IMG/VR virus record: IMGVR_UViG_3300014627_000002
Location: 13,618 to 77,617 of that record
Reading direction: 5' to 3' (one strand)
DNA length: 64,000 nucleotides
Origin: a virus
In this document: positions 1-64,000 of the stretch, one piece after another
Numbering within the stretch: the stretch's first letter is position 1
How the letters are laid out: each line of letters starts with the position of its first letter
Notes under the pieces: generated by a model
The model's input: the letters and a program-made list of their open reading frames with translations, nothing else
The model's database searches: none
What the model was told of the DNA's origin: nothing
Translations under genes and position numbers: made by a program

Positions 1-2
1 TG

Positions 3-1367
3 TCACAAGATGATCTTGCTGGACTGACCCACTTAGCAAGCTACCGGCGTAATGACAGTATAGAAAGTGATCATAATATTGTCAACACCATGTTCGATGA
101 TGCGAACGCTGATGATGCCGAAGTGCTCAATATGTTCATCATTGCCGAAGGTCAGGTTGCTGAACCGGAAGATGTGCCTGAACCTGCACAGGTGCCAGAG
201 GGCTTTAATCTGGTTAATCCTTCAGATGGTTACTGGCAGCTACGCCGTGAAGGGGTAAACCGCTTTGTAGTCATTATGGGGGACAAGAACGGCTATCAGG
301 CCCAAAGCCAGAGCGCGTCTTCAACCATTGTTAAAAGCTTGGATTCAGCAATTGCTTGGGGCGTTACCTTGTTAAACGACCTTCATCAAGACCTTATGGC
401 CAAGAATGAGCAAGAACAGGATCTTATTAATAACTGGCGTGATCAAATTCCTGCAAATCTTGATAAAGAGCTATTTTTAAAGGCTTTTGATATGGTGAAG
501 GACCATACCGTTAAACATGAATGGAACTGGAATGATGCCACGATCTTTAATTTCTTGGTTAAATCCTTCGAGCGTTTTGAACAGGCTCATGCATCTGTCG
601 GTTTTTTCTTTCAGCTATCAAATGAAATTCTAAATAACGGGGTTAATGAGCTAAGCCGCAAGCTATACGCCTTATATACCAATGGTGATGTGGTATTAGC
701 TGGCCAAAGCCAAAAAGCAGGTAAAGAACGCATGCAGGAATATGCAAAAACCGTCTTTACTCAAGATCAGCTTGATCAGTATGAAGCGGATAAGATTCAA
801 GCTGAAAAAGATGAAATCGAAGCAAAAAAAGCAGCTTTAGAACAGGAATTGCGGGAGTCAGTTAAAGTTATCTGGATGAGTATACCGGCAGGTGATCGGG
901 GGATGATGCAAGGCTGGCTTAACAGTGGTTATGACATGGTTCGGGTGAAAAAGGGCGCAACCTATCGTTATCAATTTACCAATCCAGACGGCAGCGCCTA
1001 CCGGGTCCAAAATCATCCATCTTATAAAAAAGCTGAACAGGCCGCCAAAGCCGCCGATGCTACCTATGGTTCATTGCGTAAAGCCCTGACTGAATTAGGC
1101 ATTATTGAGCTGCCTAAAGCTACTGAGCCAGTAAAAGACCCTATTGAAAAGGAAACTAATGCCAATACAGAAACTTCAAATCCAGAAAATGAAAGCCTGG
1201 CATTCCTTAATTCAGTTATTGCCGGTGAAGTCGATTTAAGTGCTGATTCAATTGGTGAACGTCTGGAAAGTATGGCTGAGAATCTGGACCCATCCTTAGA
1301 ACAATTATTTGAGCAAGCTGCTGATGCCTACGCTCAATTTGCAATTAAAAACGCTCAAAGCGTATAA
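3..1367 (+). CDS. hypothetical protein, probably 5'-truncated by the window edge (member of the virion/polyvalent protein module)
   Basis: The frame of the listed 90..1367 ORF stays open back to nt 3 with no stop. No Shine-Dalgarno precedes the ATG at 90. Composition is acidic and coiled-coil-like, with no catalytic motif recognised. Confidence 0.5.
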   Translation, partial: SQDDLAGLTHLASYRRNDSIESDHNIVNTMFDDANADDAEVLNMFIIAEGQVAEPEDVPEPAQVPEGFNLVNPSDGYWQLRREGVNRFVVIMGDKNGYQAQSQSASSTIVKSLDSAIAWGVTLLNDLHQDLMAKNEQEQDLINNWRDQIPANLDKELFLKAFDMVKDHTVKHEWNWNDATIFNFLVKSFERFEQAHASVGFFFQLSNEILNNGVNELSRKLYALYTNGDVVLAGQSQKAGKERMQEYAKTVFTQDQLDQYEADKIQAEKDEIEAKKAALEQELRESVKVIWMSIPAGDRGMMQGWLNSGYDMVRVKKGATYRYQFTNPDGSAYRVQNHPSYKKAEQAAKAADATYGSLRKALTELGIIELPKATEPVKDPIEKETNANTETSNPENESLAFLNSVIAGEVDLSADSIGERLESMAENLDPSLEQLFEQAADAYAQFAIKNAQSV

Positions 1368-1376
1368 GGTGACGTC

Positions 1377-2684
1377 ATGCTAACAGCAGTACAAAAGATT
1401 AAATTATCGCGTGAGAGCGTTAGCTTGGTGGCTCAATTAGCTGAGCTAAAGGGCATGGCCAAGATTAAAGCAGCTCGCCGCTTAAATGAAATTACTGTAT
1501 TGCTTGGGGGCGGCCAAAAGGCCGACCCATTAACCAAGCAAGGCGCTGATGAATTTCATGAAAATCTGAAAACGGCGATTGGTCAAGATTCAGGGGTGGA
1601 CCTCACGCCATTTGAACGGATTGTTCAGAACAATGAAATCACGATTGAAACACTGACAGGTGCAGTGGCATCAACTAAAGCGCTATTAAATAGCGTAAGT
1701 ACACCGCCTATTTTTTTGGAAGCTGTAAAAACGGTTACAGCCAAGCTAGAAACGGGTGAGCTCTATGACAGTTTAGGCCATGCCGCTGTTAGCTTGGCCA
1801 ATGACATTAATAGCATTATTCAGATGCATGATGTGCTTGCTCAAACGGCCGCAACCAGTGAGTTAAATACAGGGGTAGAACCGACTCAAGAGCAGCTGGA
1901 AGCAAATCAATATCAAGTCGCTCATATCAAGATTGCAGGCATGGATATAGCTATTGAAAATCCAGCCGGAAGTATCCGCCGTGGCGTAGATCAGGATGGC
2001 CATGCTTGGGAAACTACTATGTCAGCCCATTACGGATATTTTGAGAATACTATGGGTGCCGATGGGGATGAACTTGATGTGTTTGTCGTACCAGGTATAG
2101 ATGCAGATTATGATGGCCGTGTATTTGTGGTCCATCAAATTGACAGTAAGGGCAATTTTGATGAGCACAAGATTATCTTGGGTGTAACATCAAAAGCTAC
2201 AGCGCTGGCACTTTACCAGGCGCATTATGATGAACATTTTAATAGTGTCGGCAGTATTCATGAATATAGCCTTGAAGATTTTAAGGCCAAGCTTCAGCAG
2301 CCTACTGCACTATTTGACTCATTGCGGCCAATGTTGCTTGATTCATGGGTGAACGATGGCCGTTTTGACCTGTTGCCCATTAAAAAACTGGACCTGAATG
2401 GCCTAGATGATGGGGCTAAAGAGCCAAAGCCTTCAATTAAAGAGCCTATTGTAGTTTTACTGCACGGTAGCAAGTATCTGGTAATTCATGGCCGAAAACG
2501 TATGGAACTGGCTTTTAAAAATTCTGAGTCATTTATCCCGGCTATTGTGTTTGCTCAAGATCAGGGTTACACCAGAGCTGACGTGCAAAAGGCGATGAAA
2601 CAATGTGGCAATGTGGTGCATGCTGAAGCGCTGGCGGCATTGATTGAACATAATGCTGCCAAAAGACTAGAAGCCGCCATATAA
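1377..2684 (+). CDS. polyvalent-type protein with inorganic-pyrophosphatase-like and ParB/Srx-like domains
   Basis: SD AAGGTGA lies upstream. Residues ~185-300 fit the family-I pyrophosphatase pattern (YGYFENT, exact D-G-D-E-L-D-V signature at nt 2061-2081, DEHKIILGV). Residues ~355-395 (PIVVLLHGSKYLVIHGRKRMELAF..IPAIVF) fit a ParB N-terminal-type domain. Confidence 0.75.
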   Translation: MLTAVQKIKLSRESVSLVAQLAELKGMAKIKAARRLNEITVLLGGGQKADPLTKQGADEFHENLKTAIGQDSGVDLTPFERIVQNNEITIETLTGAVASTKALLNSVSTPPIFLEAVKTVTAKLETGELYDSLGHAAVSLANDINSIIQMHDVLAQTAATSELNTGVEPTQEQLEANQYQVAHIKIAGMDIAIENPAGSIRRGVDQDGHAWETTMSAHYGYFENTMGADGDELDVFVVPGIDADYDGRVFVVHQIDSKGNFDEHKIILGVTSKATALALYQAHYDEHFNSVGSIHEYSLEDFKAKLQQPTALFDSLRPMLLDSWVNDGRFDLLPIKKLDLNGLDDGAKEPKPSIKEPIVVLLHGSKYLVIHGRKRMELAFKNSESFIPAIVFAQDQGYTRADVQKAMKQCGNVVHAEALAALIEHNAAKRLEAAI

Positions 2685-2688
2685 ACAT

Positions 2689-2715
2689 AAAGCCCGCGAA
2701 ATGCGGGCTTTTTTA
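2689..2715. terminator. bidirectional rho-independent terminator
   Basis: AGCCCGC-GAAAT-GCGGGCT stem-loop followed by a T-run and preceded by A-rich sequence. It sits between convergent genes. Confidence 0.75.
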
Positions 2716-2729
2716 TAACTAAAAACTAC

Positions 2730-3044
2730 TCATGCTGGGCGGGTTATAAGATTGTAAGTAGAAAGGTAACTCATATTGGTGTACCCGTTTTTGATGAACA
2801 TATCTTCATGCTTATCGATGAAATACTGTCTTGCCTGAAGGCGTTTTAGCTCGATACTAATATGATTGCGGCTAGATTGTCTTAACTGCTCATCTTGTAA
2901 TTTTGTCTGCAGGTCTTTGATCAGGTTTTTATGATGAGCTCTTATTTTCTCAATAAATGCTTCTCTACTTTCTGGTGTATTAGAACAAACGAGATCCAAG
3001 ATTACCTCATTGCAGATCGTAAAAAATAGTTTTACCTGGTTCAT
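2730..3044 (-). CDS. hypothetical protein (isolated leftward gene, moron-like)
   Basis: 104-aa ORF opposite to the flanking rightward operons. The terminator lies at its 3' end and a GAAC-box array lies upstream of its start. Confidence 0.55.
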   Translation of the reverse strand: MNQVKLFFTICNEVILDLVCSNTPESREAFIEKIRAHHKNLIKDLQTKLQDEQLRQSSRNHISIELKRLQARQYFIDKHEDMFIKNGYTNMSYLSTYNLITRPA

Positions 3045-3082
3045 TTTATTTTCCTGTTATGTCATGCCAATAAATATACAAG

Positions 3083-3120
3083 CAAATGAACAAATGAACA
3101 ATAGAACAAATGAACATTTA
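3083..3120 (+). promoter_or_regulatory. 8-bp-phased GAAC-box array, site A
   Basis: CAAATGAACAAATGAACAATAGAACAAATGAACATTTA contains four AACAnnnG units in 8-bp register. It lies between divergent starts at 3044 (-) and 3204 (+). Confidence 0.6.
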
Positions 3121-3130
3121 TAAAAAAGTT

Positions 3131-3171
3131 TAGGAATATGGAAAAAACTGGAAATTTCTACTTCATAAAAT
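3131..3171 (+). promoter_or_regulatory. late-type promoter candidate (AGGAATA family)
   Basis: TAGGAATATGGAAAAAACTGG, then TAAAAT at motif positions 36-41. It lies 33 nt upstream of the 2117-aa gene. Confidence 0.55.
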
Positions 3172-3203
3172 GGGGGTGGTTCAACCATAAAACAGAGTAG
3201 GCT

Positions 3204-6200
3204 ATGCCATTCAACAATACTGCCCGTGCGGGTTTGCAAGTTTTTTCAGATGCTTTATCAGCACTGAAAAACAAAGTTTCCCCATCTCATGCACCAACTG
3301 GTGTATATGAATTTCAAGATGAGAAAATTACGCCAACCAAGCGCCAGAAGGCAAACAATGCGGCCGTAAGTCTGTTACGGCAATTACAGAATGAATCGGG
3401 GTTAAAGGCGACAGCTGAACAGAAGGTCACTTTATCGCGGTACACCGGTAAAGGGGGAAATTTAGAAGTAGAAGGGGTAAAGGGGAGCCAATATGAATAC
3501 TACACACCGGTCCCTTTAGCTAATGCACTGTGGGACCTCTTAAAAGAACATGGCTTTGACGGCGGCGCCGTACTCGATCCTTGCGCGGGGACTGGTATTT
3601 TTGCAGCTGGCCGACCTGAATCAGTGGTGATGCAGTCCGTAGAGCTTAATGATGTTTCTGGCGGTATTAATGCGTTGGTAAATGACCAGGCAAATCACAA
3701 TGTCATTGTAAGCCCTTTTGAGAAAATCGCTTCTCAGACGCAAGACAATGTTTATGATGCTGTTATTACTAATGTGCCGTTCGGTTCACGTGGAGATCGG
3801 GGCGATAATGCCCGCCATGATATTTATTCAGATGATGATTTAGACTCATACTTTGTTAAACGGTCAATTGACAAATTAAAGCACGGTAAACTGGCCGTAT
3901 TTATTGCTCACCCAAAATTACTTACGGGTGCCGGTCATAAGAAGTTCCGTCAATATATTTCTCTACGTGCTGAACTGGTGGGAGCATACCGCCTGCCTAA
4001 CAAGGTATTCCAAGCTACAGGCGCAGATGTAGTAACTGATGTTCTGGTATTTCGCAAACATACTGAAGAACTGACACAGAAAATTGAAAACCTATATGAC
4101 AATGGTTCACTTCAAGTACTTCAAGATTCCCGCATTCTGGATGCCGATATAATTGACGGTCGATATTACAAGGCTGAAGGTCAAAAAAACGTACTTGGCC
4201 AAAGTACGATAGTCAAACATGCAAAATTTAAAACAGATGTAGAAGCTGTTTTAAGTGATGAAAGCCTGCCGAATATCTTAAAACTGATTCGCCGTTTTCC
4301 AGACAGCCGTATTAATTATGGGATGCTGGAATTAACAGAAATGAAGCCAGTTTTACCGATACAAGAAGGTGATATTCGTGTCATCGGCGGCACTACATTT
4401 GAATATCAGGATGGTAAATGGATTAGCACAGGCCAGACAGCCACTTATAGTAATGCTGAAAGCTTTAGTAAGGCCCTCACAGCTTTTATGTCAGGCATGA
4501 CTTATGTTGATCTGATGGCTTATCAGAGTCATTGTGTGGCATCACATTACAAGTTATCTGCATGGGCTGGCCAGTTAATTGATGTAGTACAAAGCACAGG
4601 TGTAGAAACTTATGCACACTGGCTGGTCCAGTTTGCACTGTATGAAGCTTTACAGGCCGAAGCCTATAACAGCTATGCTCAGAACTATCCTAAGCTTACA
4701 AGTGCTTTAAAGGGCATCGCGGGGCAAGTTGGTAAAAAACCATATAAACATGCTTCAGTTAAGACCCTGGTAACGTTTAACAGTAAGGCTTTCGATAAAA
4801 ATTCAGCTGATGGCCTGTCAGCCTATTGGTATGGCAGCACTATTGAAATTGCACAGGCACTAGATGCCAAAGGCGCTTATGAAAATGCAATTTATATGGG
4901 TCGTGCTAAAGACTTTATGGTATCCGTTGATGAAATCCGGCAGACCGATCCTAATTTTGACCCATTGGCTAATGAAGATTATGCAATTTCAGGGGACGGT
5001 CAGTATGTCACGTTAAATCGGGACTATTACACGGGCAATCACGGCGAATTTTTACAGCAGATTGATGCACAGATTGAAGCCGCAACAGATCCTAAAATAC
5101 GTGCAAAACTGGTCCAGCAACGTAAAAAATCATTTGAGCATGTTGATTATGTCGATGTGGCCAATATTAATTTAGGTTTACGTGCTACCAACATTGATAT
5201 ACAGGTCAAAAGTGATTTTCTAAGCCTGTATGGTGGGGATGCAGTGACAGTCGATGAAGACGGTCGCATTCGCTTAAAAGACAAGCAAGAGCCATTAGAT
5301 CGCATTATCCGCATTATGAAGCGGGACGGGGTGCAAGGTGCTCAACATCGTTGGGTTCAAACGTTCTTCTTAAACCGTATCTTGGATTCAGTTAATAACA
5401 ATGTCCGCCTAACATTGAAGGCGAATAAGGATGAAGTATCTAAGCAGGATCATGACCTGGTATTTAAGGCTTTTTTAGAATATGCAAATGAGCTAGATGC
5501 AACCTTTAGTGCTTATCTAAAAGCCAATATCGGGTTTATGGAAGACCTAGATGCAAAAGTAAATGACCCAATGCATAAAGAAATGCAGAGTGAGCTAGAT
5601 ACTTCACCAGTAGAGGTCAAAGGCTTTGCACCTAAGTTTGCAACATTTAAAGCGATGCAGACTTATCAAAATGCAGAAGTACGCCGTTTAAGTCGCCGTT
5701 TTGAAGGAATTACCGGCTTTGATGTAGGTTTGGGTAAGACACTCACTTCAATTGCAGCTGCACAAAACCTGCATAATATTGGCGTTAAAAAGCGTACCTT
5801 GTTTGTGGTTCCATCACATACGATTTCTAAATGGTATCGTGATATGCAAATGTCGTTAGATGATTACAGTGATGTATTAGTCATCGGCTTAAAGGGCAAT
5901 ACACTAAGTTCGGTCAATAGTAGCCATTACGGTGCTGACTTAAACCTATTGCTTAGTGAACCCTATCGCAAGATCCTGATTACTAGTGATGCTTTCACTA
6001 TGATTCCGCTACGTGACCGCACCATTGAAAAATATTATGAAAGTAAAAAGGCAAAAATCGATTTTTCAAAAGATAAAGACCGAGAAAAATGGAACGCATT
6101 TATTGGCAAGAAAAAAGAACCACTTCAAAAAGATGTAGGCCGCCTACCATTTTTTGAGGACCTGAATATTGATAGCATCATTTTTGATGAAGCGCAGATG

Positions 6201-9200
6201 TTTAAAAATGGCGATGCCAGTGAAGGTTTTGGAAATTTCCAGTCTATTAAGGGCCTTTCATTATTAGCAGAAGCACAGTTATCGGACCGGGCAATTTCGG
6301 CCAAAATCAAGTCTGAATATGTTCGGGGTACTAACCCGCTTAAAGATGGTGTTGTATTGCTAAGTGCTACACCTGTAACCAATAGCCCGTCAGAAATTCT
6401 AACCATGCTGTCACTGGCCATAGGTGAGAAGAAAGCTAAAAATATGCTCGGTGGGGCTGCCATTGATTCTGTAGATGACTTTTTAAGTACTTTTGCTCAT
6501 ACCGAGTCAATTAGTGGGGTGGACCTGCTGGGTGCCGAACGTGCAGATGAAACCTTTACCGGATTTAAGAATGTCGAATTGCTTAAAAACGTTTTGCATA
6601 GTGTTGGAAACATTCAGACAGCGCGGGAAAATGATTTAAAAATTCCGGCTCAAGAAGATGTTAAAACAAATGTCAGTTTAGGTAGTGAAGACCGCCAGAC
6701 GCTTGCTGATCTGAAACGTGCATACAACATTGCCCGTCAAATGGGTAAAGGTGGGCCAGTCCTGGCAGATGAAGACGATATTAAGTTTTTGCATGAAATG
6801 ATGGGGAAACTTGGCGAATCTGAAACTTTGATCGGGCATCCATTTAACCTGATTACCAAAATGCAAGATTTGATCTTGATGGGAAGTGAGTCAGTACTTT
6901 CCCGAGCGATGTATGTCAATTACCTGCCTGAAGATCAAGAAAAGGCTCAAAAGGTTATTGATGACTTTAACAAAAAGCCAGTGAAGGTAACGTCTACTCG
7001 ATCCTTTCCATTGGTTGATAAAGCAGATGTAAAAATCAAAAAACGGGGAAAAACCATAGGTGATGCAGATGAACTTGAGATTACCGTTCGTGCTTTCCTT
7101 GATGAAGAAAATAACCGCATTGGCTTGACTGCAAACGATACAAAGGCAATTGCAGGACTAATGACCCTGGCAGATAAGGCTAAATTAGCCCTTAAACCTA
7201 AGCTGTCATCTAAAATGCAGGCACTTATTGATAATGTAAAAACAGAAATGGCTACGCCTAAACATAATGGTCACGCCAAGCAAATTATTTTCTGTGACAC
7301 ATTGGCCATGCATCACATTATCAAGCAGGCTTTGATTGAATACTGCGGAGTAGAAAAGTCCCGTATTGCAATTTTAAATGCTGCAATCAAGCCAGATGGC
7401 AGTAACGGCGCTGTTAAAAGTGAAGATGTTCAGGATATTCAGGACGGCTTTGCTACTGATAAATACACCATTGTCATTGCTAATAAGAAAGCTGATACCG
7501 GTATTGATCTGCAAAAAGGCACCCAGGCTATTCACCATTTAACAACCGGCTGGACACCTGATAGCTTGCAACAGCGTAATGGCCGTGGTGTACGTCAAGG
7601 TAATGAGCAAGAGCGCGTTAATGTGTATATGTATTCAGCAAATGGCTCATTTGATGAATATAAATTGCATGTGATTAATGGTAAATCAGACTGGATTAAT
7701 CAGTTAATGAATAAGGGAGCTACCGTATCTGGCACGCTGCAGGTATCTAGTGAGCTTACAGATGATGATTATGACCTGATGATTCAGGCAGACAGTGCCG
7801 AAGCCATTGAAGGGCTTTTAAAACAGCGTCAGGAACGCGAGAATCAAGCACGTCATGACCGGGCAGTTAAACATACTGATCTGTTAATCAAAATTGCAAA
7901 AAAAGCAGCGTCACAGGCAGACCGTACAGAGTCTAGTGTTGCTCAGGAAATCATTATTAAGGATTACGAAAAGTACATCACTTTAATGCGCCGTGATGCT
8001 AAGGCAGAGGACGCGGCTGAACGTAACCAGATCCTAGAGCAAAAGCAGGCCATTGTAAGTCAGTATGATAGTTATCTGAAAAATAACAGTGTTGAAAATT
8101 GGGATAGGGGTTTAAAGCGCAAGGCAGAGGAAAAAGGCCAGGCATCACTTTGGTTGTCTTCATTACATCATTCTGGTTTTGAAGTCGCTGCAACAGAGTT
8201 CAGTAAATTAGATGAGCAAGTTTTAAATTCTGATACCTCACTTTCAAGCCGTGCAAAAGCTAGTTTTCAGTCATTAAAACGTATGGCAGACAGTACACGT
8301 GAACAGCTTTTAAAATATGCAGACAGTCCATTTACTGATGAAGAACGGGCCATGTTACTTGATGGTACCGCCGTTCTTGATGAGAACCAGCAAATCTTAA
8401 AGCATGGTGATCTTTTAAAGGCAGAAGGAAGTAACGGCGCTATATACGGTATGCGTGTTATTGCTGAATCTCAAGACTACTATACTTTCACTGAAAGCTT
8501 TGTCCGTAATAGACAACCAATTGAACCGCATGAGCGTGATGCAGCAATTCAAAGCTTTATTGCTTATGAAACACAGTTGCTAAAAAAGAATGAGGTGTTC
8601 AGTTACGGTAGTTTAAATAGCGAAACATTAAACTCAAATAAACGCTTTAGCCGGGTTTATCCAGAGATCCAGACAGCAGTTGAAGAACAGTTGAAGGCAG
8701 AGCATGATAACTGGATTCACCAGAGTAGCGTATACAACAGTCCAGGACTCCAATTGAAGTCCAACCATGCTCTACACTGGCCAGAAATTACCTTTCCTCA
8801 ATTCTTTAAAAATAACTTGCAGCTGGCGACTGTTTTTAATGCGCCATTTTCAGGAATCATTGAAAGTATTGAACTCGGTGATGCAATTGCTCGAGTCAAA
8901 ATTCCTAACACTAAAGCGGACTTGGTGCAGCGTAAATATCCGATGAATCTAACTCGCTTGGCTGAGCAAATTTTTTCAGTAGCTGAAACAGAAAAAATTG
9001 CGGTAGATTTACAACATGCTGAATCTATTATCAATAATGAATTTATGTATTACTTTGCAGAGAAAGTAGATAAAGCTTTATCTGCATACTATAAGGGAAG
9101 TTTAAAGCTGCTTTATCCGCATCATACAGTCTTGACTGATGACCAAAAGGTAGAGATTGCAGAATATATTTTAGAACATGCTTTAAATGGCTTAGTAAGT

Positions 9201-9557
9201 TCTTATACACATCTAATGGAATGGGTACAGGAAAAGTCTGCATTTAAAGGAATTCTAAAGCTATATGCATTAGATGATAATGACCCCGAAGTTATTGTAA
9301 AACAGCATGTAAAACTACACGGCGGCATGGGTAAATTTAAGAATATTAAAATTACTGGTGTAGCTTTCTTGGGTACCGGCAGTTTTGGAGCAGCTTTCAA
9401 GTCAACCTATAAAGATGATATGAAGGCGTATGCTGACTCGATCCGTAAGCGTTGTGCTTGGGACAACCGCAATACCCGTTGGGTAGTTGAACCTGAAGTC
9501 ATGGTATGGATGATGAAACAGGACTGGTTTAATATGAATGAAGTAGAATTTTACTAA
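3204..9557 (+). CDS. giant N6-adenine methyltransferase / SNF2-family helicase fusion (P1 DarB-like anti-restriction protein)
   Basis: 2117-aa ORF. The N-terminus has gamma-class MTase motifs (LDPCAGTGIF, then ITNVPFG). Helicase motifs are GFDVGLGKT (~nt 5727), IIFDEAQ (~nt 6184) and QQRNGRGVRQG (~nt 7569). The architecture matches P1 DarB. Confidence 0.85.
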   Translation: MPFNNTARAGLQVFSDALSALKNKVSPSHAPTGVYEFQDEKITPTKRQKANNAAVSLLRQLQNESGLKATAEQKVTLSRYTGKGGNLEVEGVKGSQYEYYTPVPLANALWDLLKEHGFDGGAVLDPCAGTGIFAAGRPESVVMQSVELNDVSGGINALVNDQANHNVIVSPFEKIASQTQDNVYDAVITNVPFGSRGDRGDNARHDIYSDDDLDSYFVKRSIDKLKHGKLAVFIAHPKLLTGAGHKKFRQYISLRAELVGAYRLPNKVFQATGADVVTDVLVFRKHTEELTQKIENLYDNGSLQVLQDSRILDADIIDGRYYKAEGQKNVLGQSTIVKHAKFKTDVEAVLSDESLPNILKLIRRFPDSRINYGMLELTEMKPVLPIQEGDIRVIGGTTFEYQDGKWISTGQTATYSNAESFSKALTAFMSGMTYVDLMAYQSHCVASHYKLSAWAGQLIDVVQSTGVETYAHWLVQFALYEALQAEAYNSYAQNYPKLTSALKGIAGQVGKKPYKHASVKTLVTFNSKAFDKNSADGLSAYWYGSTIEIAQALDAKGAYENAIYMGRAKDFMVSVDEIRQTDPNFDPLANEDYAISGDGQYVTLNRDYYTGNHGEFLQQIDAQIEAATDPKIRAKLVQQRKKSFEHVDYVDVANINLGLRATNIDIQVKSDFLSLYGGDAVTVDEDGRIRLKDKQEPLDRIIRIMKRDGVQGAQHRWVQTFFLNRILDSVNNNVRLTLKANKDEVSKQDHDLVFKAFLEYANELDATFSAYLKANIGFMEDLDAKVNDPMHKEMQSELDTSPVEVKGFAPKFATFKAMQTYQNAEVRRLSRRFEGITGFDVGLGKTLTSIAAAQNLHNIGVKKRTLFVVPSHTISKWYRDMQMSLDDYSDVLVIGLKGNTLSSVNSSHYGADLNLLLSEPYRKILITSDAFTMIPLRDRTIEKYYESKKAKIDFSKDKDREKWNAFIGKKKEPLQKDVGRLPFFEDLNIDSIIFDEAQMFKNGDASEGFGNFQSIKGLSLLAEAQLSDRAISAKIKSEYVRGTNPLKDGVVLLSATPVTNSPSEILTMLSLAIGEKKAKNMLGGAAIDSVDDFLSTFAHTESISGVDLLGAERADETFTGFKNVELLKNVLHSVGNIQTARENDLKIPAQEDVKTNVSLGSEDRQTLADLKRAYNIARQMGKGGPVLADEDDIKFLHEMMGKLGESETLIGHPFNLITKMQDLILMGSESVLSRAMYVNYLPEDQEKAQKVIDDFNKKPVKVTSTRSFPLVDKADVKIKKRGKTIGDADELEITVRAFLDEENNRIGLTANDTKAIAGLMTLADKAKLALKPKLSSKMQALIDNVKTEMATPKHNGHAKQIIFCDTLAMHHIIKQALIEYCGVEKSRIAILNAAIKPDGSNGAVKSEDVQDIQDGFATDKYTIVIANKKADTGIDLQKGTQAIHHLTTGWTPDSLQQRNGRGVRQGNEQERVNVYMYSANGSFDEYKLHVINGKSDWINQLMNKGATVSGTLQVSSELTDDDYDLMIQADSAEAIEGLLKQRQERENQARHDRAVKHTDLLIKIAKKAASQADRTESSVAQEIIIKDYEKYITLMRRDAKAEDAAERNQILEQKQAIVSQYDSYLKNNSVENWDRGLKRKAEEKGQASLWLSSLHHSGFEVAATEFSKLDEQVLNSDTSLSSRAKASFQSLKRMADSTREQLLKYADSPFTDEERAMLLDGTAVLDENQQILKHGDLLKAEGSNGAIYGMRVIAESQDYYTFTESFVRNRQPIEPHERDAAIQSFIAYETQLLKKNEVFSYGSLNSETLNSNKRFSRVYPEIQTAVEEQLKAEHDNWIHQSSVYNSPGLQLKSNHALHWPEITFPQFFKNNLQLATVFNAPFSGIIESIELGDAIARVKIPNTKADLVQRKYPMNLTRLAEQIFSVAETEKIAVDLQHAESIINNEFMYYFAEKVDKALSAYYKGSLKLLYPHHTVLTDDQKVEIAEYILEHALNGLVSSYTHLMEWVQEKSAFKGILKLYALDDNDPEVIVKQHVKLHGGMGKFKNIKITGVAFLGTGSFGAAFKSTYKDDMKAYADSIRKRCAWDNRNTRWVVEPEVMVWMMKQDWFNMNEVEFY

Positions 9558-9569
9558 GGCGGTACTACA

Positions 9570-10010
9570 ATGATTAATAAATTTTTGCCAGATATTGAAG
9601 GCTTAAAAGATATAACCGCTAATGTGCGTAGCACGCTGGCCAGCCGTGGTATTACTGATGAGATCAGCACGGTAGTTGCAAATATGCAAAAAAATGCAGA
9701 GTTGCAGGCAGTAAAGGGAATAGATACCTGGTTAAGCTACGGTGTTTATTTGCCTGCTGTTGAGCGTGTGATTGCACTTAATTCGGGTGAGTCTGAAGAA
9801 GATTTCTTTGCACGTACGCAATATCCCGTCAATGTAGTGGAAGCCTATACAGTAAAAGAAGATAGTCTGGCGACTTTAATAGCCGCTGATCAATACAGTC
9901 AGCTACATAAAAGTACTATGCCAAAAAATACCGCAGTATGGTGCCTAGATGAAGATGGACAGCACTATATTAACTTGCTTGAATATGAAAACCGTATGAA
10001 AGCAATCTAA
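9570..10010 (+). CDS. hypothetical protein
   Basis: 146-aa ORF 12 nt after the DarB-like stop, on the same strand, followed by a terminator. Confidence 0.6.
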   Translation: MINKFLPDIEGLKDITANVRSTLASRGITDEISTVVANMQKNAELQAVKGIDTWLSYGVYLPAVERVIALNSGESEEDFFARTQYPVNVVEAYTVKEDSLATLIAADQYSQLHKSTMPKNTAVWCLDEDGQHYINLLEYENRMKAI

Positions 10011-10025
10011 TATTAATCTCAGGAA

Positions 10026-10050
10026 AGCCCGTATAACACGGGTCTTCTTT
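10026..10050 (+). terminator. rho-independent terminator
   Basis: GCCCGT-ATAACA-CGGGT hairpin followed by CTTCTTTT. Confidence 0.55.
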
Positions 10051-10053
10051 TAG

Positions 10054-10078
10054 GTTTAAATGAACAAATGAACAAATA
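10054..10078 (+). promoter_or_regulatory. 8-bp-phased GAAC-box array, site B
   Basis: GTTTAAATGAACAAATGAACAAATA, immediately after the terminator. Confidence 0.55.
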
Positions 10079-10195
10079 CTCATTCTAAAGACTGATGGTT
10101 AGATTCTAACAATGTATATTAAATCATCAAGGCAGGGATTACGGCCCTAGACCTTTTATAAGCACTATCTAAGCGCTAGCAGAAAAAGGAAAGGT

Positions 10196-10236
10196 CAGGA
10201 ATAGTAAATTTCTGGCTTTTTTTAATATGTTTAAAT
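10196..10236 (+). promoter_or_regulatory. late-type promoter candidate (weaker AGGAATA family member)
   Basis: CAGGAATAGTAAATTTCTGG, then TTAAAT at positions 36-41. It overlaps array site C. Confidence 0.35.
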
Positions 10237-10268
10237 GTTCAATTGAACAAATGAAGGAATAAACAAAT
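10228..10268 (+). promoter_or_regulatory. 8-bp-phased GAAC-box array, site C
   Basis: TGTTTAAATGTTCAATTGAACAAATGAAGGAATAAACAAAT contains the perfect palindrome TGTTCAATTGAACA (10236-10249) and ends 1 nt before the ATG at 10270. Confidence 0.55.
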
Positions 10269-10269
10269 T

Positions 10270-10554
10270 ATGCGTGAAGCGAAAGATCATCCTAATTTTA
10301 GTGAGATCCTTCAGTATGGCCATACTGTTGAAGCCGACATTGCAATGTTTATGAATGGCGAATTTTGGCAGTATTACAAGCGGGGGGACTTTAGCACTAA
10401 AAACTATTGGTATTGTCTACCAGTACGCAACGGGCAGGCTCTTGGCTGGCGAAATGGCTATGTTGCATGTATGAACCAGCTAAAAGATTTTTATATAAAT
10501 ATGGGTAAAAAAGTTGAGCTTATAGAAATCAGGAATAAGGAAAAAACCTCATAA
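10270..10554 (+). CDS. hypothetical protein
   Basis: 94-aa ORF with AAGGAA upstream, followed by a strong hairpin terminator. Confidence 0.55.
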   Translation: MREAKDHPNFSEILQYGHTVEADIAMFMNGEFWQYYKRGDFSTKNYWYCLPVRNGQALGWRNGYVACMNQLKDFYINMGKKVELIEIRNKEKTS

Positions 10555-10571
10555 GGTAAATAGACAAAAAT

Positions 10572-10598
10572 AGCCCTATAAATTAATAGGGCTTTTTT
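10572..10598 (+). terminator. rho-independent terminator
   Basis: AGCCCTA-TAAATTAA-TAGGGCT followed by TTTTTT. It ends directly at the next ATG. Confidence 0.7.
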
Positions 10599-11372
10599 AT
10601 GGCTTTTATAAAACCGAAGATTGTGAACCAGGCTAAGCCAAGTACACAGTATGAAAATAAAAGCGATTGGGGGAACTTGTCAGATGTATACAAGATGCGC
10701 ATTCGCTTATGTGATAAAGAGGGAAACCTACTTGATCAATACGCTCAGCAAATCGTTGGAGTCGCCGTAGATGGCGATATATCCATAGATAATCAGTACA
10801 GCACACCATTTGAAAATTCAAATCCTGAACATCGATTACCTACTATGATGGGGATGCTGCAATCTGGTGATTGGGTAAATACGCTAGAGATCGGCTTATC
10901 AAATGTATTTGGCATAGAGCTTAGCCAGGATAAGAAAGAATCTATTAACGCATTAGAAGGCCGGAGCAACTTAACTAAGGTTAATTCTACTCAGATATTT
11001 GTTGCAACCCAGCCAATTACAATTTCTACCACACTGTATTTTTCAGCTTGGCGTAGCGCAAAAATAGAAGTCGAACAGCAAGTAGCCTTACTTAAACAGT
11101 GGGCTTTACCCAACAAATTAGCTGACGGCAGCATTTTAGCCAGTGCGCTAGAAGATAAATCATTACTTTCATTATTTCCTTCTGAAGTACCGCCGTATGT
11201 GTCGATCTACTACGGAGGTAAGAAATATACCCCCTTATTAATTCAAAGCGTATCTGAACCATTAGTCGTGCCTATGACTGAAGACGGGGACCGTCTAGCG
11301 CTGCAGGTACCAGTCACATTTGTATCCCGTACAGCCTGGGATAAAGACAATATTTCTAAAATTTATTTATAA
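10599..11372 (+). CDS. hypothetical protein (possibly structural)
   Basis: 257-aa ORF. No motif was recognised with confidence. Confidence 0.6.
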   Translation: MAFIKPKIVNQAKPSTQYENKSDWGNLSDVYKMRIRLCDKEGNLLDQYAQQIVGVAVDGDISIDNQYSTPFENSNPEHRLPTMMGMLQSGDWVNTLEIGLSNVFGIELSQDKKESINALEGRSNLTKVNSTQIFVATQPITISTTLYFSAWRSAKIEVEQQVALLKQWALPNKLADGSILASALEDKSLLSLFPSEVPPYVSIYYGGKKYTPLLIQSVSEPLVVPMTEDGDRLALQVPVTFVSRTAWDKDNISKIYL

Positions 11373-11381
11373 GGTGAATCT

Positions 11382-12098
11382 ATGGCTTTTCCATTATTAA
11401 CAATTGGCAATGAAAAATATCAGCTAAATAATATCCTGTTAATGGACTTATTGGAGCTGGCAAAACTTAACCCCCAACATTATGAACATCAACTTACTCA
11501 GATTTTATCTACAGCTGTGGGGGATATTAAACAAGTCCAATCCATGACTGTGCATGAGCGTTATGCAGTATTTTTAAAATATTTATCAAAGACTGAAAAA
11601 CACAGTTTAGATAGCTCTATTAATATTGATGATTATTTAGTAAAGGATTTATCTGATTTTAATCGAAACCGGGTAACTGGAAAAAATAATGTTAGTGTCC
11701 GTCATTTAACTGGTGTAGATGCAGAAGCTTTAGAAATAGGCTGTGAATATACAGATGATTGGATACTTGGTGAAATGGCTATCACTATTGGTTGCGATTA
11801 TCTGCCTGCCCTAGATATTGAATATTCAGTAGATTATGCAGGAAATATCATACATAACCGCATAGAAAAATTAAAAAAACTAGATATAGATGAGTTTAAT
11901 GAACTCATGGATGATTATTTAGAAGCAAAGGATCAACTTAAAAAACTGGTTAATATTAGTTTTGATGATGGCATTGTTTTAGACAAAATTAATGGGGGTG
12001 CAGATGACGCTCCTGTTCGATTTCGCCCTCATACCGCCCTCTCAGGACACGCAAGAAAGCTTTTATCAATTGCTATTAAAGCGCGCTCAAAATCTTAG
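11382..12098 (+). CDS. hypothetical protein; possible upstream partner of a +1 frameshift pair
   Basis: 238-aa ORF. Its last ~35 codons overlap the next ORF, which is in the +1 frame. Confidence 0.6.
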   Translation: MAFPLLTIGNEKYQLNNILLMDLLELAKLNPQHYEHQLTQILSTAVGDIKQVQSMTVHERYAVFLKYLSKTEKHSLDSSINIDDYLVKDLSDFNRNRVTGKNNVSVRHLTGVDAEALEIGCEYTDDWILGEMAITIGCDYLPALDIEYSVDYAGNIIHNRIEKLKKLDIDEFNELMDDYLEAKDQLKKLVNISFDDGIVLDKINGGADDAPVRFRPHTALSGHARKLLSIAIKARSKS

Positions 12099-12303
12099 TA
12101 TTGATTCTGATATTCCATTAAATGAAGTTTTGAAGATGCCTTTTTGGTTTTTAGATTCATTTTATAAAGATGGAGCTTGGAATATCAAAAAAGTGCATAA
12201 AGAAAATCATGATCAAATCGTGGGTAATGTTTTTCAGTACCTTCAAAATATACAAGGACTACTGAAAAGCGTTTCTATTTCGTTTTCAAGGAAACCGCGA
12301 TGA
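11992..12303 (+). CDS. hypothetical protein or frameshift extension of 11382..12098
   Basis: The +1 frame opens at nt 11983, just before a GGGGG run (11994-11998). There is no convincing SD. Its stop overlaps the next start (ATGA). Confidence 0.4.
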   Translation: MGVQMTLLFDFALIPPSQDTQESFYQLLLKRAQNLSIDSDIPLNEVLKMPFWFLDSFYKDGAWNIKKVHKENHDQIVGNVFQYLQNIQGLLKSVSISFSRKPR

Positions 12304-12809
12304 TTGGTCGTATTAGTTGGATGTATAGTTTGCTGTGGCGGTTACTGTGGTGCGCGTTTCCATTCGTCACTGAATACGCTTCAGCAGCTATAAGCGCGTC
12401 CCATAACACATCTAATGTGAGTATGTTGAGCAATGAAAGTGTGCGCAACATAGCAAGCAATTACAGTGACAGTTTGCTCACCCTGGCATGTATTTTTTTC
12501 TTGGGTATAGGGACTATGGTGGGTTATTTTCACCCTACTCCCAAGTATGGTTTAAAGCCCTACCCCAAGTTCATAAAAGTCCTTATATCCGTAGGTATGG
12601 GGAGCCTTGCTTTTTTATATTATCTCGAAACTAACCAACAAATTACGCCTGCCGTATGCATTTATGTGGCAGGCGTTTCTTTTGTAGGTCCCGCAATTAT
12701 TCACTTAATCCATGCGGCTGCAATTAAGGGCACTAGTCTTAATACTGGTGTAACTGATGAAGACTTGGACCGCATTAATCGAAGCTTTCAAGATGAGGAC
12801 CCAAAATAA
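12300..12809 (+). CDS. holin-like membrane protein
   Basis: 169 aa with three to four hydrophobic helices and a charged C-terminal tail (DEDLDRINRSFQDEDPK). It lies directly upstream of the endolysin. Confidence 0.55.
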   Translation: MIGRISWMYSLLWRLLWCAFPFVTEYASAAISASHNTSNVSMLSNESVRNIASNYSDSLLTLACIFFLGIGTMVGYFHPTPKYGLKPYPKFIKVLISVGMGSLAFLYYLETNQQITPAVCIYVAGVSFVGPAIIHLIHAAAIKGTSLNTGVTDEDLDRINRSFQDEDPK

Positions 12810-13078
12810 TGGAACTCAAAATATTTCTTTGTTTGGCGGTTATGCTTTTCACAGTAATTGCACTCTTTATACCCGATAAGATTATCAATACTGTTTCTTA
12901 TAACCGCAATCTTGCTGCTGTTTTAATCATTCTTGCGTCATCTGCATTCTTAGTAAATATGAATATGACGGGATTTGTATTAACGCTAATCCTGGCATTT
13001 GGATGCTGTATTCACTGGCTTAGTTGTTTTGTTGCTAACACCGGTAAAAGTAAGGAATTTAATCATGACAGACATTAA
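12809..13078 (+). CDS. small membrane protein (second holin/antiholin candidate)
   Basis: 89 aa with three hydrophobic segments. It is coupled to the neighbours by overlapping start and stop codons. Confidence 0.5.
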   Translation: MELKIFLCLAVMLFTVIALFIPDKIINTVSYNRNLAAVLIILASSAFLVNMNMTGFVLTLILAFGCCIHWLSCFVANTGKSKEFNHDRH

Positions 13079-13967
13079 TAAGTCACTTAAAGAAATCCAA
13101 AAACTTTTAGGTTCGATAGGATTATATACGGGAGCAATTGATGGTTTTTGGGGATGGGGTAGCTATAATGCGATTTTAACCCTTTCAGCCCTGTGTAAAC
13201 CTAATTCTAAGTCTTCTAAAATCAAGTCCAGTGATATTAAAAATATTTCTAAAGAGATACAAAAAATATTGGTAGAACATCATCAATATTTTGGTGTTAT
13301 TGATGGAATATTCGGAAAAAACTCAATTGCCGGTTTAAATAATCTTATTCCAGCGCCTAAAGTTACTGAGGAAAGTTTAAAGAAAATCTATAAAAACTGC
13401 TCACCAGGCTTTGCTGATTTTATTAATTCTTTTGCTGCACAGTATCAGTTGAACACTAAAGCGGATCTATGTGCTTTTCTGGCCAATAATATTCATGAGT
13501 CATCTGGCTTTACCAGCTTGCGTGAAAATATGAATTATCGCCCTGCCCGCTTATTAGAAGTTTTCCCGAAGTATTTTAAAACACTGGCAGAAGCGACAGA
13601 CGTAGTAAAACGTGGGCCTATAGCTATTGCTGACGTGGTATACGGTGGCCGCATGGGTAACGGACGTAACAATGGAGATGGATATAAGTACCGTGGTGGC
13701 GGCTGTAATCATTTAACCGGTTTAGATAACTATACCCTTTGCAGTATTGGTATAGGACTAGGTAATCAGCTTGTTGATAATCCGGATCTTATTACCCAGC
13801 CTGAATATGCGGTTAAATCAGCTTACTGGTTCTGGAATAAAAACCGCTGTAGCCGGGTAGCTAATCAAGGTAATTTTGAAGCAGCTTGCAGAATTGTAAA
13901 TGGTGGAACTAACGGTCTGTCTGAACGTCATGCCCTACATATTAAAGCCTGGTCTGTCCTGTTTTAA
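13065..13967 (+). CDS. endolysin: two peptidoglycan-binding repeats plus a GH19 (chitinase-like) catalytic domain
   Basis: The repeats are LKEIQKLLGSIGLYTGAIDGFWG and SKEIQKILVEHHQYFGVIDGIFG. GH19-like blocks are NIHESSGF and YKYRGGGCNHLTGLDNY. The start is placed at ATG 13065 behind SD TAAGGAA. Confidence 0.85.
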   Translation: MTDINKSLKEIQKLLGSIGLYTGAIDGFWGWGSYNAILTLSALCKPNSKSSKIKSSDIKNISKEIQKILVEHHQYFGVIDGIFGKNSIAGLNNLIPAPKVTEESLKKIYKNCSPGFADFINSFAAQYQLNTKADLCAFLANNIHESSGFTSLRENMNYRPARLLEVFPKYFKTLAEATDVVKRGPIAIADVVYGGRMGNGRNNGDGYKYRGGGCNHLTGLDNYTLCSIGIGLGNQLVDNPDLITQPEYAVKSAYWFWNKNRCSRVANQGNFEAACRIVNGGTNGLSERHALHIKAWSVLF

Positions 13968-14007
13968 GTTTCTGAAAGCTAAGATTTATCTGTTTTTTTC
14001 AAATTAG

Positions 14008-14041
14008 ACGTGAACCGACCGGATGGATGGTTCACGTTTTT
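14008..14041 (+). terminator. rho-independent terminator
   Basis: ACGTGAACC..GGTTCACGT stem followed by TTTTT. Confidence 0.75.
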
Positions 14042-14044
14042 AGC

Positions 14045-14063
14045 TTATGCGTATTTGCATAAT
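14045..14063 (+). promoter_or_regulatory. GCATAA/TTATGC palindrome (operator/promoter candidate)
   Basis: TTATGC-GTATTT-GCATAA has perfect 6-bp arms, and CATAAT overlaps the right arm. It lies 70 nt upstream of 14133. Confidence 0.5.
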
Positions 14064-14132
14064 AGAAATATTGATATTCATGTCTTTTTTAAATCAACGA
14101 AACTGCTATAAGTTTCAAGGTAGTTTAGAGCT

Positions 14133-15119
14133 ATGACATACACAACAGAATACTTAGAAAATGAAGCCGGTATACAAAATAACGGTGTCACCATACTGAA
14201 TGATCAAAAAATTGAATTACAAGTTTCTGGCTTGGTCATTGGCCAATTTAAGCGTGGCCGCTTTGACAAACCCATGACAATCACAAGTGCAAATGTACGC
14301 GGTACTCTTGGCCATGATCCACGCAACCCGTGGTACCAAATTATTGTTGATGCCATAGATTCAGGTGTACCAAGTATTGAAGTTTTGCGTATACCAGGTA
14401 ACTACTACAATTATGAAGATGTTGAGCCAGAACCAGAACCAATCTGGCAACCGTGGCAATTTGACCAAGAAATTTCTATTAACAGCAATATGGCGAGATA
14501 TACAGCTTCTAAAACCAACGGTAAGCAATTAGCAAGCAGTTATGCCGAAATAGATTTAATAGCTGCTCTGGTACGCTCATTTTCTGATATAGATATGCAA
14601 CAGTGGCAAGCTGTGAAAGATGCAGCAAATCAATTGACAGGTGTGAATGATTGGGTTTTAGATCCGGCGAATAATCGCGTTAAATATTATGAAAAAGTAA
14701 GTACTGGTAAGTATGGCTGGGTTGAAGTTAATAATGATACTGATCCCAAACACATTTCAGCTACTCTTGCATGTCAATTTTATGCTTCTAAACTAAAAAG
14801 AACGTACGCTCGAACTTATCAATTTTCTGATCGAAATGCGTTTTGTTATGATGTTAAAAATGATCTTTATGTTCAATTAGCTCGTACTCTTCAACCCCCG
14901 ATTGTTGAAGAACAAGAAAGATATTTACCTCTCGATGTTGTAGCGCAAAAAGTCATCTCTAATGCTGAGTCACTGGACCAGGGTATTTCTCTTTTAGCAG
15001 AAACCTATATAGAAACCGTCGCGAAAAGTATTTTTAACAGTGACCAGTCAAAGCAATTTGTGAAACAAGATGATCTGGTATTGCAATTTGAAGAAAACAA
15101 GGTGATTGAAAATTTATAG
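14133..15119 (+). CDS. structural-protein paralogue (N-terminal ~90 aa shared with the gene at 63278)
   Basis: The N-terminus ..LENEAGIQ..GLVIGQFKRGRFDKPMTITSANVRGTLGHDPRNPWY..SGVPSIEVLR aligns with the 63278 product. The C-terminus is unrelated. Terminators flank the gene on both sides. Confidence 0.65.
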   Translation: MTYTTEYLENEAGIQNNGVTILNDQKIELQVSGLVIGQFKRGRFDKPMTITSANVRGTLGHDPRNPWYQIIVDAIDSGVPSIEVLRIPGNYYNYEDVEPEPEPIWQPWQFDQEISINSNMARYTASKTNGKQLASSYAEIDLIAALVRSFSDIDMQQWQAVKDAANQLTGVNDWVLDPANNRVKYYEKVSTGKYGWVEVNNDTDPKHISATLACQFYASKLKRTYARTYQFSDRNAFCYDVKNDLYVQLARTLQPPIVEEQERYLPLDVVAQKVISNAESLDQGISLLAETYIETVAKSIFNSDQSKQFVKQDDLVLQFEENKVIENL

Positions 15120-15134
15120 AAACCTAGAAAGACA

Positions 15135-15166
15135 AAAGCCCTAAATGGCGGTCATTTAGGGCTTTT
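15135..15166. terminator. bidirectional rho-independent terminator
   Basis: AAAGCCCTAAATG-GCGGT-CATTTAGGGCTTT. Confidence 0.75.
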
Positions 15167-15324
15167 GAAGTCTGTATTCAGCGATAAATACAAACCTAAC
15201 AAGACGAGAGAATTTTATCACAGAAAACAAAGATGTAAACGTTATTTTTTGTATGAAGCGACAACAGAAGTCGTACATTTCTAAAAGAGGTTTTAATATT
15301 TCATAGGCTAAAAAAAAACCATTC

Positions 15325-15349
15325 GCATAATCATTATGCATTAATGCAT
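15325..15349. promoter_or_regulatory. overlapping GCATAA-type palindromes
   Basis: GCATAATCATTATGC (15325-15339) overlaps ATGCATTAATGCAT (15336-15349). Confidence 0.45.
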
Positions 15350-15510
15350 AAAAGTAAGAAACCTTTATTTCTATTTTAGCTGCTATTTAATACATGTTAT
15401 TCAAGTTTTAAATTTAAATTTAAAAAAATAATTGGCTTTTAATATAATAATAGCTTTTGTAGTATTTTAAGTCCGCTGTAACCCTTGTGCTGCAAAGCTT
15501 ACAGGATATT

Positions 15511-15606
15511 AAAAGATAGTTTTTCCGAGTTATAAAGATAGTTTTTCCGATGTGGATAACTCATTAAAAGATAGTTTTTCCGAGCAGCAGGATAGTTTGT
15601 AGATTG
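15511..15606 (+). repeat. iterons upstream of rep (3 good copies plus 1 degenerate copy)
   Basis: AAAAGATAGTTTTTCCGAG occurs at 15511 and 15566. TAAAGATAGTTTTTCCGAT occurs at 15533. A degenerate copy CAGGATAGTTTGTAGATTG occurs at 15588. An inverted partial copy follows at 15607. Confidence 0.9.
15551..15559 (-). promoter_or_regulatory. DnaA box
   Basis: TGTGGATAA is the complement of the consensus TTATCCACA. It lies between iterons 2 and 3. Confidence 0.6.
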
Positions 15607-15662
15607 ACTATCTTTCAAGGTTAATTTATAAAGGATCTAAAAATGAAGTACACCGGATAAAA

Positions 15663-16586
15663 ATGAAAATGCAGAGTCGGCTTGTAGTTAAAGATAATGC
15701 ACTGATAGATGCAAGCTTTAACTTAACCCTTATTGAACAGCGTTTAATGCTATTGGCTATTGTTGAAGCCAGGGAACTATCAACACTCACCCCATCTATA
15801 CCCGTAGAAGTCACTGTAAAGAGCTATATTGAACAATATAAAGTAAAAGAGAGCACTGCATACGAAACATTGTTTGATGCGTGTAAAACGCTAAGACGGC
15901 GTGAATTTAGCTATATAGACCGTTATAAGAATAGTGATGCTGTTTCTACTGCAGGTTGGGTGAATAAAGTCACTTATGTAAAGTCTAAGGGCATAGTGGT
16001 TTTATATCTAAGTGAAGAAGTGATCAGCATGATCAGCCGGTTAGAAGAACAATTTACTCGTTACCATTTAGAGCAGGTTTCAGATTTTAATAGTAAATAT
16101 AGCATTCGACTCTATGAAGTGGTTATCAAGTGGTTAGCAGCTGGTAAAACTGGAAAGATTGCTATCAATGATCTACGTGCACGGCTGGGACTGCAAGATA
16201 CTGAATATAAAACCATGAGCCTGTTTAAAACTAATGTGCTTGATAAGGCAGTTGATGAAATTAACGCTAAAACAGACGTGCGGGTAAAGTATGATCAGTA
16301 TAGATCAGGCCGAACAATTAGCCATTTTTCCTTTACGTTGAAAGAGAAACGTGTAATTAAAACAGTTAAGGATGCTAAACAGTATCAGTTTGAATTATCA
16401 GCAAAACAGGTTGATTTTTTTGCAAATAAACTTGCTTCTGACCCTAATTTCGGTAGCCAGTATGCAAAAGTTGGGGAAAGCGTTGAAGACTTTGAGATCC
16501 GAGTAAAAGGACAGTTAGCTCAAAAGACCTATTGTGCTAAGTATTCTGAGCATTTAATTCGTTTAGGTTATATCGAAAAAACTTAA
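15663..16586 (+). CDS. rep: Rep_3-family plasmid replication initiator
   Basis: The N-terminus LVVKDNALIDASFNLTLIEQRLMLLAI.. is typical of Rep_3 initiators. Its own iterons flank the gene on both sides. Confidence 0.9.
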   Translation: MKMQSRLVVKDNALIDASFNLTLIEQRLMLLAIVEARELSTLTPSIPVEVTVKSYIEQYKVKESTAYETLFDACKTLRRREFSYIDRYKNSDAVSTAGWVNKVTYVKSKGIVVLYLSEEVISMISRLEEQFTRYHLEQVSDFNSKYSIRLYEVVIKWLAAGKTGKIAINDLRARLGLQDTEYKTMSLFKTNVLDKAVDEINAKTDVRVKYDQYRSGRTISHFSFTLKEKRVIKTVKDAKQYQFELSAKQVDFFANKLASDPNFGSQYAKVGESVEDFEIRVKGQLAQKTYCAKYSEHLIRLGYIEKT

Positions 16587-16633
16587 ATTAATTTTTGGTT
16601 AAAAATCTTTTTATATCAAAAAGATTGCTTGGT

Positions 16634-16700
16634 AAAAGATAGTTTTTCCGAGTAAATAAAAGATAGTTTTTCCGAGTGAATAAAAGATAGTTTTTCCGAG
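16634..16700 (+). repeat. iterons downstream of rep (3 perfect copies, 24-bp period)
   Basis: AAAAGATAGTTTTTCCGAG occurs at 16634, 16658 and 16682. Confidence 0.9.
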
Positions 16701-16716
16701 TGGATTTAAAGCCGTT

Positions 16717-17406
16717 TTAACTGTCTTTGTTTAGCAGATTTCTATTAAGCACCTGCTTCACTGTTTTTGCATACCAGAGCCCGCCATGCTTGCTTTTAAT
16801 AGCCTGTTTATTCAGTGATGATGCTATTTTTCTATATCCAAAACCCTGTTGTTTAAGCTCAAGCATAAGCGTTATGGTCTGTTGTTCATCCGGGTTCTGC
16901 ACCAGGTTATCTTCTTCTTTGTCATATCCATACGGCACATGCGAGTACACCTTGTCATTTGCACGTAAATAGTCAATAACCAGCTTTGTACGCTCAGATA
17001 TTTGGTCGCGTTCAAACTGGTTGAGTACTGCCAGAATGCTAAATACCATTCTGCCCGTGGCGCCAGTAGTATCAATATTTTCAGATAGGCTAACCATATC
17101 AGCGCCAGTTTTATTGATGTACTCAGCTATTGATAAGGTATCGATAGTATTACGGCTAACCCGGGAAAGGCTATAAAAGACAAATACCATGTCTTTCTCT
17201 AATGAATTTAAGGCTTCTTTTAATTTTGGCCGGTTAATAACTTTCTTTCCTGAAATCCCTTCATCAATAAAAATCTGGACCAATTCATAATTATGAAAAT
17301 TGGCCCATTGTTTGATTTTTTCAGTTTGTGCTTCTAATGAAAGTCCATCTTGTGCCTGTTTCAGTGTGCTCACACGTACATAGCCGATAGCTTTTCTCTT
17401 AATCAC
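16717..17406 (-). CDS. serine recombinase (resolvase/invertase catalytic domain plus the start of a large-serine-recombinase-type recombinase domain)
   Basis: The N-terminus is IGYVRVSTLKQ...GLSLEAQ. The C-terminal part, PYGYDKEEDNLVQNPDEQQTI..GFGYRKIASSLN..GGLWYAKTVKQVLNRN, resembles the beginning of the LSR recombinase domain. The protein then stops at 229 aa. Confidence 0.8.
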   Translation of the reverse strand: MIKRKAIGYVRVSTLKQAQDGLSLEAQTEKIKQWANFHNYELVQIFIDEGISGKKVINRPKLKEALNSLEKDMVFVFYSLSRVSRNTIDTLSIAEYINKTGADMVSLSENIDTTGATGRMVFSILAVLNQFERDQISERTKLVIDYLRANDKVYSHVPYGYDKEEDNLVQNPDEQQTITLMLELKQQGFGYRKIASSLNKQAIKSKHGGLWYAKTVKQVLNRNLLNKDS

Positions 17407-17410
17407 GTCC

Positions 17411-17692
17411 TTACTGTCCCTTATATTTCTCTAATCCATCTTTCAAGAACTGGTTAAGCGCTTCTCTACGAGTCTTAAATTTACGTGAATTAACTACGAA
17501 CAGGTCCAGTTCCTGTTTTGTATCTGCATCACAGTCCCAATTCACACGGACCGTTTCTGCACTAGCTGCGGCCTTTTTACTTGGCGCTGTAGTGTCTTCA
17601 GCAGGGCTATCGTTTTGTGCAAACTCTTTAGCTTCTGCAAAACGGTTTTTAGCACCTGGTTTAGCAATTGCCTGGCGTGGTTTTGTCGTCAT
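17411..17692 (-). CDS. ParG-like ribbon-helix-helix partition/centromere-binding protein
   Basis: 93 aa, directly downstream of parA. It has a disordered basic N-terminus and a C-terminal RHH-like pattern (VRVNWDCDADTKQELDLFVV..TRREALNQFLKDGL). Confidence 0.6.
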   Translation of the reverse strand: MTTKPRQAIAKPGAKNRFAEAKEFAQNDSPAEDTTAPSKKAAASAETVRVNWDCDADTKQELDLFVVNSRKFKTRREALNQFLKDGLEKYKGQ

Positions 17693-17697
17693 GTTTA

Positions 17698-18342
17698 CTA
17701 CCCTTGTTTAAGTGCCTTTAAAACTTCTTTACCAAAGTCTTGAAACTGTTGTTTAGCTTTCTGGTGATTATGAATCAGTGCATGTTTTCCAAGTCCAATG
17801 ACTTCTTCATAAGCTACATAATTTGAGATCGGGACCGGTATTTCTGGATAACCAAAAGTTTCTAATGCTGCTTCACGTATCTCGTTAGATTTAGACGTGT
17901 TTTTAAACCTATTCCAGACAATACGCAAATTAACTTTTTTGTCTTTAGCTTCTAGTGCCTTAGTAATAAGTTCAGCCATATCACTTACTGCCCACAGATC
18001 AGGGGAAGTGGCTGCCATAGGAAGTAATACCAGGTCGCTGATATAAAGGATCGCGTTCATGATTTCAGCCATACGCGGCGGTGAATCAATTACTACATAG
18101 TCATACTTGCCTTCAGCAGCTTCAAGAACCTGCATAAGTTCATCAAGATTACGAGCTGTTTCACAGGTCAGTTTTGGATGCTCAAACATACTGCACCAGG
18201 CAGACAATGTACCTTGCGGTAAGTCGGCATCAACTGCCAGAACTGTCTTTTTCTTTTCAAGAAGGAACCCGCATAGATTCGCTGATAAAGTGGACTTACC
18301 GGCCCCACCCTTTAATTGTAAGAATGAAATATATTGTGTCAT
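17698..18342 (-). CDS. parA: ParA-type partition ATPase (small, type Ib-like)
   Basis: Deviant Walker A LKGGAGKST. The start is placed at ATG 18342 behind AGGGA. The listed longer ORF needs a TTG at 18381 inside the GAAC-box array. Confidence 0.85.
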   Translation of the reverse strand: MTQYISFLQLKGGAGKSTLSANLCGFLLEKKKTVLAVDADLPQGTLSAWCSMFEHPKLTCETARNLDELMQVLEAAEGKYDYVVIDSPPRMAEIMNAILYISDLVLLPMAATSPDLWAVSDMAELITKALEAKDKKVNLRIVWNRFKNTSKSNEIREAALETFGYPEIPVPISNYVAYEEVIGLGKHALIHNHQKAKQQFQDFGKEVLKALKQG

Positions 18343-18357
18343 GGGTTCCCTGTTTAT

Positions 18358-18407
18358 TTGTTTAAATGAAAAAATGTTCAAATGAACTAAAATTCATTTG
18401 AACATTT
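18358..18407 (+). promoter_or_regulatory. 8-bp-phased GAAC-box array, site D (parA promoter / candidate centromere)
   Basis: TTGTTTAAATGAAAAAATGTTCAAATGAACTAAAATTCATTTGAACATTT has direct and inverted GAAC/GTTC boxes in 8-bp register. It starts 16 nt upstream of the parA ATG. Confidence 0.6.
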
Positions 18408-18441
18408 TAGGTGAAAAAAAACGAAATTACAAATTAGGAAA

Positions 18442-19344
18442 TTATATCTTCAAGAACTCCGTAAATTCTTTATAAATTTGAGTAAGTTGAGCGTGTGTTA
18501 AGGTTTCAAATGAAAGATTACGATTCTTCAAAACATCACTCAAACGGTTATTATGCGGTCTCATAAATTCATCGACTTTATTTTTAAAGCTGAGTGAAGC
18601 TAAGCGATTTTCTGATTGTGGCGGCGGTGCATTATGCTGATTGTTCTGTACTTCATTTTCATAATGATCTTGACCATTATCATGAGTTGTTTCAGTTGGA
18701 ATAGAAAATGACTGCAGGTAAAGATACTTTTGAGCCATTGAAGCCGCTTTTGATGTAGCTTTATCGCCACTATCATTAGCTTCACCAGTAAACATGCATT
18801 CAATTCTGGACCCATCTTCAGCTGAGAAAAAAATGAATCGAATTGAAAGGCAGGTTTTAAAAATAATATCACCATACTTGTTCTGGTATTTACTCACTGT
18901 CATTTGCTCAGTATGTGGAATACAAACAAGTTTATGCTCAGCCATAAGTGGCGAAATTACGTTATAAAGATCATCAATACTGCGATAGCTAAAGTCATAT
19001 TTTTTATCATTGCTATTTGACTTTTTAGTACCGTTAGTAGAATTAGTACTCTTAGTAGGATTGGTACTACGGGATTTGCTTACTCCACCCATTTCAATAA
19101 TTTTTTGCTGTATTGCATTAAGTGCAGTTAACACAGCAAAACCCTTTTCAAAAAAGAACTTCGGCGCTTCTGCACTTACCAGTTTAACCATTTCCACAGC
19201 TTCATTTGCATTCAATGTAACTGGCTGAGTTTGATTGTTCTTAGCCTGACTATTTATGGCCGGTTGACTTGATGCCTGTTTTTTTGGAGCTGGAGCATAT
19301 TGCTGGTCGCTAAATGGATCTGGATATTGGTTATAAGCATTCAT
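18442..19344 (-). CDS. erf: ERF-family single-strand annealing recombinase
   Basis: The central block YRSIDDLYNVISPLMAEHKL...GEANDSGDKATSKAASMAQKYLYLQSF matches the ERF pattern. The N-terminus is low-complexity and Q/N/S-rich. Confidence 0.65.
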   Translation of the reverse strand: MNAYNQYPDPFSDQQYAPAPKKQASSQPAINSQAKNNQTQPVTLNANEAVEMVKLVSAEAPKFFFEKGFAVLTALNAIQQKIIEMGGVSKSRSTNPTKSTNSTNGTKKSNSNDKKYDFSYRSIDDLYNVISPLMAEHKLVCIPHTEQMTVSKYQNKYGDIIFKTCLSIRFIFFSAEDGSRIECMFTGEANDSGDKATSKAASMAQKYLYLQSFSIPTETTHDNGQDHYENEVQNNQHNAPPPQSENRLASLSFKNKVDEFMRPHNNRLSDVLKNRNLSFETLTHAQLTQIYKEFTEFLKI

Positions 19345-19358
19345 TATTTTTGATCTCC

Positions 19359-19727
19359 TTATTCAACATCACTTGGAAGTCTTTTTTCTAAAAAAGCTTG
19401 ATGCTGTTCAAGCACCATGTCTTGTGCATCGGCTTCAATATCAATGGCACGGCCAACAAGCATAAATAGAACAACAAAAGTCGCGATGCCTAATGGCACC
19501 AGTGCATAACGGCCAAGCCGTTCTAGTTGTTCTTTAGTAGGGATAACCTGACGGACTAAACACAATGAGTAAACCAAAGCATATAGCAGCACTATGGCTA
19601 AATAAGTTTGAATGTTTTGCGCCCAACGTTTTAAGGCATCACGGCTTGGAGCCGTTTGAATAAAAGCATTCACAAGATTTGCACGAATGGTATTAAGTCT
19701 TAATTTTTCGTTAGTTAAAGTTTTCAT
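19359..19727 (-). CDS. membrane protein, function unknown (first gene of the leftward operon)
   Basis: 122 aa with two hydrophobic helices. A GCATAA palindrome lies 33 nt upstream. Confidence 0.55.
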   Translation of the reverse strand: MKTLTNEKLRLNTIRANLVNAFIQTAPSRDALKRWAQNIQTYLAIVLLYALVYSLCLVRQVIPTKEQLERLGRYALVPLGIATFVVLFMLVGRAIDIEADAQDMVLEQHQAFLEKRLPSDVE

Positions 19728-19759
19728 AACAACCGCCTATATTTTGTCTTGTAACAACA

Positions 19760-19777
19760 TTATGCGCAAACGCATAA
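19760..19777. promoter_or_regulatory. GCATAA/TTATGC palindrome (operator candidate for the leftward erf-par operon)
   Basis: TTATGCG-CAAA-CGCATAA has perfect 7-bp arms. Extra half-sites TATGCAATAGCGCATAAAAT follow. Confidence 0.55.
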
Positions 19778-19837
19778 AAATATGCAATAGCGCATAAAAT
19801 ATTTTATATAAGCTGGTTTATAAGAATAATTCGCATT

Positions 19838-19869
19838 AAAAAAGGACGGTTAAAAAACCGTCCTTTTTT
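19838..19869. terminator. bidirectional rho-independent terminator
   Basis: AAAAAAGGACGGT-TAAAAA-ACCGTCCTTTTTT, downstream of the leftward repressor gene. Confidence 0.8.
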
Positions 19870-19892
19870 GTAAATTTATGTACTTTGCTTTA

Positions 19893-20678
19893 TCAATACT
19901 TATTCGTAACGAATAGAACACGCCCTAAAATCTGGAAAGTTGGGTCATTTTCAGTATTGACAGTGTATTCAGGAAAATTTTCCTGTTTGGCTCTTACTCG
20001 AATGCTGCCATCAGGTTCAAGAAATAAAGTACGCACATATTTATTTTTACCATGCTTAATTACAAAGTAATCACCATTGGTACTCGGTGTAACTTCTTCC
20101 TCCTTCAAGTTAAAAGTGACAGCTGCGCCGGGTGTAATTTCGGGTGCATTTGCACGATCTTCAGAATAGACAAATCGTAGATCGTTATGTGAAATATTAT
20201 CGCTTACTAGCTGAGCCGCTATCATAATTGTTGAATCTCTACCCGCGTTTTTATCTTTGAGTGCATTAGGATTATTCGCATCCTCATACATGCGCACAAG
20301 AATAAAATTTTCGTCAGATATGCGCAAGGTATTATCTTGAACTTTTACAATAATGTCTTGCTGTTCAAGTCCTGCAAGCCACTCACTATTTAATCCGAGG
20401 GCTTTTGCGATATTGGGAATGAAGCGGGATTTCTTGGTTTTCCCCATAATGATACGGCTAATTGTGGCTTGTTCTACATCGGCTAATTTTGCTAATTCAT
20501 CCTGCGTAAGCCCCGATTCATCAAGGGCAAGTTCTAATCTGACTGAGGACAATGGACGATCCGTATTGAGTTGCCCAAACCCCTTTTTAACATAGTCAAT
20601 AGTCTTGTCATCTTTAATATTTATTCGAGATGACAGAGAAGCCTCATCAACCGGATTCGGCTGTACGTTAATATCCAT
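19893..20678 (-). CDS. CI-like repressor (XRE helix-turn-helix plus a LexA/S24-like C-terminal domain that appears to lack the Ser/Lys dyad)
   Basis: HTH is LTQDELAKLADVEQATISRIIMGK. The C-terminal beta-rich domain, ..PGAAVTFN..GDYFVIKHGKNKYVRTLFLEPDGSIRVRA..ILGRVLF, resembles the S24 fold. It is divergent from a Cro-like gene. Confidence 0.75.
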   Translation of the reverse strand: MDINVQPNPVDEASLSSRINIKDDKTIDYVKKGFGQLNTDRPLSSVRLELALDESGLTQDELAKLADVEQATISRIIMGKTKKSRFIPNIAKALGLNSEWLAGLEQQDIIVKVQDNTLRISDENFILVRMYEDANNPNALKDKNAGRDSTIMIAAQLVSDNISHNDLRFVYSEDRANAPEITPGAAVTFNLKEEEVTPSTNGDYFVIKHGKNKYVRTLFLEPDGSIRVRAKQENFPEYTVNTENDPTFQILGRVLFVTNKY

Positions 20679-20743
20679 TCTTATTTAAACCTCAAAAACC
20701 CATACGCAAAAGATTAAAAGCCATGTCATTTCAGGCTTTCTTT

Positions 20744-20856
20744 CATAATTATGCAATAAAAAAATGAAAGTTCAATTAAGCCAAGAACTACGTCAAGCAT
20801 CAAAGTGCTTGCTAAAATATTCGCTTGCGCATAATATTTATGCTAATGAGCATAAT
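20744..20856. promoter_or_regulatory. cI/cro intergenic switch region with palindromic operators
   Basis: It contains CATAATTATG (20744-20753), CAAGCA-TCAAAG-TGCTTG (20794-20811), GCATAA-TAT-TTATGC (20829-20843) and GCATAAT (20850-20856). Confidence 0.6.
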
Positions 20857-20870
20857 TTAATGATAAGTTA

Positions 20871-21197
20871 ATGTTTTTAGATAGAGGAAATATGCGAAAG
20901 CGAATTTATGAAATTATTCCGGACATTGGAAAGGCAAAAGTTGATGCCTTCTGTGCCGCTTATAATATTTACTTTAGAAATCAAAAAGATGCAGGCGATA
21001 TTTTAAAAGTTGGTCAAGCCACTATTAGCCGGTACTTAGAGGGATCTATTTTGGTACCGATGGAGGTCGCCGTGCGATTTGAAAAACACACGAATGGCTT
21101 GGTCAGTACAGACTCAATTTTCTTTGATTACAAAGAATACAAATATGATTTAAAGCAAAAGGAGAGAGAAATACAAAACCACAAGAAAAGCGCTTAA
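20871..21197 (+). CDS. Cro/YdaS-like helix-turn-helix regulator
   Basis: LKVGQATISRYLEGSILVPMEVAVRFEKHTNG resembles Cro/YdaS-type HTH proteins. It is divergent from the repressor. Confidence 0.6.
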   Translation: MFLDRGNMRKRIYEIIPDIGKAKVDAFCAAYNIYFRNQKDAGDILKVGQATISRYLEGSILVPMEVAVRFEKHTNGLVSTDSIFFDYKEYKYDLKQKEREIQNHKKSA

Positions 21198-21263
21198 CAA
21201 GATTACCTGTTAAGTACAGGTTGCAACACAAGAAACAAGACAGTTACACAGCGGAAATACAAC

Positions 21264-22301
21264 ATGACAAGTTTAGCGATAGGCGACATTTTAGGTATGT
21301 CGTCAGAACCTTATGCAGCCGATAGTAGACCTAAAAATATTACAAGGGCACTGCATAACCGGGAAAACCCCTATACCTTGCTTTCAAATAAGTTATTGCG
21401 TGATACATCGATCCGTCATTCGGACCGTGGACTGATGGCGCAATTACTATCTTGGTCCGATTATCACAATGTTTGCATTCAAGCCTTGGTCAAAAAAAGT
21501 GTAGAAGGCCGTGATGCTATTCGCGGAATGATAGATCGGCTAATCACTGCAGGTTACATACGCATGCAACAAACAAAAAGTGAAGATGGCCGCTTTGACA
21601 AAGTGGTGTATCAGCTTTTTGAAGAATCTACTGGTGCGATAGTGGCTAACCTGGATTTAACTGGAATAGAAGAAAATCAGGATGATCCAGCGGCGGCACA
21701 ATTAGATTTATTTGAATGCGAGTTAGTAATGATGGAAAACCAGGATAAAACCGGTAATGTGAACCAGTCCGCAAACGGAAAAGCCGTAAACGGAAAACAC
21801 GACACTAATAATAACTATGATTCAAGAAATACTAATTTTAATAGTAATAAGCATGAATCTGGATTTGTTGAAAAGAAAAGTGAAAAGGAAACCAAAGAGA
21901 GTCTATTAAACAAATGGCCGTTAGATATTAAAAATTCACAGGTAGTGGCCCGTTTAGGTATGGCAGGTTTGAACTCTTTTGTTCCTGATCAAGAAACATT
22001 GAATCGTTACTTGATTGACTTCAATCAACAGCATGAAAAATATAAAGCTTTAAGTGATTCACAACGTCTGAATAACTTCACTTCATATTTGGTTCGTATT
22101 AAGCACACGCCAGTTGAATACACAAAACATTTAGCTCGGCTTCGTGCTCTTGGCTTTGATGTTCAAATGCCTGTCCGCAAGACTGAAAGAAAAGCATCGC
22201 AAAGAGTCCAGACTAATCAGGCCAATGTAAATCCATTTCCGGTGAGTTCTAACCAGGCGATTGTTCCCCCAGCTGCACATATCTCTTTTGAGGGATTTTA
22301 A
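21264..22301 (+). CDS. phage replication initiator/organiser-like protein (winged helix)
   Basis: The N-terminal region NPYTLLSNKLLRD..LMAQLLSW...GRDAIRGMIDRLITAGYIR resembles replication protein winged-helix domains. It lies directly upstream of a DnaC-like loader. Confidence 0.5.
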   Translation: MTSLAIGDILGMSSEPYAADSRPKNITRALHNRENPYTLLSNKLLRDTSIRHSDRGLMAQLLSWSDYHNVCIQALVKKSVEGRDAIRGMIDRLITAGYIRMQQTKSEDGRFDKVVYQLFEESTGAIVANLDLTGIEENQDDPAAAQLDLFECELVMMENQDKTGNVNQSANGKAVNGKHDTNNNYDSRNTNFNSNKHESGFVEKKSEKETKESLLNKWPLDIKNSQVVARLGMAGLNSFVPDQETLNRYLIDFNQQHEKYKALSDSQRLNNFTSYLVRIKHTPVEYTKHLARLRALGFDVQMPVRKTERKASQRVQTNQANVNPFPVSSNQAIVPPAAHISFEGF

Positions 22302-22302
22302 G

Positions 22303-23277
22303 ATGGGAGTATCACTTATGAAAACATTGGAATTGAAATGTGAGCTTCACGGTGAATACCAAAAATATATCACTGATGCAGATAAAGCTTGTCCGCATTG
22401 TAGAAGTGAAATGGCTCAAAAACAGCAAGATCAATATATTGAGAATACCAAGCCGTTAAATGGCCTTTTTCTTGATCTCACGATTGCTTGTGATGTGCAT
22501 GGTCCACAGATCGTACAGGTGCCAAAGTTTCTTGCTGACAAGCTAAGCCATTGTCCTAAATGCGTTCAAGCCAAACGTGAGCAGAAGCTTCAGAAGAAAA
22601 TTGAAAAACGAGCAAGTGAAATCATCGAGCAGGCGGGAATACCGTTAAACAGTATTGGCCATACTTTTTCCCAAGCTGACCGTAGCAAAAGTATTAAACA
22701 AACAGCAATTATTGAACGCCTGATTACCTATATTCAGGATATTACTGCCAGAGGTGATAGTACTGGTGCCAAGAATATTATGCTGAGTGGCAACATGGGT
22801 ACCGGAAAGACTTATTTTGCTTCAATACTTCTGCAAAATATTATTGTTCGGGCATGTGAAAAAGCATTGAGTGATGAATCGAATATCAGATTTAAAGGCG
22901 GCTTGGCTATTCAATTTATTAGTGAACAAGCATTGCAATCGGCCATTACTGCAACTTGGTCAGACAAGTCTGAAACAACCAAACAACTTTATGAGCGCCT
23001 TTCAAGTAAAGCCATTCTATGTATTGACGATGTAGGTACCGTTAGCAGTACTCAGACGCACTTGCTTGATGCATACGCTGCAATTCTTGATGAACGTTAC
23101 AAACGTAACCTGCCGACCATTATCACCTCAAATATGACTCATGAGGGCCTAAAGCTGGCTATTGGGGCCCGAGCAGCTGACCGCTTTTTAGAAAAGAACA
23201 GGGTAATCGTTGCTAACTTTGATTGGCACGGGTACCGGACGGCGCAAGAAGGCACAAACGAAATCGAATTTTTTTAA
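22303..23277 (+). CDS. DnaC/IstB-like AAA+ helicase loader with an N-terminal double zinc ribbon
   Basis: Walker A is SGNMGTGKTY and Walker B is LCIDDVG. N-terminal pairs are CELH..CPHC and CDVH..CPKC. The start ATG 22303 sits behind GAGGGA, right after the upstream stop. Confidence 0.8.
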   Translation: MGVSLMKTLELKCELHGEYQKYITDADKACPHCRSEMAQKQQDQYIENTKPLNGLFLDLTIACDVHGPQIVQVPKFLADKLSHCPKCVQAKREQKLQKKIEKRASEIIEQAGIPLNSIGHTFSQADRSKSIKQTAIIERLITYIQDITARGDSTGAKNIMLSGNMGTGKTYFASILLQNIIVRACEKALSDESNIRFKGGLAIQFISEQALQSAITATWSDKSETTKQLYERLSSKAILCIDDVGTVSSTQTHLLDAYAAILDERYKRNLPTIITSNMTHEGLKLAIGARAADRFLEKNRVIVANFDWHGYRTAQEGTNEIEFF

Positions 23278-23291
23278 ATAAGGGCTAAATC

Positions 23292-24212
23292 ATGAGTAAT
23301 TCTTTAAGAAATGAAAAGATTCAAAAGTGGACATTAGCCCGTAAAGGCCGCATGTCGTTACTTGCTTCACTTTTAGAAATGGACAAGCAACTGCTATATC
23401 GCATGGTTACAGACTTTCGCCTATCAACTCATTTGATTAATGAGATTGAAAAAAAGCAAAAGGAAGTAGAAGGTCTGGAAGTTGAATGTATTCGCGAGTT
23501 TGACTATCTCAAGCGTTTTGCTGCTAAAGGACATGGCAGGATTGCAAAGCTGGCGCAAAAGATGGGTGAACCGACTCATAGAATGTATGGACTGGTTAAA
23601 GCAACGGGTGATTCACGTTATCTGCTAATCCAGTACGGTACACAGCAGGTTATGAAAGCTGTCACTGAAATCGAACGTGAGTTTAAAGGCCGTTATAACA
23701 AAGGTCAGATAAATATAAAGGATTTTCTAACTAAAGAGGTACGCGGTAAAAACTACACATTAAAGGAAATTGAGTGTCTAGCTGGAAAATTTAAAGAACA
23801 CGCCGACTTTGCCAATCATGATGCAGCGGTTATTTGTCAGAAAATAGGTGAAGACAAATACAAGGTCCTATCAATGGGCTTTGATACTCAGCTGCCGGAA
23901 CTATGTCAATCACATATATGCGAAAAGGAAAATCCGCATATTCATGCATTAACAATGGCTGTATTAAACCTGCATCGGGAGCCAGTTAAAGAAACAGGGG
24001 AGCTTATAGCATTTGGCCATAGTGCGCCGTGTCCGTCTTGTGCCAAGCGTCTTAATAAAAGGGGCATTGCTCAAGTCTATTGCTATTTTGAACCTGAATT
24101 ACTTGATGGGCTTGTTCTTTTGGCTAAAAACCGAGTCCCCGTTATCAAAATAAACCTAGTAAATTCAACATTTAAACAGATTAACAAGGAACTGTTACAT
24201 GATGCTGCTTAG
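23292..24212 (+). CDS. hypothetical protein with a C-terminal deaminase-like zinc motif (Glu replaced)
   Basis: H-A-L is followed, 26 residues later, by PCPSC..RGIAQVYCY. This mimics the HAE..PCxxC cytidine/deoxycytidylate deaminase signature without the catalytic Glu. Confidence 0.6.
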   Translation: MSNSLRNEKIQKWTLARKGRMSLLASLLEMDKQLLYRMVTDFRLSTHLINEIEKKQKEVEGLEVECIREFDYLKRFAAKGHGRIAKLAQKMGEPTHRMYGLVKATGDSRYLLIQYGTQQVMKAVTEIEREFKGRYNKGQINIKDFLTKEVRGKNYTLKEIECLAGKFKEHADFANHDAAVICQKIGEDKYKVLSMGFDTQLPELCQSHICEKENPHIHALTMAVLNLHREPVKETGELIAFGHSAPCPSCAKRLNKRGIAQVYCYFEPELLDGLVLLAKNRVPVIKINLVNSTFKQINKELLHDAA

Positions 24213-24221
24213 GAGAAAGCA

Positions 24222-24527
24222 ATGTTTGATTGTTATTTACGCGGGATTTACAAGGATGCCCTTCACCGGCAACTTGTCGCACTTTGTGAAGGCATAGAGT
24301 CAGCTGAAACAATTGTATTTAACAGTGAGAAAAATTCACGTTATTACGATTTAGAAAATGGCCGTTATGTGTATGCAGTGGATGGTGTGGACCAATATGG
24401 AGTAACTGTAGTGAGTTACATCAAGAAAGGTTTAGTAAGAAAAGAGGAAAGAATTTTCCCTAACTTGATTGATCTTCACTCATTAAAGGCAGCGATTAGC
24501 TCATTTAGATTGGCTAAGCGTAAATAA
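24222..24527 (+). CDS. hypothetical protein
   Basis: 101-aa ORF with GGAGAAAG SD. Confidence 0.6.
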   Translation: MFDCYLRGIYKDALHRQLVALCEGIESAETIVFNSEKNSRYYDLENGRYVYAVDGVDQYGVTVVSYIKKGLVRKEERIFPNLIDLHSLKAAISSFRLAKRK

Positions 24528-24554
24528 CCTCTAACGGTTTTTTTATGTCCGTAT

Positions 24555-24592
24555 GTTATGCGAATTAGTATAATTTTAACAATTCGCATAAC
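24555..24592 (+). promoter_or_regulatory. early-type promoter with flanking operator arms
   Basis: GTTATGCGAATT-AGTATAATTTTAAC-AATTCGCATAAC has perfect 12-bp inverted arms around a consensus TATAAT (24569-24574). Confidence 0.65.
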
Positions 24593-24669
24593 AATGGGGA
24601 TAAAATTAAAGATATACACAAATTATTTACATAATTTTGCATAAAAACAGTTTTATTAGGGGCTTTTAA

Positions 24670-25458
24670 GTGGAACTGGAAAAGGAAAATTTTACTTTAA
24701 TGCATGGTGATTGTCTGGAATTGCTCAAGACCTTGCCAAGTGAAAGTATTGATATGATCTTGTGTGATTTGCCGTATGGAACGACCTGTTGCAGCTGGGA
24801 CGTTATTATACCGCTAGAGCCATTATGGGCCGAATATGAGCGTGTAATTAAACCGAATGGGGCAATTGTACTTTTTGCTGCCCAGCCCTTTACCTCTATA
24901 TTAGCCTGTTCAAATTTAAAATTATTTCGCTATGAGTGGATTTACGAAAAGCCAGCAGCTACAGGCTTTATGAATGCTAAAAAGCAGCCAATGCGTGCTC
25001 ATGAAAATATCCTGGTATTTTATAAACGTCAGCCTACCTATAACCCTATTAAAACGCATGGCCACAAACGCCAGACAGCGAAACGTAGGGATATTGGTTC
25101 AGAACATTATGGAAAGCAGCTAAAGATCCAGGCATACGACTCAACTGAACGCTATCCGAGATCGGTCCAGATATTTAGTTCTGATAAGCAAAAACAGGCA
25201 TTTCACCCTACCCAAAAACCCGTCGCTATCTGTGAATACCTTATTCGCACCTATACAAATCCAGGTGAAACAGTACTTGATAATACGATGGGCAGCGGTA
25301 CCACTGGTGTAGCGTGTGTAAACACTGGACGTAAGTTCATTGGTATGGAGCAAAAGCAGGAATATTTTGATATAGCCCATGAACGCTTAACAGCTGCAAT
25401 TGTTGAGCGAGATATAGTTCAGCAGCCGGATCTGTTTGGAGAATCAGCAGTCGCATGA
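24670..25458 (+). CDS. DNA methyltransferase (N6A/N4C, beta class)
   Basis: ILCDLPYGT (DPPY-type motif IV) precedes TQKP and LDNTMGSGTTGVAC (motif I). GTG start. Confidence 0.85.
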   Translation: MELEKENFTLMHGDCLELLKTLPSESIDMILCDLPYGTTCCSWDVIIPLEPLWAEYERVIKPNGAIVLFAAQPFTSILACSNLKLFRYEWIYEKPAATGFMNAKKQPMRAHENILVFYKRQPTYNPIKTHGHKRQTAKRRDIGSEHYGKQLKIQAYDSTERYPRSVQIFSSDKQKQAFHPTQKPVAICEYLIRTYTNPGETVLDNTMGSGTTGVACVNTGRKFIGMEQKQEYFDIAHERLTAAIVERDIVQQPDLFGESAVA

Positions 25459-25913
25459 ATATGTCCAATCATCAATTATTCGGTATGGCAGAAAGCCGTA
25501 CTGATATATGGGCTACACCGCAAGACTTCTTTGATAAGCTAAATAAGGTTTTCAGCTTTAATTTAGATGTATGTGCTTTACCAGAAAATGCTAAGTGTGC
25601 ACGCTTTTTTAGTCCGGCTGAAGATGGTTTAAAACAGGAATGGACTGGCATTTGCTGGATGAATCCGCCGTATGGACGTGAAATCATTGAATGGATTCAG
25701 AAGGCTGCACATACTGCCAAGCAAGGGCATACAGTCGTTGCACTGGTACCAGTTCGGACAGATGCAAGATGGTGGCAAGACTACTGTTTAAATCGAGAGA
25801 TACATTTTATCCGGGGCCGTTTAAAGTTTGGTGGTTCAACTTCTAATGCGCCGTTTGGGTGTGCAGTTGTAGTCTTTAGGCCCTGTTTAGATGATGTTGA
25901 TTGGACCAAATGA
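25455..25913 (+). CDS. phage Dam-type N6-adenine DNA methyltransferase
   Basis: DIWATPQDFFDKLNKVFSFNLDVCA...WMNPPYG...ALVPVRTDARWW...GRLKF is the typical phage N-6-adenine-methyltransferase family pattern. It has an ATGA overlap with the upstream MTase. Confidence 0.85.
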   Translation: MNMSNHQLFGMAESRTDIWATPQDFFDKLNKVFSFNLDVCALPENAKCARFFSPAEDGLKQEWTGICWMNPPYGREIIEWIQKAAHTAKQGHTVVALVPVRTDARWWQDYCLNREIHFIRGRLKFGGSTSNAPFGCAVVVFRPCLDDVDWTK

Positions 25914-25940
25914 AAAGCCCGCATTACGCGGGCTCTTTCT
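25913..25940. terminator. bidirectional rho-independent terminator
   Basis: AAAAGCCCGC-ATTAC-GCGGGCTCTTTCT between convergent genes. Confidence 0.75.
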
Positions 25941-26329
25941 TACTTATATGAACATACTACATACGCCAGTTGATCATATCTAGATCCTGGTTCGGTATCT
26001 AACCAGCCTGTAGATTGTTCCATTCTTTTGAGGACCTTATCTGTAGAGCTAAAAATAGTAAATTTATCCACTCTAAAGCGGTCATTTTCACAGTCAAAGC
26101 TATTCAGTGAAAGCATATACTGCCCTTTTTTCATTATTTCAGAATCTTGTTCAGCTTTTATCACAAACCAAGCTTGACGCTTGGTGTGCCTGCCGTCTAA
26201 GTATTTCATGTCTTTTAAATTGACAGAATAGTTACTTTCGCCGTCTGAGCCTATTTCCTCCCAGGCATACGCCTGTAATGAAACAAAGCAGAGAACCCCC
26301 ACAAAAATCTTAATTAAAGTTTTATTCAT
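25940..26329 (-). CDS. secreted/periplasmic protein, function unknown (moron-like)
   Basis: It has the signal peptide MNKTLIKIFVGVLCFVSLQAYA. It is an isolated leftward gene with its own upstream region. Confidence 0.6.
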   Translation of the reverse strand: MNKTLIKIFVGVLCFVSLQAYAWEEIGSDGESNYSVNLKDMKYLDGRHTKRQAWFVIKAEQDSEIMKKGQYMLSLNSFDCENDRFRVDKFTIFSSTDKVLKRMEQSTGWLDTEPGSRYDQLAYVVCSYK

Positions 26330-26399
26330 TCGTTTTAGCTATGTCGTTAAAAGCATGAATATGATACTTGGTTAAAAATTAATTAAAAAATTCTATTGC

Positions 26400-26411
26400 G
26401 CATAAATATGC
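26400..26411. promoter_or_regulatory. GCATAA-type palindrome
   Basis: GCATA-AA-TATGC, with an extra half-site CGCATAAG at 26429-26436. It lies in the divergent region between 26329 (-) and 26605 (+). Confidence 0.45.
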
Positions 26412-26548
26412 ATTTAAATATACTCTTTCGCATAAGTTTCTAGGAGTTTATGATAATTAGATTATTTGTAATTTTTTATATGTCCTAATACTTACAGTTC
26501 ACTATTTAATTAGATTAAACAAAACACCGGATATTCTAATTAACTCAA

Positions 26549-26590
26549 ATGTTTAAATGAACAAAAGAACATTTAAACAAATAAACAAAC
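26549..26590 (+). promoter_or_regulatory. 8-bp-phased GAAC-box array, site E
   Basis: ATGTTTAAATGAACAAAAGAACATTTAAACAAATAAACAAAC. Confidence 0.55.
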
Positions 26591-26604
26591 TTAATGAGAT
26601 AAGT

Positions 26605-26832
26605 ATGAATCAAGTAGCCGTTTTTTTTCATCATCAATCAAATTTGAATAACGCCCTTCAGGAAAACAATGGCGATGCATATCGCAAGATTATGATGCAG
26701 GCTGAAAAGCCAGTAATTGAACATACTTTGGTTATTTGTCGTGGCAACCAGACCAAAGCTGCTGAAATGCTGGGCTTAAACCGTGGCACGCTTCGTAAAA
26801 AAATGAAAGAACACGGCTTTATGAAGGCTTGA
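26605..26832 (+). CDS. Fis-family DNA-binding protein
   Basis: The C-terminus GNQTKAAEMLGLNRGTLRKKMKEHGF is nearly the Fis HTH consensus. The start is placed at the in-frame ATG 26605 because the listed ATG 26557 lies inside the repeat array and has no SD. Confidence 0.75.
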   Translation: MNQVAVFFHHQSNLNNALQENNGDAYRKIMMQAEKPVIEHTLVICRGNQTKAAEMLGLNRGTLRKKMKEHGFMKA

Positions 26833-26836
26833 ACTT

Positions 26837-27778
26837 ATGTCAATACAGATCAGTGAAGAAGACTATAAACAGGCGGTTGATGTAATTCGCCAAACTGGTA
26901 GCGGCAGCGTGTCCAACCTGCAGCGTCACTTGAATTGGGGTTATGCCCGTGCAGCAGCCTGCGTTGAGCGTATGCAGGATGAATACATTGTTAGTGAAAT
27001 GAGTACTCAAGGCCGCCGTGAAGTTTATCCTGAAGAATTACACGGGTTATGGCAGGAAAACCAGCAATTAAAACAGGAATTAACTGGCTTAAAAGATCGG
27101 TTGTCTGAACAAGAAAGGACTCAAGAGGGTTCAGAATGGATTTCAGTTAAGCACTATTTACCGCCAGAAGGTGCAGAAGTATTAATTCACGATTTTGGTC
27201 AAGTACGACAAGCGACCCGTGCTTCTAATTTTGCAGGTGGCTTTAAAGAGAGGAATTGCCGTGGTTGGCAAGCAAGCTATAGGGTATCTCATTGGATGCC
27301 TAAAAGCATAAGACTCCCTGAAGAATTTCATTTTTATTATGAAAATGATGAACGGGGAGAAGTCATAGATCATGAAAAAGAGATCAAAGCATACGTTATA
27401 TCGCTAATTAGACGCGGAGTTATATCAGAAGCTGAAATAGGTTTTTCCTTTAATCCTGTATTAAATGCTTTTGAATCAAAACACTTATCTGACTGGTTCA
27501 TTAGACAAATAAATTTTGGCTGGCATGTTTGGAAAAGTGCAAAAGCAGAATATAGCTTGGTGCTTGAACTCGAAAAAGGACGCTTCATTGAATGCGATCT
27601 GAAAGAGCTTTTATTTTCTTCTCTTAAATCATCAAAGATTTTAAAAACCAAACAAAATTGGGTGCACGTCATGCACATGCTTGCTAAGGGTTCAATTGCT
27701 TCACAGCGAATTTGCACGGCATTAAATGTAAATCCAGAAGGTACAAAATTTGAAGCTGAGAGCCCAGCAAATGACTGA
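26837..27778 (+). CDS. FtsK-gamma-like winged-helix protein with a DUF551-like segment
   Basis: YKQAVDVIRQTGSGSVSNLQRHLNWGYARAAACVERMQDEYIVSE..GRREVYP closely follows the FtsK gamma domain pattern. WISVKHYLPPEGAEVLI resembles DUF551. Confidence 0.75.
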   Translation: MSIQISEEDYKQAVDVIRQTGSGSVSNLQRHLNWGYARAAACVERMQDEYIVSEMSTQGRREVYPEELHGLWQENQQLKQELTGLKDRLSEQERTQEGSEWISVKHYLPPEGAEVLIHDFGQVRQATRASNFAGGFKERNCRGWQASYRVSHWMPKSIRLPEEFHFYYENDERGEVIDHEKEIKAYVISLIRRGVISEAEIGFSFNPVLNAFESKHLSDWFIRQINFGWHVWKSAKAEYSLVLELEKGRFIECDLKELLFSSLKSSKILKTKQNWVHVMHMLAKGSIASQRICTALNVNPEGTKFEAESPAND

Positions 27779-28142
27779 ACTTGAATTAAAGCTTTTAAAA
27801 CTAAGCGAAGGGAAATCTGTTGAGTTCGCTTCAGAGTACGGCCTTTTGATACCTGAAATTATTAAAACGCTGAATGTGCACAGTGCTCCGGAAAAATTTG
27901 CCCTGGTGCCTATAGAAATGACCAGACCTATGAAGGATGCACTTGGTTTTATGTGCTTTCAACTGATAGGCGTGGCAAATCTTTACCGTAATTGTGGACA
28001 CGAAATTGCCCGTAAAGCTGAAGAAGAACAAGCATTTTTCTTGTTTAAGTTCTTATTGCTGGCTGTCGAGCATGGAGAGAAATGGCGCCAGGTACTTGAT
28101 GAAGAAATTAAGGGCATGCTTGATGATCATAAAGATCAGTAA
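27771..28142 (+). CDS. hypothetical protein
   Basis: ATG 27771 overlaps the upstream stop (ATGACTGA). The listed longer ORF needs a TTG start. Confidence 0.55.
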   Translation: MTELELKLLKLSEGKSVEFASEYGLLIPEIIKTLNVHSAPEKFALVPIEMTRPMKDALGFMCFQLIGVANLYRNCGHEIARKAEEEQAFFLFKFLLLAVEHGEKWRQVLDEEIKGMLDDHKDQ

Positions 28143-28175
28143 GCCTTAATAAACCTATATATAGTGGAATATAGA

Positions 28176-28658
28176 ATGAATATTGAAGAAAGTATTAAAC
28201 AGTTAGATAGTGAAATAGACTCATTAAAAGCAGCTTTTGAAGCAGCACATTACCTTACTAATACTGAGGTAGAAGAACTGGAAGAAATTATTGATAAAGC
28301 TATAAAGCTTGGTGAGCTGTATTCAAAAAATGCTGTCGGACAAAACGGTAATGCAAAATTCTTCAGCCATGATTTTAACGGTGATGGATTTAAATATCAC
28401 GATTCACTAGATGAAGCTAAGGCTGATGCAGAAGCAGGTATTGAGCATTACCGTGATCAAGTCGCTGATGGCCGGCATATTGCAGAAATGGGCGAGTTTA
28501 ATGAGCTGTGTTATGGCGTGGTAATAGAAAAATCATACTGGACCGTTAGTGATGTTGTGAATAAAGAACATCATGCGGCTGATCAATACACTAAATACGA
28601 AACGGGCACTGAAATTTTAGAGCTAGGTTTAGCCGCACCAGTGGAGTCTGAAAAATGA
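28176..28658 (+). CDS. hypothetical protein
   Basis: In-frame ATG 28176; an alternative GTG start is at 28164. The product is acidic. Confidence 0.55.
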   Translation: MNIEESIKQLDSEIDSLKAAFEAAHYLTNTEVEELEEIIDKAIKLGELYSKNAVGQNGNAKFFSHDFNGDGFKYHDSLDEAKADAEAGIEHYRDQVADGRHIAEMGEFNELCYGVVIEKSYWTVSDVVNKEHHAADQYTKYETGTEILELGLAAPVESEK

Positions 28659-29116
28659 TGAGTAAAGAAGCTGATAGCGCTATTGCAATACCTGATTTCT
28701 TAAAAAAGATGAAAGGACCGGAACGCTGGGAATGGTTTGAGCATCAAAAAGATATTATGGCTAAAACTGTTTTATTAGATGGAAGTCTTGAGCTTTGGGG
28801 AGAGCTCTTACAGGGCTTTGTTTATATGTTGCGGCTTGATGAATTAAGGCATTGTGAATATATCACTATGCATCATAACGCCGTGGTAGTGGCTACTTGT
28901 GCTGTTATTGAAAAAGATAATGATGCTTCTAAGAGCTGGCTTTTAGAAATGCTTAACCGAGCTGATTCTTATAGTTGGCAGATATATGAGAATGCTCAAG
29001 AATTTTTCGACAAAAGATATTTACCTCACGCTTCAAGCCAAGCTGAACATCGAGAAAATATAAAGAAGCTCAACTTAATTGAGCAAGAAGATGCGTTGAA
29101 ATTTGATGAGTCCTAA
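28655..29116 (+). CDS. hypothetical protein
   Basis: ATGA overlap with the upstream gene. 153 aa. Confidence 0.6.
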   Translation: MMSKEADSAIAIPDFLKKMKGPERWEWFEHQKDIMAKTVLLDGSLELWGELLQGFVYMLRLDELRHCEYITMHHNAVVVATCAVIEKDNDASKSWLLEMLNRADSYSWQIYENAQEFFDKRYLPHASSQAEHRENIKKLNLIEQEDALKFDES

Positions 29117-29120
29117 AAGC

Positions 29121-29264
29121 ATGTTTAATTTACTCCCGCATGAATTGGTGATTGATAATTTTACTGGCGGTGGCGGCACCAGTACCGGGCTAGAGCTTGC
29201 GCTTAACCGCCCGGTAGATATTGCAATCAACCATGACCCTAAAGCATTGGCTAGTGCAAGCTAA
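29121..29264 (+). pseudogene. remnant of a cytosine-5 DNA methyltransferase (N-terminal 47 codons only)
   Basis: MFNLLPHELVIDNFTGGGGTSTGLELALNRPVDIAINHDPKALASAS* carries the motif I pattern (F-x-G-x-G-G) and the following ..A.E/N.D..A block of C5-MTases, then stops. No downstream motifs (PC, ENV) are present. Confidence 0.55.
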
Positions 29265-29321
29265 CTTCATGCATGAAGCTGCATTCATGGGCGCTGCCTA
29301 GAAAAAACCCTTAACGACATA

Positions 29322-29380
29322 TTGTTCATTTAAATAATCTATGTTTAAATGAACAAATGTTCAAATGAACAAATAAACAT
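29322..29380 (+). promoter_or_regulatory. 8-bp-phased GAAC-box array, site F (longest)
   Basis: TTGTTCATTTAAATAATCTATGTTTAAATGAACAAATGTTCAAATGAACAAATAAACAT ends 14 nt before the ATG at 29395. Confidence 0.6.
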
Positions 29381-29394
29381 AACAGGGGGTTAGA

Positions 29395-29712
29395 ATGTTT
29401 AATATTGATGAAATGCTGGAATTTGAAAGAAATAACTTTACCCGGGCGCTTTATACCTTGCCTGTTTTGAACGATGGCCAGCTATTTCTTTGTGGTAGTT
29501 GCGATATTCGTAACGATGTAAAACCGGTGCCTTTCAAGCACGTGTACCAGCGCTCTATAGACCCAAGCACAGGGCAGGGGGGTGAGAAGTTTGAAACCGT
29601 GTATGTATCTGAATGCTGTAAAGGCGATCTGGTGGTATGGGATGCGTATGTTTGTGACTTTGTAGATATTGCACCAGAACATTATGTGAGTGACCAGGCG
29701 GGTGAGGGCTAA
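29395..29712 (+). CDS. hypothetical protein
   Basis: 105-aa ORF behind SD AGGGGG. Confidence 0.6.
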   Translation: MFNIDEMLEFERNNFTRALYTLPVLNDGQLFLCGSCDIRNDVKPVPFKHVYQRSIDPSTGQGGEKFETVYVSECCKGDLVVWDAYVCDFVDIAPEHYVSDQAGEG

Positions 29713-29715
29713 AGG

Positions 29716-29922
29716 ATGAAAACTATCTATGCCTTGATCTGTGTAATTAGTGTTTTGCTCGCTGTAAACAAATTTACTGCTGGCCAGTTAATTGCACCCG
29801 GTTATCACGATTTTAGTAATGCGCATTCTTATGAGCCAAAAAGTAAAGGCTTGATGGCTTATGAATGCAATGAAAAGGTTGGTCAGCTTCTTATGAAGTT
29901 ACAACCTGCCAATACAGTTTAA
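29716..29922 (+). CDS. small membrane/secreted protein
   Basis: 68 aa with a hydrophobic N-terminus (IYALICVISVLLAV). Confidence 0.5.
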   Translation: MKTIYALICVISVLLAVNKFTAGQLIAPGYHDFSNAHSYEPKSKGLMAYECNEKVGQLLMKLQPANTV

Positions 29923-29931
29923 GAGGTATTT

Positions 29932-30303
29932 ATGACTGCTAAATATCTGGCACTGAAATTGAATAAAAACCTGAAGTCGGTTCAGGTCAGTGGCCAATGG
30001 CTAATCATGGACGGCGACAAGGAAGTGGCTAAGTCTTATTCGCCACAATCCGCATGGAATGATGCCTATAACAAACTTGCTGAAAAGCAGTTTAAAACGG
30101 GTGATCTGGTCGTAATGGAAAACTGCCTTGAAGCATCGCGTTATGTGGATAAGGTTTGGAAATGTCGATCTGATAGTTTTAAGGCCGCCAGCGGTGATTT
30201 CGCCGTATTTCTTGAGAATTTTGGTGGCTATTTTTGTTGTGAGTTTCTACGGCCAGCAACCAGTCTGGAACAGCACAATTTTTTAAATGGTGGTGAAGCA
30301 TGA
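29932..30303 (+). CDS. hypothetical protein
   Basis: 123-aa ORF with an ATGA overlap to the next gene. Confidence 0.6.
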   Translation: MTAKYLALKLNKNLKSVQVSGQWLIMDGDKEVAKSYSPQSAWNDAYNKLAEKQFKTGDLVVMENCLEASRYVDKVWKCRSDSFKAASGDFAVFLENFGGYFCCEFLRPATSLEQHNFLNGGEA

Positions 30304-30689
30304 GGCATGGGACCGTAAGTGGTTATAAATATCATCGTTGCAGATGTTCATTGTGTCTAAAAGCGGTATATGACTATAACAAAAAGCTCAAAGTAGACAG
30401 AAAAAGTAAGCCTAAGTTTGTTTATCCAAAGCCTTTAGCTCATGGTACGGCAAATGCTTATAGCTACCATAATTGCCGTTGTGAGTTATGCCAGGCATTT
30501 ATACGGGGTTATCGAATGGGGCTGAAAATCAGAAATGCAGAGCCTTCTACTGCTACACCTACGGAACCTGAATACTTTCAGCTCAAACATGAATGCGGGA
30601 CAGCAAGCGCTTACTCATTTGGCTGTAAATGTGAGCTTTGTTTAACCCAGGGACGTGAACTCTACCTGCAGTCGGTGAAAGCAGCATGA
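30300..30689 (+). CDS. triple (H/C)GT-x3-Y-x3-4-C-x-C-x2-C repeat protein (putative triple zinc module), paralogue of 46602..47015
   Basis: Three repeats are present: HGTVSGYKYHRCRCSLC, HGTANAYSYHNCRCELC and CGTASAYSFGCKCELC. Confidence 0.7.
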   Translation: MRHGTVSGYKYHRCRCSLCLKAVYDYNKKLKVDRKSKPKFVYPKPLAHGTANAYSYHNCRCELCQAFIRGYRMGLKIRNAEPSTATPTEPEYFQLKHECGTASAYSFGCKCELCLTQGRELYLQSVKAA

Positions 30690-31339
30690 AAAACAGATTT
30701 TACTTAACGTCATCACATGGCTACTTAGGATCTAACGTGGTGTGGCACCGTCATAATGAACAGGGTTACACCACGGATATTGACCAGGCCCATGTATATA
30801 CCAGAGAAGAAGCACAACAGGCATGGTCTGAATCTTGGGGTGAGTCAGAAGCAATTTCAGCCGATCATGTTGATGCTCTTGCTGTCTGGAAGGTGGATTG
30901 CCAATACATTCCAAAAGTAACACAGCCATTTACTGATATTCATAACACCTATGTTGCTTTTGAAAAGGGGAAATGGGATGGCAACGATGTTCACTGGGTA
31001 ATTTCAGAAAGACTAAGTACTTCTACTGACTTTGATCTGGCTTATGTCATGGGTGTGGACCGTGCTAAAGAGCTTGGCAGCAACTTTATTGTTATTCCTT
31101 TCAGTATGGCAGATAACGTAAAACGCCGTACTTTTGATCATATAAAAATAAATAGGCGTGTAATGGTCCAGGGTGCGGGGTTAAAAGCATGTCACAAAAT
31201 TAAGCAGGACCGGCGACGTAAAGAAAACCCAATGACCCGTTTTCATTGTCCTGCATGCGGTCGTATCAGCTGGCAGCATAATCCTTATGATTTTGATGGT
31301 TGTAAGAACGTTCATTGTAGTGAGTGGTCTACCTTATGA
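30686..31339 (+). CDS. hypothetical protein with a C-terminal zinc ribbon
   Basis: 217 aa, with CPACGRISW..CKNVHC at the C-terminus. ATGA overlap upstream. Confidence 0.6.
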   Translation: MKNRFYLTSSHGYLGSNVVWHRHNEQGYTTDIDQAHVYTREEAQQAWSESWGESEAISADHVDALAVWKVDCQYIPKVTQPFTDIHNTYVAFEKGKWDGNDVHWVISERLSTSTDFDLAYVMGVDRAKELGSNFIVIPFSMADNVKRRTFDHIKINRRVMVQGAGLKACHKIKQDRRRKENPMTRFHCPACGRISWQHNPYDFDGCKNVHCSEWSTL

Positions 31340-32049
31340 GCTCTAAAAAACGTAATAAGAAGTATGACCCGAATAAAGGGAAACGGTTGGAGCAGGCTAA
31401 GGCACGTAAGAATCAGATTGAAGCCAATGAAATATATGAGCTGGAACAAGAATACGTTTCACATGCAGTAAAGGCTTACATAGAAGCCAAAGAAATTGAA
31501 GAACAGGATCTTATTTCCCGTTACCCGAATGCTACGACCTGTCCTTATCACATAACTATTGGTGCTTATAGTTATCAGTCCTTAGCAATTGCAATCATAT
31601 TGCAAAGTATTCAGGACCCGATTGCTTATGAAATGGCTGCTGATGTGCACCTTATTCATACCTATAAGGAAGGTGATGAAATAAAAACGGGTGAGTTAAA
31701 AACAGTTGAGTTTCGCCGTGATGTACCTGGTATGAGTTACTTGGAATTTCACAAGGGTAAAGCTGATGCAATTATTCCTTTAGGGCATGGATTAAAGAAA
31801 AAGGGCTGGAAAGGGCTAGATGCCGAAATTGCTGCCGAAATTGAAAGTAGGCCGGATTTGACTGACGAATATTCTATAGAAATGATTCAGTCTTATATGA
31901 AAGCTGAAGCACGTTTTTTAAGTGTAGAGCGTTATCTGGAATTTAAGGAAGTACTTGAATGGGTTGAGCGAGGAACCGCCGAACAAAACCTACGGTCACT
32001 GTGGATAGCAGAACAAGAAGCTATAGAGAAGCAAAACCATGACAAATAA
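31336..32049 (+). CDS. hypothetical protein
   Basis: ATG 31336 overlaps the upstream stop (ATGA). The listed ORF uses an upstream GTG. Confidence 0.6.
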   Translation: MSSKKRNKKYDPNKGKRLEQAKARKNQIEANEIYELEQEYVSHAVKAYIEAKEIEEQDLISRYPNATTCPYHITIGAYSYQSLAIAIILQSIQDPIAYEMAADVHLIHTYKEGDEIKTGELKTVEFRRDVPGMSYLEFHKGKADAIIPLGHGLKKKGWKGLDAEIAAEIESRPDLTDEYSIEMIQSYMKAEARFLSVERYLEFKEVLEWVERGTAEQNLRSLWIAEQEAIEKQNHDK

Positions 32050-32227
32050 CAATCACCAGGTAAATAAGACCAGTTTATTGAAGGTTAAGCGTATACCGCG
32101 GCATGGAATAGCGGCCAGACGTCTTTTAAGAAATGGCGTTAAATGGCCTTGCTGTCCGTTCTGTGGCAGTGACATTCATAGTTCGGAAATCGGGTTAAAA
32201 GGGGAGTGCAAGCATGTCAGTGAATAA
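32039..32227 (+). CDS. small zinc-ribbon protein
   Basis: 62 aa with CCPFCGS..C.H. It overlaps both neighbours. Confidence 0.45.
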   Translation: MTNNNHQVNKTSLLKVKRIPRHGIAARRLLRNGVKWPCCPFCGSDIHSSEIGLKGECKHVSE

Positions 32228-33098
32228 GCAGCGGACGGGTCTTGAAGCAATTGGCTGGAATGGACAAGTAATTACGGCACTTGATGTATGTGTTTGTGTG
32301 GATACTGAACGCGGATCTGGTAATGATTTCTTAATCTATCCAATGTTCTTTTTTGATTCAAATCATCCTGAATATAAGAAGAATACTTTTGCCCGCTGTG
32401 TGCAGCCACAAATTAGCTTGTATCCGGGGACATATAACGCAGATATATTGAGGAAAGCTGAACCTGAAGAACTGGCCATAGGGCGCCGTATTTATAAAAA
32501 CGCTGATGATTTAAAAAAGGCTGCTGGCGTACAGGCTGAATCGGTACATATAGATTGTGATTTTGAAAAGTTGAACGCCTTTTTTGAAATCTATAAAGAC
32601 TCTTTGCATTACCAGGCACGTAAAGAAAAACGGCCAGATTGGACGGATATAGCTTTATTTGGTTATTGCCCGGACTCTGATGATTTTGTAGACCCTAGAG
32701 CCAGTGACGCTTATATGGTGTTTAAGGCGCAACAAGAAAAATTAGACTGGTTATTAGGTGGAATCGAAATGGCTATACACCAGGCAAAGTCAATTGAGCG
32801 CAATGGGGATATAAGCATAAATAGCTATAGAACTATTAAATCTAAGATGCGTTTATATGATTTCTTAATAACACTTCGTAAGACCCCAAAAAGGCATAAG
32901 AGTAAGTTTGCTGATCTGGTTAGAAGAACTTTAGTTTTAGAAGGTGAAGCGAGAAAAGTACAAACTATTCGAGATAAGCTTTACGAGCTAATTTGCCAGT
33001 TTGAAAGCTTTGGTATTACCGGGATTAGTGCTGATACCCGTAGTGCTTATTTTGATGCCAAGCATAAAGTTCAAGAACTTCAAGAAATCTTATTTTAG
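32214..33098 (+). CDS. hypothetical protein
   Basis: 294-aa ORF. Confidence 0.6.
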   Translation: MSVNKQRTGLEAIGWNGQVITALDVCVCVDTERGSGNDFLIYPMFFFDSNHPEYKKNTFARCVQPQISLYPGTYNADILRKAEPEELAIGRRIYKNADDLKKAAGVQAESVHIDCDFEKLNAFFEIYKDSLHYQARKEKRPDWTDIALFGYCPDSDDFVDPRASDAYMVFKAQQEKLDWLLGGIEMAIHQAKSIERNGDISINSYRTIKSKMRLYDFLITLRKTPKRHKSKFADLVRRTLVLEGEARKVQTIRDKLYELICQFESFGITGISADTRSAYFDAKHKVQELQEILF

Positions 33099-33110
33099 AG
33101 GGTACGCTGT

Positions 33111-33746
33111 ATGAATCAATTTCAGCCTGGCGATGTGGTTGCTCATAAAGATTCTCCTGGTGAAGAATGGGTAGTTACTGGTTTTTCAAACAATCATGTT
33201 GCGTTTAAGTCTAATGCACAAGGTTATCCGCCCCCGTGTTCATTTTGGACCATATATTCACCTTCAAAAGATTTGAGCCTGATTAGAAAAGCAGAAGGAA
33301 GTGATCCAGTTGTATTAAGTGAGGAAAATCAGCCGCGGCCTATTGATCAGCAGTTAAGTACATTCCGTGCATGGTTTTTAAAAAAGTATCCCTATAGCGA
33401 AGATTACTTTCAGCTCACTTATTTTAATCATGAGCTCGGTTTTTTTTGTACGGATCAGAAAAATAACCCGGATGCTACAGATGCAGCTTGGGTCCTTAGA
33501 GCTTCGTTTGAGGTATGGCAATATTTGCAATCAGAAATACAAAGCTTAAAAGAGCAGGCTAAAGAAAGAGAGCATGTTATTGACCGAACGTTAGATCATG
33601 TCACAAGACAAATTGAAAACTTTAAGCAGCTCAAGGAACAAGAATCTAATATGCACATCAGGAATTGGTGGCAAGCGAAAGTGCTGCAGGTATTAAGACC
33701 AGTGAAACGAATGCTTGAGAATACCCTTGGAGGTGATCATGTGTAA
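33111..33746 (+). CDS. hypothetical protein
   Basis: 211-aa ORF behind GAGGGTA. Confidence 0.6.
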   Translation: MNQFQPGDVVAHKDSPGEEWVVTGFSNNHVAFKSNAQGYPPPCSFWTIYSPSKDLSLIRKAEGSDPVVLSEENQPRPIDQQLSTFRAWFLKKYPYSEDYFQLTYFNHELGFFCTDQKNNPDATDAAWVLRASFEVWQYLQSEIQSLKEQAKEREHVIDRTLDHVTRQIENFKQLKEQESNMHIRNWWQAKVLQVLRPVKRMLENTLGGDHV

Positions 33747-33843
33747 GCTTTGCGGAAGGTCAAAAGGCGGTCATTGTTGTGGCTATTGCGGTTGGTGTCC
33801 AGGTAGAGGAATTAAGTATGAACAATCCTTTCTCAGTCGGTGA
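33739..33843 (+). CDS. unlisted 34-aa cysteine-rich peptide
   Basis: MCKLCGRSKGGHCCGYCGWCPGRGIKYEQSFLSR has 8 Cys. A strong SD, GGAGGTGA, lies 4-5 nt upstream. The start overlaps the upstream stop (ATGTGTAA). Confidence 0.4.
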   Translation: MCKLCGRSKGGHCCGYCGWCPGRGIKYEQSFLSR

Positions 33844-34015
33844 TCTGGTAAAGCATGAAGTAGATATTTGGCCAGAACCTCACGGTTCCCTTAAAGTAAT
33901 CCATATCAAGAATGATGTATTAGCCGCCGTAGACAGTAGAGGACAAAAGTTTATAGGCAGTTCCAGTTGCTTTAAATTTATTGGAAAATTTACAACGCCC
34001 CGAGTGTTGGGCTAA
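33818..34015 (+). CDS. hypothetical protein
   Basis: ATG 33818 sits behind AGAGGA. The listed ORF starts at an upstream GTG. Confidence 0.5.
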   Translation: MNNPFSVGDLVKHEVDIWPEPHGSLKVIHIKNDVLAAVDSRGQKFIGSSSCFKFIGKFTTPRVLG

Positions 34016-34103
34016 CTGATTATTAAATAGCCTAAGCTTAGATTTTATCCTAGAAAATAAAGCCGCAACCAGCGATAAAAACTTGAATATTTCACCTAAG
34101 AAA

Positions 34104-34130
34104 AGACCCGCTATCATGGCGGGTTTTTAT
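34104..34130 (+). terminator. rho-independent terminator
   Basis: ACCCGC-TATCATG-GCGGGT followed by TTTTAT. Confidence 0.7.
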
Positions 34131-34137
34131 TACCTAA

Positions 34138-34165
34138 CGCATTAAAATATGCGAATTAGCATAAT
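34138..34165 (+). promoter_or_regulatory. early-type promoter/operator
   Basis: CGCAT-TAAAAT-ATGCG palindrome runs into ATGCGAATTAGCATAAT. This is the same box as at 24558 and 44297. Confidence 0.55.
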
Positions 34166-34303
34166 ATGTAGGTTATAACCTCTATATTATGCATATTGAT
34201 TAACAAATAGACTACTAAAAGCCTGAATATAGTAAATAAGAATATACAGAATCGCATAAATTAATTAACATTTATACATAAAAGCATAAAACTAGGGTAA
34301 TGC

Positions 34304-34756
34304 ATGCGAAGCAAGCGCCGTTGGAGTTCAAAGGACTTAACCTCTAAACCAAGTCAAGCGAAAAAGGCTACTTTAAATACGGCGGAATATGCCAGAGCTA
34401 CAGTGAAAGAAACAAAAATTCAGCAGGGCTTAATTGAGGAATTGGCTTTCCATAAGTACAACGGCAATCCACTGCTTAATTATATTTATGCAATACCCAA
34501 CGGTGATAAGCGTGCAATTTCAGTGGCCAAACGTTTAAAGGCTGAAGGCGTTAAACCAGGTGTACCAGACCTGCATTGTTTTGTGGCTAAGCCGCCATAT
34601 CACAGTCTTTATATTGAAATGAAAACCGAAGTAGGGGACCTGTCACCAGAACAGAAAGAAGTTATTCCAATGTTGCGTGCAGAAGGCCATAAAGTTGTGG
34701 TTTGTCGTAGTGCAGAGCAAGCAAAAATCGAACTCTTTAAATATTTGGGTATATAA
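34304..34756 (+). CDS. VRR-NUC domain nuclease
   Basis: GVPDLHCFVA...LYIEMKTEVGDLSPEQKEVIPMLRAEGHKVVVCRS matches the VRR-NUC pattern. Confidence 0.75.
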   Translation: MRSKRRWSSKDLTSKPSQAKKATLNTAEYARATVKETKIQQGLIEELAFHKYNGNPLLNYIYAIPNGDKRAISVAKRLKAEGVKPGVPDLHCFVAKPPYHSLYIEMKTEVGDLSPEQKEVIPMLRAEGHKVVVCRSAEQAKIELFKYLGI

Positions 34757-34758
34757 CG

Positions 34759-35427
34759 ATGAATATGCAGACTGAAGACAAAGAAGCTTTTTTTGATGAA
34801 AAAAGACTGATCACAGTCGTTGGCATCAATTGTTTACGTGCACGGGAAATTGCTGGCTTAACCCGTAAAGAAGCCCAGGCACGTATTTTTAGATATAAAA
34901 ACCCGGATATGTTTGCTAACCGGATATGCGAGATCGAAACCGGCAACAAGAAAATTGATCTTAAAATTCTATATCGCATGTGCGTTGAGTACTCATGCAG
35001 TGCTGACTATCTGTTGGGCCTAAGCAATGACTTTGAGCGTAACCTGGCATCGTCTTATTCAGGTATGGTTTTTAATTCGGTCCGTGGTAGCGTTTTGGAA
35101 ATGACTGAGCGTGTTTGTACGCAAATGTCAGAGATCGTGCGCTTTCTGCCGCCGTTTCAGGGGGAATTATTAAAAAACAGTGCCAAGAATACAGTAGATA
35201 CTATAGATCAGCATTTGCATGATCTGGCGTTTAAGGGCTCTTATCCGGATATTGTTGATGCTTATAATGATTTAAAGGCGAAGGTTCAGATGTTTGATAC
35301 CTTCTTTGCTAAGCAGATGCGGATTATGGAGTTAAATATGCTGGACCAGTTAAATCATAAGGATGATGAACTTTCTAGCCGTACTATGACCGACTATACT
35401 GCATTGCCTGTACCTGAGAAGTGTTAA
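34759..35427 (+). CDS. XRE-family helix-turn-helix regulator
   Basis: LRAREIAGLTRKEAQARIF...ICEIETGNKKIDLKILYRMCVEYSCSADYLLGLSND is a typical XRE HTH with the LLGLS tail. Confidence 0.65.
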   Translation: MNMQTEDKEAFFDEKRLITVVGINCLRAREIAGLTRKEAQARIFRYKNPDMFANRICEIETGNKKIDLKILYRMCVEYSCSADYLLGLSNDFERNLASSYSGMVFNSVRGSVLEMTERVCTQMSEIVRFLPPFQGELLKNSAKNTVDTIDQHLHDLAFKGSYPDIVDAYNDLKAKVQMFDTFFAKQMRIMELNMLDQLNHKDDELSSRTMTDYTALPVPEKC

Positions 35428-35431
35428 TTGA

Positions 35432-36553
35432 ATGGCCAAGACTCAAGAACCGGATGCGATTAGCAAACGCCATGACACTGATCTATGGCGTGAAATACGC
35501 AAGCTTTATGAGTCAAAGACTAAACCTACTTATGACAAAATTAAGGCAATTCTGGTTGCTGAGTTCCAGTTAGAAAAATTCCCATCAAAAAGCACAGTTG
35601 AACGCCGTGTGAAAGATGAGGGCTGGAAACGTGCCAGAGTCGGCACAGATCCATTATCAAATCGCTTTGATGAAACCTTCTGGAAGTGTGTTAAAACCAT
35701 TTATGAAAGCAATCCTAAGCTGTCATATAAGCAGCTGCGGGACATGGTTCAAAATGAACTTCAATGCTCCGAGTTCCCATCTGCCCAGGCTATTACCGCC
35801 AAAGCCAAGAGAGAAGACTGGAAGTATCTGAATAATCTGGTAAAAATAGCTGACACAGACTTAAAAAAAATCAAAACCATCGTCAAAAATCAGATAATTC
35901 AGGACCGTGAAGATGACGGCGAAGATGATGAAAATTATGATGAAGATCAAGAGTTTAATATCTTCACTGACCCTAAAGCGATTGAAGCCAGAAAAATAGC
36001 CGAATTTGAAAAAGACAAACTCAAAAACCTCACAATGGCGGCGAATGATAAGCGCCAGAAACTTGCTGATGTAATCCTGATTTCACGGAAACGCATGCGC
36101 ACGATGAACTATGTAGGGGATATGTTTTCTGATCGTCTGCTAGAACTGTATGTCATGCAGAACAGCGATGCATTTAAAGAAGTTTGCCCGCCTGAACTAA
36201 TGGACCAGATTAGCCGGGACCAAAAAAAACTAAGCGGCTTACTGGCTGCATATAACGAGCTGTCATTTAACCGCCGTGAAAGTATCAAGTTTGAGCTGTC
36301 TTTATACGGCGTACAGATGGATGACCTGCGCGATGCTGACAATGAAGGCCGGATAAAGAACCTTGAAGATAACAGCGCGTATGAAGCCCAACGTCAGCGC
36401 CTACGTGATGAAGAAAAGGAAATTGCTGAACGTATAGCACGCATTGAATCTGGTGCCCTTGAGCATGAGATTAATGAACGTATTCAAAAACAGATGGATG
36501 AAATGAATGAAGAAGAAGAAATTATAGAAGCTGAATTTCAAGAAATGGAATAA
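35432..36553 (+). CDS. protein with a tandem duplicated HTH-like N-terminal module and an acidic coiled-coil C-terminus (DNA-binding; possible small-terminase-like or regulator)
   Basis: There is an internal repeat: LWREIRKLYESKTKPTYDKIKAIL..EKFPSKSTVERRVKDEGWKR versus FWKCVKTIYESNPKLSYKQLRDMV..SEFPSAQAITAKAKREDWKY. Confidence 0.6.
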   Translation: MAKTQEPDAISKRHDTDLWREIRKLYESKTKPTYDKIKAILVAEFQLEKFPSKSTVERRVKDEGWKRARVGTDPLSNRFDETFWKCVKTIYESNPKLSYKQLRDMVQNELQCSEFPSAQAITAKAKREDWKYLNNLVKIADTDLKKIKTIVKNQIIQDREDDGEDDENYDEDQEFNIFTDPKAIEARKIAEFEKDKLKNLTMAANDKRQKLADVILISRKRMRTMNYVGDMFSDRLLELYVMQNSDAFKEVCPPELMDQISRDQKKLSGLLAAYNELSFNRRESIKFELSLYGVQMDDLRDADNEGRIKNLEDNSAYEAQRQRLRDEEKEIAERIARIESGALEHEINERIQKQMDEMNEEEEIIEAEFQEME

Positions 36554-36566
36554 GTTTTGTGAGTTT

Positions 36567-36601
36567 GGCCTAGTTACCTGCAGTGACTAGGCTTTTTTTT
36601 A
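36567..36601 (+). terminator. rho-independent terminator
   Basis: GCCTAGT..ACTAGGC stem followed by TTTTTTTT. Confidence 0.75.
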
Positions 36602-36672
36602 TGGAATAACGAAAAAAGCCAGTGGACCGCACCGCTGATAATTGGCTCAAGCATACTGAATGAGCTGATTTT

Positions 36673-38778
36673 ATGGCACTTAACTCCAATGAAAGCGGGT
36701 TCCTGATCGGGCAACGGCGTTTAAAAGAAATGTCTGAGGGTATTAGTCAGACAAAAGACAATACCAAACAGATCCTTGATGTATTACTGGCCAGCCTGAA
36801 TGAGCTAAAGGAAACACTAAAGCAGAACAATGCCAGCACAGAGCGCAATCTATCCAGAAATAAACGGCGTAAGGCCCGTGATGCATCTGGTGAAGATGAA
36901 CCGGGAGTACCGCGTAGACCAGCACGTAATTCCGAGCAGCCAAGTCCTGAGCCAGCCACTCCACGGCGCCGTGCTATTGATTCCACTGAACCTGTTGAAA
37001 TAGATCATCGCCAGCCTGCTAGAGAAGCAGATCAGGATAGTGGTACACGTCCGGGCAATTCTTATAGAGATAATCCTAATAGCGTACAGAATCGGGCAGC
37101 AGCGGCCCGTGAGCGCGATTCAAGAGGTCGCTTTATCGGGGCAAACGGTGAAGAAAAAAGTACCGTTATAAAATCCTTAAAGGACCTGCTTGGTAATGTG
37201 TCGGGTGGCGGGGACTTTAGTGGTATCGATCCAACTCTGGATGCCCTGGGTGAATTAAAAAGTGTGGTATCCCCGATAGGGAATGTATTTTCCCGTATGA
37301 GTGCCAAAGCCATAGGCGTGTTTGCTGGTCGTGCACGTAGACGCCGTAATGATGAGGTATTACCGGCAGAGCAGGTAAGAGCTAATACAGAACAGAGAAG
37401 GGGAGATACGCGCCGTAACAAGCTGCTAGAGCGCTTAATTGATGCGGTACGGCGTAATGGTGGCGGCCGGCTAGGTAATCTGGTCGGTGGCCGTGGCATG
37501 TTGGGTATGCTGCTGGGTGGTGGCAAGGCACTCCTTAAACGATTGCCGTTTATAGGTGCCCTGCTAGGTGGTGGCATGCTTGCTAAGGATTGGGGCAAGT
37601 TAGATAGCGGTGAGAAAGGAAAAGGCTTAGGCAAGCTGGTAGGCACTATTGCTGGGGGTATGCTGGGTTCATTGCTCGGTCCGGCCGGTACTTTTGCTGG
37701 GGGTATGCTGGGGAATTATCTCGGCGGCATTTTTGGTGAAAAAGTCGGGGAGTGGACTGATAGCCTGCAAAATATAGATTTTGCTAAAATTTTTAAAGAT
37801 GCATTAAAAAGTATAGGGGATTTAAAGGAAAAAGCTGCAAATAGTCCTTTCATGATTCCGTTCCGTGCGGCTGGTCAGATGTATGACGGCGCTAAAGGTT
37901 ATTTGTCTGAAAAGTTTGGTGGTAATGCAGGCAGCCAGGATATGACCGCCGTATCAGGTAAACAAAAAGAACGACAACTGGCCATGTATAAGGCTTTGCG
38001 AAATGCTGGTTTTAGTCATGAGCAGTCATTGGCTATTGGCGGCGAGATCGGCCGTGAAAATGACTATAGCGATAAGATGTTTAGTACCCATACTGACCCG
38101 GCTAAAGATAGAAATGGAAAAAGCATTAAGAACGGCGGTGTATTGAGCTGGAATAGAGAGCGTTATGCCAAGTTCTCAAAATTCATGCGGGACCGTGGAT
38201 TAATGGATGCCAATGGCAAGATGCCTGAAACCCAAGCAACGCTAAACGCTCAAGCCGAATTTATTAAGCAGGAAATGGGTTCTAAGGAATATAGCAAGGT
38301 CATGAAAGACTTTCTGAATAATCCGAACCAAGACCCTAAGAAGGCTGCTGAAGACCTGGCAAAGTATATCGGCTGGGCCCGTGGACAGACCACAATTCAG
38401 GGTGAGCATGGACGTGTACCATTTAATTCCGCCGTACATGAGCGCAAGATCAATGGTTATATCGACTTGGGTGCAGAGATCGTTAAAAAGGACCAAGCCA
38501 AAACCGCAAGTATTGTTGCGCCTACTGGTCAAGCGGTCCCAGCTAAGCAGCTGCCTGCTGCTAAACAGCCAGCCCAATCACCACAAATTTTTAAACCTGG
38601 CGCCAATCGGCCCGCACCTGTCAAGGTTCCCGCAGTAACACCCGAGCTTACTAAAATCGGCAACCAGTTTAAGTCAGTGTCTACGGTTCCTGCTGCAAGT
38701 GACGTAAATATCAGTCAAAACGTATCAGACCGCGGAATGGCACATATTTTAAGCGGTGGTTTAGGTTTTGGGGAGTAA
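36673..38778 (+). CDS. large virion-associated protein candidate: basic disordered N-terminus, glycine-zipper membrane region, C-terminal lysozyme-like segment (tape-measure/injection-type)
   Basis: 701 aa. The N-terminus is R/P/S-rich. The middle has GGMLGSLLGPAGTFAGGMLGNYLGGIFG glycine zippers. The C-terminal part (LAMYKALRNAGFSHEQSLAIGGEIGRE..VLSWNRERY..AQAEFIKQEM) resembles phage tail lysozyme-type domains. Confidence 0.55.
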   Translation: MALNSNESGFLIGQRRLKEMSEGISQTKDNTKQILDVLLASLNELKETLKQNNASTERNLSRNKRRKARDASGEDEPGVPRRPARNSEQPSPEPATPRRRAIDSTEPVEIDHRQPAREADQDSGTRPGNSYRDNPNSVQNRAAAARERDSRGRFIGANGEEKSTVIKSLKDLLGNVSGGGDFSGIDPTLDALGELKSVVSPIGNVFSRMSAKAIGVFAGRARRRRNDEVLPAEQVRANTEQRRGDTRRNKLLERLIDAVRRNGGGRLGNLVGGRGMLGMLLGGGKALLKRLPFIGALLGGGMLAKDWGKLDSGEKGKGLGKLVGTIAGGMLGSLLGPAGTFAGGMLGNYLGGIFGEKVGEWTDSLQNIDFAKIFKDALKSIGDLKEKAANSPFMIPFRAAGQMYDGAKGYLSEKFGGNAGSQDMTAVSGKQKERQLAMYKALRNAGFSHEQSLAIGGEIGRENDYSDKMFSTHTDPAKDRNGKSIKNGGVLSWNRERYAKFSKFMRDRGLMDANGKMPETQATLNAQAEFIKQEMGSKEYSKVMKDFLNNPNQDPKKAAEDLAKYIGWARGQTTIQGEHGRVPFNSAVHERKINGYIDLGAEIVKKDQAKTASIVAPTGQAVPAKQLPAAKQPAQSPQIFKPGANRPAPVKVPAVTPELTKIGNQFKSVSTVPAASDVNISQNVSDRGMAHILSGGLGFGE

Positions 38779-38811
38779 AAGTATAAAACTTAGCATACAA
38801 TATACACAAAC

Positions 38812-38836
38812 GCATATTTAACCATTATAAATATGC
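38812..38836 (+). promoter_or_regulatory. GCATA-type palindrome (operator/promoter candidate)
   Basis: GCATATTTA-ACCATTA-TAAATATGC has 9-bp arms. TATAAA lies inside. Confidence 0.5.
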
Positions 38837-38852
38837 TAAAAGGTATATTAGT

Positions 38853-39092
38853 ATGAGTGATGAAATTGTTTTTAGTGGCTATGCGCGGTGTAAGCACTGC
38901 CTTAACTACAAGATGACTTACCTAGTCAAAGGCGGTTGCGAGCAATGTAACCGCCGTGAACTGGAATATGGTGTAGTGCATAAAGGAGATTTTATTCATT
39001 ACAGTGAATTGCTTCACAGGATAGAGAATGGCGAAGCGTTTATTGACGGCTCTAATTACAGCCTTCCCATAACTAAAAGAAGTTTTGATTAA
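38853..39092 (+). CDS. small zinc-ribbon protein
   Basis: 79 aa with CKHC...CEQC. Confidence 0.55.
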   Translation: MSDEIVFSGYARCKHCLNYKMTYLVKGGCEQCNRRELEYGVVHKGDFIHYSELLHRIENGEAFIDGSNYSLPITKRSFD

Positions 39093-39140
39093 GGTCCATG
39101 ACGGACCTTGAGTAAGTAAAAAAACAAGCAGAGATCATTC

Positions 39141-39482
39141 ATGAAAAAAGCAGCAGTTGAAGTTAGTTTGAAAGATACCCCTGAAAATACAGCTTTATCA
39201 GTATTTGAGGGCATTATCGCACCACTCATAAAGTCAAAAGTTGCAGCAAGCGGACAAGAGCAAGGTACTGAATTATTCCATGATTTGTTTTATGTCCTTG
39301 CCCGTTTCTATTTAGACACGAATGGTGCTGAAAGTGCACAGGATCTACACCAGGTCATTGCAAATGCTACTGACGATTTACCAGCCGATGATGGTGCTCA
39401 GCCAAGCGAAGAACCGCAGATGACAGATGAAGTTCAATCTGATGAAGATTTTCATGAGCCCGAGCAAAACAAAGCAAATTAA
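39141..39482 (+). CDS. acidic hypothetical protein
   Basis: 113 aa with a strongly acidic C-terminal third. Confidence 0.55.
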   Translation: MKKAAVEVSLKDTPENTALSVFEGIIAPLIKSKVAASGQEQGTELFHDLFYVLARFYLDTNGAESAQDLHQVIANATDDLPADDGAQPSEEPQMTDEVQSDEDFHEPEQNKAN

Positions 39483-39533
39483 TGATTCATCCCAAAGATC
39501 AATTTACGCAAGATTGGGTAGAGGAAATAACCG

Positions 39534-40019
39534 GTGAAAGATACCAATACATTGACCTGCAGCGTGGAACGCATGCTGATCGAGCTTCACAGTCCAGTGA
39601 AGATAGCGGCTTTGCTCAAGCAAATGCCGCCAAACGCAAACTATATCGCCGTAAATCGGTACAAATGCGGCTCAATTTTTTATCAAGTCATTGCTAACAG
39701 CATCTTGGTTGATCATCTGAATGGCGCCGGCTGGGGTGTGACTAATCAGAAAACAATTGATGAGCTCGATAGTGTGCTTCAGAAGATTGGTTTTTTCCTG
39801 GTCCATATTCCTTTACTCGAAAAAGAACTTTCACTGGTCAATATAGAAAGTAATTTGAAAATCGATAAGTTTTATCTTCTTGAGCAGCAAGTTGCTACCC
39901 GTATCGAAACTGTGAGCTTACGCCGTGATGATGAACGTGAGTGTCAAGAATACTGGCGCGGACAGGTTGATGCATTTGAAATCACAAAACACATGATTAA
40001 AAGCGCAATGGCCAGTTAA
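39534..40019 (+). CDS. hypothetical protein
   Basis: GTG start 7 nt after SD GAGGAA. 161 aa. Confidence 0.55.
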   Translation: MKDTNTLTCSVERMLIELHSPVKIAALLKQMPPNANYIAVNRYKCGSIFYQVIANSILVDHLNGAGWGVTNQKTIDELDSVLQKIGFFLVHIPLLEKELSLVNIESNLKIDKFYLLEQQVATRIETVSLRRDDERECQEYWRGQVDAFEITKHMIKSAMAS

Positions 40020-40039
40020 GGCCGTACAGGGGTTATAAG

Positions 40040-41077
40040 ATGGGATATTCAGTATATGATCAGAAAATTAACGGCGTAGAGCGTGATGCCGGTTATGGTG
40101 TACCAGCATATTGTGATCATCCGGGATGCTTTGAGGTCATCGACCGTGGTATGGGTTATGCTTGTTGCGGTGATCCATTGCATACGGCGAGTTGTGGGGG
40201 CTTCTACTGTAAAGAACATAGATACCAATTAGTCTATCAAGATGATCTTCAAGAAATGAGTGATGAAGATCTTAAACGCTTAGGTATCGATTCACGTGAA
40301 GAACGAGCACATGATGAAGATGACGGCATTATCCGCTGTATTCACCAGCCAATTGAACTTAAAACAACTAAAGAGTGGGCTGACCATATCGAACAGGATG
40401 AATCATGGCAGACATGGCGCAACAAGTTCCCTGAAGATTTTAAAAAGCTGCAAGCTGATGCTGCTTTCTGGCATGCAAAGGCACAAGAACAGCATGATAA
40501 TGACGCCGTAGACCTTTTTGCCACAAAAATGAAGGAGAAGTTAGCCCAAGCACGGGCTAAGGGTCGCAGCGGATGGCAAACATGCGAGAAGGACCTTTTC
40601 TCAACCATGTTTGTAGAGCATCTATTTAAAAATAATGAAAACAACTTGTTTGACCTGGCTAATCTTTTGATGTTCTACGAACACCTGAACGGCGATACAC
40701 AAGGGCTACTTGAAGAAATCTGTAAGTGTATTCAAGCCATAGCAGCAGAAAAGCCAGCAAAGGCACTTATCTTTAATGTTGACCACGGAAATATGTCAAT
40801 TGGGTTCCGTACTTCTTTTAATGAGCATATAGAGAAAATAGCCCAAATCCTTAAAGAAAAAATTGGTGTAGATGCCGTTCTGGTGAATAACAATGCCGGC
40901 ATATTTCAAATAAATGAAACGGCAGTTTTGTCCAAACATAATAATGTTTTTCAAAAGAAGGGAGAGCCTTGTAAACACTATTCCACAGAAATGTTTCTTA
41001 ACGGCCAAGCCAGATGTTTTAACTGTGACTGCATAGTGAATGAGAAGCGCGAGATCATCCGGGGTGAGCATGGATAG
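40040..41077 (+). CDS. hypothetical protein with an N-terminal Cys/His cluster
   Basis: 345 aa with CDHPGC..CCGDPLHTASCGGFYCKEH. Confidence 0.6.
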   Translation: MGYSVYDQKINGVERDAGYGVPAYCDHPGCFEVIDRGMGYACCGDPLHTASCGGFYCKEHRYQLVYQDDLQEMSDEDLKRLGIDSREERAHDEDDGIIRCIHQPIELKTTKEWADHIEQDESWQTWRNKFPEDFKKLQADAAFWHAKAQEQHDNDAVDLFATKMKEKLAQARAKGRSGWQTCEKDLFSTMFVEHLFKNNENNLFDLANLLMFYEHLNGDTQGLLEEICKCIQAIAAEKPAKALIFNVDHGNMSIGFRTSFNEHIEKIAQILKEKIGVDAVLVNNNAGIFQINETAVLSKHNNVFQKKGEPCKHYSTEMFLNGQARCFNCDCIVNEKREIIRGEHG

Positions 41078-41183
41078 TATTTATGATGCATGTATTTTGG
41101 CTATTGTCTTGGTGCTTATTATAGCGTTTGGCATGGGCTTTCTTGCTTGCTGGATTATGTTTGCTTACGGGCTTATGTGAGGG
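41070..41183 (+). CDS. unlisted 37-aa hydrophobic peptide
   Basis: MDSIYDACILAIVLVLIIAFGMGFLACWIMFAYGLM. SD is GGGGTGAG. It overlaps the upstream stop and ends just before the next start. Confidence 0.4.
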
Positions 41184-41188
41184 TGAGC

Positions 41189-41725
41189 ATGAATAAAGAT
41201 GCATTCATAGCTAAAGTTCTAGCAGTTACTCCAGACCACTTAATTCTTAATGTTATGAAAGGGTATGCAGAGCAAATTGTAGATGATAGCAATTATTGGA
41301 ATTTGCTAGGCACAGCTTGGAAAGTAAGTGGTTCGTTTGAACATCAAGACCAGTGGATTGAACTGTTTCAAAGTAAACGGCGTAACCGTCAAAAAATCAT
41401 GAAAACCAGCGAACGTAGAGAGTTCTCAAGACTTCCTAATATTGTAACGGCCTATCGTGCCTACACACATGCAGATGAGTTAAAGCATTCAATCTGCTGG
41501 TCACTGGATCTGGCATTCGTAAAGCAATATGCCGAAAAAACAGGGCGTAAAGTTGCGGTAATGCAATTCAATAAGGCGAATATTTTTGCATATTTTAATC
41601 GCCGTAAAGAGTCTGAAATTCTGGTATGGCGTGGTATCGATGACTCATTTCCAGGTACACGTCAGAAAGCAGAAGAACATATAAACAATGGTGCCAGATT
41701 GACTAAGCATCAAATAACCTTGTGA
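41189..41725 (+). CDS. hypothetical protein
   Basis: ATG 41189 sits behind GAGGGTGAG. The listed ORF begins further upstream in hydrophobic-looking sequence that belongs to the other frame. Confidence 0.6.
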   Translation: MNKDAFIAKVLAVTPDHLILNVMKGYAEQIVDDSNYWNLLGTAWKVSGSFEHQDQWIELFQSKRRNRQKIMKTSERREFSRLPNIVTAYRAYTHADELKHSICWSLDLAFVKQYAEKTGRKVAVMQFNKANIFAYFNRRKESEILVWRGIDDSFPGTRQKAEEHINNGARLTKHQITL

Positions 41726-41743
41726 AAAATAGGAAAAGTAGTA

Positions 41744-42271
41744 ATGGCATATTTTCAAATAGTAGACGCGGATCTTATGCAGCAAGTAGAAGCCCAGCTC
41801 GCAGAACGTGATGCACTTCAGGAGCGAATTGAGAAATTCGCCAAGTTGATTGGTGTAAAAAGTTACAACATGGAAAATTCGCTATTTTCAGGTTTGTACC
41901 TTGTCGCTGTTGGTGTAAAGCGTTGTGATGAAAAGGACATAGATTTAACAAAGTGGCGCAAATTGAAAACCAAAAATCCAGATTACTTCAAACTGGTACC
42001 GCGTAAATCGAATAAAGAGTTTGCCAAACTTTATGAAGACAATTTTCCTGAAGAACAATTTTCATATTGGCCAATGCTCAAAATGATCTTAAAGAATAAT
42101 GATTACTGTCCATTTACCAAAGGTGGCATAGGGTTATTTCATGCACCTGGTAAATACGTGATTCTCGATACAACGGCGCCGTATGGGTTTGCACCTGGTA
42201 TAAAAGAAATTACTGAGAGTGAGTATTTTTCTATTCGTGCTGAAGTGAGTAAGGAACCGGAAAATGGCTGA
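41744..42271 (+). CDS. hypothetical protein
   Basis: 175-aa ORF. Confidence 0.6.
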   Translation: MAYFQIVDADLMQQVEAQLAERDALQERIEKFAKLIGVKSYNMENSLFSGLYLVAVGVKRCDEKDIDLTKWRKLKTKNPDYFKLVPRKSNKEFAKLYEDNFPEEQFSYWPMLKMILKNNDYCPFTKGGIGLFHAPGKYVILDTTAPYGFAPGIKEITESEYFSIRAEVSKEPENG

Positions 42272-42419
42272 ATATATGGCCTTATGGTTCATAGTTGTAG
42301 GTACTCTGGCCGCTTTCAGTATCCAAACAGATAAGTCAGGTTATTTCAACTCTTTACTGGTGACATTAACCGCCATATGTTTTGGCTTTGCTACTTATAT
42401 TGGGAGCATCCAGGGATGA
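42264..42419 (+). CDS. unlisted 51-aa two-helix membrane peptide
   Basis: MAEYMALWFIVVGTLAAFSIQTDKSGYFNSLLVTLTAICFGFATYIGSIQG. SD is AAGGAA. It overlaps the upstream stop. Confidence 0.4.
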   Translation: MAEYMALWFIVVGTLAAFSIQTDKSGYFNSLLVTLTAICFGFATYIGSIQG

Positions 42420-42619
42420 GTATGTCTGAGTGGACAGTAATTAAAGTAGTCTGTGTGAAGTGTGGCCACTATTTAACGGGATGCTATTGTGATCATTTTG
42501 GTAAGGATTGTATGCACTTAAATGTTGGTGAGTATGGGAGTAATGGACTGGCTGAGTGCTTTAATTGCAAGAAATGGATAAATAAAGATAGAGAGGCTGT
42601 GAAAGATTTCGATGATTGA
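42416..42619 (+). CDS. small zinc-ribbon protein
   Basis: MSMSEW..CVKCGH..CFNC. ATG 42416 forms an ATGA overlap with the preceding small ORF. The listed start is 42377. Confidence 0.5.
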   Translation: MSMSEWTVIKVVCVKCGHYLTGCYCDHFGKDCMHLNVGEYGSNGLAECFNCKKWINKDREAVKDFDD

Positions 42620-42866
42620 ACTCCTTATTCAATTAGCTTTGATTCTGTTTCTAGTAATTGCTTATATTCTAGTTGGGCTATATTTCAATTACCTTAGAAA
42701 AGATAAAGTTTTAAGCGCATTTACATGGATTATCTTCATGGGGGTAATTGGAGGTTATACCCAAACTTTTTCAATTACGGCGCTCACTGATTGGAATGAT
42801 TTGTGGTGCATCTTTGCATTTAGTTATTTATTTATTTATGAAGCACCTGATTGGGTAAAGTCGTGA
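42612..42866 (+). CDS. small membrane protein
   Basis: 84 aa with three hydrophobic helices. Confidence 0.55.
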   Translation: MIELLIQLALILFLVIAYILVGLYFNYLRKDKVLSAFTWIIFMGVIGGYTQTFSITALTDWNDLWCIFAFSYLFIYEAPDWVKS

Positions 42867-43105
42867 TGCCAAGTAAAGTAAGAACCTTAAATCAAGAAGA
42901 TTGGAAACGTACACAGCTAAGAATGCCACAAGAGCAATATCAGACAGTGGCTGGTTACGCTGAGAAAAACAATCTTTCCCTTAATTCAGCAATCTTAGAG
43001 CTGCTGGAAAAAGCTGTAGATTTAGACAGTGATGTGAGTGTAAGCGACTCATCTATTACAAAAATAGCCGATAAGGTTATCGAGCGTATAAGGGGCCATA
43101 ACTAA
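42866..43105 (+). CDS. Arc/MetJ-type ribbon-helix-helix DNA-binding protein
   Basis: RTQLRMPQEQYQTVAGYAEKNNLSLNSAILELLEKAV is an Arc-like pattern. ATG 42866 overlaps the upstream stop (TGATG). Confidence 0.65.
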   Translation: MPSKVRTLNQEDWKRTQLRMPQEQYQTVAGYAEKNNLSLNSAILELLEKAVDLDSDVSVSDSSITKIADKVIERIRGHN

Positions 43106-43128
43106 AATCTGTAAAGAAAGATTGAAAT

Positions 43129-43157
43129 AGGGCCAGTAGAAATACTGGCCCTTTAAT
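43129..43157 (+). terminator. rho-independent terminator
   Basis: AGGGCCAGTA-GAAA-TACTGGCCCT followed by TT. Confidence 0.65.
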
Positions 43158-43159
43158 TT

Positions 43160-43200
43160 TAGGAATAGAAAAAAAACTGATTTTTCAGCTTCACCAAAAT
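43160..43200 (+). promoter_or_regulatory. late-type promoter candidate (AGGAATA family)
   Basis: TAGGAATAGAAAAAAAACTGA, then CAAAAT at positions 36-41. Confidence 0.55.
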
Positions 43201-43244
43201 AAGCCTTTTAGAAGTCAAAGACGCAAAACTAAAAGGGCTATTTT

Positions 43245-43955
43245 ATGACTGGTATATTGATTGTGATTGGATTCTTCTTTGCTTTATTTATTGGGAGCCG
43301 GTTAGGTAAACGTAGCGTTGCGCACGATTGCCAAGATTACGGCGGTTTTACTTATGGCGATTATTTTTATGAGTGTATAGTCCGTCCGATTGACGAGCCA
43401 GAATACGGCCTACCAGACGCTATAGCTGAACACTCAAAAGCAGATATAAACCCATTTGCAGAAAACACACTGGATAAAGTGAAATTCTTAAAACAGAGTA
43501 CTAAAGATAGTCTGGCCAAAGGTGAATCATCCGGTTTGGCCATATTTCCTGATGGTATGTTTACTGATCAAAAAGAAGAACATGATTGTTTACACTGTCA
43601 GAGTGATGCTAATGAGCTATCACGCCGTATGATTCTATGTAAGGACTGTGGCAATAAACGCTGTCCAAAGGCTCAGAATCATCGTTTTAATTGCACTGGT
43701 AGCAATGTTACGGGCCAGATCGGTAATGTGGATTCTACGGCGGACCAGAAGCGCTTAGACGGCTCTAGTATTGTTCATCAAACTGTACTTCACGATATTG
43801 GTGCAAGTTCATACCAGGCGAATACATTTAAATCCGATTCAACTTATAAAGATGAACCACGTTGTTCAGGTCCATCTGTTGATTCAGGTTCAAACAGTTC
43901 TAGTGATTCATATAGTTCGTGTGACTCAAGCAGTTCCAGCAGTTATAGCGATTAA
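43245..43955 (+). CDS. membrane-anchored Cys-rich protein with a poly-Ser C-terminus
   Basis: N-terminal TM is GILIVIGFFFALFIG. Several CxxC pairs are present. The C-terminus is SGSNSSSDSYSSCDSSSSSSYSD. Confidence 0.55.
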   Translation: MTGILIVIGFFFALFIGSRLGKRSVAHDCQDYGGFTYGDYFYECIVRPIDEPEYGLPDAIAEHSKADINPFAENTLDKVKFLKQSTKDSLAKGESSGLAIFPDGMFTDQKEEHDCLHCQSDANELSRRMILCKDCGNKRCPKAQNHRFNCTGSNVTGQIGNVDSTADQKRLDGSSIVHQTVLHDIGASSYQANTFKSDSTYKDEPRCSGPSVDSGSNSSSDSYSSCDSSSSSSYSD

Positions 43956-43981
43956 TCTTACTATTTAATGAATGGACCCTT

Positions 43982-44164
43982 ATGGCTAATACATCAATCA
44001 TGCGGCCTACTGATGCAAGTCACTTCTTTACAGCATTAAGTGGCCAGACTCGCTACTTCAAAATAGAAGACGGTAAGCTGATGTGCTGGTATGAAGAACT
44101 TCAAGAATGGAAATATCCAATAGCAGCAAACTACCTGATGAAAAACATACAGTTAATCAAGTAG
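43982..44164 (+). CDS. hypothetical protein
   Basis: 60-aa ORF followed by a terminator. Confidence 0.45.
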   Translation: MANTSIMRPTDASHFFTALSGQTRYFKIEDGKLMCWYEELQEWKYPIAANYLMKNIQLIK

Positions 44165-44187
44165 TCAGTTAAAATCCAGATCAATAT

Positions 44188-44211
44188 GACCCGCCGTGTG
44201 CGGGTTTTATT
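44188..44211 (+). terminator. rho-independent terminator
   Basis: ACCCGC-CGTGT-GCGGGT followed by TTTATTT. Confidence 0.7.
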
Positions 44212-44213
44212 TC

Positions 44214-44250
44214 ATGTTTAAATGAACAAATAAACAAATGAACAATAAAA
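44214..44250 (+). promoter_or_regulatory. 8-bp-phased GAAC-box array, site G
   Basis: ATGTTTAAATGAACAAATAAACAAATGAACAATAAAA. Confidence 0.55.
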
Positions 44251-44294
44251 TCTATTTGATATAAATATTCTTTATCGTATTATTCTATGTAATA

Positions 44295-44315
44295 TTATGC
44301 GCATTAGTATAAAAT
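44295..44315 (+). promoter_or_regulatory. early-type promoter/operator
   Basis: TTATGCGCATTAGTATAAAAT is the same box as at 24558 and 34149. ATGCGCAT is palindromic. Confidence 0.55.
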
Positions 44316-44379
44316 AAGACATATTTTATAATTTAATGCATTATTTTTGCCGTTCTAACGGCGCAATGGAAACAAGACA

Positions 44380-45072
44380 ATGAAACAGCAATTTATTGCA
44401 GCAATGCAAAGCTTGGCAGATGGAGAAACTATTTTTCCTGCTAATAGTGAATTTTGGGAAAAGATTTTTAATGAAATCGATAGCGGCAAATTAAACAATA
44501 TTCAACGAGAATGGGATTTGGTGTACCGCACTATTGCTTTTCTTAATCGCACTCACTATGTAGCTGCTAAAGATTCAGCACTTGAACCCTATTCAGGCCG
44601 AAAACCGGTTGAAAATCTTGAAGTAGCCATAAGCCGTATGCTTTTAACGGCTATTGAGTACCGGCTACAACAAAAGAGCGTGGCAGTTATTTGTGATTCT
44701 CATGAAGAAAAACGCCGTTTTCAGCAGAAGTATGAAAACCTTCTTTTAAAAATAGGTTCACAAGAATTAGAAGAATATAGGGATGTGAATATTTTAGATG
44801 CAAAAGGTGGCATTGACTTTCTGGTCTATCAAGATTCTTTGAAATTTGACTGGCAGCAGATGCGTATACAGGGTTCTTACTGCACCTGTCTGGTATCGCC
44901 GTTTTTGATTCGTAACCGTTTTTCAAGCCAATTCCACGCTTATAACCGTTTTATGCATTGGCAGGCTCTCAGTCCTTTCGTAATGAAAGCAATGTGGTGG
45001 GAACACAATCCAAGTATATCTTTAGCTCGTCTTAATAAGACTGATCTGCCTAAAAACGGCGGTGAGGTATGA
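44380..45072 (+). CDS. hypothetical protein
   Basis: 230-aa ORF. Confidence 0.6.
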   Translation: MKQQFIAAMQSLADGETIFPANSEFWEKIFNEIDSGKLNNIQREWDLVYRTIAFLNRTHYVAAKDSALEPYSGRKPVENLEVAISRMLLTAIEYRLQQKSVAVICDSHEEKRRFQQKYENLLLKIGSQELEEYRDVNILDAKGGIDFLVYQDSLKFDWQQMRIQGSYCTCLVSPFLIRNRFSSQFHAYNRFMHWQALSPFVMKAMWWEHNPSISLARLNKTDLPKNGGEV

Positions 45073-45281
45073 AATATCAGATTGACGATAAGGTTGTTTT
45101 TAAAAGTAAAAGAAGGACTCCAAAAATCTGGACTGTAAAAGGAGATACAAACTGGCGGCCTAATCATATCTTGTTGAGCAATTCAGAAGACGGGTTGCTT
45201 CATCCCCACCATGAGGACGAAGTACGTCTAATCACAGATGAGGAGCAGAAAGCAGGTAGGCGGTTAGGAGGTAAGGTGTGA
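45069..45281 (+). CDS. hypothetical protein
   Basis: 70 aa with an ATGA overlap. Confidence 0.55.
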   Translation: MKYQIDDKVVFKSKRRTPKIWTVKGDTNWRPNHILLSNSEDGLLHPHHEDEVRLITDEEQKAGRRLGGKV

Positions 45282-45541
45282 ATCTAATTGAAAAATGCGG
45301 TGGACAAGGCCCAGCCGAAATAATTGCCGCTTTAGTGCTCTCAACTGTTGCATGCCCTGAAGGATATTTCCCTCAATTACAAAAATACTTTTCTGTAGTT
45401 GATGGCCATGTGTACCTCTACCACGAGAAAGAACGTCAATTTCTACCATATATGGATTTAGATAAGGTTTATCTCGACTACGTGTGGCTGAAAGATCTTA
45501 AAGCAGAACTCGAAGCATGTATGCAGGACGGTGCGGCATGA
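45278..45541 (+). CDS. hypothetical protein
   Basis: 87 aa with a GTG start overlapping the upstream stop. Confidence 0.5.
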   Translation: MNLIEKCGGQGPAEIIAALVLSTVACPEGYFPQLQKYFSVVDGHVYLYHEKERQFLPYMDLDKVYLDYVWLKDLKAELEACMQDGAA

Positions 45542-46605
45542 ATAAGATTTTATTTGGTGATTGCCGTGAAGTTATGGCCCGGCTGATTGATCAAGATATA
45601 AAGATTCAGACCTGTATTACTTCGCCGCCGTATTATGGCTTGCGTGATTATGGTGTAGATGGGCAGCTTGGACTCGAAGCCAGTGTAGATGAATACGTTC
45701 AGAATATGGTTGAAGTATTCCGGCTGGTACGTGAGCTGCTGCATGATGATGGCACACTTTGGTTAAATCTTGGTGACAGTTATGCAGGTTCCGGACGTGG
45801 TATGTCGAAAAAGGGGCTTAATGATGGAAAAAACCTTAAAACTAAGGGCTTGATATTACCTAGACAGAATATAGCGGAATCAAATTTAAAGCCGAAGGAC
45901 TTAATTGGTATTCCGTGGCGAGTCGCTTTTGCTTTACAGGCAGATGGCTGGTTTTTGCGACAAGATATAATTTGGCATAAACCTAACCCAATGCCAGAAA
46001 GCGTAACTGATCGCTGTGTTAAAGCACATGAATATATATTTCTTTTTAGCAAAGCTCGTAAATATTTCTTTGATCATGAGTCTATTAAAGAACCCCTAGC
46101 CGAAAGTTCACTAAAACGTATATCTCAAGATATTGAAAAACAGGCGGGGAGTAGTCGCGTTCCAGGTAAAACTAATGGACCAATGAAAGCAGTATTTAGA
46201 AGTAGTGGTAACAAGGCTCGCCGTTCCGGGACTGATCGTGGCTGTCCAGAGAATACAGGAAGTAATGTATGTGGCTCAATTCCCTGGGAGGGCATAACCA
46301 GAAATAAACGTAGTGTATGGACTGTCTCCAAAAAACCTTATAGCGGTGCGCATTTTGCAACATTTCCAATAGATTTAATTGAACCATGTGTTCTTGCAGG
46401 ATCTCGAGAGAATGATCTTGTACTTGATCCGTTTATGGGGTCTGGAACCACGGCGGCAGCGGCATTAAAACATGGGCGTAAATATGTCGGCTGTGAGTTA
46501 AATGAGCTGTACGGTCAGCTACAACAGGAACGTTTAAAAAAGTTGAATGAGGAAATTAAGTCTATTTCAAAACAACAAGACTTATTAGGTGGCATCACTT
46601 TATGA
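45538..46605 (+). CDS. DNA methyltransferase (N4C/N6A beta class, SPPY motif)
   Basis: CITSPPYYGLRDYG is motif IV. Also present are HKPNPMPESV and LVLDPFMGSGTTAAAA (motif I). ATG 45538 forms an ATGA overlap with the upstream gene. Confidence 0.85.
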   Translation: MNKILFGDCREVMARLIDQDIKIQTCITSPPYYGLRDYGVDGQLGLEASVDEYVQNMVEVFRLVRELLHDDGTLWLNLGDSYAGSGRGMSKKGLNDGKNLKTKGLILPRQNIAESNLKPKDLIGIPWRVAFALQADGWFLRQDIIWHKPNPMPESVTDRCVKAHEYIFLFSKARKYFFDHESIKEPLAESSLKRISQDIEKQAGSSRVPGKTNGPMKAVFRSSGNKARRSGTDRGCPENTGSNVCGSIPWEGITRNKRSVWTVSKKPYSGAHFATFPIDLIEPCVLAGSRENDLVLDPFMGSGTTAAAALKHGRKYVGCELNELYGQLQQERLKKLNEEIKSISKQQDLLGGITL

Positions 46606-47015
46606 GAAACCAGAATTTAAGGAAAGAAGTTAGGCACGGGATATTGAGTGGTTATCAACATTATGGCTGCCGTTGTGATCTTTGTAAAAAAGCAAAAAAA
46701 GAATATGAAAAGCAACGTGTCTTGAAGAAAGTGCCAGAACTGGTTGGACCTAAACCTATAAAACACGGGACAGGTACGGCGTACTCATATCACGGTTGTC
46801 GTTGTGAGGTTTGTTGCGCATATCACAGGGGCTATCAACGGTATTTGTATTTACAGAGGAAATCTCATGAAAACCTGCCAGATGAAAAGTTGCTGGAACC
46901 CTTAAATGAAATCAATAACCCATGTGGAACTGCTGAAAGTTATTCATTCGGATGCTCATGCAATCAGTGTTTAACAGAAGGTCGTCAATTATGGTTAAAA
47001 CAGGCGGTAATGTAA
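46602..47015 (+). CDS. triple (H/C)GT-x3-Y-x3-4-C-x-C-x2-C repeat protein, paralogue of 30300..30689
   Basis: The repeats are HGILSGYQHYGCRCDLC, HGTGTAYSYHGCRCEVC and CGTAESYSFGCSCNQC. It has an ATGA overlap with the methyltransferase stop. Confidence 0.7.
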   Translation: MRNQNLRKEVRHGILSGYQHYGCRCDLCKKAKKEYEKQRVLKKVPELVGPKPIKHGTGTAYSYHGCRCEVCCAYHRGYQRYLYLQRKSHENLPDEKLLEPLNEINNPCGTAESYSFGCSCNQCLTEGRQLWLKQAVM

Positions 47016-47551
47016 TGGATTTTCAGAAAGAAACAGAAGCGTTTTTAAGCAAACAACCGAAGGAAATAGCTCGAATATTTTCATTAATTGAGTTTTGCGA
47101 AAGTTTGAATATTTTTCGTTTTAAAGAAGCCAACACTAAATTGGACTTAGGCGTGGATTTACATATTCTTAATTACGGTTGGAGTATGTGGCAAGCCAGA
47201 GCCCAACCAGAACCGACTCTTTTAGAAAATGACTGCATGATTGATCAGGTATGGTTTATGAAGGGTACGCCAGTAATAAATTTAATTAAACATGCTGAAG
47301 GCGTTTATCAGGCTGAAGTAGCTACTCAAAACTCAAAAATTGAGTTTGGTACTGATGATAATAAAATTTGGTGGGCGCATGACGTTCCTTTCTACGGTCG
47401 GGTACAGCTAGAGCGTTTTGAAGAACACGGCATGACCGAGTGGGATATTCACTTCAACGAATGTTGGCAGGGACCATTTGACTCTAAGGCCAAAGCCATA
47501 GAGCACTTAGAGACGTGCATTGCAGAACAGCGCCAGGAACAGGGGGCTTAA
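47015..47551 (+). CDS. hypothetical protein
   Basis: ATG 47015 overlaps the upstream TAA by one base (TAATG). Confidence 0.6.
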   Translation: MDFQKETEAFLSKQPKEIARIFSLIEFCESLNIFRFKEANTKLDLGVDLHILNYGWSMWQARAQPEPTLLENDCMIDQVWFMKGTPVINLIKHAEGVYQAEVATQNSKIEFGTDDNKIWWAHDVPFYGRVQLERFEEHGMTEWDIHFNECWQGPFDSKAKAIEHLETCIAEQRQEQGA

Positions 47552-47553
47552 TA

Positions 47554-47862
47554 ATGAAAGCGACTGAGTTTGTTAAGGAATTTGGGTGGGAACGTGCGAA
47601 AAGAGAAGTTGCATTGATTGGAACGATTGCAGTTATTACAGGTGATCGAAACTGGTTGTCTGACTTAAAACGCCTTGTCGAGAGTCATGAGCTTGTCATT
47701 GTTTGGCGAATGCCTGAAGCCTGGAGCGGGGATTACGATGGGGATGTGAATGGCTTAGAGGGCGCAAATATGTACTTGGAAATGTACGGTAATTATGAGT
47801 TGGTGGGGGAAGAATTGGAGCGATTTAAACAAGCCATCGCAGACGTGGAGGCATGCCAATGA
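47554..47862 (+). CDS. hypothetical protein
   Basis: ATG 47554 lies 3 nt after the upstream stop. Confidence 0.55.
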   Translation: MKATEFVKEFGWERAKREVALIGTIAVITGDRNWLSDLKRLVESHELVIVWRMPEAWSGDYDGDVNGLEGANMYLEMYGNYELVGEELERFKQAIADVEACQ

Positions 47863-48302
47863 TTAAACAATTAGAACCAGCAGAAATTATCCGTGATCAA
47901 TACGGTTTTTGGATTCATCCAGTATTCAGTGAATATTTGAATCGTGTAATTGGTGATACTGAGTGTATGACAGGCGAACAGCATGAAGAATTAAAACGTT
48001 ATTTTAATGTTGAATTTTCAAAGGTTGAAATGGAGTTTGATGCTCCAGAAGAAATCGCTAGTCGTTATTGGGATCATGAAGAACTTGAAGCAGTCGCTTG
48101 CTGGAATCCAAATAAACCTAAAGGAGATTGTGATTGGTTTTTAGTGTCAATCAACGACACAGAGGATGGCCCCGTAGCTTGGTGGGCTAAACCTAAAAAC
48201 ACTATAGATAGCTTTATTAATGACGGCGGTTTTGACCAAGCATTTAAAGATGTATTTGATTTGCCTGACTCAGTTAAGCAAAGTTTGAAGGAAGTATCAT
48301 GA
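47853..48302 (+). CDS. hypothetical protein
   Basis: A strong SD, GGAGG, precedes ATG 47853. 149 aa, acidic. Confidence 0.6.
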   Translation: MPMIKQLEPAEIIRDQYGFWIHPVFSEYLNRVIGDTECMTGEQHEELKRYFNVEFSKVEMEFDAPEEIASRYWDHEELEAVACWNPNKPKGDCDWFLVSINDTEDGPVAWWAKPKNTIDSFINDGGFDQAFKDVFDLPDSVKQSLKEVS

Positions 48303-48524
48303 ATCTGATTGAGCAATTGGGTGGATATGATTTTGTTAAGGTAGCCATGTTCTGCACAGTAAGGATGAAAACATCCTATAACTTATTAAAGTAAGTTGCT
48401 AACCATCCCAACCTTCATAAGCTTTGAGGGTTGGCACAGATATATGAGATTGAGCTTTGTAGTTCATTAGCGTATGTCTTATAAGATATACAGCAGTATA
48501 TTATAAAAAAATAAAATTTCTTAA

Positions 48525-48782
48525 TTAATAAGTATGCTTTTCTAATGTACTAATTCGTTTAATTAATGACTCTTTAGAAACTTCTAGCTTAGCTACTATC
48601 TCTTCAAGATTGGATATCCTGTTTATTAAACTATTGGACTGATCATTATCTTGAAAAGTTGTTTCAAGCCGCAGAATAAGCTCAGTAGTTAATGTTCTCC
48701 CATTTTCCTTAGCGGCTTGATCCAGCTTATCTTTTAATTCGGCAGGGATTCTAAAATTAACTTGGGGGTCGGTGCGTGCCAT
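48525..48782 (-). CDS. Arc/MetJ-type ribbon-helix-helix protein with a C-terminal coiled coil
   Basis: PQVNFRIPAELKDKLDQAAKENGRTLTTELILRLE is an Arc-like pattern. It is an isolated leftward gene between rightward operons. Confidence 0.65.
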   Translation of the reverse strand: MARTDPQVNFRIPAELKDKLDQAAKENGRTLTTELILRLETTFQDNDQSNSLINRISNLEEIVAKLEVSKESLIKRISTLEKHTY

Positions 48783-48875
48783 ATATAAGTTCTAAAAAAA
48801 TATAAATAGAATATAATGTGCTATAAAGAAATAGTCAAAAATAAATGTGCACCAAGAATAAACAATTCAAAAAAT

Positions 48876-48916
48876 CAGGAATAGCTTTTAAACGCCGTTT
48901 TTATCTTGGCCAGAAT
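48876..48916 (+). promoter_or_regulatory. late-type promoter candidate (AGGAATA family, weaker A-run)
   Basis: CAGGAATAGCTTTTAAACG, then CAGAAT at positions 36-41. It lies upstream of the spanin genes. Confidence 0.4.
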
Positions 48917-48933
48917 ATAGTCATCCCATACAG

Positions 48934-49458
48934 GTGATGACTATGTTTAACGTAATCAAGAATCTTAAAGACTCAATAACCCTTATTTTGGTGCTGGTCC
49001 TGATTGGGCTTGTAGTGATTTCAATGACTACATGCTCACATTACAGGGACGCCGTAGCTGATCTTGAAGCTATAGCAAAACAGCAGATTGAACAAAATAA
49101 AGTATTGAAACTTCAATACCAGGCAGAAGCTTTACTTAAAGAGCTGGCTTGGAAAGAAAAGGAACGGCAAGCTTATGAAAAATTCACTCAAGAACTTCAG
49201 ACTATCAGCGCTTACTACACTGGTAATAAGCAGCTTCTTGATCGGTTGCAGTACAACACCACAGAAACCATCAAATATCTGTCCACAATGGAACCACAAG
49301 CCCGTGAGGACTACGTTAAGGCCCAATCAGACGGCGCTATCGAAGGTACAGCCTTACTTGTTGAAGCAGATCGAATTGCAAGAGAGTACGATGCAGAAAT
49401 CGAAAGAATAATTAAGAGCTGTTCAAGTGGTGAAGACCCGCCACAAGATCAGGAATAG
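48934..49458 (+). CDS. i-spanin (Rz-like)
   Basis: It has an N-terminal TM (ITLILVLVLIGLVVISM) followed by a long coiled-coil periplasmic domain. A lipoprotein ORF is embedded in its +1 frame. Confidence 0.65.
   Translation: MMTMFNVIKNLKDSITLILVLVLIGLVVISMTTCSHYRDAVADLEAIAKQQIEQNKVLKLQYQAEALLKELAWKEKERQAYEKFTQELQTISAYYTGNKQLLDRLQYNTTETIKYLSTMEPQAREDYVKAQSDGAIEGTALLVEADRIAREYDAEIERIIKSCSSGEDPPQDQE
49175..49411 (+). CDS. o-spanin (Rz1-like lipoprotein) embedded in the i-spanin gene
   Basis: It has a signal sequence with lipobox LIGC (..LVISSFLIGCSTTP) and a Pro-rich mature part. It lies wholly inside 48934..49458 in the +1 frame. Confidence 0.6.
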   Translation: MKNSLKNFRLSALTTLVISSFLIGCSTTPQKPSNICPQWNHKPVRTTLRPNQTALSKVQPYLLKQIELQESTMQKSKE

Positions 49459-49490
49459 AAAAAAAAGCGATTTTCTGTATCAACCACAAT
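49450..49490 (+). promoter_or_regulatory. late-type promoter candidate (AGGAATA family)
   Basis: CAGGAATAGAAAAAAAAGCGA, then CACAAT at positions 36-41. The motif contains the spanin stop codon. Confidence 0.5.
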
Positions 49491-49523
49491 AGCCCTAGAT
49501 AGAAATTATTTAGGGCTATTTTC

Positions 49524-50384
49524 ATGGCTGGACGTAAAACAAAACCGATTACTTTTAATCTCGCTGATCGTGGTCGCCAGTACACCGGTCAGGACCGTAG
49601 TAACGTAAGCCTGAAAGCATGGATTGATGTGTTCAATTCCAATGAAACACAGGAAATGATTGAAACAGGCAGTATGCTCGGCTATTACGGTCATCAAGTC
49701 CGTATGCTGTTCGGCCTGACACCGCCAGAAACCGTACTGGTAGATGGCAAGTTGATTACCATTAGTCCCGCCGTGCGCACGATTGAATTACATGCTGATC
49801 AGGACGGCAATGTTACCCATCGTGAAGAATTTTTAGATACGCCAGAGGGTGAATATGCACTACAAAAATATAAGGCTCGGGTAGGTGGTTTTAGCTTTGC
49901 GCATGATTATGTAGGCAGGGGTGGAGTAGTTATCCCGACATCATGCGGGGGCGCTGACTATGTTTTACAGCCCAACTATGCCGGCAATATCGGTGACGGC
50001 GTATTACTGGATGGAGTGCTTAAAGAAGGCTCTATACGCAATCTGATGGAGCTGGACCTGCTTCAGATGTATGACAGTATCCATGAAACTAATTTTGCAT
50101 TGCATTTAGCAGATAGCAATATGATGCGTGCAATCGAAAGTGAGAACAAACTTCTTGAATTTCAGGAAAATGAAAAGCGCCGCAAACAGTTAGTAGGGCA
50201 AAAAGAACAGAACCTACTTGATTCAGCTTTATGTCAAACAGTAAGTCTTGATGAATACATGCAGCATGGTAAAGCCTTCATTGCAGACGGCGTAAATGTC
50301 GTAACGAGTATTGAACCGAAGGAGAGTGAACCACACGACAGTAAGTTCAAGATCCGGACTGGCATTTTCGGTATGTTCGGATAA
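49524..50384 (+). CDS. virion morphogenesis protein (possible prohead protease/scaffold; uncertain)
   Basis: 286-aa first gene of a late-type operon that leads to the terminase. No catalytic motif was assigned with confidence. Confidence 0.55.
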   Translation: MAGRKTKPITFNLADRGRQYTGQDRSNVSLKAWIDVFNSNETQEMIETGSMLGYYGHQVRMLFGLTPPETVLVDGKLITISPAVRTIELHADQDGNVTHREEFLDTPEGEYALQKYKARVGGFSFAHDYVGRGGVVIPTSCGGADYVLQPNYAGNIGDGVLLDGVLKEGSIRNLMELDLLQMYDSIHETNFALHLADSNMMRAIESENKLLEFQENEKRRKQLVGQKEQNLLDSALCQTVSLDEYMQHGKAFIADGVNVVTSIEPKESEPHDSKFKIRTGIFGMFG

Positions 50385-50394
50385 GGGGCGCAAT

Positions 50395-51258
50395 ATGACT
50401 AGAGTATTGACGCCGCGTGAATCCGCTGCTCAGGCAATCGGAAAGCTTATTTTAGACTTTCGCTACTGGTTAGTACCTGAAACTAGCCTTCTAGCACGTT
50501 GGAAAACCCAGCAATTTGCTTATTTAGTCGCTGAAGGCCGCATGATTGACGATGCTAAGGCGCTAATAGACAGCATGCGTAAAGCTGAAATGACGGTCCC
50601 AGCCCTTATTTTTGCAATCAAGCATGTAGCTGCCCCGCCCGATCTGTCACAAGTGGTAGGTGTACCGTTTGAGCGAAAAGTAATACTCCCGTCTGACCCG
50701 TTAAAGCGTCAGGTATTACTACGCACAGAGCCAAGAACCTATCACATACAGTTCATGTTCTTGTGTAATGACCCGGATAGTGCAAATGCTTTTTCAAGCC
50801 AGTTTGCGTCTTATATTCGCTTAATAGAAAAACGCCGTATTCATGTCGAATACTTTTTGTCGCCTGATGTAAAACAGGCATGGCACCTCACCATTTTTGA
50901 TAATTCGATTTATCCAGACGAAATTGCTATTGAGGAAACCAATTTAACCGGTGCACTGATTGATTTTGATATGTCCGGACTGGTACCGCGTGCAATTAAA
51001 GGATTACCGCCGTTATATCCTGAAGATTTCGGACCGGGCAGTAATGTCGGGGGTGACGCAAATAATCCGAATAATCCAGGGAACGGCGGCAATAACCCGG
51101 GAGAAGGTAATGGTGAACCGCCAAAGCCGGGTACCGGTGCCGGATGGGGCAAAGTACTTGAAGCCAATATTCATACTGAGCCAGCACATCGTTTTATTCG
51201 TGTGAAACAAGATCCAGTAACCGGCCTGGTTACTGAAGAACTTCTTACAGAACTATAG
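50395..51258 (+). CDS. hypothetical virion-module protein with a Gly/Pro/Asn-rich C-terminal segment
   Basis: ATG 50395 sits behind AAGGGG. The low-complexity segment is PGSNVGGDANNPNNPGNGGNNPGEGNGEPPKPGTGAGWG. Confidence 0.6.
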   Translation: MTRVLTPRESAAQAIGKLILDFRYWLVPETSLLARWKTQQFAYLVAEGRMIDDAKALIDSMRKAEMTVPALIFAIKHVAAPPDLSQVVGVPFERKVILPSDPLKRQVLLRTEPRTYHIQFMFLCNDPDSANAFSSQFASYIRLIEKRRIHVEYFLSPDVKQAWHLTIFDNSIYPDEIAIEETNLTGALIDFDMSGLVPRAIKGLPPLYPEDFGPGSNVGGDANNPNNPGNGGNNPGEGNGEPPKPGTGAGWGKVLEANIHTEPAHRFIRVKQDPVTGLVTEELLTEL

Positions 51259-51267
51259 GCGGGAATT

Positions 51268-51810
51268 ATGAAGAATATATTCATTGATTGCCGTGTGGGT
51301 ATGTATGCAGAGAATGCAGTGCGTGTACTGGCCACTGTAGATGTTCAGAATGACACAGTAACCATTTCTCAGATTATGCCGTATTACCCGCCGGCAGACC
51401 CATTTAAGGATAAAACACCTCAACAAGTCGAAATAATCAAGATGATTAATAAGAACTCTGTAGTGGTGGTAGACAATCCTGACGCATTCAACAATTGGGA
51501 CCTAAGATTTATAGAAGAACAGCATTTGGGAGAAGCTGTTCAAGCCTATTACCTGCTGGAAAATACCAAGTCCTTAGTCCTGGATAAAGCCCTGACAAAT
51601 TTTAATCCTAGAAACATTTTAGAAACTCGAAAAATGGACATGAAGGGTAATGTTTATGAGCTTAACAGTGATGAAATCAATAACACCTATATGGTGGTGC
51701 TGATTGTATGCTGGGCTGCCGTTAAAGCACGTAATACGCACTCTATTACGGTGAATGAGTCACCTACTCAGGAAGATACAGACGAGTTTTTTGTACCTTT
51801 TTCAGTGTAG
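51268..51810 (+). CDS. hypothetical protein; small-terminase candidate by position only
   Basis: 180-aa ORF directly upstream of terL. Confidence 0.5.
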   Translation: MKNIFIDCRVGMYAENAVRVLATVDVQNDTVTISQIMPYYPPADPFKDKTPQQVEIIKMINKNSVVVVDNPDAFNNWDLRFIEEQHLGEAVQAYYLLENTKSLVLDKALTNFNPRNILETRKMDMKGNVYELNSDEINNTYMVVLIVCWAAVKARNTHSITVNESPTQEDTDEFFVPFSV

Positions 51811-51821
51811 TGGGGGCTTAA

Positions 51822-53804
51822 ATGGCTTTAAAGAGTTTAGAAAGCCTGCCCGAATGGAAAAGGGCTAGTCATCGGTATCGCTATGATATTAGCCGTTTTG
51901 CGATTGAAGGCTGCGGCATGGACTATACCGTTCAGCAAGAGCAGCTGTTTAATTCAGTAGCGCAAGACGGGAGCCGGACCAGTGTTTCATCTGGTCACGG
52001 CTGCTTTGCCAAAGGCACCCCCGTTATGTTGGATACAGGGGAAATCATACCTGTTGAAGATGTAACGATTAATCATTTCTTAAAAGGTGATGATGGCCAG
52101 AGCCGCCGTGAGGTGCTGTACCTGGAGCGCGGCCGTGAAGAAATGTTCAAGTTTACTTATGCCGATGGAACCGGGCATACGTTTAACAAATCACATATTC
52201 TGGTTTTACGCCATCTGGATACTCTTGAGGACCGTGAAATAACGGTAGGCTCATGGCTGAATTTAAAGCCCGTAGAGCGCTATAGATATGCTGTTTTGCG
52301 CCGTTGTTTGGGTGGTGTGTACCTTATTCCGATTCAGAGCGCTGAATCACTTGGGATAGGGGACTATTACGGCTTTCTGGTTGATGGAAATTACAAGTTC
52401 TTAGCTGGTGACGGCACTATATTCCACAATACCGGTAAAACTCGTTCAGCGGGCATTGTGGCGCTATGGCACCTATGTTTTTTCCCGCATTCAGTCATGA
52501 TGTTTTCAGCGCCACAGATCGAGCAGCTGAGAAAACTTGTATGGAAAGAAATTGAAATCTGTCTGAGCTTGATGCGTAACGGTCGGCTGGCTTGGCTGGC
52601 TGATTATGTGCAAGTACTGGCAGAAAGCGTCTATATCAAGGGTCATCAAAAGACCTGGCATGTTTATGCTAAAACCGCACCCAAAGGGAACCCACAAGCA
52701 CTGGCAGGGAACCACGGCGATTATTTAACAATATGGGTTGATGAAGCTGCCGCCGTAGACAATGGGGTATTTGATGTATTAACCGGTGCATTAACCCATC
52801 CAGATAACCGGATGGTTTTGACGTCACAGCCTGCAAAACCGGCAGGATTCTTTTTTGACACCCATCACAAGCTATCTAAGGCAAACGGCGGTGTATGGAA
52901 TGCCCTAACGTTTAGCTCAGAAAAGACCAGGCTGGTTGCATGGTCCAAGATCATAGAAGCCAGATTGCAATATGGCTCACGTGATGACCCGCAATACATG
53001 ATTCGTATTCTTGGAGAGTTTCCGGATCTTGCAGGCGAGTTTCTGGTTACACAGCGCATGGCTGAGAAGGCTTTTCAGGGTACGGCCATTCCTAAAAAGT
53101 ATAAAGGTTATGGTTATTTTATTCTGGTGGACGTCGGTGGGGGCGTAGGTCGTGATGATTCAACCATTACCATTGCTAAAGTATGGGGTTCGGCACAATG
53201 GGGTACACAGGCCCGCCGTGCTGATGTAATCCGTATTCCGCTATGTAAAAATAATGATGATATTCATGAACTCACAGCAAAAATCAATGAATGCTTGATT
53301 GAATACCCGAATGCTACGTTATTGGTTGATGCGAACGGCGCCGGATCTGGCTTGGCACAGAACCTCACCAGCTTGGGCATTTATTATAAAAAGATTCATT
53401 GGGGTGGCCAGTGCTTTAGTAATAAAAGCCGGAAGGAATATGTCAATAAACGTGCACAAGCATATGTATGTTTGAGCCGTGCTATTCAGCAGGACCGGTT
53501 CAAGGTGCGTACAGCCTTCTTGAAGTCAAAGGTAACAGAGCAGCTTACACGTATACCGTACACATTTGATGAGCAAGCCCGGTTCAAAATTCTGTCTAAA
53601 GAAGAAATGCGCCGCAAAGGAATTACCTCACCAGACGTTGTAGATACTTTTGCGTTTATTTTCTTGGAGGGCATGAACTATACGCCGTATGAAGAAGTCG
53701 GGACCGTTAATCCGGATACTTATGACACAGAAGGCCAAAAGTCACAGACAGAACCAGCAACGGCGGTTGATAGTGTCAATCAAATGGCCGCATTAATGAG
53801 TTAG
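51822..53804 (+). CDS. terL: terminase large subunit, interrupted by a mini-intein in the Walker A loop
   Basis: Removing residues 61-203 joins ..SVSSGHG to TGKTRSAG, giving a GKT P-loop. A Walker B-like YLTIWVDEAA is present. The C-terminal RNase H-like nuclease has LVDVGGG, LLVDANGAG and PDVVDTF. Confidence 0.85.
   Translation: MALKSLESLPEWKRASHRYRYDISRFAIEGCGMDYTVQQEQLFNSVAQDGSRTSVSSGHGCFAKGTPVMLDTGEIIPVEDVTINHFLKGDDGQSRREVLYLERGREEMFKFTYADGTGHTFNKSHILVLRHLDTLEDREITVGSWLNLKPVERYRYAVLRRCLGGVYLIPIQSAESLGIGDYYGFLVDGNYKFLAGDGTIFHNTGKTRSAGIVALWHLCFFPHSVMMFSAPQIEQLRKLVWKEIEICLSLMRNGRLAWLADYVQVLAESVYIKGHQKTWHVYAKTAPKGNPQALAGNHGDYLTIWVDEAAAVDNGVFDVLTGALTHPDNRMVLTSQPAKPAGFFFDTHHKLSKANGGVWNALTFSSEKTRLVAWSKIIEARLQYGSRDDPQYMIRILGEFPDLAGEFLVTQRMAEKAFQGTAIPKKYKGYGYFILVDVGGGVGRDDSTITIAKVWGSAQWGTQARRADVIRIPLCKNNDDIHELTAKINECLIEYPNATLLVDANGAGSGLAQNLTSLGIYYKKIHWGGQCFSNKSRKEYVNKRAQAYVCLSRAIQQDRFKVRTAFLKSKVTEQLTRIPYTFDEQARFKILSKEEMRRKGITSPDVVDTFAFIFLEGMNYTPYEEVGTVNPDTYDTEGQKSQTEPATAVDSVNQMAALMS
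52002..52430 (+). mobile_element. class-1 mini-intein (143 aa, no homing endonuclease domain)
   Basis: It starts CFAKGTPVMLDTGEIIPVEDV (Cys1). The internal His block is ..NKSHILVL. It ends GDYYGFLVDGNYKFLAGDGTIFHN and is followed by Thr+1. The insertion is exactly inside the ATPase P-loop. Confidence 0.85.
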
Positions 53805-53843
53805 GAATAGATAAAAAAGCAGATCAGGTAAAACCGCTATAAC
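53802..53843 (+). promoter_or_regulatory. late-type promoter candidate (AGGAATA family)
   Basis: TAGGAATAGATAAAAAAGCAG, then TATAAC near positions 37-42. The motif starts with the terL stop codon. Confidence 0.45.
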
Positions 53844-53871
53844 TCACTTATCAAATTATTGAGTTATAGCC

Positions 53872-54615
53872 ATGCTGAAATCATTAAAAAATTTCGCTTT
53901 TTCATCGCTTAGAGTCCAAGGCAACGTTATTTTAAATAAGCTAAGTAAAAAACTGGCAGGGGAGTGCTTAGTTAGTCCAAAACACGCTCAAAGCATCTTT
54001 AATGGTTCAGCTATCCAGCCAGAAAATAAAAATAGCGGTTATTTGATTCTTGTTCATGTAGGGAGTGACAGCCTTCACCAACACTCAGTCATTACAGTTG
54101 CTCAGGTGTGGGGTGAAACTTCATGGCCAAATCAAACTCGCCGTGCTGATGTAATCCGCATTTCATCATCTAAAAATAATGATATTCATGAGCTCATAGC
54201 AACGATTAATGAATGCCTGGCTGATTACCCGAATGCTACGGTATTAATCAATGCTTATGGCGCCGGATCTGGCTTGGCGCAGAATCTCACCAGCTTGGGA
54301 ATTTACTATAAAGAAATTCATTGGGGCGGGCCTTGTTTTGTACGCCTGAATAAAAATGAATATGTAAATCGTCGTAGCCAAGCTTATCTAGGCTTGGATG
54401 GTGCAATAAGACAGGGCAGATTCAAAATTAAAGCCAATATCGATCAGCAAAGTGTCATTAAAGAGTTATGCCAGATTCACTATAAATTCGATAAAGAAAA
54501 TCGCTGGAATGTACTGTCAATTGCAGATCATAAAGAAAAAGGAATCTGTATAACCGGGCTTATTGAAACATTCGCATATATCTATTTGGAAGGTATTTCA
54601 TATTTAACTGTTTAG
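53872..54615 (+). CDS. stand-alone paralogue of the terminase nuclease domain with substituted acidic residues
   Basis: Residues ~33-245 align with TerL residues ~405-640, with shared blocks RRADVIRI, NECL.DYPNAT, GAGSGLAQNLTSLGIYYK.IHWGG and ETFAYIYLEG. The two genes share 20-nt identical DNA runs. Confidence 0.75.
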   Translation: MLKSLKNFAFSSLRVQGNVILNKLSKKLAGECLVSPKHAQSIFNGSAIQPENKNSGYLILVHVGSDSLHQHSVITVAQVWGETSWPNQTRRADVIRISSSKNNDIHELIATINECLADYPNATVLINAYGAGSGLAQNLTSLGIYYKEIHWGGPCFVRLNKNEYVNRRSQAYLGLDGAIRQGRFKIKANIDQQSVIKELCQIHYKFDKENRWNVLSIADHKEKGICITGLIETFAYIYLEGISYLTV

Positions 54616-54685
54616 TCTGGCATATCAAAAAAAGGCAAAACAGCAAACGAGTTACAAAGCACTAAATAGCTTAGAGAATCAGCAC

Positions 54686-56353
54686 ATGAGTAAGACGATT
54701 CAGTTAAAACTAACAAATATCGGTATTTCACACTGTCTAAATGCAGAAACCAGCGGAATTAAACTTGAGCTGGACCGCATTGTTTTTAGTTCAGATAATT
54801 TTGAATCCGTTGATTATGATCCACATACAGAAATTAAAAATATTATTCATGAAGCTCCAATCGCTGTCGGTGGGAAGTCTGAGGACCAGCGCAGCTTACG
54901 CTTCGTTTCTTATATAAATTCACCCACAGAACTAGAAATTCGTTCACTCGGGATTTATACAAAAGATAATGTTTTATTCGCCGTTGCAAGCGTAGCCGCA
55001 GGAAACTTATTCAAAGTTTATAGTGGCGTTAGCTTTGTCGCAGCTTTTGGAATGAGCATTGCACCCGCATTTGCAAATGTTATTGAAATCAAAACTGATC
55101 AAAACGCAGCGCTTGCTTTGGTTATGATGAATGATCATGAAAGGCATGCTAATCCCCATCCTCAGTACGCGCAGCAGCTCAACAATTTAGTAAAGGCGCT
55201 CTATCACGTAAATTCATGGCATGGTACTAACAGTGCTGAATATGATCCGGCAATCGCATTATTTCCCCTGTTTGGCTATGAAACAACGTGGACATTATGG
55301 CCCTATGTCCCGAAAGGTGTAGGGACCATTCAAGACCCTATAGGCGCTGTATCGGGAATAAGCTCAGGTGCCAATGTTCAAATAGCCTCTACCCGTATTT
55401 GGCAGCGTTTAGAAGACGGCGCAACGGGTCCCACTTACTCACTGACGGTTGATAAAAATTCTGTAAATGAAGGGGATAGTCTGGAATTTACTTTGCAGAC
55501 GACAGGTTTAGCTGCAGGTACTCCCGTAGACTGGACTATAACCGGTGTTCAGGCTAGTGATATTTTACCAGCTGCATTAACAGGTCAGTTTGTAATTGAT
55601 GCTACGGGTAAAGCCAAGTTAAGCGTCCAGGTGGTTGAAGACAATAAAACTGACGGCAATAAAACGCTCATACTGGCGCTGACTTACATCAAAAATAAGC
55701 AGGTGTCTGTATTTATAAATGACACAAGCAAATATCCTGAAGGCCAAGAAGTATATTATCAGGGCACACATTCAATAAACGTAGAACCTAATCAAATCAT
55801 TGTCATTGATATGTATGCCCCGGGCGGCGGTGGCGGTGGTTCAATTTATTCTGGCAGTTCACAAAATCCTGTAGGAAAAGATGGCGGTAATAACATTCTT
55901 GCGCTTGGTGAAGTTCAATTTATTGCCGGTGGTGGTAAAGCTGGTACCGGTGGCGTTTGGGGTAATGGTTCATCATTCACTAATGGTGAAGCTGGCACAG
56001 GCGGCATTAATACGATTGCAGATAACCCGCAATTTATTATTCTGGAAAATAAAAAGGGTAATTCTGCTGTAATCGGTTCACGTTGGAGCCGTCAACCAGG
56101 TGGTGCCGGTATATTATCTAGCATCGGGACATTAAATGGTGGCGGTGCTGGGGGCTGGGGTATTGGGGATGAAAAATGGTCATACGGCGGTGGCGGTGGC
56201 GGTGGTGGCCGCTTAAAAGTCCAGTTTACTAATACAAATGAGGAACCTATAACTTTAAATCTAGTCATAGGTGCATTTGGCGCTGGTTGGAAAGGTGCAG
56301 GTAACGCTGGGGATGATGGTGGTATTGGTTTTGCGATAGTCAATACACTGTAA
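54686..56353 (+). CDS. tail fibre protein (tail-collar-type N-terminus, Calx-beta-like middle, glycine-rich C-terminal domain)
   Basis: The N-terminus IQLKLTNIGISHCLNAETSGIKLELDRIVFSSDNF resembles P2 gpH-type fibre N-termini. The middle segment is NEGDSLEFTLQTTG..GTPVDWTITG. The C-terminus is rich in GGGGG runs. Confidence 0.65.
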   Translation: MSKTIQLKLTNIGISHCLNAETSGIKLELDRIVFSSDNFESVDYDPHTEIKNIIHEAPIAVGGKSEDQRSLRFVSYINSPTELEIRSLGIYTKDNVLFAVASVAAGNLFKVYSGVSFVAAFGMSIAPAFANVIEIKTDQNAALALVMMNDHERHANPHPQYAQQLNNLVKALYHVNSWHGTNSAEYDPAIALFPLFGYETTWTLWPYVPKGVGTIQDPIGAVSGISSGANVQIASTRIWQRLEDGATGPTYSLTVDKNSVNEGDSLEFTLQTTGLAAGTPVDWTITGVQASDILPAALTGQFVIDATGKAKLSVQVVEDNKTDGNKTLILALTYIKNKQVSVFINDTSKYPEGQEVYYQGTHSINVEPNQIIVIDMYAPGGGGGGSIYSGSSQNPVGKDGGNNILALGEVQFIAGGGKAGTGGVWGNGSSFTNGEAGTGGINTIADNPQFIILENKKGNSAVIGSRWSRQPGGAGILSSIGTLNGGGAGGWGIGDEKWSYGGGGGGGGRLKVQFTNTNEEPITLNLVIGAFGAGWKGAGNAGDDGGIGFAIVNTL

Positions 56354-56357
56354 AGAA

Positions 56358-56398
56358 CAGGAATACCGAAAAATCCAGTTTAGGGACTAAATCATAAT
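56358..56398 (+). promoter_or_regulatory. late-type promoter candidate (AGGAATA family) overlapping a terminator hairpin
   Basis: CAGGAATACCGAAAAATCCAG, then CATAAT at positions 36-41. The -10 lies in the loop of the 56384-56417 hairpin. Confidence 0.4.
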
Positions 56399-56417
56399 AG
56401 GTTTAGTCCTTTTTTTT
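56384..56417 (+). terminator. rho-independent terminator after the tail fibre gene
   Basis: GGACTAAA..TTTAGTCC stem followed by TTTTTTTT. Confidence 0.65.
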
Positions 56418-56427
56418 GCGCAAAGCC

Positions 56428-56712
56428 ATGTTAAATGAATACCACAATGCAGTACGGCGCTATATAGAGTCTAACCGCAAGAAAGCTGAGTTTGGTGCTC
56501 GTTTATTTCATTACCAGATTGGTGAGGATGAAGTAAATGATCCGTCATTAGCAAGTTATCGAGCATATAACACCAATGCACATACCGATATTATTGTGCT
56601 GGCCAGCGGCAATTCTTTTTCATTTCAGCCCTTACCTCTCAAGATTATCACCTTGCCGGATTTGAGCATTTTAATTCAGTTGCAGAAGCGATACGGGGTA
56701 AACAATGGTTGA
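56428..56712 (+). CDS. hypothetical protein
   Basis: ATG 56428 (the listed ORF uses TTG 56416). No clear SD. Confidence 0.4.
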   Translation: MLNEYHNAVRRYIESNRKKAEFGARLFHYQIGEDEVNDPSLASYRAYNTNAHTDIIVLASGNSFSFQPLPLKIITLPDLSILIQLQKRYGVNNG

Positions 56713-57766
56713 TCAATTACCTGCAGATCGCTTTAGAGAAGCCTTACTAAAAGGTGGGCTTGAAAATGAGTTTAAAACCCGTCAGCGTGCGGCCAAAGGT
56801 CAGCGCCGTATAGCTGAAGAAGAACGTGAAAGCAGTCAGGATAAAAAAGGCAGTAAACCGACTTTTCTACGCCCTTCTGATATAGCTGGCGATTATGATT
56901 TTAAACGCGCCTTGCAGACGACTTTAGGCATGCCAGAGGGTGTGACCCGCCCATTGACTAAAGAGGACCTGGCGGCATTTGCTGACAATATCGAGCAAAT
57001 GAAAAAAGCCTATAAAGGGGGCATTACCGTATCGCAAGTTATTTCACTCAGCCGGCAAGAGGATATTGACCGGGCCAATGAGCAGATTAAGTATGCGGTG
57101 CCATCTGCCCGAAAAAATGGTGTATTTCGCTTTACTACAAATTCAGGACCAGGGAGTGATGTACCTTTTCATTATGTCCAAGTTGAATTTTTGGCTTTCA
57201 ATGAACTGGTATTTCATCCAGACCGTGTGAAAGCTACAACTATTCAAAATCGTTTGGCCAATGGCCGGGTTAAGTTTGAGTGTGATTGTGGTCGCTTTAA
57301 TTTCTGGTTCAGATATTTAAATACAGTCGCAGGTACCGTGCTCGGTCGTAAAGAAGGCGGCTTTCCAAAGATCAGGAACCCAAGTACAACAGGTATTGCA
57401 TGTAAGCACATTATCCGGGTTATGCACTGGCTTAAATCTGCTTCAGGGCGTCAGTTCTTGAGCCAGGCACTTGATAAAGAGCGTACTAAGCAAGTCGGCT
57501 CTAAATATAAAACTGGCAAAAAGCTGATGATTCAGCACTTGACTGAACAAGTGGCCAAAGAACATAGCAAACGTAATCACATTAAATCCAACTTGCAAAA
57601 AGAAGTAGCCCGGTTAGAAGCCAGGGCAAAACGAGAAGCACAAAACTTGATTCGCAAGCAACGTGAAACTGAAACAAAGCATCAAGCCGCCCTAAAACTT
57701 AAAAACCTGTTTGAGCAAGGCATTCTCAATGAAGCTGAATATCAGTTGCTTACTAAACGTCTATAG
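56705..57766 (+). CDS. SWIM zinc-finger protein
   Basis: CDCGRFNFW...TTGIACKHIIRV fits the SWIM CxC..CxH signature. The C-terminus is a basic coiled coil. Confidence 0.65.
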   Translation: MVDQLPADRFREALLKGGLENEFKTRQRAAKGQRRIAEEERESSQDKKGSKPTFLRPSDIAGDYDFKRALQTTLGMPEGVTRPLTKEDLAAFADNIEQMKKAYKGGITVSQVISLSRQEDIDRANEQIKYAVPSARKNGVFRFTTNSGPGSDVPFHYVQVEFLAFNELVFHPDRVKATTIQNRLANGRVKFECDCGRFNFWFRYLNTVAGTVLGRKEGGFPKIRNPSTTGIACKHIIRVMHWLKSASGRQFLSQALDKERTKQVGSKYKTGKKLMIQHLTEQVAKEHSKRNHIKSNLQKEVARLEARAKREAQNLIRKQRETETKHQAALKLKNLFEQGILNEAEYQLLTKRL

Positions 57767-57773
57767 GTGATCT

Positions 57774-58352
57774 ATGTTAAGTCCCATTAATCCAATTGCT
57801 AATCGCGTGGCAGAAGGACGGCGCTTTGCATCCCGTTCTATTGTCCTTACTAATCTTTCATCAATATCGTGCTTTGCCTTTCGCCGTAAAGTTATACCTG
57901 CAGTAGAAGGGGAAACACGGGCTGAATCTATTTATCCGGGTGGTTTTGTACTCAGCAGTAGTGAAGAACATGCAACAGAGTATGAGGATCTAGGCTATGC
58001 CATGTTATTACTCAATAAATTCTCGGGTGGATCGATGCATAACGATGGGGATGATATTAATTTTGGTGAAGCTGTTTTTTATGCACAAATTGAGCCCGTG
58101 AATAAGGCCGATTATGGCAAACGCACTGAAATGTTAAAAAATATCCCCGATTGGCAACCCAAGAAGGGTGATGTACTGGCAATGGTGATTTCAGAAGACA
58201 TTATTAAATGGGTAGAGGTAACTGGTGTGACTGGCCAGACCCTAAACTCACAGCATGGCGTTGAATATGTCTTAAATGTACGCGATAAGCTCATGCATCT
58301 GGACCCTTTTAAGCAAGAAGATGATTTACTTGAACCAGATGACAGCCCTTAA
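57774..58352 (+). CDS. hypothetical virion-module protein
   Basis: 192-aa ORF. Confidence 0.55.
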   Translation: MLSPINPIANRVAEGRRFASRSIVLTNLSSISCFAFRRKVIPAVEGETRAESIYPGGFVLSSSEEHATEYEDLGYAMLLLNKFSGGSMHNDGDDINFGEAVFYAQIEPVNKADYGKRTEMLKNIPDWQPKKGDVLAMVISEDIIKWVEVTGVTGQTLNSQHGVEYVLNVRDKLMHLDPFKQEDDLLEPDDSP

Positions 58353-58409
58353 AAAATCTAAAAAAACTGATTTTCAATTAAAGTCCTGATTTTTCAGGAC
58401 TTTCAATTT

Positions 58410-58450
58410 TAGGAATATAAAAAAACAGGGGTTTTTTTTATTGCCAGAAT
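58410..58450 (+). promoter_or_regulatory. late-type promoter candidate (AGGAATA family)
   Basis: TAGGAATATAAAAAAACAGGG, then CAGAAT at positions 36-41. It lies 43 nt upstream of the capsid-like gene. Confidence 0.55.
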
Positions 58451-58492
58451 AGGCGTATCGGTGATGCCAATAACGGCAATGAGGATACATCT

Positions 58493-60448
58493 ATGTTTGA
58501 TCGTAATAAGTTAGCAGAAGAAGTAAAACTACAGACTCAACAGGTCGCAGTCACTTCAAAATTTATGGGTTTAATTGGCTTTGGTCAAAAAACTGAACCA
58601 GGGGCTTCTAGTTTTGGGGCTATTTATGACAGCCTGGTAGCTAATGCGGCAAAAGATAATATTTCAAAAGCAGCGTTTATCCCACAAGCTTTACTGGATC
58701 TTGAAGAAAAAGTCGGTAAAGCCGGTATGAGTCATATTTTTGACTCTATTGATACTGGTGTAAAAGCTTATCGTAACCGTCACGGCGGGGCTATGCCTGA
58801 TGCTGCTTTGGTAGCGTCTGCCATAAATGCGGGCTCATTATTACATACCGGTTTAGATCGTAGTAAAACCGGTGGCATTTATGACTCAGCCAGTGATGCG
58901 TTTGGTGGTCCAGCAGTTCAGCAGTTCTATGATAGCTTGAGCAAAAGCGGCTCTACTCATACCGCTGAAGTGCCAAGTCTGGCAATGGTTACGATTGCTA
59001 TGACTATTGCTAATGCTATGCCGGTTGTAAGTTATTTACCGAACCCGAAAGGCACTAATACCGTACCTTTAGTTTATGTCCGTCAGGTGGCTGCTAATAC
59101 CTATGGACAGATTGAACAAGAAGACTTCTTGGACGGCTTAAAAGCGGCTAATCAGTATTTTGATGCGGTACACCGCTTTGAAATGAACCCAAGTGCTGAC
59201 CGCAAAACCTTTACTATTACTACAAAACGTTGTGTAGATCCTAAAACATTAAAACCTGTTGAGGATGCTGGACGCTTACCATTTGTTTTAGGTGGTACGG
59301 CGATTACCGTTGGTGGTGTATTCGTCGCGCATGATGAACAAAGCAATCAGTCAGGTGGTAGCACTGCCGGGACATTTAATATTTATCCTCACAATGTGAA
59401 TGGCTTCACGACTAAAGGTGGAAAGAATCAGGTTGCTTCAGGCCGAGTTGACCTAAGCAATGATCAAATTACTGTTATCTTTGAAAAGGCCATTCCTGAA
59501 GGGGTAAGCGTTAAAGCCAGCGTATATGCTAACTTTGAAGCAAAAGACAATAACGGCAACTACATTTTACAGGCACCAAGCGTTGATACACGTAACGAAT
59601 ATGGTGAAGTAAGTGCTTATGCAATTCGTGCGAAGTATACCGCCACTATCGATTCAATTACGCAGATGCAGAATGAATTAGGCGTAGATGTACGTGCTGC
59701 ATTTGTTGCAGTGGTAATCGGTAAAGTAATGTTTGAACAGACATGCCGATTGCTTAAAGAAGCACGTGAGCTGGCTGAAGGAAGTTTTAGCGCTGATGGC
59801 AAACTTACCCTTGTACGTGAGTTAGATTTAAGTCGCGGTAATGACCTGACACAAGCATTCAACAAATCGGCCGATATTATCGCTGAGGTTATTCCAGCAC
59901 TTGAGGATATGAAACGCCGTATTACTGAGCACACAAACCATAGTCCAGATGGTTACGATGTCTATGTCACTGGCTCTCTATCTACTTTGGTTCGCTCACT
60001 GGCTGATGACACCAACTTCATTCCAACTGGCCTGACATTAGGTGTACCGAACAATATTACCCGTATGGGCTCACGTGGTACCGATAACTTCTATTATGTG
60101 CCGTCTTCAGCTGGTGTTTTAAACGATGGTGAAATGAAACTGGTAATCGGTGTAGATGATACCGATCCGGCTAATCCTAAGCAGATTACTGAAGACGTTA
60201 CCTTTGGTGAAATGCTAATTGTTGCGCGTAACTCGGTTGCTGCTAAATCAGTATTTATCGGCCATATCGCAGTACCCGTTATTACTGAAGATGTTCGTGA
60301 AAAGGCTTTTGAGCAGGGTGTAACGGTCTATACCCGCCAAGCGGCACAGAAAAACCGTAATACACGTTTTGGTAGTCAAGTAGGTCTATTACGTGTAATC
60401 AAACTGGTTAAGGCTGTGACAACTGAACTGTCTGAAAAAGCTGCTTAA
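58493..60448 (+). CDS. major capsid protein candidate (large, gp23/HK97-fold-like)
   Basis: 651 aa. It is a mono-cistronic unit between a late-type promoter and a strong terminator. The segment AIRAKYTATIDSITQMQNELGVDVRAAFVAVVIGKVMFEQTCRLLKEA resembles the spine-helix region of T4 gp23-like capsid proteins. Confidence 0.5.
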   Translation: MFDRNKLAEEVKLQTQQVAVTSKFMGLIGFGQKTEPGASSFGAIYDSLVANAAKDNISKAAFIPQALLDLEEKVGKAGMSHIFDSIDTGVKAYRNRHGGAMPDAALVASAINAGSLLHTGLDRSKTGGIYDSASDAFGGPAVQQFYDSLSKSGSTHTAEVPSLAMVTIAMTIANAMPVVSYLPNPKGTNTVPLVYVRQVAANTYGQIEQEDFLDGLKAANQYFDAVHRFEMNPSADRKTFTITTKRCVDPKTLKPVEDAGRLPFVLGGTAITVGGVFVAHDEQSNQSGGSTAGTFNIYPHNVNGFTTKGGKNQVASGRVDLSNDQITVIFEKAIPEGVSVKASVYANFEAKDNNGNYILQAPSVDTRNEYGEVSAYAIRAKYTATIDSITQMQNELGVDVRAAFVAVVIGKVMFEQTCRLLKEARELAEGSFSADGKLTLVRELDLSRGNDLTQAFNKSADIIAEVIPALEDMKRRITEHTNHSPDGYDVYVTGSLSTLVRSLADDTNFIPTGLTLGVPNNITRMGSRGTDNFYYVPSSAGVLNDGEMKLVIGVDDTDPANPKQITEDVTFGEMLIVARNSVAAKSVFIGHIAVPVITEDVREKAFEQGVTVYTRQAAQKNRNTRFGSQVGLLRVIKLVKAVTTELSEKAA

Positions 60449-60462
60449 TCATCCGATACAGA

Positions 60463-60488
60463 ACGGCGTGTAAATCGCGCCGTTTTAT
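60463..60488 (+). terminator. rho-independent terminator
   Basis: ACGGCG-TGTAAATCG-CGCCGT followed by TTTATT. Confidence 0.7.
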
Positions 60489-60519
60489 TCAGTCAGTCAA
60501 TATAAATAGGCACAATGTC

Positions 60520-61077
60520 ATGACCGAACAAGTAGAAAAGCCGGTATCTGATGTAGAGCAAGAAAAGCCAAAGCGTAGCCGTAAAAAGGCAGCTACAGAC
60601 GAGGTAGTTGCTCCGCAGTCTAATGATGCCAATGAAAGCGTGAAAGATGCTGAATCTGACGCACAAACCCAGCCTGAAAGCACTGGTGACGGTGAAAAGG
60701 GTCCTGAACCTGCTGCTGATGCTCAAACCCAGCCTGAAAGCACTGGTGACAGTGAAAAAGGTCCTGAATCTGCTGCTGATCAGCAAAAACCAACAGATAT
60801 TTCAAACTTCTTCAAATTGCCAGTTTTTGAGCAAAGCACTGATACAGAGCAAACTGACAACGCAGAAGAAGTTAAACCAGCTTTAGCAGCTAACCAGCTT
60901 TGTATTTTGAATAAAGGTCCGGCTTCTTTTTGTCGTATTAGCGGCAAAAAGTTACCAACTAATATGCCGAGTCTAATTAATTTTGCTTCAACGGCGCAGA
61001 AACAGCGTGCTTTAAGTAACTTTAAGCAATTGAATAACCTGGCTGGCTACGAGCGTTACATTGTGGAGGGTTCATAA
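60520..61077 (+). CDS. acidic protein with a 20-aa tandem repeat (scaffold/decoration-type candidate)
   Basis: It contains DAQTQPESTGDGEKGPEPAA followed by DAQTQPESTGDSEKGPESAA. Confidence 0.6.
   Translation: MTEQVEKPVSDVEQEKPKRSRKKAATDEVVAPQSNDANESVKDAESDAQTQPESTGDGEKGPEPAADAQTQPESTGDSEKGPESAADQQKPTDISNFFKLPVFEQSTDTEQTDNAEEVKPALAANQLCILNKGPASFCRISGKKLPTNMPSLINFASTAQKQRALSNFKQLNNLAGYERYIVEGS
60658..60777 (+). repeat. 60-bp tandem duplication (2 copies) inside a coding region
   Basis: Units 60658-60717 and 60718-60777 differ at only a few positions. Confidence 0.9.
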
Positions 61078-62384
61078 TGAGCTTATACCGTTTAGCAGCT
61101 TCATTCGGAATACTTGCCGCTTCAGTCGTTACTGATGCAGCCACTACAGGTGATTTCTTTGATCTGTATTTTGAACCACACAATATTTTTGATGAGAATA
61201 TTGCTGTTCGTGCGCAAATTTCACAGATTTCAGATGATTTTGATTTAGAAAGTCTAAAACTGAAAATTACCTTTTTTGATGACACCACAGACGATGAGCT
61301 TTACAGCTTCGTCGGCGGCTTAGGTGATGCAAGTAAGAGCAATTCACTTGTTGCAGTCATGGAAGCGAGTCAAGAATTTGCTGATGTTCAGTTAAAACTA
61401 AATATTCAACCGGATGCAGACCTTAAAACAAGCCTGGTGAATTGTCCTTACTTCAATGGCCTGAATGAGCTAGGCCGTAAAGTAACTATCGTGCCCCTAC
61501 CAGCAGGTTCTACAACTCAGAAATTTGATTTATTTGAAACTATTACTGAGCTAGACAATCCACCAACTACGCTTTATATGCAGTTTTACGACAACGTAAA
61601 AGACTATACAGATATGTTGCGTGCAGTTGCTAAGTTGAATTGCCGGATGTGGGTAGAACTGGACCCTACCTTAACCGTAGACCAGGCTATTCAAGTTGCA
61701 GAAGACTTGTTGCCAATGGACCATCGTGTACGTTTCCTATGGTCCCCAATTGTGGCCCGTCCGAAAGGTGCGGTCGGCTTATCGGGAAAGAAAGTCCCGC
61801 GCTTAGCCGGGGGTTTTGTCATTGCTAAGCACATGCTACGTGATGCTGCTACAAACTCACAAGGCATTCCGCCGTTGCATCGGCCAATTGCGAACTATGA
61901 CTATCCAATCCCATTTATCGGAATTGAACAGCGCAATGATGTAAAGCTAACTGACCCGGTGCGTAAACGTCTGGCCAATGCCTGTATCAACGTGGTCCAG
62001 CGGATTAAGTTTGATACCGGTATTCGCTTTGTAATTGGTGATGTTTTAACGGCTGAGGGTGATAACAACAGCATTTTGAAGCTGACCAATGCAAGCGATA
62101 TTTCAATGTATATCGATAATCGCCTGAAACAGATTGTTAAACGTCATCTGACCAAATCCGATGAAGATTTTATCGGTGATGCATTGAAGGAATGTAAGCG
62201 CTTTATGGATGCATGTACGACAAAAGAACGCAAATTGTTGGTACAGCCCGAAGAATTTAGCGGGCTTTATCAGCTAAGTATCGTACCACGTCAAGACCGT
62301 CCTGACGCCGTTGATATAAAAGCCCGGTATCGTCCGCACGGCGCAAAACGTGCCGCATTCTTTAATTCTGAAGTAGTTAAATAA
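61077..62384 (+). CDS. virion structural protein with tail-sheath-like features
   Basis: 435 aa with SD GGAGGG and a TAATG overlap. The C-terminal half (VPRLAGGFVIAKHMLRD..; LANACINVVQRIKFDTGIRFVIGDVLTA..ISMYIDNRLKQIV) resembles sheath C-terminal domains. The call is tentative. Confidence 0.55.
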   Translation: MSLYRLAASFGILAASVVTDAATTGDFFDLYFEPHNIFDENIAVRAQISQISDDFDLESLKLKITFFDDTTDDELYSFVGGLGDASKSNSLVAVMEASQEFADVQLKLNIQPDADLKTSLVNCPYFNGLNELGRKVTIVPLPAGSTTQKFDLFETITELDNPPTTLYMQFYDNVKDYTDMLRAVAKLNCRMWVELDPTLTVDQAIQVAEDLLPMDHRVRFLWSPIVARPKGAVGLSGKKVPRLAGGFVIAKHMLRDAATNSQGIPPLHRPIANYDYPIPFIGIEQRNDVKLTDPVRKRLANACINVVQRIKFDTGIRFVIGDVLTAEGDNNSILKLTNASDISMYIDNRLKQIVKRHLTKSDEDFIGDALKECKRFMDACTTKERKLLVQPEEFSGLYQLSIVPRQDRPDAVDIKARYRPHGAKRAAFFNSEVVK

Positions 62385-62396
62385 GGAATAAAAATC

Positions 62397-63149
62397 ATGA
62401 TGCAAATGTTTGATAGCTTAAACCCACTCAATAAACCGATGGTAGATAGCGCAGCTGCTAATGCAGTGTCACAGATTGAAGAAACTGGCCTTGATGTTGC
62501 TGCTCTTAATTCTGAAGTTCAGAATATGCGTAAAGCAGCGTTGGTCGTGGTTTTCTTACTTACTCAGGCGATTATTGATAAAGAGCTTGATGAGGATGAA
62601 CTACCTTCAGATCGCTTGGGTGCATTAATTGCAGGTTTTGCGGCTAATGATGAAACTGATGATGAAATTGAGGTTGATCAGTCTACAGTAGATATTTTCA
62701 CAGCAAACGTACAAGATGCCCTTGAAACGCTGGGTGTGAGTCAGAACGTCATCAAAACCATGTTTGGTGAGGGTGAAGAAGCAGAAGATGCAATCGAAGT
62801 TGCTGCTGAAACTGTAGAATCCAACACGCCGCAAGGCGATGATCTGGATAGCCTGATTGATCTCTTTGCCTATGGTGAGCCAGAAGAAGATGAAGGTCAC
62901 ATGCTGGACGGCGTATCACTTGGTAAAACTACTACCAAAAGCGGAAAATTTGGCAAGGTAATCTATAAAGCGATTAAAGCTATTCGTAACGGAAAAGTTT
63001 CAATCGTGAATAAGCGTATTTCTGGCAAAGTCAAATTGAGTGCAAAACAACGTGCGGCGCTAAATAAAGCCCGTAAAAAAGCCACTAGCAGCCCATCACT
63101 GAAAAAGCGTGCTCGCTCTATGGCGAAGCATAAACAAATGAATATTTAA
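62397..63149 (+). CDS. acidic protein with a basic C-terminal tail
   Basis: 250 aa with SD AAGGAA. The C-terminus is K/R-rich. Confidence 0.6.
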   Translation: MMQMFDSLNPLNKPMVDSAAANAVSQIEETGLDVAALNSEVQNMRKAALVVVFLLTQAIIDKELDEDELPSDRLGALIAGFAANDETDDEIEVDQSTVDIFTANVQDALETLGVSQNVIKTMFGEGEEAEDAIEVAAETVESNTPQGDDLDSLIDLFAYGEPEEDEGHMLDGVSLGKTTTKSGKFGKVIYKAIKAIRNGKVSIVNKRISGKVKLSAKQRAALNKARKKATSSPSLKKRARSMAKHKQMNI

Positions 63150-63176
63150 ATATTTAAACACTGTTTAAGCCATAAT

Positions 63177-63200
63177 AAAGCCTGCTTTTGCAGGCTTTAT
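63177..63200 (+). terminator. rho-independent terminator
   Basis: AAAGCCTGC-TTTT-GCAGGCTTT followed by ATTT. Confidence 0.7.
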
Positions 63201-63205
63201 TTAGT

Positions 63206-63247
63206 TAGGAATAGTGAAAAAACTGGTAGTTAAAAATATAGAAAAAT
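63206..63247 (+). promoter_or_regulatory. late-type promoter candidate (AGGAATA family)
   Basis: TAGGAATAGTGAAAAAACTGG, then AAAAAT at positions 37-42. Confidence 0.5.
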
Positions 63248-63277
63248 AGCTGTATTAACTTCTCTTGAGTCACTGTT

Positions 63278-64000
63278 ATGCCACATGAAACTACTATTTT
63301 AGAAAATGAAGTCGGTATTCAATACCAGGGCGTTAAAAATTCGAGCAGTATCCCTAGACAGGCTTCAATGGGTGGCTTGATGATCGGTACATTTAAACGT
63401 GGGCGCTTAGATCGGCCGATGACTATTACTAATGAAAATATCCGTGGTGAACTTGGTCATGACCCTGAAAACCCGCATTACATCGCCGTTCAGGATGCTC
63501 TAGCATCTGGTATACCCAGTATTCAGGTTTTGCGAACACCAAACACCAAAGATATTGATACAGGCGGGGGAGTGGTTGATGGGGAAATTAGCTGTGCGGG
63601 TGCAACGCAAGTCATGAGTATGTTTATGGTCATGAGATCAGAACTTTCACAAGAAGACATAGCCCCTGTTTTAATGGCCGCTAAAGTAATCATTAATGAT
63701 GTTAGTTATAAGTTTATGGATATGCAGACGGATGCTTTCAGCCATTTGCTAATACCTGAAATGGACCAGACCAGCACAACAAATATACCTGCAGGTTATG
63801 TCGGCGGTCCTGGTATGTTCAAAAATATAAGTAGCAATAGTCTACGCATAAAATTTGATTTTACTGAAAATAATGAAAATCATGATGCGCTTATATTACC
63901 TCCTACCAATATCCCTACCAATAATCCGACATATTATCAGGGCGCTGATAAACGTGTACTCACTGTCTGTCTTGCACCTTCAGATGGCCTTACATGCGCT
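63278..64000 (+). CDS. structural protein, 3'-truncated by the window edge; N-terminal paralogue of 14133..15119
   Basis: The frame is open from ATG 63278 to the last base (241 codons, no stop). The N-terminus is ..LENEVGIQ..GLMIGTFKRGRLDRPMTITNENIRGELGHDPENPHY..SGIPSIQVLR. Confidence 0.7.
   Translation, partial: MPHETTILENEVGIQYQGVKNSSSIPRQASMGGLMIGTFKRGRLDRPMTITNENIRGELGHDPENPHYIAVQDALASGIPSIQVLRTPNTKDIDTGGGVVDGEISCAGATQVMSMFMVMRSELSQEDIAPVLMAAKVIINDVSYKFMDMQTDAFSHLLIPEMDQTSTTNIPAGYVGGPGMFKNISSNSLRIKFDFTENNENHDALILPPTNIPTNNPTYYQGADKRVLTVCLAPSDGLTCA

Follow-up and report, generated by a model that had tools for sequence, protein, structure and literature searches.

The question raised by this locus is what a block of very large genes is doing at the edge of a viral DNA fragment. 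We analysed the whole stretch of 64,000 nucleotides (the window), in which three consecutive large rightward open reading frames (ORFs) had been described and are indeed present (Table 1). Every motif quoted for the second and third of these, called ORF2 and ORF3, was located in the translations. The original prediction treated the block as a polyvalent anti-restriction module and did not recognise it in its entirety as the ‘defence against restriction’ (Dar) system of phage P1. To our knowledge, the mechanism by which P1 Dar protects DNA is still not known, and diverged versions of the system can reveal which of its parts are indispensable and which can be exchanged.

We consider it highly probable that the block, composed of genes for a DarA-like protein, a protein in the DdrA/DdrB slot, DarB and a Ulx-like protein, is a Dar module of a P1-like plasmid-prophage. 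This grade applies to the explanation as a whole, including the packaging, ejection and protection that are assigned by homology with P1.

Table 1 Features of the Dar-like locus (window coordinates; aa, amino acids).
Feature	Position	Strand	Basis or remark
Truncated DarA-like ORF	3-1367	+	Frame open from first base at window edge; first ATG at 90
ORF2, 435 aa	1377-2684	+	DdrA/DdrB slot protein
DdrA-like N-terminal helical motif, ORF2 aa 1-55	1377-1541	+	PHROG 1855, family HMM
InPase domain, ORF2 aa 172-306	1890-2294	+	Pfam PF18823
Divergent ParB/sulfiredoxin-fold domain, ORF2 aa 312-435	2310-2681	+	Profile search, AlphaFold, Foldseek
G+C-rich hairpin with T-runs, AAAGCCCGCGAAATGCGGGCTTTTTTAT	2689-2717	.	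Read directly; in hairpin scan
104-aa ORF	2730-3044	-	ORF list
Four tandem GAACAAAT-type units, then TTTATAAAAAA	3080-3127	+	Sequence; motif enrichment; repeat families D1/D2
ORF3, DarB homologue, 2117 aa	3204-9557	+	BLASTP, Pfam, PHROG, motifs
Gamma-class N6-adenine methyltransferase, ORF3 aa 47-409	3342-4430	+	BLASTP to DarB, Pfam
DarB-specific linker of ORF3, between methyltransferase and helicase		+	Domain layout
SNF2/SF2 helicase, ORF3 aa 764-1552	5493-7859	+	BLASTP to DarB, Pfam
C-terminal region without known fold, ORF3 aa 1553-2117	7860-9554	+	Beyond DarB homology
Probable Ulx counterpart, 146 aa	9570-10010	+	PHROG, BLASTP, position
Terminator-like hairpin after Ulx-like gene	10027-10043	+	Hairpin scan

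ORF3 is a homologue of P1 DarB

The methyltransferase-helicase architecture originally likened to that of P1 DarB is borne out by BLASTP homology over both enzymatic regions. The methyltransferase aligns with residues 47-392 of P1 DarB (34% identity, 6e-57) and the helicase with residues 784-1608 (25% identity, 2e-65). DarB matches in P1, P7, D6 and Xanthomonas phage Rb1 are recovered by tblastn, and ORF3 matches the PHROG ‘DarB-like antirestriction’ family (PHROG 11801/10089). Pfam models that score above their gathering cut-offs are N6_Mtase (aa 96-299, 4.4e-12), SNF2-rel_dom (833-1006, 8.5e-10) and Helicase_C (1345-1466, 7.4e-06); the methyltransferase also has a Pfam match to Eco57I. The methyltransferase motifs follow the gamma-class order, I (CAGTG, aa 127) before IV (NVPF, aa 190), and the helicase carries GLGKT (842), DEAQ (995), SATP (1054) and QQRNGRGVRQG (1456). 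This collinear homology identifies ORF3 as a true homologue of P1 DarB.

The two ends of the protein diverge. The first 46 residues have no similarity to the capsid-targeting sequence of P1 DarB (its first 30 aa), as 704 of 1,000 shuffled sequences reach at least the observed score. The P1 Dar proteins have no common targeting-sequence consensus (PMC9024508), so this dissimilarity says little. At the other end, the unassigned stretch had been put at about 700 residues, but is about 565 because the homology with P1 DarB reaches aa 1552. This region has five cluster representatives among 1.84 billion proteins and is modelled by AlphaFold with a pLDDT of 90. Its model has no match in the PDB or BFVD, it contains no conserved catalytic-type residues, and no link to the corresponding region of P1 DarB was found. 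Thus, the additional effector activity suggested for this part of the protein is not borne out, and the region most likely has a structural or interaction role and is not an enzyme.

DarA-like and Ulx-like genes flank the core

Completion of the truncated first ORF, which had been called for, was provided by the near-identical contig L003. There the gene encodes a protein of 1,091 aa, and the product of the window ORF is 95% identical to aa 650-1091, so that the window holds its last 454 residues. The full-length protein carries DarA_N (PF18788, aa 198-320, 5.6e-28), a region that lies outside the window, and LPD3 (aa 506-619, 2.8e-18). It matches P1 DarA by BLASTP (1e-14, plus a collinear segment at 6e-4), and the window fragment alone matches residues 318-407 of P1 DarA at 2e-4. 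These matches identify the window ORF as the C-terminal part of a polyvalent, DarA-like internal head protein.

Beginning 12 nucleotides past the darB stop codon is a gene for a 146-aa protein. It matches PHROG 1629 ‘Ulx-like anti-restriction’ over almost its full length (5.8e-4) and P1 Ulx by BLASTP (0.009). P1 Ulx is likewise 146 aa long and is encoded directly downstream of P1 darB. A local iterative search did not reach P1 Ulx. The similarity is weak and, together with position, points to a probable Ulx counterpart.

The genes form two adjacent rightward transcription units, one with the darA-like gene and the 435-aa gene and the other with darB and the ulx-like gene. Elsewhere in the window are P1-like phage-plasmid genes for ParA, Rep, a repressor, terminase, sheath and a PmgG-like protein. 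This gene content marks the window as a P1-like phage-plasmid; its named relatives are plasmids of Acinetobacter. Dar synteny is preserved in one Acinetobacter johnsonii contig and also in non-mobilizable Acinetobacter plasmids of 71-79 kb. In L003, a portal gene lies two genes upstream of the DarA-like gene. A homologue of Hdf was not recognised; in L003 a 234-aa gene upstream of darA has no match to it.

A pyrophosphatase-ParB protein occupies the DdrA/DdrB slot

ORF2 is a single chain that stands in place of P1 DdrA and DdrB, with a DdrA-like N terminus followed by InPase and ParB/sulfiredoxin (Srx) domains. PHROG 1855 ‘DdrA-like anti-restriction protein’ matches aa 1-62 (8.9e-5), and the best non-self match of an N-terminal HMM built for the ORF2 family is the DdrA-slot protein of a Vibrio P1-like element (1.3e-4); the same-slot protein of Rb1 gives 0.057. 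Residues 4-53 of P1 DdrA align weakly to this HMM, with DdrA-slot proteins elsewhere scoring better, and BLASTP between ORF2 and the 121-aa P1 DdrA is not significant. The N terminus may serve as a capsid-incorporation or interaction module.

The family-I inorganic pyrophosphatase-like core that had been read from the sequence corresponds to InPase, a family defined for phage polyvalent proteins (Pfam PF18823; PMC5512222). The match covers profile positions 2-134 of 135 (E = 6.6e-46; 156 bits against a gathering cut-off of 26.8 bits). DGDELDV at aa 229 aligns with DGDPLDV of solved pyrophosphatases, the D-x-D-x-x-D metal-binding motif. In an alignment of 21 relatives with 32-66% identity, residues E194, R201, Y219, D229, D231, D234, D262, E263 and K265 are invariant. 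The domain is therefore apparently an active pyrophosphatase, judging from its conserved residues.

The ParB/Srx-type domain was also correctly called. Pfam misses it, with nothing at E ≤ 0.1 in the C-terminal region, including PF18763 and any peptidase, and profile searches and structure prediction recover it. A family profile of this region places ParB, Spo0J, Noc and SbnI chains at the top of the PDB matches (E 0.011-0.18), with HGRKR...IPAIV in register and HGRKR aligned to the GERR box; GRKRMELAF lies at aa 372 and IPAIV at aa 387. The AlphaFold model (pLDDT 85.8) retrieves only ParB, Noc, SbnI, PadC, KorB, SerK and sulfiredoxin structures among the top 50 Foldseek matches in the PDB (best E 6e-4, probability 1.0). 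The associated TM-scores of only about 0.4 and the modest E-values make placement within a ParB subfamily tentative. The Gly-x-x-Arg of the nucleotide pocket is kept in the ORF2 family, where G61 and R64 are invariant, and the glutamate of the GERR box is lost (family motif HG[RKNSQ][KNSR]R). The predicted fold and the profile matches together assign this domain to the ParB/sulfiredoxin superfamily.

Membership of ORF2 in the P1 DdrB family was considered and rejected. P1 DdrB combines a DdrB-type ParB domain (PF18763) with a zincin metallopeptidase, both of which are absent from ORF2, and BLASTP against P1 DdrB is not significant. An hhalign comparison of the ORF2 ParB domain with the DdrB-ParB alignment gave E = 0.09 and a probability of 0.6%. 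As judged from these comparisons, ORF2 is therefore equivalent to DdrB by position rather than by orthology, having no metallopeptidase and a ParB domain from outside the DdrB subfamily.

A diverged variant of the P1 Dar system

The locus shares with P1 Dar (Hdf, DarA, DdrA, DdrB, DarB and Ulx) the DarB methyltransferase and helicase, the 146-aa gene right after darB, an upstream ORF with DarA_N and a P1-like phage-plasmid as host element. It differs in that the two operons, about 7 kb apart in P1, are adjacent; DarA is enlarged to 1,091 aa and carries LPD3; DdrA and DdrB are replaced by one DdrA-like/InPase/ParB-Srx protein with no metallopeptidase; Hdf is not recognised; and both the N-terminal targeting sequence and the C-terminal third of DarB cannot be aligned with those of P1. 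By these comparisons, the system is a diverged variant of the known P1 Dar system in which the middle protein has reshuffled domains.

The closest phage counterpart of ORF3 is a DarB-like protein of Rb1 (annotated ‘chromatin remodeling complex ATPase’; 34% identity, aa 24-1529), which also has two conserved islands in common with the C-terminal region of ORF3. In Rb1 the Dar genes are contiguous and followed by a small gene, as here, but a metallopeptidase protein is retained in the DdrB slot. Counterparts of the InPase-ParB combination are ddrB-ParB + InPase proteins of 614-704 aa in Vibrio P1-like phage-plasmids and Acinetobacter baumannii. These occupy the same slot as ORF2, after darA and the gene in the ddrA position, and their InPase domains are 39-45% identical to that of ORF2. 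However, ParB is N-terminal and InPase C-terminal in these proteins, the reverse of the order in ORF2; the ParB subfamily also differs, and the DdrA-like N terminus is an addition in ORF2. The operon of one Vibrio P1-like element (lydA-lydB-hdf-like-darA-x-x) ends in such a ddrB-ParB + InPase protein, so that InPase in the DdrB slot is a recurring solution. The portal sequence of phage Pa193 likewise carries InPase at its C terminus (PMC11456595).

The same domain vocabulary (InPase, ParB/Srx, DarA_N, LPD3, N6A methyltransferase and SWI2/SNF2 helicase) characterizes the polyvalent proteins of Iyer, Burroughs, Anand, de Souza and Aravind (2017; PMC5512222), in which InPase and DdrB-ParB are phage-type domains predicted to be packaged. 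The polyvalent framing of the original prediction is upheld by relatives that combine ParB, InPase, LPD3, methyltransferase and helicase in single chains of about 3,000 aa, including P0238 (ddrB-ParB + InPase + methyltransferase + SNF2) and P0151 (LPD3 + ddrB-ParB + DarB). Whereas those proteins join the modules in one chain, the present locus distributes them among three or four genes. The ParB/Srx domain here, undetected by any Pfam model, resembles canonical ParB/Noc more closely than it does DdrB-ParB.

Proposed function and alternatives

The Dar proteins of P1 are internal to the virion, are incorporated stepwise and are ejected together (PMC9024508, PMC12810830). Homology, domain content, fold and synteny place the present block beside that system, and by homology with P1 its proteins would be loaded into the procapsid in order, the DarA type first and DarB last, be ejected with the DNA and, once in the new host cell, protect it in cis against type I restriction, protection from the EcoK/EcoB class of such enzymes being a hallmark of the P1 DarB family. 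The most likely roles for the 435-aa protein would be those of a packaged accessory that aids DarB incorporation and of an injected hydrolase acting beside the entering DNA on pyrophosphate or a nucleotide-like phosphoanhydride.

ORF3, with or without its neighbours, could instead be a host-protecting defence or restriction system of the plasmid-prophage, akin to DISARM, BREX or type ISP methyltransferase-helicases, rather than packaged antirestriction. In NCBIfam, the C-lobe of the helicase partially matches DISARM DrmD (5.3e-14), DpdE and one PLD protein of anti-phage type. These matches hint at such a role, as do the frequency of defence cargo on phage-plasmids and a type III restriction-modification system near the Dar operon of a Vibrio relative. 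However, these matches fall far below their cut-offs (51 bits versus 610) and involve generic SF2 motifs only, whereas the full-length collinear homology is to DarB. Pfam finds no nuclease domain, ORF3 is surrounded by genes for DarA-like, Ulx-like and head-morphogenesis proteins, and the conservation of the slot among relatives is unlike that of variable cargo. We regard a defence system as very unlikely.

A packaged ORF2 might also act chiefly as an assembly adaptor for bringing DarB into the procapsid, with InPase and ParB/Srx as binding modules that are non-catalytic after injection. Its DdrA/DdrB slot, its DdrA-like N terminus and the loss of the GERR-box glutamate are consistent with such a role, which we consider possible but doubtful: the metal-binding and general-base residues of the pyrophosphatase do not vary among the relatives, which is unexpected for a purely structural InPase domain, and the G and R of the nucleotide pocket are retained. 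ORF2 could be an injected counter-defence enzyme directed against nucleotide-based immunity rather than restriction, either destroying an alarm signal or removing pyrophosphate in favour of early phage nucleotidyl transfer. Both options were proposed for polyvalent InPase domains by Iyer et al. (PMC5512222), and the conserved catalytic residues and the fusion of InPase to a nucleotide-binding ParB/Srx fold would suit them; yet there is no linked signalling-related domain and the genomic context is a Dar operon, making this reading unlikely. Similarly improbable is the boldest proposal, in which ORF2 is a new injected two-enzyme effector, its divergent, nucleotide-utilising ParB/Srx domain and its pyrophosphatase jointly processing a nucleotide or phosphoanhydride where the DNA enters, and the C-terminal region of DarB holds a fold or folds new to solved or predicted viral structures. 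If true, the effector would destroy an immune nucleotide signal or pull a pyrophosphate-releasing reaction forward, an activity distinct from classical antirestriction.

Returning to the Dar variant that we favour, the evidence suggests that the DarB methyltransferase-helicase core, the DarA_N domain and the small downstream partner gene are indispensable. The DdrB metallopeptidase, here replaced by a pyrophosphatase, the ParB subtype and the diverging DarB C terminus appear to be interchangeable. Such a variant does not overturn current understanding, and it offers two targets for biochemistry: the confidently modelled C-terminal region of DarB and the compact InPase-ParB protein. Phage-plasmids of Acinetobacter also bear on gene transfer in a clinically important genus.

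Intergenic features

Between ORF2 and ORF3 lies a 104-aa ORF on the opposite strand that was absent from the earlier description. It has a sigma-70-like promoter match (TTGGCA-16-TAAAAT at 3070-3043) and no family in Pfam, PHROG or NCBIfam. Near-identical contigs carry it as a called gene, and the A. johnsonii relative has a 273-aa forward gene in its place. The ORF thus occupies a slot that varies between the two Dar operons, and it is probably outside the Dar machinery. The hairpin that separates it from the convergent ORF2 is likely, from its structure, to be a bidirectional intrinsic terminator that closes the darA-type operon.

A late-type promoter had been proposed for ORF3. We used the consensus of the six annotated P1 late (Lpa-dependent) promoters, which comprises a 9-bp -22 box (AAGTNACTT), N4 and a TANNNT -10 hexamer. 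The window contains no copy of the complete pattern AAGTNACTT-N4-TANNNT. Its box is found by itself at 13080, 15967, 44017 and 61014, in no case near ORF3. Present instead, 77 nucleotides upstream of the ORF3 start, is the tandem GAACAAAT-type array. Its motif occurs 18 times against 3.1 expected, with 17 copies on the + strand and intergenic; repeat families D1 and D2 confirm it, and L006 has a related motif ahead of its darB. The array is a candidate regulator-binding site or promoter for darB-ulx, and the hairpin after the Ulx-like gene, to judge from its terminator-like form, likely marks the end of that unit.

Homologues of the P1 Dar genes

The ORF listing contains the three rightward ORFs of the original prediction, together with a reverse-strand ORF of 104 amino acids, and all of the motifs that had been quoted were found at sensible positions. 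In ORF2 these are DGDELDV (residue 229), GRKRMELAF (residue 372) and IPAIV (residue 387). In ORF3, CAGTG (127) precedes NVPF (190), which is the order typical of gamma-class methyltransferases, and the helicase motifs are GLGKT (842), DEAQ (995), SATP (1054) and QQRNGRGVRQG (1456).

Genes and transcription signals of the Dar-like module and sites of the dispersed motif (window coordinates)
Feature	Position	Strand	Description
ORF1	3-1367	+	Frame open from base 3, stop at 1365-1367; cut by the window edge
ORF2	1377-2684	+	435 aa
Hairpin with T-runs	2689-2717		Strong; between the convergent ORF2 and 104-aa ORF
104-aa ORF	2730-3044	-	Absent from the original prediction
Sigma-70-like promoter of the 104-aa ORF	3070-3043	-	From a sequence scan
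Four tandem GAACAAAT-type units	3080-3116		5′ of ORF3; then TTTATAAAAAA, whole array 3080-3127
ORF3	3204-9557	+	2117 aa
Ulx-like gene	9570-10010	+	146 aa; begins 12 nt past the ORF3 stop
Dispersed motif sites	3080-3127, 10051-10077, 10224-10268, 18359-18400, 26550-26587, 29342-29379, 44215-44244, ~63132		

The proposal that ORF3 encodes a DarB-like methyltransferase-helicase is borne out by Pfam matches to N6_Mtase, SNF2-rel_dom and Helicase_C, each over its gathering score, and by direct BLASTP matches to P1 DarB in the methyltransferase (residues 47-409, 6e-57) and helicase (residues 764-1552, 2e-65) regions. In tblastn searches, P1, P7, D6 and other P1-like phages match at 27-29% identity across residues 47-1552, with Xanthomonas phage Rb1 as the top match (34%), and the PHROGs matches are a family of 2269 positions and ‘DarB-like antirestriction’. 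The N-terminal 46 residues show no similarity to the targeting sequence of P1 DarB. A reading of ORF3 as a DISARM or defence protein is very unlikely given the scores and the genomic context.

The gene following ORF3 matches P1 ulx in product length, and P1 ulx likewise lies directly 3′ of darB. Similarity at the sequence level is weak (PHROG Ulx-like, 5.8e-4; pairwise E value of 0.009) and P1 Ulx was not reached from this protein in a local iterative search; the gene is a probable Ulx counterpart.

Sequence comparison identifies ORF1 as the end of a DarA-like protein. The fragment is 95% identical to residues 650-1091 of a 1091-aa protein encoded by a near-identical contig (L003), and this full-length protein carries DarA_N (5.6e-28) and LPD3 (2.8e-18) domains and matches P1 DarA at 1e-14, with a second collinear segment. 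In that contig, the DarA-like gene is preceded by a portal gene and, directly adjoining the DarA-like gene, by a 234-aa gene whose own product shows no similarity to P1 Hdf.

Four-part architecture of ORF2

ORF2 was divided into four parts on the basis of its family alignment. For residues 1-55, the PHROG match is ‘DdrA-like anti-restriction protein’ (8.9e-5). An N-terminal profile of the ORF2 family was run against every ORF in the retrieved loci. Apart from the family itself, it scored best with a 271-aa protein that occupies the DdrA slot in a Vibrio metschnikovii P1-like element (1.3e-4), followed by an unannotated 158-aa ORF of phage Rb1 (positions 6095-6568, 0.057). The profile also aligns weakly with residues 4-53 of P1 DdrA. 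These three matches are individually weak, yet they are concordant in position and register. The Rb1 ORF sits between the genes for an ‘internal head protein’ and a metallopeptidase, which is the DdrA position, and it may be a ddrA-like gene missed in the deposited annotation (PQ569993.1). Residues ~56-165 form a conserved region without domain assignment, and relatives of 540-660 aa carry an insert of ~100-230 aa near residue 147.

The predicted pyrophosphatase occupies residues 172-306, which match Pfam InPase (PF18823) at 6.6e-46. DGDELDV lines up with DGDPLDV of solved pyrophosphatases, and 21 relatives (32-66% identity) all retain E194, R201, Y219, D229, D231, D234, D262, E263 and K265. 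Given this motif match and these invariant residues, the domain looks catalytically competent. Its best sequence match among solved structures is the C terminus of the portal chain of phage Pa193 (3.1e-23; structure in PMC11456595), which fits earlier reports of InPase domains of this clade as fusion partners of portals and of polyvalent proteins (PMC5512222).

Pfam gives no match for residues 312-435, the region predicted to be ParB/Srx-like. A 25-sequence profile of this region ranks ParB/Spo0J, Noc and SbnI top among PDB sequences (E values of 0.011-0.18), and its segment ‘PIVV..KYyVvHGrkRlelA....iPAIV’ is aligned to the GERR-containing ParB box. An AlphaFold model of the same residues (mean pLDDT of 85.8, pTM of 0.79) yields a Foldseek list in which all of the top 50 PDB matches belong to the ParB/Srx superfamily (ParB, Noc, SbnI, PadC, KorB, the serine kinase SerK and sulfiredoxin), with a best E value of 6e-4 and probabilities of ~1. 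The ParB/Srx call was right, because profile, model and structural matches together identify the fold. An hhalign comparison with the DdrB-ParB alignment is not significant (E value of 0.09). Within the ORF2 family, the GERR-type box always keeps its Gly and its final Arg, which is R375 in the HGRKR of ORF2, and the Glu is lost.

A diverged Dar module

The P1 gene order is hdf-darA-ddrA-ddrB, and the Vibrio metschnikovii element (contig JAHAMV010000014.1, positions 3000-11845) has the order lydA-lydB-hdf-like-darA-271 aa-53 aa followed by a gene combining ddrB-ParB and InPase. Its products from lydA onward are a holin, LydB, an Hdf-like protein with DarA_N and a 1495-aa DarA; a type III restriction-modification system and parAB adjoin the operon. 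The darA-operon order of P1 is thus kept from lydA, but the protein in the DdrB slot has InPase rather than a metallopeptidase. Replacement of the DdrB metallopeptidase by a pyrophosphatase thus recurs. Members of the Acinetobacter lineage have a single protein of 430-660 aa after the DarA-like gene; it has a DdrA-like N terminus, InPase and a different ParB/Srx domain, the order being reversed relative to Vibrio.

ORF2 gives no significant BLASTP match to P1 DdrA or DdrB, and it falls outside DdrB itself, having neither a DdrB-ParB domain nor a peptidase. The most fitting description of ORF2 is a positional, and probably also functional, analogue of DdrB.

In distant relatives, ddrB-ParB, InPase, LPD3, methyltransferase and helicase are fused in single proteins of 2800-3186 aa, matching the polyvalent-protein pattern of Iyer et al. 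(PMC5512222). In two such DarB homologues, P0238 (3186 aa) and P0151 (3060 aa), the methyltransferase-helicase is preceded in the chain by ddrB-ParB with InPase or by LPD3 with ddrB-ParB. These fusions indicate that the separate Dar genes of the window occur elsewhere as one polyvalent chain.

Compared with P1, the two Dar operons are adjacent in the window element, an LPD3 domain makes DarA larger, a single DdrA-like/InPase/ParB-Srx protein stands in for DdrA and DdrB, no Hdf is recognizable (judged from the L003 gene) and the DarB C terminus is lineage-specific and lacks a recognized fold. Within the polyvalent-protein framework already described, the module is a divergent Dar family member that a specialist would not find surprising, with two tractable questions.

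In P1, the Dar proteins are internal head proteins that are loaded stepwise, with Hdf and DarA first and DarB, which uses an N-terminal targeting sequence, last, and they leave with the DNA and shield against type I systems (PMC9024508, PMC12810830). Homology with P1 makes it likely that the module, taken as a system, belongs to Dar. If it operates as in P1, its proteins would be loaded stepwise into the head and ejected with the DNA, guarding against type I systems. Much less certain than this assignment is the role of ORF2, which may be a DarB-loading adaptor, an injected phosphoanhydride hydrolase or both.

The C-terminal third of the DarB homologue

When ORF3 residues 1553-2117 were searched exhaustively with HMMER against 1.84 billion cluster representatives, just five proteins reached E ≤ 1e-3, and a word-indexed protein search returned no match. 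Iteration among DarB homologues ties this region to the C termini of Acinetobacter and betaproteobacterial DarB-like proteins, and two conserved islands connect its profile to the DarB of phage Rb1; P1 DarB was not detectably reached. AlphaFold, supplied with a 22-sequence alignment, gives a confident multi-domain model (pLDDT of 90.0, pTM of 0.53) in which an N-terminal helical part, a small unit rich in beta structure, mixed alpha/beta parts and a terminal alpha-beta-beta-alpha unit can be told apart. Foldseek found no significant match for this model (best E values of 0.12 in PDB and 0.09 in BFVD), in a search with the whole model that domain-level likenesses may escape. The sequence profile likewise has no significant match among PDB sequences.

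Additional effector activity had been proposed for this part of the protein, and an extra enzyme is supported neither by a fold match nor by active-site-like conservation. In the 22-sequence alignment, full invariance is limited to A, K, K and W, with D, M and W nearly invariant, and this set does not resemble an active site. We therefore favour a structural or interaction role for residues 1553-2117.

Transcription signals around ORF3

The 104-aa ORF has no family match; it sits between the two Dar operons and shares the probable ORF2 terminator. The same slot in an Acinetobacter johnsonii relative (L006, positions 11966-12787) holds an unrelated 273-aa forward gene, and the slot looks like a variable cargo (moron) site.

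ORF3 had been placed under a late-type promoter. The P1 late-promoter consensus, AAGTNACTT-N4-TANNNT, was derived from six annotated P1 promoters; the full pattern has zero occurrences in the window, and none of its four box-only matches lies near ORF3. Furthermore, no Lpa-like activator was recognized when small ORFs close to the terminase were scanned against PHROGs. On these grounds the sequence 5′ of ORF3 is not the P1 late promoter, and the late-type designation finds no support. A reading of GAACAAATGAACA as the P1 -22 box, suggested by its likeness to the LPsit flank, was dropped because the P1 core palindrome AAGTNACTT is absent 5′ of ORF3.

The window has 18 copies of GAACAAATGAACA with no more than two mismatches, against 3.1 expected; they cluster in intergenic regions and almost always lie on the + strand (17 of 18). 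A frequent form of this dispersed motif is the palindrome TGTT(C/T)AAATGAACA. The tandem GAACAAAT units are 8-bp, and units or palindrome are often preceded by ATGTTTAAAT. A variant lies 5′ of darB in the A. johnsonii relative. Operons 3′ of the other copies have mixed or unassigned functions, which gives no basis for calling the motif ‘late’; it is likely a shared regulatory site.

The element and its relatives

The window also encodes a replication initiator, a ParA-like partition protein, a serine recombinase, a cI-type repressor, a DnaC-like loader, an endolysin, a terminase, tail sheath and tail proteins and PmgG-like head morphogenesis proteins, and this predicted gene content is the make-up of a P1-like phage-plasmid. 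Its G+C content is ~40%, and no tRNA or Rfam family was detected in it. Megablast found no DNA-level relative (positions 1-9600 against phages; 1-12000 against plasmids). The named protein relatives are from Acinetobacter, among them 71-79 kb non-mobilizable plasmids in Acinetobacter sp. WCHA55, A. defluvii and A. soli; the WCHA55 plasmid measures 71.5 kb and that of A. defluvii 76.9 kb. Near-identical contigs come from metagenomes and one NCBI assembly.

A serine recombinase/invertase-like gene (16717-17406, - strand) adjoins the partition region. Beside the DarB methyltransferase, the window encodes a second, stand-alone DNA methyltransferase (PHROG 67; 45517-46605, + strand). The small ORFs at 46602-47015 and 30300-30689 look paralogous, with common matches to PHROGs 14857, 4234 and 24671 (HTH/HNH-associated) that fall in their N-terminal ~40 residues.

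Follow-up and report, generated by a model that had tools for sequence, protein, structure and literature searches.

Seven dispersed arrays of short, regularly phased boxes in an Acinetobacter phage-plasmid are probably all bound by a single RHH protein of 93 amino acids, which would autoregulate parA and control approximately six phage operons. The array network is best read, from its sequence, as a variant of the known plasmid regulator-centromere networks. The replicon in question is about 76 kb in length and is distantly P1-like, with a gene repertoire that includes DarA/DarB/DdrA/Ulx/PmgG/PacB-like genes; the window that we analysed is a stretch of 64,000 nucleotides taken from it.

A first-pass annotation of the window had described seven intergenic sites whose boxes stand in 8-bp register, and all seven were confirmed (Table 1). 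They have the ParG-type anatomy that had been ascribed to them: 4-bp boxes are separated by 4-bp A/T spacers, with both direct and inverted units. The leader said to be shared by six of the sites is present in exact form (TGTTTAAATG) at five; S2 has GGTTTAAATG, while S1, in which all four GAAC boxes are exact, has none. A common orientation was also proposed, and it holds for the most part. The exceptions are S4, which is two-faced (boxes 1-4 have AAAT spacers and boxes 5-6 are inverted with ATTT), and S6, where an inverted unit at 29323-29336 lies upstream of the leader and the main array; 19 bp separate this unit from the main array, so that the two are out of register. The reading in which the 93-aa protein is the binder does not account for two features, the constancy of TGTTT as first unit and an orientation that is uniform for the most part.

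Table 1. Positions of the arrays and of the partition genes and promoter in the window.
Feature	Position	Strand	Description
S1 array	3083..3120	+	GAAC x4 at 3088, 3096, 3104, 3112; AAAT or ATAG spacers
S2 array	10054..10078	+	three boxes GTTT/GAAC/GAAC, from 10054
S3 array	10228..10268	+	leader, then GTTT/GTTC/GAAC/GAAG/AAAC from 10229
93-aa gene	17411..17692	-	candidate centromere-binding/regulator protein, directly downstream of parA
parA	17698..18342	-	214-aa Walker-type partition ATPase, small ParF-like
S4 array	18358..18407		GTTT/GAAA/GTTC/GAAC/ATTC/GAAC from 18360
parA promoter (predicted)	18404..18432	-	-35 TTGTAA (18432-18427), 17-bp spacer, -10 TAAAAT (18409-18404)
S5 array	26549..26590	+	leader, then GTTT/GAAC/GAAC/AAAC/AAAC from 26551
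S6 array	29322..29380	+	leader, then GTTT/GAAC/GTTC/GAAC/AAAC from 29343
S7 array	44214..44250	+	leader, then GTTT/GAAC/AAAC/GAAC from 44216

Every array is located at the 5' end of a transcription unit and none lies between convergent genes; three (S2, S3 and S7) abut terminators on their upstream side. S1 sits between a divergent 104-aa ORF (2730-3044, minus strand) and a DarB-like gene (3204-9557), with a GGAATATGGAAAAA element 13 nt downstream of the array. S2 begins directly 3' of a terminator-like hairpin (10027-10043) and the next 110 nt or so contain no ORF that reaches 20 aa; after them comes a second terminator-like hairpin (10187-10223). S3 begins directly 3' of this second hairpin, and its end lies 1 nt short of the ATG that opens a 94-aa gene (10270-10554). 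S5 is upstream of a small gene for a Fis-type HTH protein (ORF 26557-26832, probable start near 26605) and of the operon that follows. At S6, a sigma-70-like site, TTAACG-16-AATAAT (29311-29338), stops just short of the main array and an ATG at 29395, the first in a run of small genes, is 15 nt downstream. S7 begins directly 3' of a terminator-like hairpin (44188-44206), and directly downstream of it come a sigma-70-like site, TTGATA-16-TATTAT (44256-44283), and a gene at 44380-45072. Promoter scans of the six plus-strand sites detected no convincing sigma-70 promoter common to them, which counts against the regulatory reading. The part of the replicon that precedes the window, 8.6 kb long, contains no additional array.

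The arrays stand well above chance expectation. Exact GAAC/GTTC pairs 8 bp apart occur 14 times, compared with 2.2 +/- 1.4 in 200 dinucleotide shuffles, and exact triples in 8-bp register occur three times, compared with none in the shuffles; other periods among 5-13 bp yield 1-6 pairs each and no triples. A loose scan of the 64 kb for at least four units recovered six of the seven sites and no others, where 0.03 would be expected from a Markov model, S2 being missed because it has only three units. A 14-mer matrix trained exclusively on relatives (W55, the A. soli plasmid and L011) produced 16 matches of at least 12.5 bits in the window versus 2.3 +/- 1.7 in shuffles, and 15 of the 16 fall within the seven sites. 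The sole match in coding DNA is a lone 14-mer at 41330, and the earlier statement that no array occurs within a long ORF was borne out; all seven are contained in an intergenic share that amounts to about 8.8% of the window on a crude gene map.

S4 does lie in the parA promoter-leader, as the annotation had it. The true start of parA is the ATG at 18342 and not the TTG at 18381. The best solved relative of its product is ParF of TP228 (4dzz; E = 8e-11, residues 4-209 aligned), the Pfam matches are to AAA_31, CbiA and VirC1, and the protein is small with no N-terminal DNA-binding domain, as is characteristic of type Ib. The parA promoter was called purely by its match to the consensus; W55 and L018 have a matching layout, TTGAAC-17-TATGAT followed by arrays. 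S4 fills the entire gap from the predicted -10 element to the ribosome-binding site and ATG, and its six boxes, with their 8-bp period and mixed orientation, overlap the predicted promoter in the manner of a type Ib array. Only 5 bp separate the parA stop codon from the 93-aa gene, which leaves no room for a further par repeat. S4 is predicted to be the par operator and is the primary centromere candidate.

The 93-aa protein has conserved residues in its N-terminal part (K11-P12, R17-F18, A21 and F24-A25), a disordered linker (residues 29-42, pLDDT <50) and a C-terminal RHH-like domain predicted to comprise the ribbon ETVRVNWD and two helices (56-68 and 75-89). In ParF/ParG systems it is a flexible tail at the N-terminus that bears the ParA-stimulating arginine; here the conserved N-terminal residues lie ahead of the disordered linker. 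Its AF2 model consists of an extended segment and two helices (domain pLDDT 84-90); the best fold matches are to RHH domains, that of ParD with a TM of 0.71 and that of HicB3 with an rmsd of 1.1 A across 41 residues, these single-domain matches being weak (E ~5). In P0004, a 160-aa member of the family, the domain is duplicated: strand-helix-helix is predicted twice, with a two-stranded sheet, and the model matches chains E/F/G of the F relaxosome, each of ~105-120 residues (probability 1.00, E = 7e-4, TM 0.64-0.72). We take these chains to be three molecules of TraY, a single-chain RHH dimer. The models point to an RHH fold for the protein encoded directly downstream of parA, which is the arrangement expected of a type Ib operon. 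Comparison by hhalign of the family profile with ParG gave a probability of 0.3% and no similarity; Pfam searches with 13 homologues returned chance matches only and no ParG or RHH family at E values up to 5; a PDB profile search returned the HicB3 RHH domain alone (E = 0.7); and a Foldseek search against viral models returned nothing meaningful. The proposal that this is a module of the TP228 parFGH type is therefore upheld for its architecture, a ParF-like ParA with a partner that has an RHH-type C-terminal domain, but not for sequence homology to ParG.

The absence of detectable homology to ParG sets the 93-aa protein apart from its TP228 counterpart, yet the two systems are alike in other respects. 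In each, a small ATPase of the ParF kind is encoded ahead of a small partner with a C-terminal RHH (predicted here); the N-terminal part of this partner is flexible in ParG and is predicted here to lead into a disordered linker, and the ribbons are similar (KRVNVNFD in ParG and ETVRVNWD here). ParG sites are composed of 4-bp boxes with 4-bp A/T spacers in direct and inverted units (PMC3130281, PMC3413123), and in both systems degenerate boxes with AT-rich spacers of this kind lie upstream of the operon and over its promoter. The box itself is ACTC in TP228 and GAAC in this replicon. TP228 has a single locus with 20 boxes, whereas here a six-box site at parA is joined by six other arrays, which precede phage operons at distances of up to 26 kb.

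Megablast searches with 14 kb of the window found no match among phage records and only a 93-bp match among plasmids. IMG/VR yielded no match to the exact leader pattern or to the window's ParA, the 93-aa protein had no tblastn match in phage records, its profile (17411-17692) had none in species-representative genomes, and Rfam assigned no family to any part of the window. Eleven related replicons or contigs were examined, and in every one the repeat upstream of parA is the replicon's own dispersed repeat. The recurring unit among the relatives is a 14-bp imperfect palindrome, TGTT[C/T]AAATGAACA; the lag-8 self-similarity scan that suits the window is too strict for relatives that have units of 16-17 bp. 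In W55, L018 and L020 the 14-mer is present upstream of parA as three tandem copies with 17-bp spacing on the opposite strand. Array positions are kept by synteny in relatives even where the motif differs. S1 has its counterparts upstream of darB, at 60643 in W55 and, as a TGAT-type array, at 67996 in the A. defluvii plasmid; those of S2 follow the Ulx-like gene, at 53267/53284 in W55, 60995 in the A. defluvii plasmid and 13429 in L007; and S3 has counterparts in the A. soli plasmid (71892) and W55 (50814/50831). The positions that are kept are upstream of darB, erf and parA, after the Ulx-like gene and ahead of the PmgG-like cluster, and in W55, the A. soli plasmid and the A. defluvii plasmid the arrays are likewise found at operon 5' ends. 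The integrative relative vB_AbaM_ABMM1 has neither a ParA homologue (tblastn) nor 8-bp arrays, and no homologue of the 93-aa protein was found in it by tblastn of all phage records; it also lacks the GGAATA-type second motif and is thus a distant negative control that carries little weight.

All of the dispersed sites within a replicon switch motif in concert while their positions are kept, and the switches are accompanied by changes in the 93-aa protein. With the DNA-facing residues assigned by alignment to Arc and ParG, ribbon positions 2, 4 and 6 covary with box type across 11 lineages and about three switches. The ribbon T/L-R-N goes with GAAC boxes in five lineages (the window, L023, W55/L018, L011 and the A. 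soli plasmid), while T-R-V, K-Q-V and K-P-A go with TGAT boxes in four (the A. defluvii plasmid, L007/8, L013 and L045). E-R-S goes with other boxes in two (L009 and L015/L019), and the box sets of L009 and L015 are rather different, with L009 having GATC and GAAC in one array. On the ParA tree the GAAC class, made up of the five read lineages and L016 (counted here with its ribbon gene lying off the contig), is paraphyletic, and about three independent switches are seen; one of them is L015, whose ParA is 68% identical to that of the window.

The 93-aa protein is the only RHH-type protein common to all of the array-bearing replicons. We infer that it binds the arrays cooperatively and represses from them. 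One RHH dimer would read one (T)GAAC or GTTC box, and dimers placed 8 bp apart would bind cooperatively whatever the orientation of the boxes, coating arrays of three to six. At S4, the obvious partition site, such a coat would cover the region of the parA transcription start and so bring about autoregulation. The same coat at the other six arrays would modulate transcription, most likely by repression, of the DarB-like anti-restriction operon, a short non-coding unit, the 94-aa gene ahead of the head/lysis cluster, the Fis-type HTH operon, a block of small genes and the block starting at 44380. Centromere activity of these six dispersed sites is plausible, and it may be speculated that those with at least four boxes recruit ParA as additional centromeres.

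Two Arc-like RHH proteins had been offered by the first-pass annotation as alternative binders and both are unlikely: the 85-aa protein has no homologue in W55, whose arrays are the same, and the 104-aa ORF adjoining S1 has no orthologue among the relatives. CI and Cro were also rejected; the replicon's separate CI/S24-type repressor has its own GCATAA palindromes, and these occupy the cI-cro gap and 19728-19892, where there are no arrays. A different regulator encoded by the replicon might bind the dispersed arrays and have the parA promoter as just one of its targets. Candidates are an overlooked small protein and a conserved 222-aa protein (34759-35427), which all four complete replicons share and which carries an HTH annotation in W55. 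The gene content resembles that of P1, where a single C1 repressor acts at many scattered operators. We nevertheless regard it as rather unlikely. Phased boxes at 8 bp in either orientation fit RHH proteins and not HTH dimers, the 93-aa protein alone is both RHH-type and shared by the array-bearing replicons, its ribbon covaries with the boxes even between close ParA relatives, and a type Ib operon must have a site at which its own binding protein can act, S4 being the only repeat that adjoins it.

It is unlikely, too, that the 93-aa protein binds arrays that serve solely as multiple centromeres in the manner of N15, with no regulatory role and with an intergenic placement that reflects tolerated insertions between operons. 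Both parH and the operator of TP228 are centromeres, and four to six boxes keep about half of the activity (PMC3130281); at least four contiguous repeats suffice for ParA activation in pSM19035 (PMC9499535), and six of our seven arrays have at least four units. However, tolerated insertion between operons sits poorly with arrays that are confined to the 5' ends of transcription units, avoid convergent intervals and in three cases abut terminators, and the studied sites of known RHH partition proteins overlap and repress promoters (PMC3130281, PMC9499535).

The arrays could instead be promoter elements, either with TGTTTAAAT as an extended -10 or as markers of a promoter class, late or middle, that is specific to the phage and recognised by one of its own factors, but we consider this distinctly improbable. 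The sites do come after terminators and before operons, the leader is kept at six of the seven, and TGAACA resembles a -35 hexamer that one scan pairs with TAAAAT at S7. Against this, the scans call no promoter on the leader, the 14-mer of W55, L018 and L020 runs in tandem antisense to parA, the arrays of the A. soli plasmid have no constant leader, and the variation of the motif among close relatives is better suited to a private DNA-binding protein than to RNA polymerase. The extended -10 that the annotation had raised is weak in its own terms. Such an element has TG one base ahead of a hexamer in which position 2 is A and position 6 is T, and no hexamer of TGTTTAAATG combines the two: position 2 of TTAAAT is T, and position 6 of TAAATG is G. 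A late-promoter function is disfavoured by a separate motif, GGAATAWNNAAAAA, which makes the better candidate, since it precedes late-type genes at a fixed distance of 67-81 nt. That the element has recruited a host Acinetobacter regulator is very improbable: the TGAT-type arrays of the A. defluvii plasmid recall Fur boxes and GAAC-N4-GTTC recalls some SOS boxes, by resemblance only, but the motif differs among related elements of the same genus, switches at all of the sites of a replicon at once and tracks the ribbon that the element encodes.

The proposed control of the arrays by the 93-aa protein invites comparison with other dispersed-site systems. The operators of the C1 repressor are scattered across the P1 genome in front of many operons, and P1 resembles our replicon both in this use of one operator type and in gene repertoire; C1 sites, however, are single, asymmetric 17-bp sequences bound by a monomeric repressor that is unrelated to partition. 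In N15, also a phage-plasmid, the IR partition sites are reportedly scattered among phage genes, away from the par operon. There are four natural IR centromere sites (PMC7205306), and they serve a type Ia system with an HTH SopB, single 16-bp palindromes, a linear genome and autoregulation by SopA, in contrast to the ParF-like ParA, RHH-type protein and phased arrays found here. The RHH partition protein omega of pSM19035 recognises short repeats, whatever their orientation, at several promoters, and the same arrays are operators and parS sites, at least four contiguous repeats being needed (PMC9499535). Its repeats are 7-bp heptads in arrays of 7-10, compared with 8-bp units in arrays of 3-6, and it controls three types of promoter for plasmid maintenance in a Firmicute plasmid, whereas the targets here are mostly phage operons in a Gammaproteobacterial phage-plasmid. 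In RK2, KorB is a single partition protein with a dozen dispersed operators that controls many operons (PMC11790492), but KorB, as a large HTH/CTPase ParB, slides and exerts its effect from a distance, and its operators are single palindromes, not phased arrays. As in the omega and KorB networks, where one type of site is present at several promoters, the arrays here stand at the 5' ends of several transcription units of one replicon.

Phage-plasmids run a plasmid and a phage programme from one genome, and to our knowledge the coupling of the two is little understood outside P1 and N15. The Acinetobacter family provides a testable case, in which a tiny RHH partition protein has an apparent replicon-wide regulon; if the 93-aa protein should bind at parA alone, what remains is an ordinary type Ib operator and an unexplained family of repeats. 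We tentatively raise a broader possibility, in which the 93-aa protein is a master regulator, arrays of at least four boxes double as centromeres and ribbon changes have made new specificity groups. Segregation would then be tied to some six phage or accessory operons, including the DarB-like anti-restriction operon, and ribbon changes would repeatedly have been accompanied by the concerted rewriting of all 7-11 arrays. The natural ribbon-to-box switches, in which ribbon position 6 goes from N to V/A or S and the box from GAAC to TGAT or others, could be used to read the RHH recognition code, to study the joint change of a regulator and all of its sites, and to predict incompatibility groups among Acinetobacter phage-plasmids. 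If the broader possibility is correct, specificity groups would set the partition incompatibility and the regulatory cross-talk of co-resident elements at once.

The seven arrays reported by the first-pass annotation are all present at the positions it gave. Each is built of 4-bp boxes (GAAC, GTTC or one-mismatch variants) that alternate with 4-bp A/T spacers, giving an 8-bp register. The window has 14 exact GAAC/GTTC pairs at a distance of 8 bp, where dinucleotide shuffles have 2.2 +/- 1.4, and three exact triples in 8-bp steps, where the shuffles have none; a comparable excess is absent at every other period between 5 and 13. A tolerant scan for arrays of at least four units recovered six of the seven sites and no others in the 64 kb (Markov expectation 0.03); S2 has three units and thus lies below that threshold. 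A matrix of the 14-mer, the array unit recurring in relatives, was trained on related replicons only and at a cut-off of 12.5 bits gave 16 matches against 2.3 +/- 1.7 in shuffles, 15 of them inside the seven sites. Intergenic sequence makes up roughly 8.8% of the window by a crude gene map and holds all seven sites, as first proposed; no further arrays were found in the 8.6 kb of replicon upstream of the window. Three details of the original description needed correction. The leader said to open six sites is present as exact TGTTTAAATG at five; S2 carries GGTTTAAATG and S1 has no leader. Nor is orientation uniform, because S4 and S6 contain inverted units. Finally, the upstream unit within S6 does not share the register of the main array.

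At about 76-78 kb and 40.5% G+C, the replicon is a phage-plasmid of the Acinetobacter type, and an identical sequence is found on contig DALYXN010000016.1 of NCBI assembly GCA_031982845.1. No close relative was found among deposited phages. Its gene content is distantly P1-like, with DarA-, DarB-, DdrA-, Ulx- and PmgG-like proteins and a PacB-like large terminase. The anti-restriction block, which encodes a DarA-like protein of 1103 aa interrupted by the window start, a DdrA/InPase-like protein of 435 aa, a DarB-like methyltransferase-helicase of 2117 aa and an Ulx-like protein, shows a distant kinship of this Acinetobacter element to P1. The replicon also encodes a serine resolvase, Erf, several methyltransferases, a Rep_3 initiator and replication genes of the O-like and DnaC-like kinds, and next to its S24-type CI repressor lies a cro-like gene. 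The iterons on both sides of rep, spaced by 24 bp in the downstream copies, likely mark the plasmid origin; the same iteron occurs in the WCHA55 plasmid (W55) and in L011, with a variant, TGTATAAAACTATCTTT, in L015 and L023. Three complete plasmids, A. soli pGFJ2, A. defluvii p1_010030 and Acinetobacter sp. WCHA55 p1_010055, are relatives whose ParA is 46-51% identical, and additional relatives (L-numbered here) were drawn from metagenomes and genomes. Neither phased arrays nor, by tblastn, a ParA homologue were found in the integrative relative vB_AbaM_ABMM1, whose terminase is 54% identical; because the GGAATA motif is also absent there, it is a distant control. The 93-aa protein encoded downstream of parA had no match in any phage record.

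Coordinates of arrays and associated features
Feature	Window	Relatives	Remarks
S1	3083-3120	W55 60643; A. defluvii plasmid 67996	upstream of darB
S2	10054-10078	W55 53267/53284; A. defluvii plasmid 60995; L007 13429	after Ulx-like gene
S3	10228-10268	W55 50814; A. soli plasmid 71892	ahead of PmgG-like cluster
S4	18358-18407	every replicon examined	upstream of parA
S5	26549-26590
S6	29322-29380
S7	44214-44250
Array upstream of erf		A. soli plasmid; A. defluvii plasmid; L007; L013
10-unit array		L009 2120-2205	upstream of parA
S2-S3 interval	10079-10227		hairpin at 10187-10223
P1-like anti-restriction block	1-9557	L046 6680-11308	DarA-like, DdrA/InPase-like, DarB-like, Ulx-like
Iteron CTCGGAAAAACTATCTTTTA	15514-15590 and 16637-16705		six copies: three upstream, three downstream of rep
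Rep_3-type rep	15663-16586
93-aa protein gene	17411-17692 (-)
parA	17698-18342 (-)
Tandem-RHH protein P0004		L013 1532-2014	160 aa
Second tandem-RHH protein		L045 6651-7130	160 aa
GCATAA-type palindromes	20679-20870 and 19728-19892		e.g. GCATAATATTTATGC and GCGCATAA repeats
GGAATAWNNAAAAA	3133, 10532, 36603, 58412, about 63208; also 12179; 737 in coding sequence	L046 1702, 4273, 6610
Arc-like 85-aa protein	48525-48782

The main weight of our argument is carried by the comparison of ribbon, box type and position among these relatives. The core of the window arrays, TGTT[C/T]AAATGAACA, recurs in the A. soli plasmid and in W55; each has it at about 8-10 sites, among them the region upstream of parA. 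None was found in the A. defluvii plasmid, which carries about 11 arrays of TGAT/ATCA-type boxes with an 8-bp period, one of them upstream of parA. The arrays are conserved in position, with the sites kept and the motif differing. Ribbon positions 2, 4 and 6, taken as DNA-facing from alignment to ParG and Arc, change with the box found upstream of parA. This covariation is the pattern expected if the 93-aa protein reads the boxes, and it argues for one trans-acting factor per replicon serving all of its arrays. We count about three independent ribbon-box switches, each with a ribbon change, because in a neighbour-joining tree of ParA the GAAC lineages are paraphyletic, those with TGAT boxes form one clade nested beside the GAAC-type A. 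soli plasmid, and L015, whose ParA is the closest to that of the window (68% identity), switched boxes on its own. In L009 the boxes change from GATC to GAAC within a single 10-unit array of constant 8-bp register, which may be an intermediate or a dual-specificity site. The octamer CACGGCGC occurs about 38 times in W55 (71.5 kb), on both strands and mostly in coding sequence.

Ribbon of the partition protein and box upstream of parA
Replicon	Ribbon	Positions 2/4/6	Box
Window	ETVRVNWD	T-R-N	GAAC
L023	PTVRENFD	T-R-N	GAAC
W55/L018	ETRRENFD	T-R-N	GAAC
L011	PTKRENFD	T-R-N	GAAC
A. soli plasmid	DLVRENWD	L-R-N	GAAC
A. defluvii plasmid	DTYREVFD	T-R-V	TGAT
L007/8	ETYREVFD	T-R-V	TGAT
L013	DKYQEVFD	K-Q-V	TGAT
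L045	KKYPEAFD	K-P-A	TGAT
L009	DESRESWE	E-R-S	GATC plus GAAC, one register
L015/L019	KEIRQSYD	E-R-S	AAATG then AGC, TAT, TAA or CAT

The parA gene begins with the ATG at 18342 and encodes a 214-aa Walker ATPase whose best solved relative is ParF of TP228 (end-to-end alignment, E = 8e-11). The gene for the 93-aa protein begins five bases past the parA stop. Among 14 homologues of its product the C-terminal half is conserved and an N-terminal motif (K-P, R-F, A, F-A) is shared, with a variable linker between them. We found no sequence-level homology to ParG or any Pfam RHH family; the ribbon is close to that of ParG, KRVNVNFD (PMC3413123). In an AlphaFold2 model the linker is disordered and the C-terminal domain (pLDDT 84-90) consists of an extended segment and two helices. 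Its best structural matches are the RHH domains of HicB3 (rmsd 1.1 A, 41 residues) and ParD (TM 0.71); the small size of the domain keeps E at a weak value of about 5. Two relatives, both with TGAT-type arrays, encode family members in which the RHH domain is duplicated in tandem. The model of one, P0004, has strand-helix-helix twice, with both strands called sheet, and matches three chains of the F-plasmid relaxosome, E, F and G, each of about 105-120 residues (probability 1.00, E = 7e-4, TM 0.64-0.72); the match output leaves these chains unnamed and we take them to be TraY, a single-chain RHH protein. The tandem-domain proteins are each predicted to form an RHH pseudo-dimer from one chain, as in F TraY, and, on the strength of the HicB3, ParD and P0004-relaxosome matches, the modelled fold of the 93-aa protein is RHH.

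S4 occupies the whole 60-bp gap between erf and parA, where the minus strand runs TTGTAA, 17 bp, TAAAAT, six boxes, ribosome-binding site and ATG, a layout that recurs upstream of parA in W55 and L018. The other six sites each precede a plus-strand transcription unit, and no common convincing promoter arrangement was found among them. Terminator-like hairpins lie within a few bases before the starts of S2, S3 and S7, an ATG lies 1 nt after the end of S3, and sigma-70-like sites sit just before the start of S6 and just after the end of S7. Reading the arrays and leader as promoter elements is weakened by the poor hexamer content of the leader, by the absence of the constant leader from the A. 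soli plasmid arrays, by three tandem 14-mer copies antisense to parA in relatives, and by the separate motif GGAATAWNNAAAAA upstream of late-type genes. In the window, L046, W55 and the A. defluvii plasmid, this motif precedes the start codons of late-type genes (DarA-, DarB- and PmgG-like, tail and structural) by 67-81 nt on the gene strand, frequently right behind a terminator; it is a candidate for a late promoter or leader element. At S1, at W55 2563 and 16177 and at A. defluvii plasmid 67996 the motif is itself preceded by an array, at a distance of 10-30 nt. The interval of about 110 nt between S2 and S3 has no plus-strand ORF of at least 20 aa and ends in a long terminator-like hairpin; it may be a small RNA, with a folding z-score of only -1.8 and no match in Rfam.

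Binding of the arrays by a host factor is unlikely because related elements within one genus bear different motifs. CI and Cro were rejected as binders: the gap between their genes and the region upstream of the 122-aa/erf operon carry GCATAA-type palindromes and no arrays. These palindromes, with similar sequences in L019 and L023, are likely CI/Cro operators of a regulon separate from the arrays. The Arc-like 85-aa protein, without a homologue in W55, and a 104-aa ORF next to S1, without an orthologue in three complete relatives, were also discarded.

The mechanism proposed here, in which the 93-aa protein would bind the arrays, repress transcription and support centromere activity, is inferred throughout. 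ParG binds with one dimer to each tetramer box; its boxes are separated by AT-rich spacers of 4 bp and may lie in either orientation, but one box alone does not suffice (PMC3130281, PMC3413123). Each RHH dimer of the 93-aa protein would likewise read one box, dimers 8 bp apart would touch each other, and arrays of 3-6 boxes would be coated cooperatively. At S4 the coat would repress parA and form the partition complex, with the ParF-like ATPase acting via the conserved N-terminal motif of the 93-aa protein; at the other arrays it would most likely repress or roadblock transcription. Given autorepression at S4 and coats elsewhere, the regulon would depend on how much partition protein autoregulation allows, and could fire briefly upon entry of the DNA into a cell without the 93-aa protein. 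Plasmid pSM19035, with the partition protein omega, has six parS arrays overlapping promoters, and no fewer than four contiguous repeats are required (PMC9499535); by analogy, arrays with at least four boxes could also act as centromeres here.

The partition module resembles type Ib ParF/ParG systems in architecture, and the proposed regulator-centromere network resembles omega and KorB in its logic. It differs from TP228 in its six extra arrays, far from the par locus and before phage operons, and in a 93-aa protein that is not a sequence homologue of ParG; from omega in the length of the unit, the size of the arrays, the host and the targets; and from N15 in the type of partition system. No description of this family or of its arrays was found in the literature searched. 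The moderate interest of the system lies in a possible link between partition and the control of phage genes, and in the natural ribbon-box switches; both are directly testable.

Follow-up and report, generated by a model that had tools for sequence, protein, structure and literature searches.

Promoter-like sites and the genes behind them

The window, i.e., the whole stretch of 64,000 nucleotides that was analysed, belongs to a distant P1-like Acinetobacter phage-plasmid. P1 and this element have homologues of DarB, Pro, PacB, gp25 and PmgM in common, and both are plasmid-prophage myoviruses. Late-gene regulation has no earlier description for the phage group of this element. A site consisting of a GGAAT box and a -10-like hexamer precedes almost all virion, packaging and lysis gene blocks of the element and its relatives. 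The sites of the window are given below; scores are in bits and refer to a weight matrix of 46 columns trained only on 15 sites from two relatives, the plasmid pWCHA55 and the A. lwoffii contig L003 (an IMG/VR contig).

3131..3171, plus strand: predicted late promoter 5' of the gene 3204-9557 (DarB-like by PHROG); TAGGAATA, A-run, TAAAAT at 3166-3171; 29.3 bits; orthologous site 5' of the N-6 methylase/DarB-like gene in pWCHA55
10196..10236, plus strand: weak, uncertain member 5' of 10270-10554, a gene missing from pWCHA55; CAGGAATA, no A-run, hexamer TTAAAT; below 12 bits
10530..10571, plus strand: predicted late promoter 5' of the PmgG-like operon starting at 10599; CAGGAATA, A-run, hexamer AAAAAT, followed by the hairpin AGCCCTAT..ATAGGGCT, T6 and ATG; 28.7 bits; orthologous sites in pWCHA55, A. 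soli and ABMM1
12177..12218, plus strand: possible internal promoter ahead of holin-like/endolysin genes 12300-13967; 15.3 bits; similar sequence in pWCHA55
36601..36642, plus strand: predicted late promoter 5' of the tail-lysozyme/tape-measure-like gene 36673-38778; ATGGAATA, A-run, GATAAT; 24.4 bits; orthologous sites in pWCHA55, L013, L017 and L018
43160..43200, plus strand: predicted late promoter 5' of 43245-43955 (membrane protein), right behind the terminator 43129-43152; 27.6 bits
48876..48916, plus strand: weak variant with GCTTTTAAAC in place of the A-run, 5' of the transmembrane and coiled-coil (spanin-like) gene 48934-49458; 15.1 bits; orthologous sites at L003:1249 and pWCHA55:16150
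49450..49490, plus strand: predicted late promoter of the head-processing/terminase operon (from Pro-like 49524 to TerL 51822), which has homology to P1 Pro and PacB; 29.7 bits; compared five-way with orthologous sites
53802..53843, plus strand: predicted late promoter after TerL, 5' of the TerL-nuclease paralogue 53872-54615; TATAAC one base later, as at the orthologous sites in pWCHA55, A. soli and L003
56358..56398, plus strand: predicted late promoter of the baseplate/tail operon 56416-58352; 29.9 bits
58410..58450, plus strand: predicted late promoter of the capsid-like/sheath operon 58493-63149; 31.6 bits, the highest score of all sites; compared with orthologous sites of the relatives
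63206..63247, plus strand: predicted late promoter 5' of the structural gene from 63278; AAAAAT one base later; 24.5 bits; orthologous sites in L003 and pWCHA55

Nine sites had been listed in the initial annotation, and the coordinates, sequences and hexamers of all nine were reproduced, with the hexamer at motif positions 36-41, or 37-42 at 53802 and 63206. The membership of the family required revision: 10530, 36601 and possibly 12177 had been missed, 48876 is weak, and 10196 scores so low because it lacks the A-run. Coding constraint may account for 12177, since this site lies inside ORF 11992-12303 and its box is GGAAG in A. defluvii. The genes behind the sites (DarB-like, PmgG-like, endolysin, tail lysozyme, Pro-like, TerL, baseplate, capsid-like and sheath) all fall into the virion, packaging, lysis or DarB-like classes, as had been proposed. 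Terminators were found directly upstream of 36601, 43160, 58410 and 63206, in agreement with the earlier observation for some sites.

The octamer YAGGAATA occurs 12 times in the window, each time on the plus strand, which bears out the rightward orientation claimed earlier; dinucleotide shuffles contained 4.75 copies on average, and 12 copies were reached in one shuffle of 100. Copies at 735 and 25357 are intragenic, have neither A-run nor hexamer and look like chance occurrences. With the relatives-only matrix, the sites 3131, 10530, 36601, 43160, 49450, 56358, 58410 and 63206 all score 24-32 bits (top score in 100 first-order Markov randomisations, 20.9), and no match above 17 bits was found on the minus strand of the window. 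The minimal pattern GGAAT-N28/29-NANAAT is matched 11 times on the plus strand, including the intragenic positions 13305 and 21663, and never on the minus strand; randomisations gave 2.6 matches on average and at most 7 with both strands summed.

Within the motif, GGAAT(A), the AAAAA of positions 12-16 and the hexamer cAnAAT with AG/GCC after it are conserved, as is a weak T-rich patch (23-27). The information content of positions 23-30 is low (0.03-0.75 bit), that of the hexamer reaches 1.7 bit. The motif is always located 5' of a gene start on the gene strand, with the ATG at positions 59-86. An A-run ending in CTG, described previously as a family-wide property, is confined to 3-4 of the window sites and is not kept in the relatives. 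The absence of a TTGACA-like -35 element at 17 bp was confirmed: a sigma-70 scan called no -35/-10 match at any motif site. Such matches are also rarer in the region 43000-62999 (24 observed, 47.6 expected).

A hairpin straddles the predicted transcription start at most sites, and a hairpin with a T-run lies between hexamer and ATG at most sites of all five elements. At 56358 the hexamer CATAAT is located in the loop of the terminator hairpin 56382-56411, in which 9 of the 12 stem pairs show compensatory change among the five orthologues compared.

Conservation and the GGAAT/GGAAC switch

The relatives compared were the plasmid pWCHA55, A. soli pGFJ2, A. defluvii p1_010030, contig L003 and phage ABMM1; some comparisons of orthologous sites also took in L013, L017 and L018. 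Proteins of the window and of four relatives are about 40-75% identical. In pWCHA55, A. soli pGFJ2, A. defluvii p1_010030 and L003, the orthologous promoters keep box and hexamer at a fixed distance of 28/29 bp, while the spacers have diverged. Spacing and orientation are thus kept in five Acinetobacter elements with diverging intervening sequence, which upholds the earlier proposal of a dedicated late-gene promoter class. The GGAAT box with the hexamer 28-29 bases on is very probably the late-gene switch of the element and its relatives, judging from these comparisons.

In phage ABMM1, the gene strand carries 13 GGAAC-N29-NANAAT sites and the opposite strand none; GGAAT sites are at chance level there. 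The four other elements contain 9-13 GGAAT sites each and 0-2 GGAAC sites. No excess of the same pattern (GGAAY-N28/29-hexamer) was found in P1. The presence of GGAAC at 13/13 ABMM1 sites versus GGAAT elsewhere is easier to reconcile with a co-evolving phage protein than with reading by a host factor of a single genus, and thus indirectly supports an element-encoded reader of the box. This agrees with the earlier suggestion of an element-encoded activator or sigma-like factor; no sigma-factor family match was obtained among the proteins scanned (PHROGs on nearly all window genes, Pfam and NCBIfam on selected candidates).

Proposed activation of the sites and candidate activator

The sites are probably late promoters which would require an element-encoded activator together with host sigma-70 polymerase, a variant of the late promoter family with activator-dependent logic whose timing and start sites are predicted from sequence. 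The -10-like hexamer cAnAAT would be read by host sigma-70 RNA polymerase, with A at -11 and T at -7. Since there is no -35 hexamer, productive binding of the polymerase would depend on a sequence-specific activator occupying an asymmetric upstream module, which comprises the GGAAT(A) box at about -45 to -40 and the A-tract at about -36 to -32, i.e., at the -35 position. With 28-29 bp between it and the hexamer, approximately one helical turn more than for a -35 element, the box would be on the same DNA face. The activator, most likely the XRE-type protein 34759-35427 acting probably as a dimer, would be produced from an early, repressor-controlled operon, so that virion, packaging, lysis and DarB-like genes would be switched on together and late. 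The relevant features are the following.

34159..34290, strand not assigned: GCATAA/TTATGC cluster (early/operator-type control) before the operon 34304-36553, which contains the candidate activator gene
34759..35427, plus strand: candidate activator, 222 aa, N-terminal XRE-type HTH and helical C-terminal domain

Other early genes are also preceded by GCATAA/TTATGC clusters, including the divergent repressor/cro-like region 20749-20850, and the motif was found at none of the late sites.

Among the regulators, the protein 34759-35427 is weakly indicated as the best activator candidate. Apart from the CI/LexA-like repressor, no other regulator is conserved throughout the related elements; the protein is present in every element with this promoter architecture and missing from P1. 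The VRR-NUC, HTH, TerS-like and lysozyme genes follow one another in the same order across the related elements. Two further candidates had been named earlier: 35432-36553 is more likely a PacA-like small terminase, and the Arc-like proteins are not conserved in the relatives. The HTH fold resembles those of R-M controller proteins and ImmR (best structural matches C.BclI and C.AhdI); confidence in the AlphaFold model is low (pLDDT 66). The orthologue is tandem-fused in A. defluvii and only 25% identical in ABMM1. Against the candidate, ABMM1 and the GGAAT elements have almost the same recognition helix (NRxSE), and GGAATA boxes are also found with variants such as PNIISI, so that no clear co-variation of protein and box is seen. 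Palindromes are the usual targets of XRE-type dimers, and the GGAAT box is non-palindromic. The reader of the box could instead be a host factor or an unrecognised phage protein.

Reading by the host alone is unlikely. The GGAAT box and A-tract would then form a UP-element-like or Fis/IHF-type site, the weak -10 would be usable without a phage activator, and any late timing would result from repressor release or genome copy number. The phasing of A-tract and T-tract (12-16, 23-27) resembles curved, UP-like DNA, a Fis homologue is encoded in the window, and host Fis exists. However, the box differs from UP elements in being asymmetric and rich in G; A. soli and ABMM1 keep the architecture but lack the phage Fis homologue; and a host reader does not readily account for the GGAAT to GGAAC change at all ABMM1 sites, the host genus being the same. 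Repressor release alone would not time the late sites, since they lack the GCATAA operator-like motif. GGAAC is also the classical ECF -35 core, and with an ECF-like sigma factor of phage or host GGAAT/GGAAC could serve as -35, with its own -10 in the T-rich patch 16-17 bp on (TCTGA-like); the hexamer would then belong to the initially transcribed sequence, with its conserved CA as the start. TCTG/TCAG does occur about 16-17 bp past the box at some sites (e.g., 49450, 43160 and pWCHA55 50719), and the hexamer often starts with CA. This arrangement is nevertheless quite improbable: the patch carries far less information than the hexamer, ABMM1 has no conserved element 16-17 bp past GGAAC while the hexamer at N29 is conserved there, the scanned proteins gave no sigma-factor match, and most late mRNAs would begin with a terminator-like hairpin and U-run right before AUG.

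The hairpin and T-run could alternatively be a leader terminator, with the box as a loading site for a Q-like antiterminator and the hexamer as a sigma-dependent pause; lambda Q needs a -10-like sequence near the start, which the position of the hexamer would fit. Antitermination of this type is highly improbable, since no sigma-70 promoter for a paused complex is recognisable upstream of the hexamer, there are more than 10 sites per genome rather than one, and PHROG/Pfam scans of window proteins gave no Q-family match. The 5' arm of the hairpin consists of the six bases right after the hexamer, so that a start at the usual distance would remove it. A non-promoter role, either as a dispersed terminator-linked repeat (insulator or REP-like) or as an RNA processing or translation signal, is extremely improbable. 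Several copies abut terminators and AGGA resembles the Shine-Dalgarno core, but no start codon follows AGGA at Shine-Dalgarno distance, the spacing to the hexamer is fixed, the sites always precede gene starts on the gene strand, and they are kept at orthologous positions with diverged flanks.

Comparison with known systems

Activator-dependent late promoters of the kind proposed here share single properties with several systems. In T4 middle promoters, the MotA box replaces the -35 element at a fixed distance, with sigma appropriation by AsiA. An asymmetric phage-specific box and a good sigma-70 -10 are common to both, but the MotA box has its centre at -30 instead of -43; MotA and AsiA homologues were not detected. 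Controller (C) proteins of R-M systems, which provide the best structural matches of the candidate's HTH domain, are XRE-type dimers activating from a site that abuts the -35 region, but C-boxes are palindromic and control a single operon, and the candidate has an extra helical domain of 130 residues. The Mu C/Mor promoters are -35-less sigma-70 promoters, at which a small phage HTH activator binds near -43.5, just upstream of and overlapping the -35 region, a geometry similar to that of the GGAAT/A-tract module. In Mu, dimers of the Mor/C family bind to imperfect dyads, whereas the box described here is asymmetric and occurs at about 12 sites per genome instead of 4. No Mor family match was found by Pfam in ten scanned candidate regulators, and PHROG scans revealed no Mu Mor/C-type family.

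The P1 late promoters are activated by Lpa (gp10) with host SspA (PMC10695390, PMC1891329). The analogy with P1 drawn in the initial annotation does not extend to sequence, geometry or protein. The 9-bp P1 box, AAGTGACTT, is centred at -22, 4 bp 5' of the -10, and is not present at the window sites, where GGAAT(A) is located 28-29 bp 5' of the -10, near -45/-41, and an A-tract takes the -35 position. Window proteins include no Lpa (phrog_1704) homologue, and the candidate activator has an XRE fold. The analogy holds in logic: in P1, too, many (about 11) scattered -35-less late promoters with a -10 precede virion, lysis and packaging operons (PMC10695390, PMC1891329), and as lpa lies just upstream of pacA, the candidate activator gene is located directly 5' of the TerS-like small-terminase gene, behind a repressor-controlled early promoter.

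The probable late-promoter motif in the window

All nine sites listed in the initial annotation were found in the window as described there. The 12 occurrences of YAGGAATA (4.75 expected) are all on the plus strand. A 46-column weight matrix was constructed from 15 sites of two relatives only, to avoid circularity, and the window was then scanned with it. Scores of 24–32 bits were obtained at 3131, 10530, 36601, 43160, 49450, 56358, 58410 and 63206 (sites are named by motif position 1); the best score among 100 randomised sequences was 20.9, and the minus strand of the window held no match comparable to these sites. Scores were marginal at 48876 (15.1 bits), 12177 (15.3 bits) and 54617 (14.3 bits, a degenerate promoter-like copy). 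Two sites scored below 12 bits, 53802 because its hexamer lies one base off and 10196 because it has no A-run.

Information content was computed over 26 aligned sites. GGAATA (positions 3–8) carries 1.5–2.2 bit per column, AAAAA is conserved at positions 12–16, weak G/C and T-rich patches occupy positions 18–21 and 23–27, respectively, and the hexamer cAnAAT (positions 36–41, A40 invariant) is followed by AG/GCC. The A-run had been described as ending in CTG, which is not general among these sites. The reported lack of a −35 hexamer was borne out: none occurs at 16–18 bp, and the A-run fills the −35 position. In a sigma-70 scan, no TTGACA-like/TATAAT-like pair coincided with any motif site, so the sites do not qualify as canonical sigma-70 promoters; canonical −35/−10 pairs are also rarer in the late region (24 vs. 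47.6 expected).

Genes called by PHROG scans and referred to below are as follows.

Genes of the window (PHROG)
3204–9557: DarB-like giant protein
10599: PmgG-like protein
12999: endolysin
15663: plasmid replication initiator
16717–17406, minus strand: Cin-like invertase
19893–20678, minus strand: CI/LexA-like repressor
36673: tail-lysozyme/tape-measure-like gene
49524: Pro-like head processing, late block at the right end
51822: TerL, late block at the right end
58493: capsid-like gene, late block at the right end
61077: sheath, late block at the right end

Tail fibre and baseplate genes were also called in the late block at the right end of the window, and ParA, Erf, DnaC-like and methylase genes elsewhere in the same scans. 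Each confident motif site is intergenic or overlaps the stop codon of the preceding gene, with a start codon at motif positions 59–86.

Units downstream of the predicted late promoters
DarB-like gene
PmgG-like/lysis block
Tail lysozyme gene
Membrane protein
Spanin-like protein
Pro-like-to-TerL operon
TerL-nuclease paralogue
Baseplate operon
Capsid-like-to-sheath operon
Structural gene at 63278

No late-promoter sites were found at the early, replication and immunity genes of the window. Early intergenic regions carry clusters of another motif, GCATAA/TTATGC, of whose 70 occurrences 25 lie within intergenic DNA (8.4% of the window).

GCATAA/TTATGC clusters in early intergenic regions
14045
15325–15346
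19760–19792
20749–20850
24556–24639
26400–26430
34159–34284

The cluster at 20749–20850 lies in the divergent region between the repressor gene and a cro-like gene. These clusters are probably operators of the CI/LexA-like repressor, forming a second, early promoter class. The products of 14133–15119, preceded by GCATAA motifs, and of 63278–64000, preceded by a late promoter, are similar over their N-terminal ~90 residues (M..TE.LENE.GIQ..GV...).

Relatives of the element and conservation of the promoter architecture

The P1 proteins with a tblastn match in the window are limited to DarB, Cin, PmgM, Pro, PacB and gp25; the element is thus a distant relative of P1. Megablast of 43000–63000 against phage and plasmid collections gave no nucleotide-level match, and relatives were detected at the protein level only. 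In TerL, plasmid p1_010055 (Acinetobacter sp. WCHA55; pWCHA55) shares 75% identity with the window, A. soli pGFJ2 60%, A. defluvii p1_010030 56% and the temperate A. baumannii phage vB_AbaM_ABMM1 (ABMM1) 54%; identity to P1 PacB is 34%. Judged from these identities and from the synteny between p1_010055 and the window, the latter is part of a 60–80 kb Acinetobacter phage-plasmid. The phage-plasmids that Pfeifer et al. grouped as ‘AB’ are a separate set, of roughly 110 kb.

The TerL gene (51822–53804) contains an intein-like insert (Hint domain): P1 PacB aligns to TerL residues 1–57 and 202–629 only, and plasmid homologues are annotated as ‘Hint domain-containing homing endonuclease’. The C-terminal nuclease domain of TerL has a stand-alone paralogue (53872–54615), located after the post-TerL late promoter and before the tail-fibre gene; the sole match of this paralogue in pWCHA55, A. 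soli and ABMM1 is within TerL itself. The paralogous small proteins 30300–30689 and 46602–47015 have three Cys-rich repeats each (GT..Y.Y..CRC.LC) and weak PHROG matches to HTH/HNH N-terminal regions.

Orthologous promoters upstream of the Pro-like, capsid-like, baseplate, PmgG-like, lysozyme, post-TerL and post-sheath genes were compared among the window, pWCHA55, A. soli, an A. lwoffii contig (L003/L017) and A. defluvii. The GGAAT box and the hexamer are both kept, 28 or 29 bp apart, with differing spacers, so the spacing check set in the initial annotation favours its promoter reading. The pattern GGAAT-N28/29-NANAAT occurs on the gene strand and the opposite strand, respectively, 11 and 0 times in the window, 13 and 1 in pWCHA55, 10 and 1 in A. 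soli and 9 and 1 in A. defluvii; means in randomised sequences were 2.6–4.5 for both strands together. In ABMM1, GGAAT sites are at chance level (1/1), and GGAAC-N29-NANAAT is found 13/0 times (random mean 1.7), preceding its late genes. The P1 genome has neither spaced pattern. On these counts, the late-promoter architecture is family-wide, and the specificity of the distal box has changed in one lineage. In a more distant relative from Pseudomonas atacamensis (plasmid NZ_CP070504), the upstream regions of late genes seem to carry another recurring motif, GCGCCTA-like, instead of GGAAY-N28/29-hexamer. The observation in the window is confirmed, and its interpretation as a set of late promoters is supported by the comparative evidence.

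Promoter geometry and candidate readers of the box

With the hexamer assumed to occupy −12 to −7, GGAAT would span about −45 to −41, and the A-tract, from −36 to −32, would take the usual place of a −35 hexamer. The spacer of 28 bp exceeds the canonical 17 by 11 bp, approximately one helical turn. The strictly kept orientation, the asymmetry of the box and the rigid spacing all point to one protein–polymerase complex in contact with both box and hexamer, and so to an activator-dependent, −35-less promoter class. The box could alternatively be read by an ECF-like sigma factor, since GGAAT/GGAAC looks like an ECF −35 core; this is unlikely, because an ECF-like −10 at 16–17 bp was rejected (no element is conserved at that distance past the box, least of all in ABMM1) and none of the window proteins scanned gave a sigma-family match. 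The switch from GGAAT to GGAAC in ABMM1, inside one host genus, favours a reader encoded by the element.

When all window proteins were compared with those of five relatives in a conservation matrix, only two regulators were present in every relative: the CI/LexA-like repressor and a 222-aa HTH protein (34759–35427, plus strand), whose identity is 48% in pWCHA55, 41% in A. soli, 52% in a related element (L013) and 25% in ABMM1. The initial annotation had named this protein, 35432–36553 and the Arc-like proteins as possible activators; only the first was retained. Its gene stands in an invariant order (VRR-NUC nuclease, HTH protein, TerS-like protein, tail lysozyme), and a terminator and a GCATAA/TTATGC cluster lie upstream of its operon. 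In the P. atacamensis relative (40000–81190 of its plasmid), the homologue immediately precedes the annotated small terminase, which mirrors lpa–pacA of P1.

The N-terminal domain of the HTH protein is an XRE-type HTH, with the restriction–modification controller proteins C.BclI and C.AhdI as best structural matches and ImmR as best sequence match; an AlphaFold model, Foldseek and PDB sequence searches recognised the generic XRE domain only. In A. defluvii the gene (L015 32314–33618, minus strand) is an in-frame tandem duplication encoding 434 aa, two diverged copies of the whole protein, which implies that the HTH protein would work as a dimer. Several points speak against it as the reader: ABMM1 has almost the same putative recognition helix (NRxSE), GGAATA boxes are still seen with divergent helix variants (PNIISI), and the late-promoter site is not palindromic. 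Co-variation of recognition helix and box was uninformative; scans with the HTH alignment yielded two loci in genome contigs and one in viral contigs, too few for a co-variation test. On this balance, the HTH protein is rated as the best candidate, a role we consider possible at somewhat under an even chance, and not as a finding.

Other proteins were rejected as readers. The counterpart of 35432–36553 at the same position in the P. atacamensis relative is annotated as small terminase (the two have no detectable sequence similarity). Two HTH-like repeats of ~55 aa stand in tandem at the N-terminus of 35432–36553, against one in its ABMM1 and A. defluvii orthologues, and repeat number does not follow the motif. 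The protein is more likely a PacA-like small terminase. Arc-like proteins are not conserved among relatives. A Fis homologue (26557–26832; HTH_8; GNQTKAAEMLGLNRGTLRKK), located ~10 kb from the Cin-like invertase gene and present in pWCHA55 and L013, is missing from A. soli and ABMM1. The protein 48934–49458, directly before the Pro-like/terminase operon, was dropped as an Lpa analogue (Lpa being the P1 late activator), since it looks spanin-like (TM segment, coiled coil, no family match).

Hairpins over the predicted start site and comparison with known systems

Fifty-six predicted promoters of five elements (L005–L010, L015–L016) were folded from hexamer −25 to hexamer +50 and compared with shuffled sequences. 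The promoter stretch is more stable than shuffled (mean z = −1.95; z < −1.5 in 59%). With the hexamer start taken as 0, the 5′ arm of the hairpin peaks at +6 to +11, i.e., in the discriminator region, where it fills the 6 bases that follow the hexamer. The 3′ arm contains the Shine–Dalgarno-like AGGG and has its peak from +20 to +27; in many cases a T-run comes next, ahead of the ATG.

Examples of hexamer-proximal hairpin leaders
10566–10598
49485–49523
56382–56411

At the baseplate promoter, the hexamer lies in the loop of a hairpin called by the terminator scan (56382–56411). Its 12-bp stem has compensatory changes in 9 of 12 pairs across five orthologues and is followed by T7–8, and the structure has the properties of an intrinsic terminator (G+C-rich stem-loop, T-run, compensatory change). 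In the AGCCC..GGGCT-type hairpin, co-variation is seen in only 2 of 8 pairs. A rival to insulation is a leader-terminator/antitermination reading of these hairpins. With a start ~7 nt past the hexamer, predicted folding energies fall between −1 and −8 kcal/mol in every leader but the long one of 12177, and the predicted read-through hairpins reach −14 to −22 kcal/mol at eight hairpin-bearing sites. Late transcripts initiated at this position would be without the 5′ arm, and read-through RNA would form the hairpin and be terminated or have its Shine–Dalgarno region paired. The hairpins may in this way insulate late genes from read-through.

A tentative proposal, rather unlikely to be right in all its parts, could be formulated for an undescribed late system of Acinetobacter P1-like phage-plasmids. 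An asymmetric GGAAY box, placed one helical turn upstream of the −35 position, would be recognised by an activator of XRE fold that is not related to Lpa, and lineages would differ in their specificity for GGAAT or GGAAC. Each late promoter would be insulated by a hairpin/terminator straddling its own start, so that read-through RNA would either be terminated or have an occluded ribosome-binding site; translation would be limited to transcripts initiated with the activator, which lack the 5′ arm.

The motif provides a transcription-unit map of late genes for poorly studied 60–80 kb Acinetobacter phage-plasmids, a group that takes in ABMM1, a temperate A. baumannii phage that can be cultivated, as well as plasmids of sewage and soil isolates. 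The natural GGAAT/GGAAC specificity pair makes box-swap and protein-swap experiments possible. The start-straddling hairpins suggest a means by which a plasmid prophage silences lysis and virion genes despite read-through, and the promoters with their activator could serve Acinetobacter as tight, orthogonal expression switches. No description of these late promoters was found in the searchable literature, and the ABMM1 paper contains no promoter analysis.

The analogy with phage P1 drawn in the initial annotation holds for the logic. Both have many −35-less late promoters with a sigma-70-like −10 hexamer, and the candidate activator gene of the window adjoins the TerS-like gene in a P1-type arrangement, its operon following a GCATAA/TTATGC cluster as lpa follows a C1 operator. 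The analogy does not extend to the signal or the protein. In P1 late promoters, a AAGTGACTT-like inverted repeat of 9 bp, the −22 box, precedes the −10 by 4 bp; the window motif lacks it, and positions 23–35 of the motif carry ≤0.75 bit. P1 Lpa matches phrog_1704 at 8e-85, a family without a match among the window proteins. A Lpa homologue in the window was also rejected by tblastn (nothing found) and by BLASTP against 34759–35427 (E = 3 only). Since -22 box and Lpa were both sought and not found, the window promoters, judged from sequence, are not members of the P1 Lpa-dependent family, whose late promoters require the host co-activator SspA (PMC1891329). Of the P1 late promoters (mean z = −0.8), LPsit and LP23 alone show a straddling hairpin. 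The late-gene organisation of P1 appears to be rebuilt here on another DNA signal and, probably, another protein, and the geometry of the window sites is closer to Mu C/Mor or class II activation than to that of P1.
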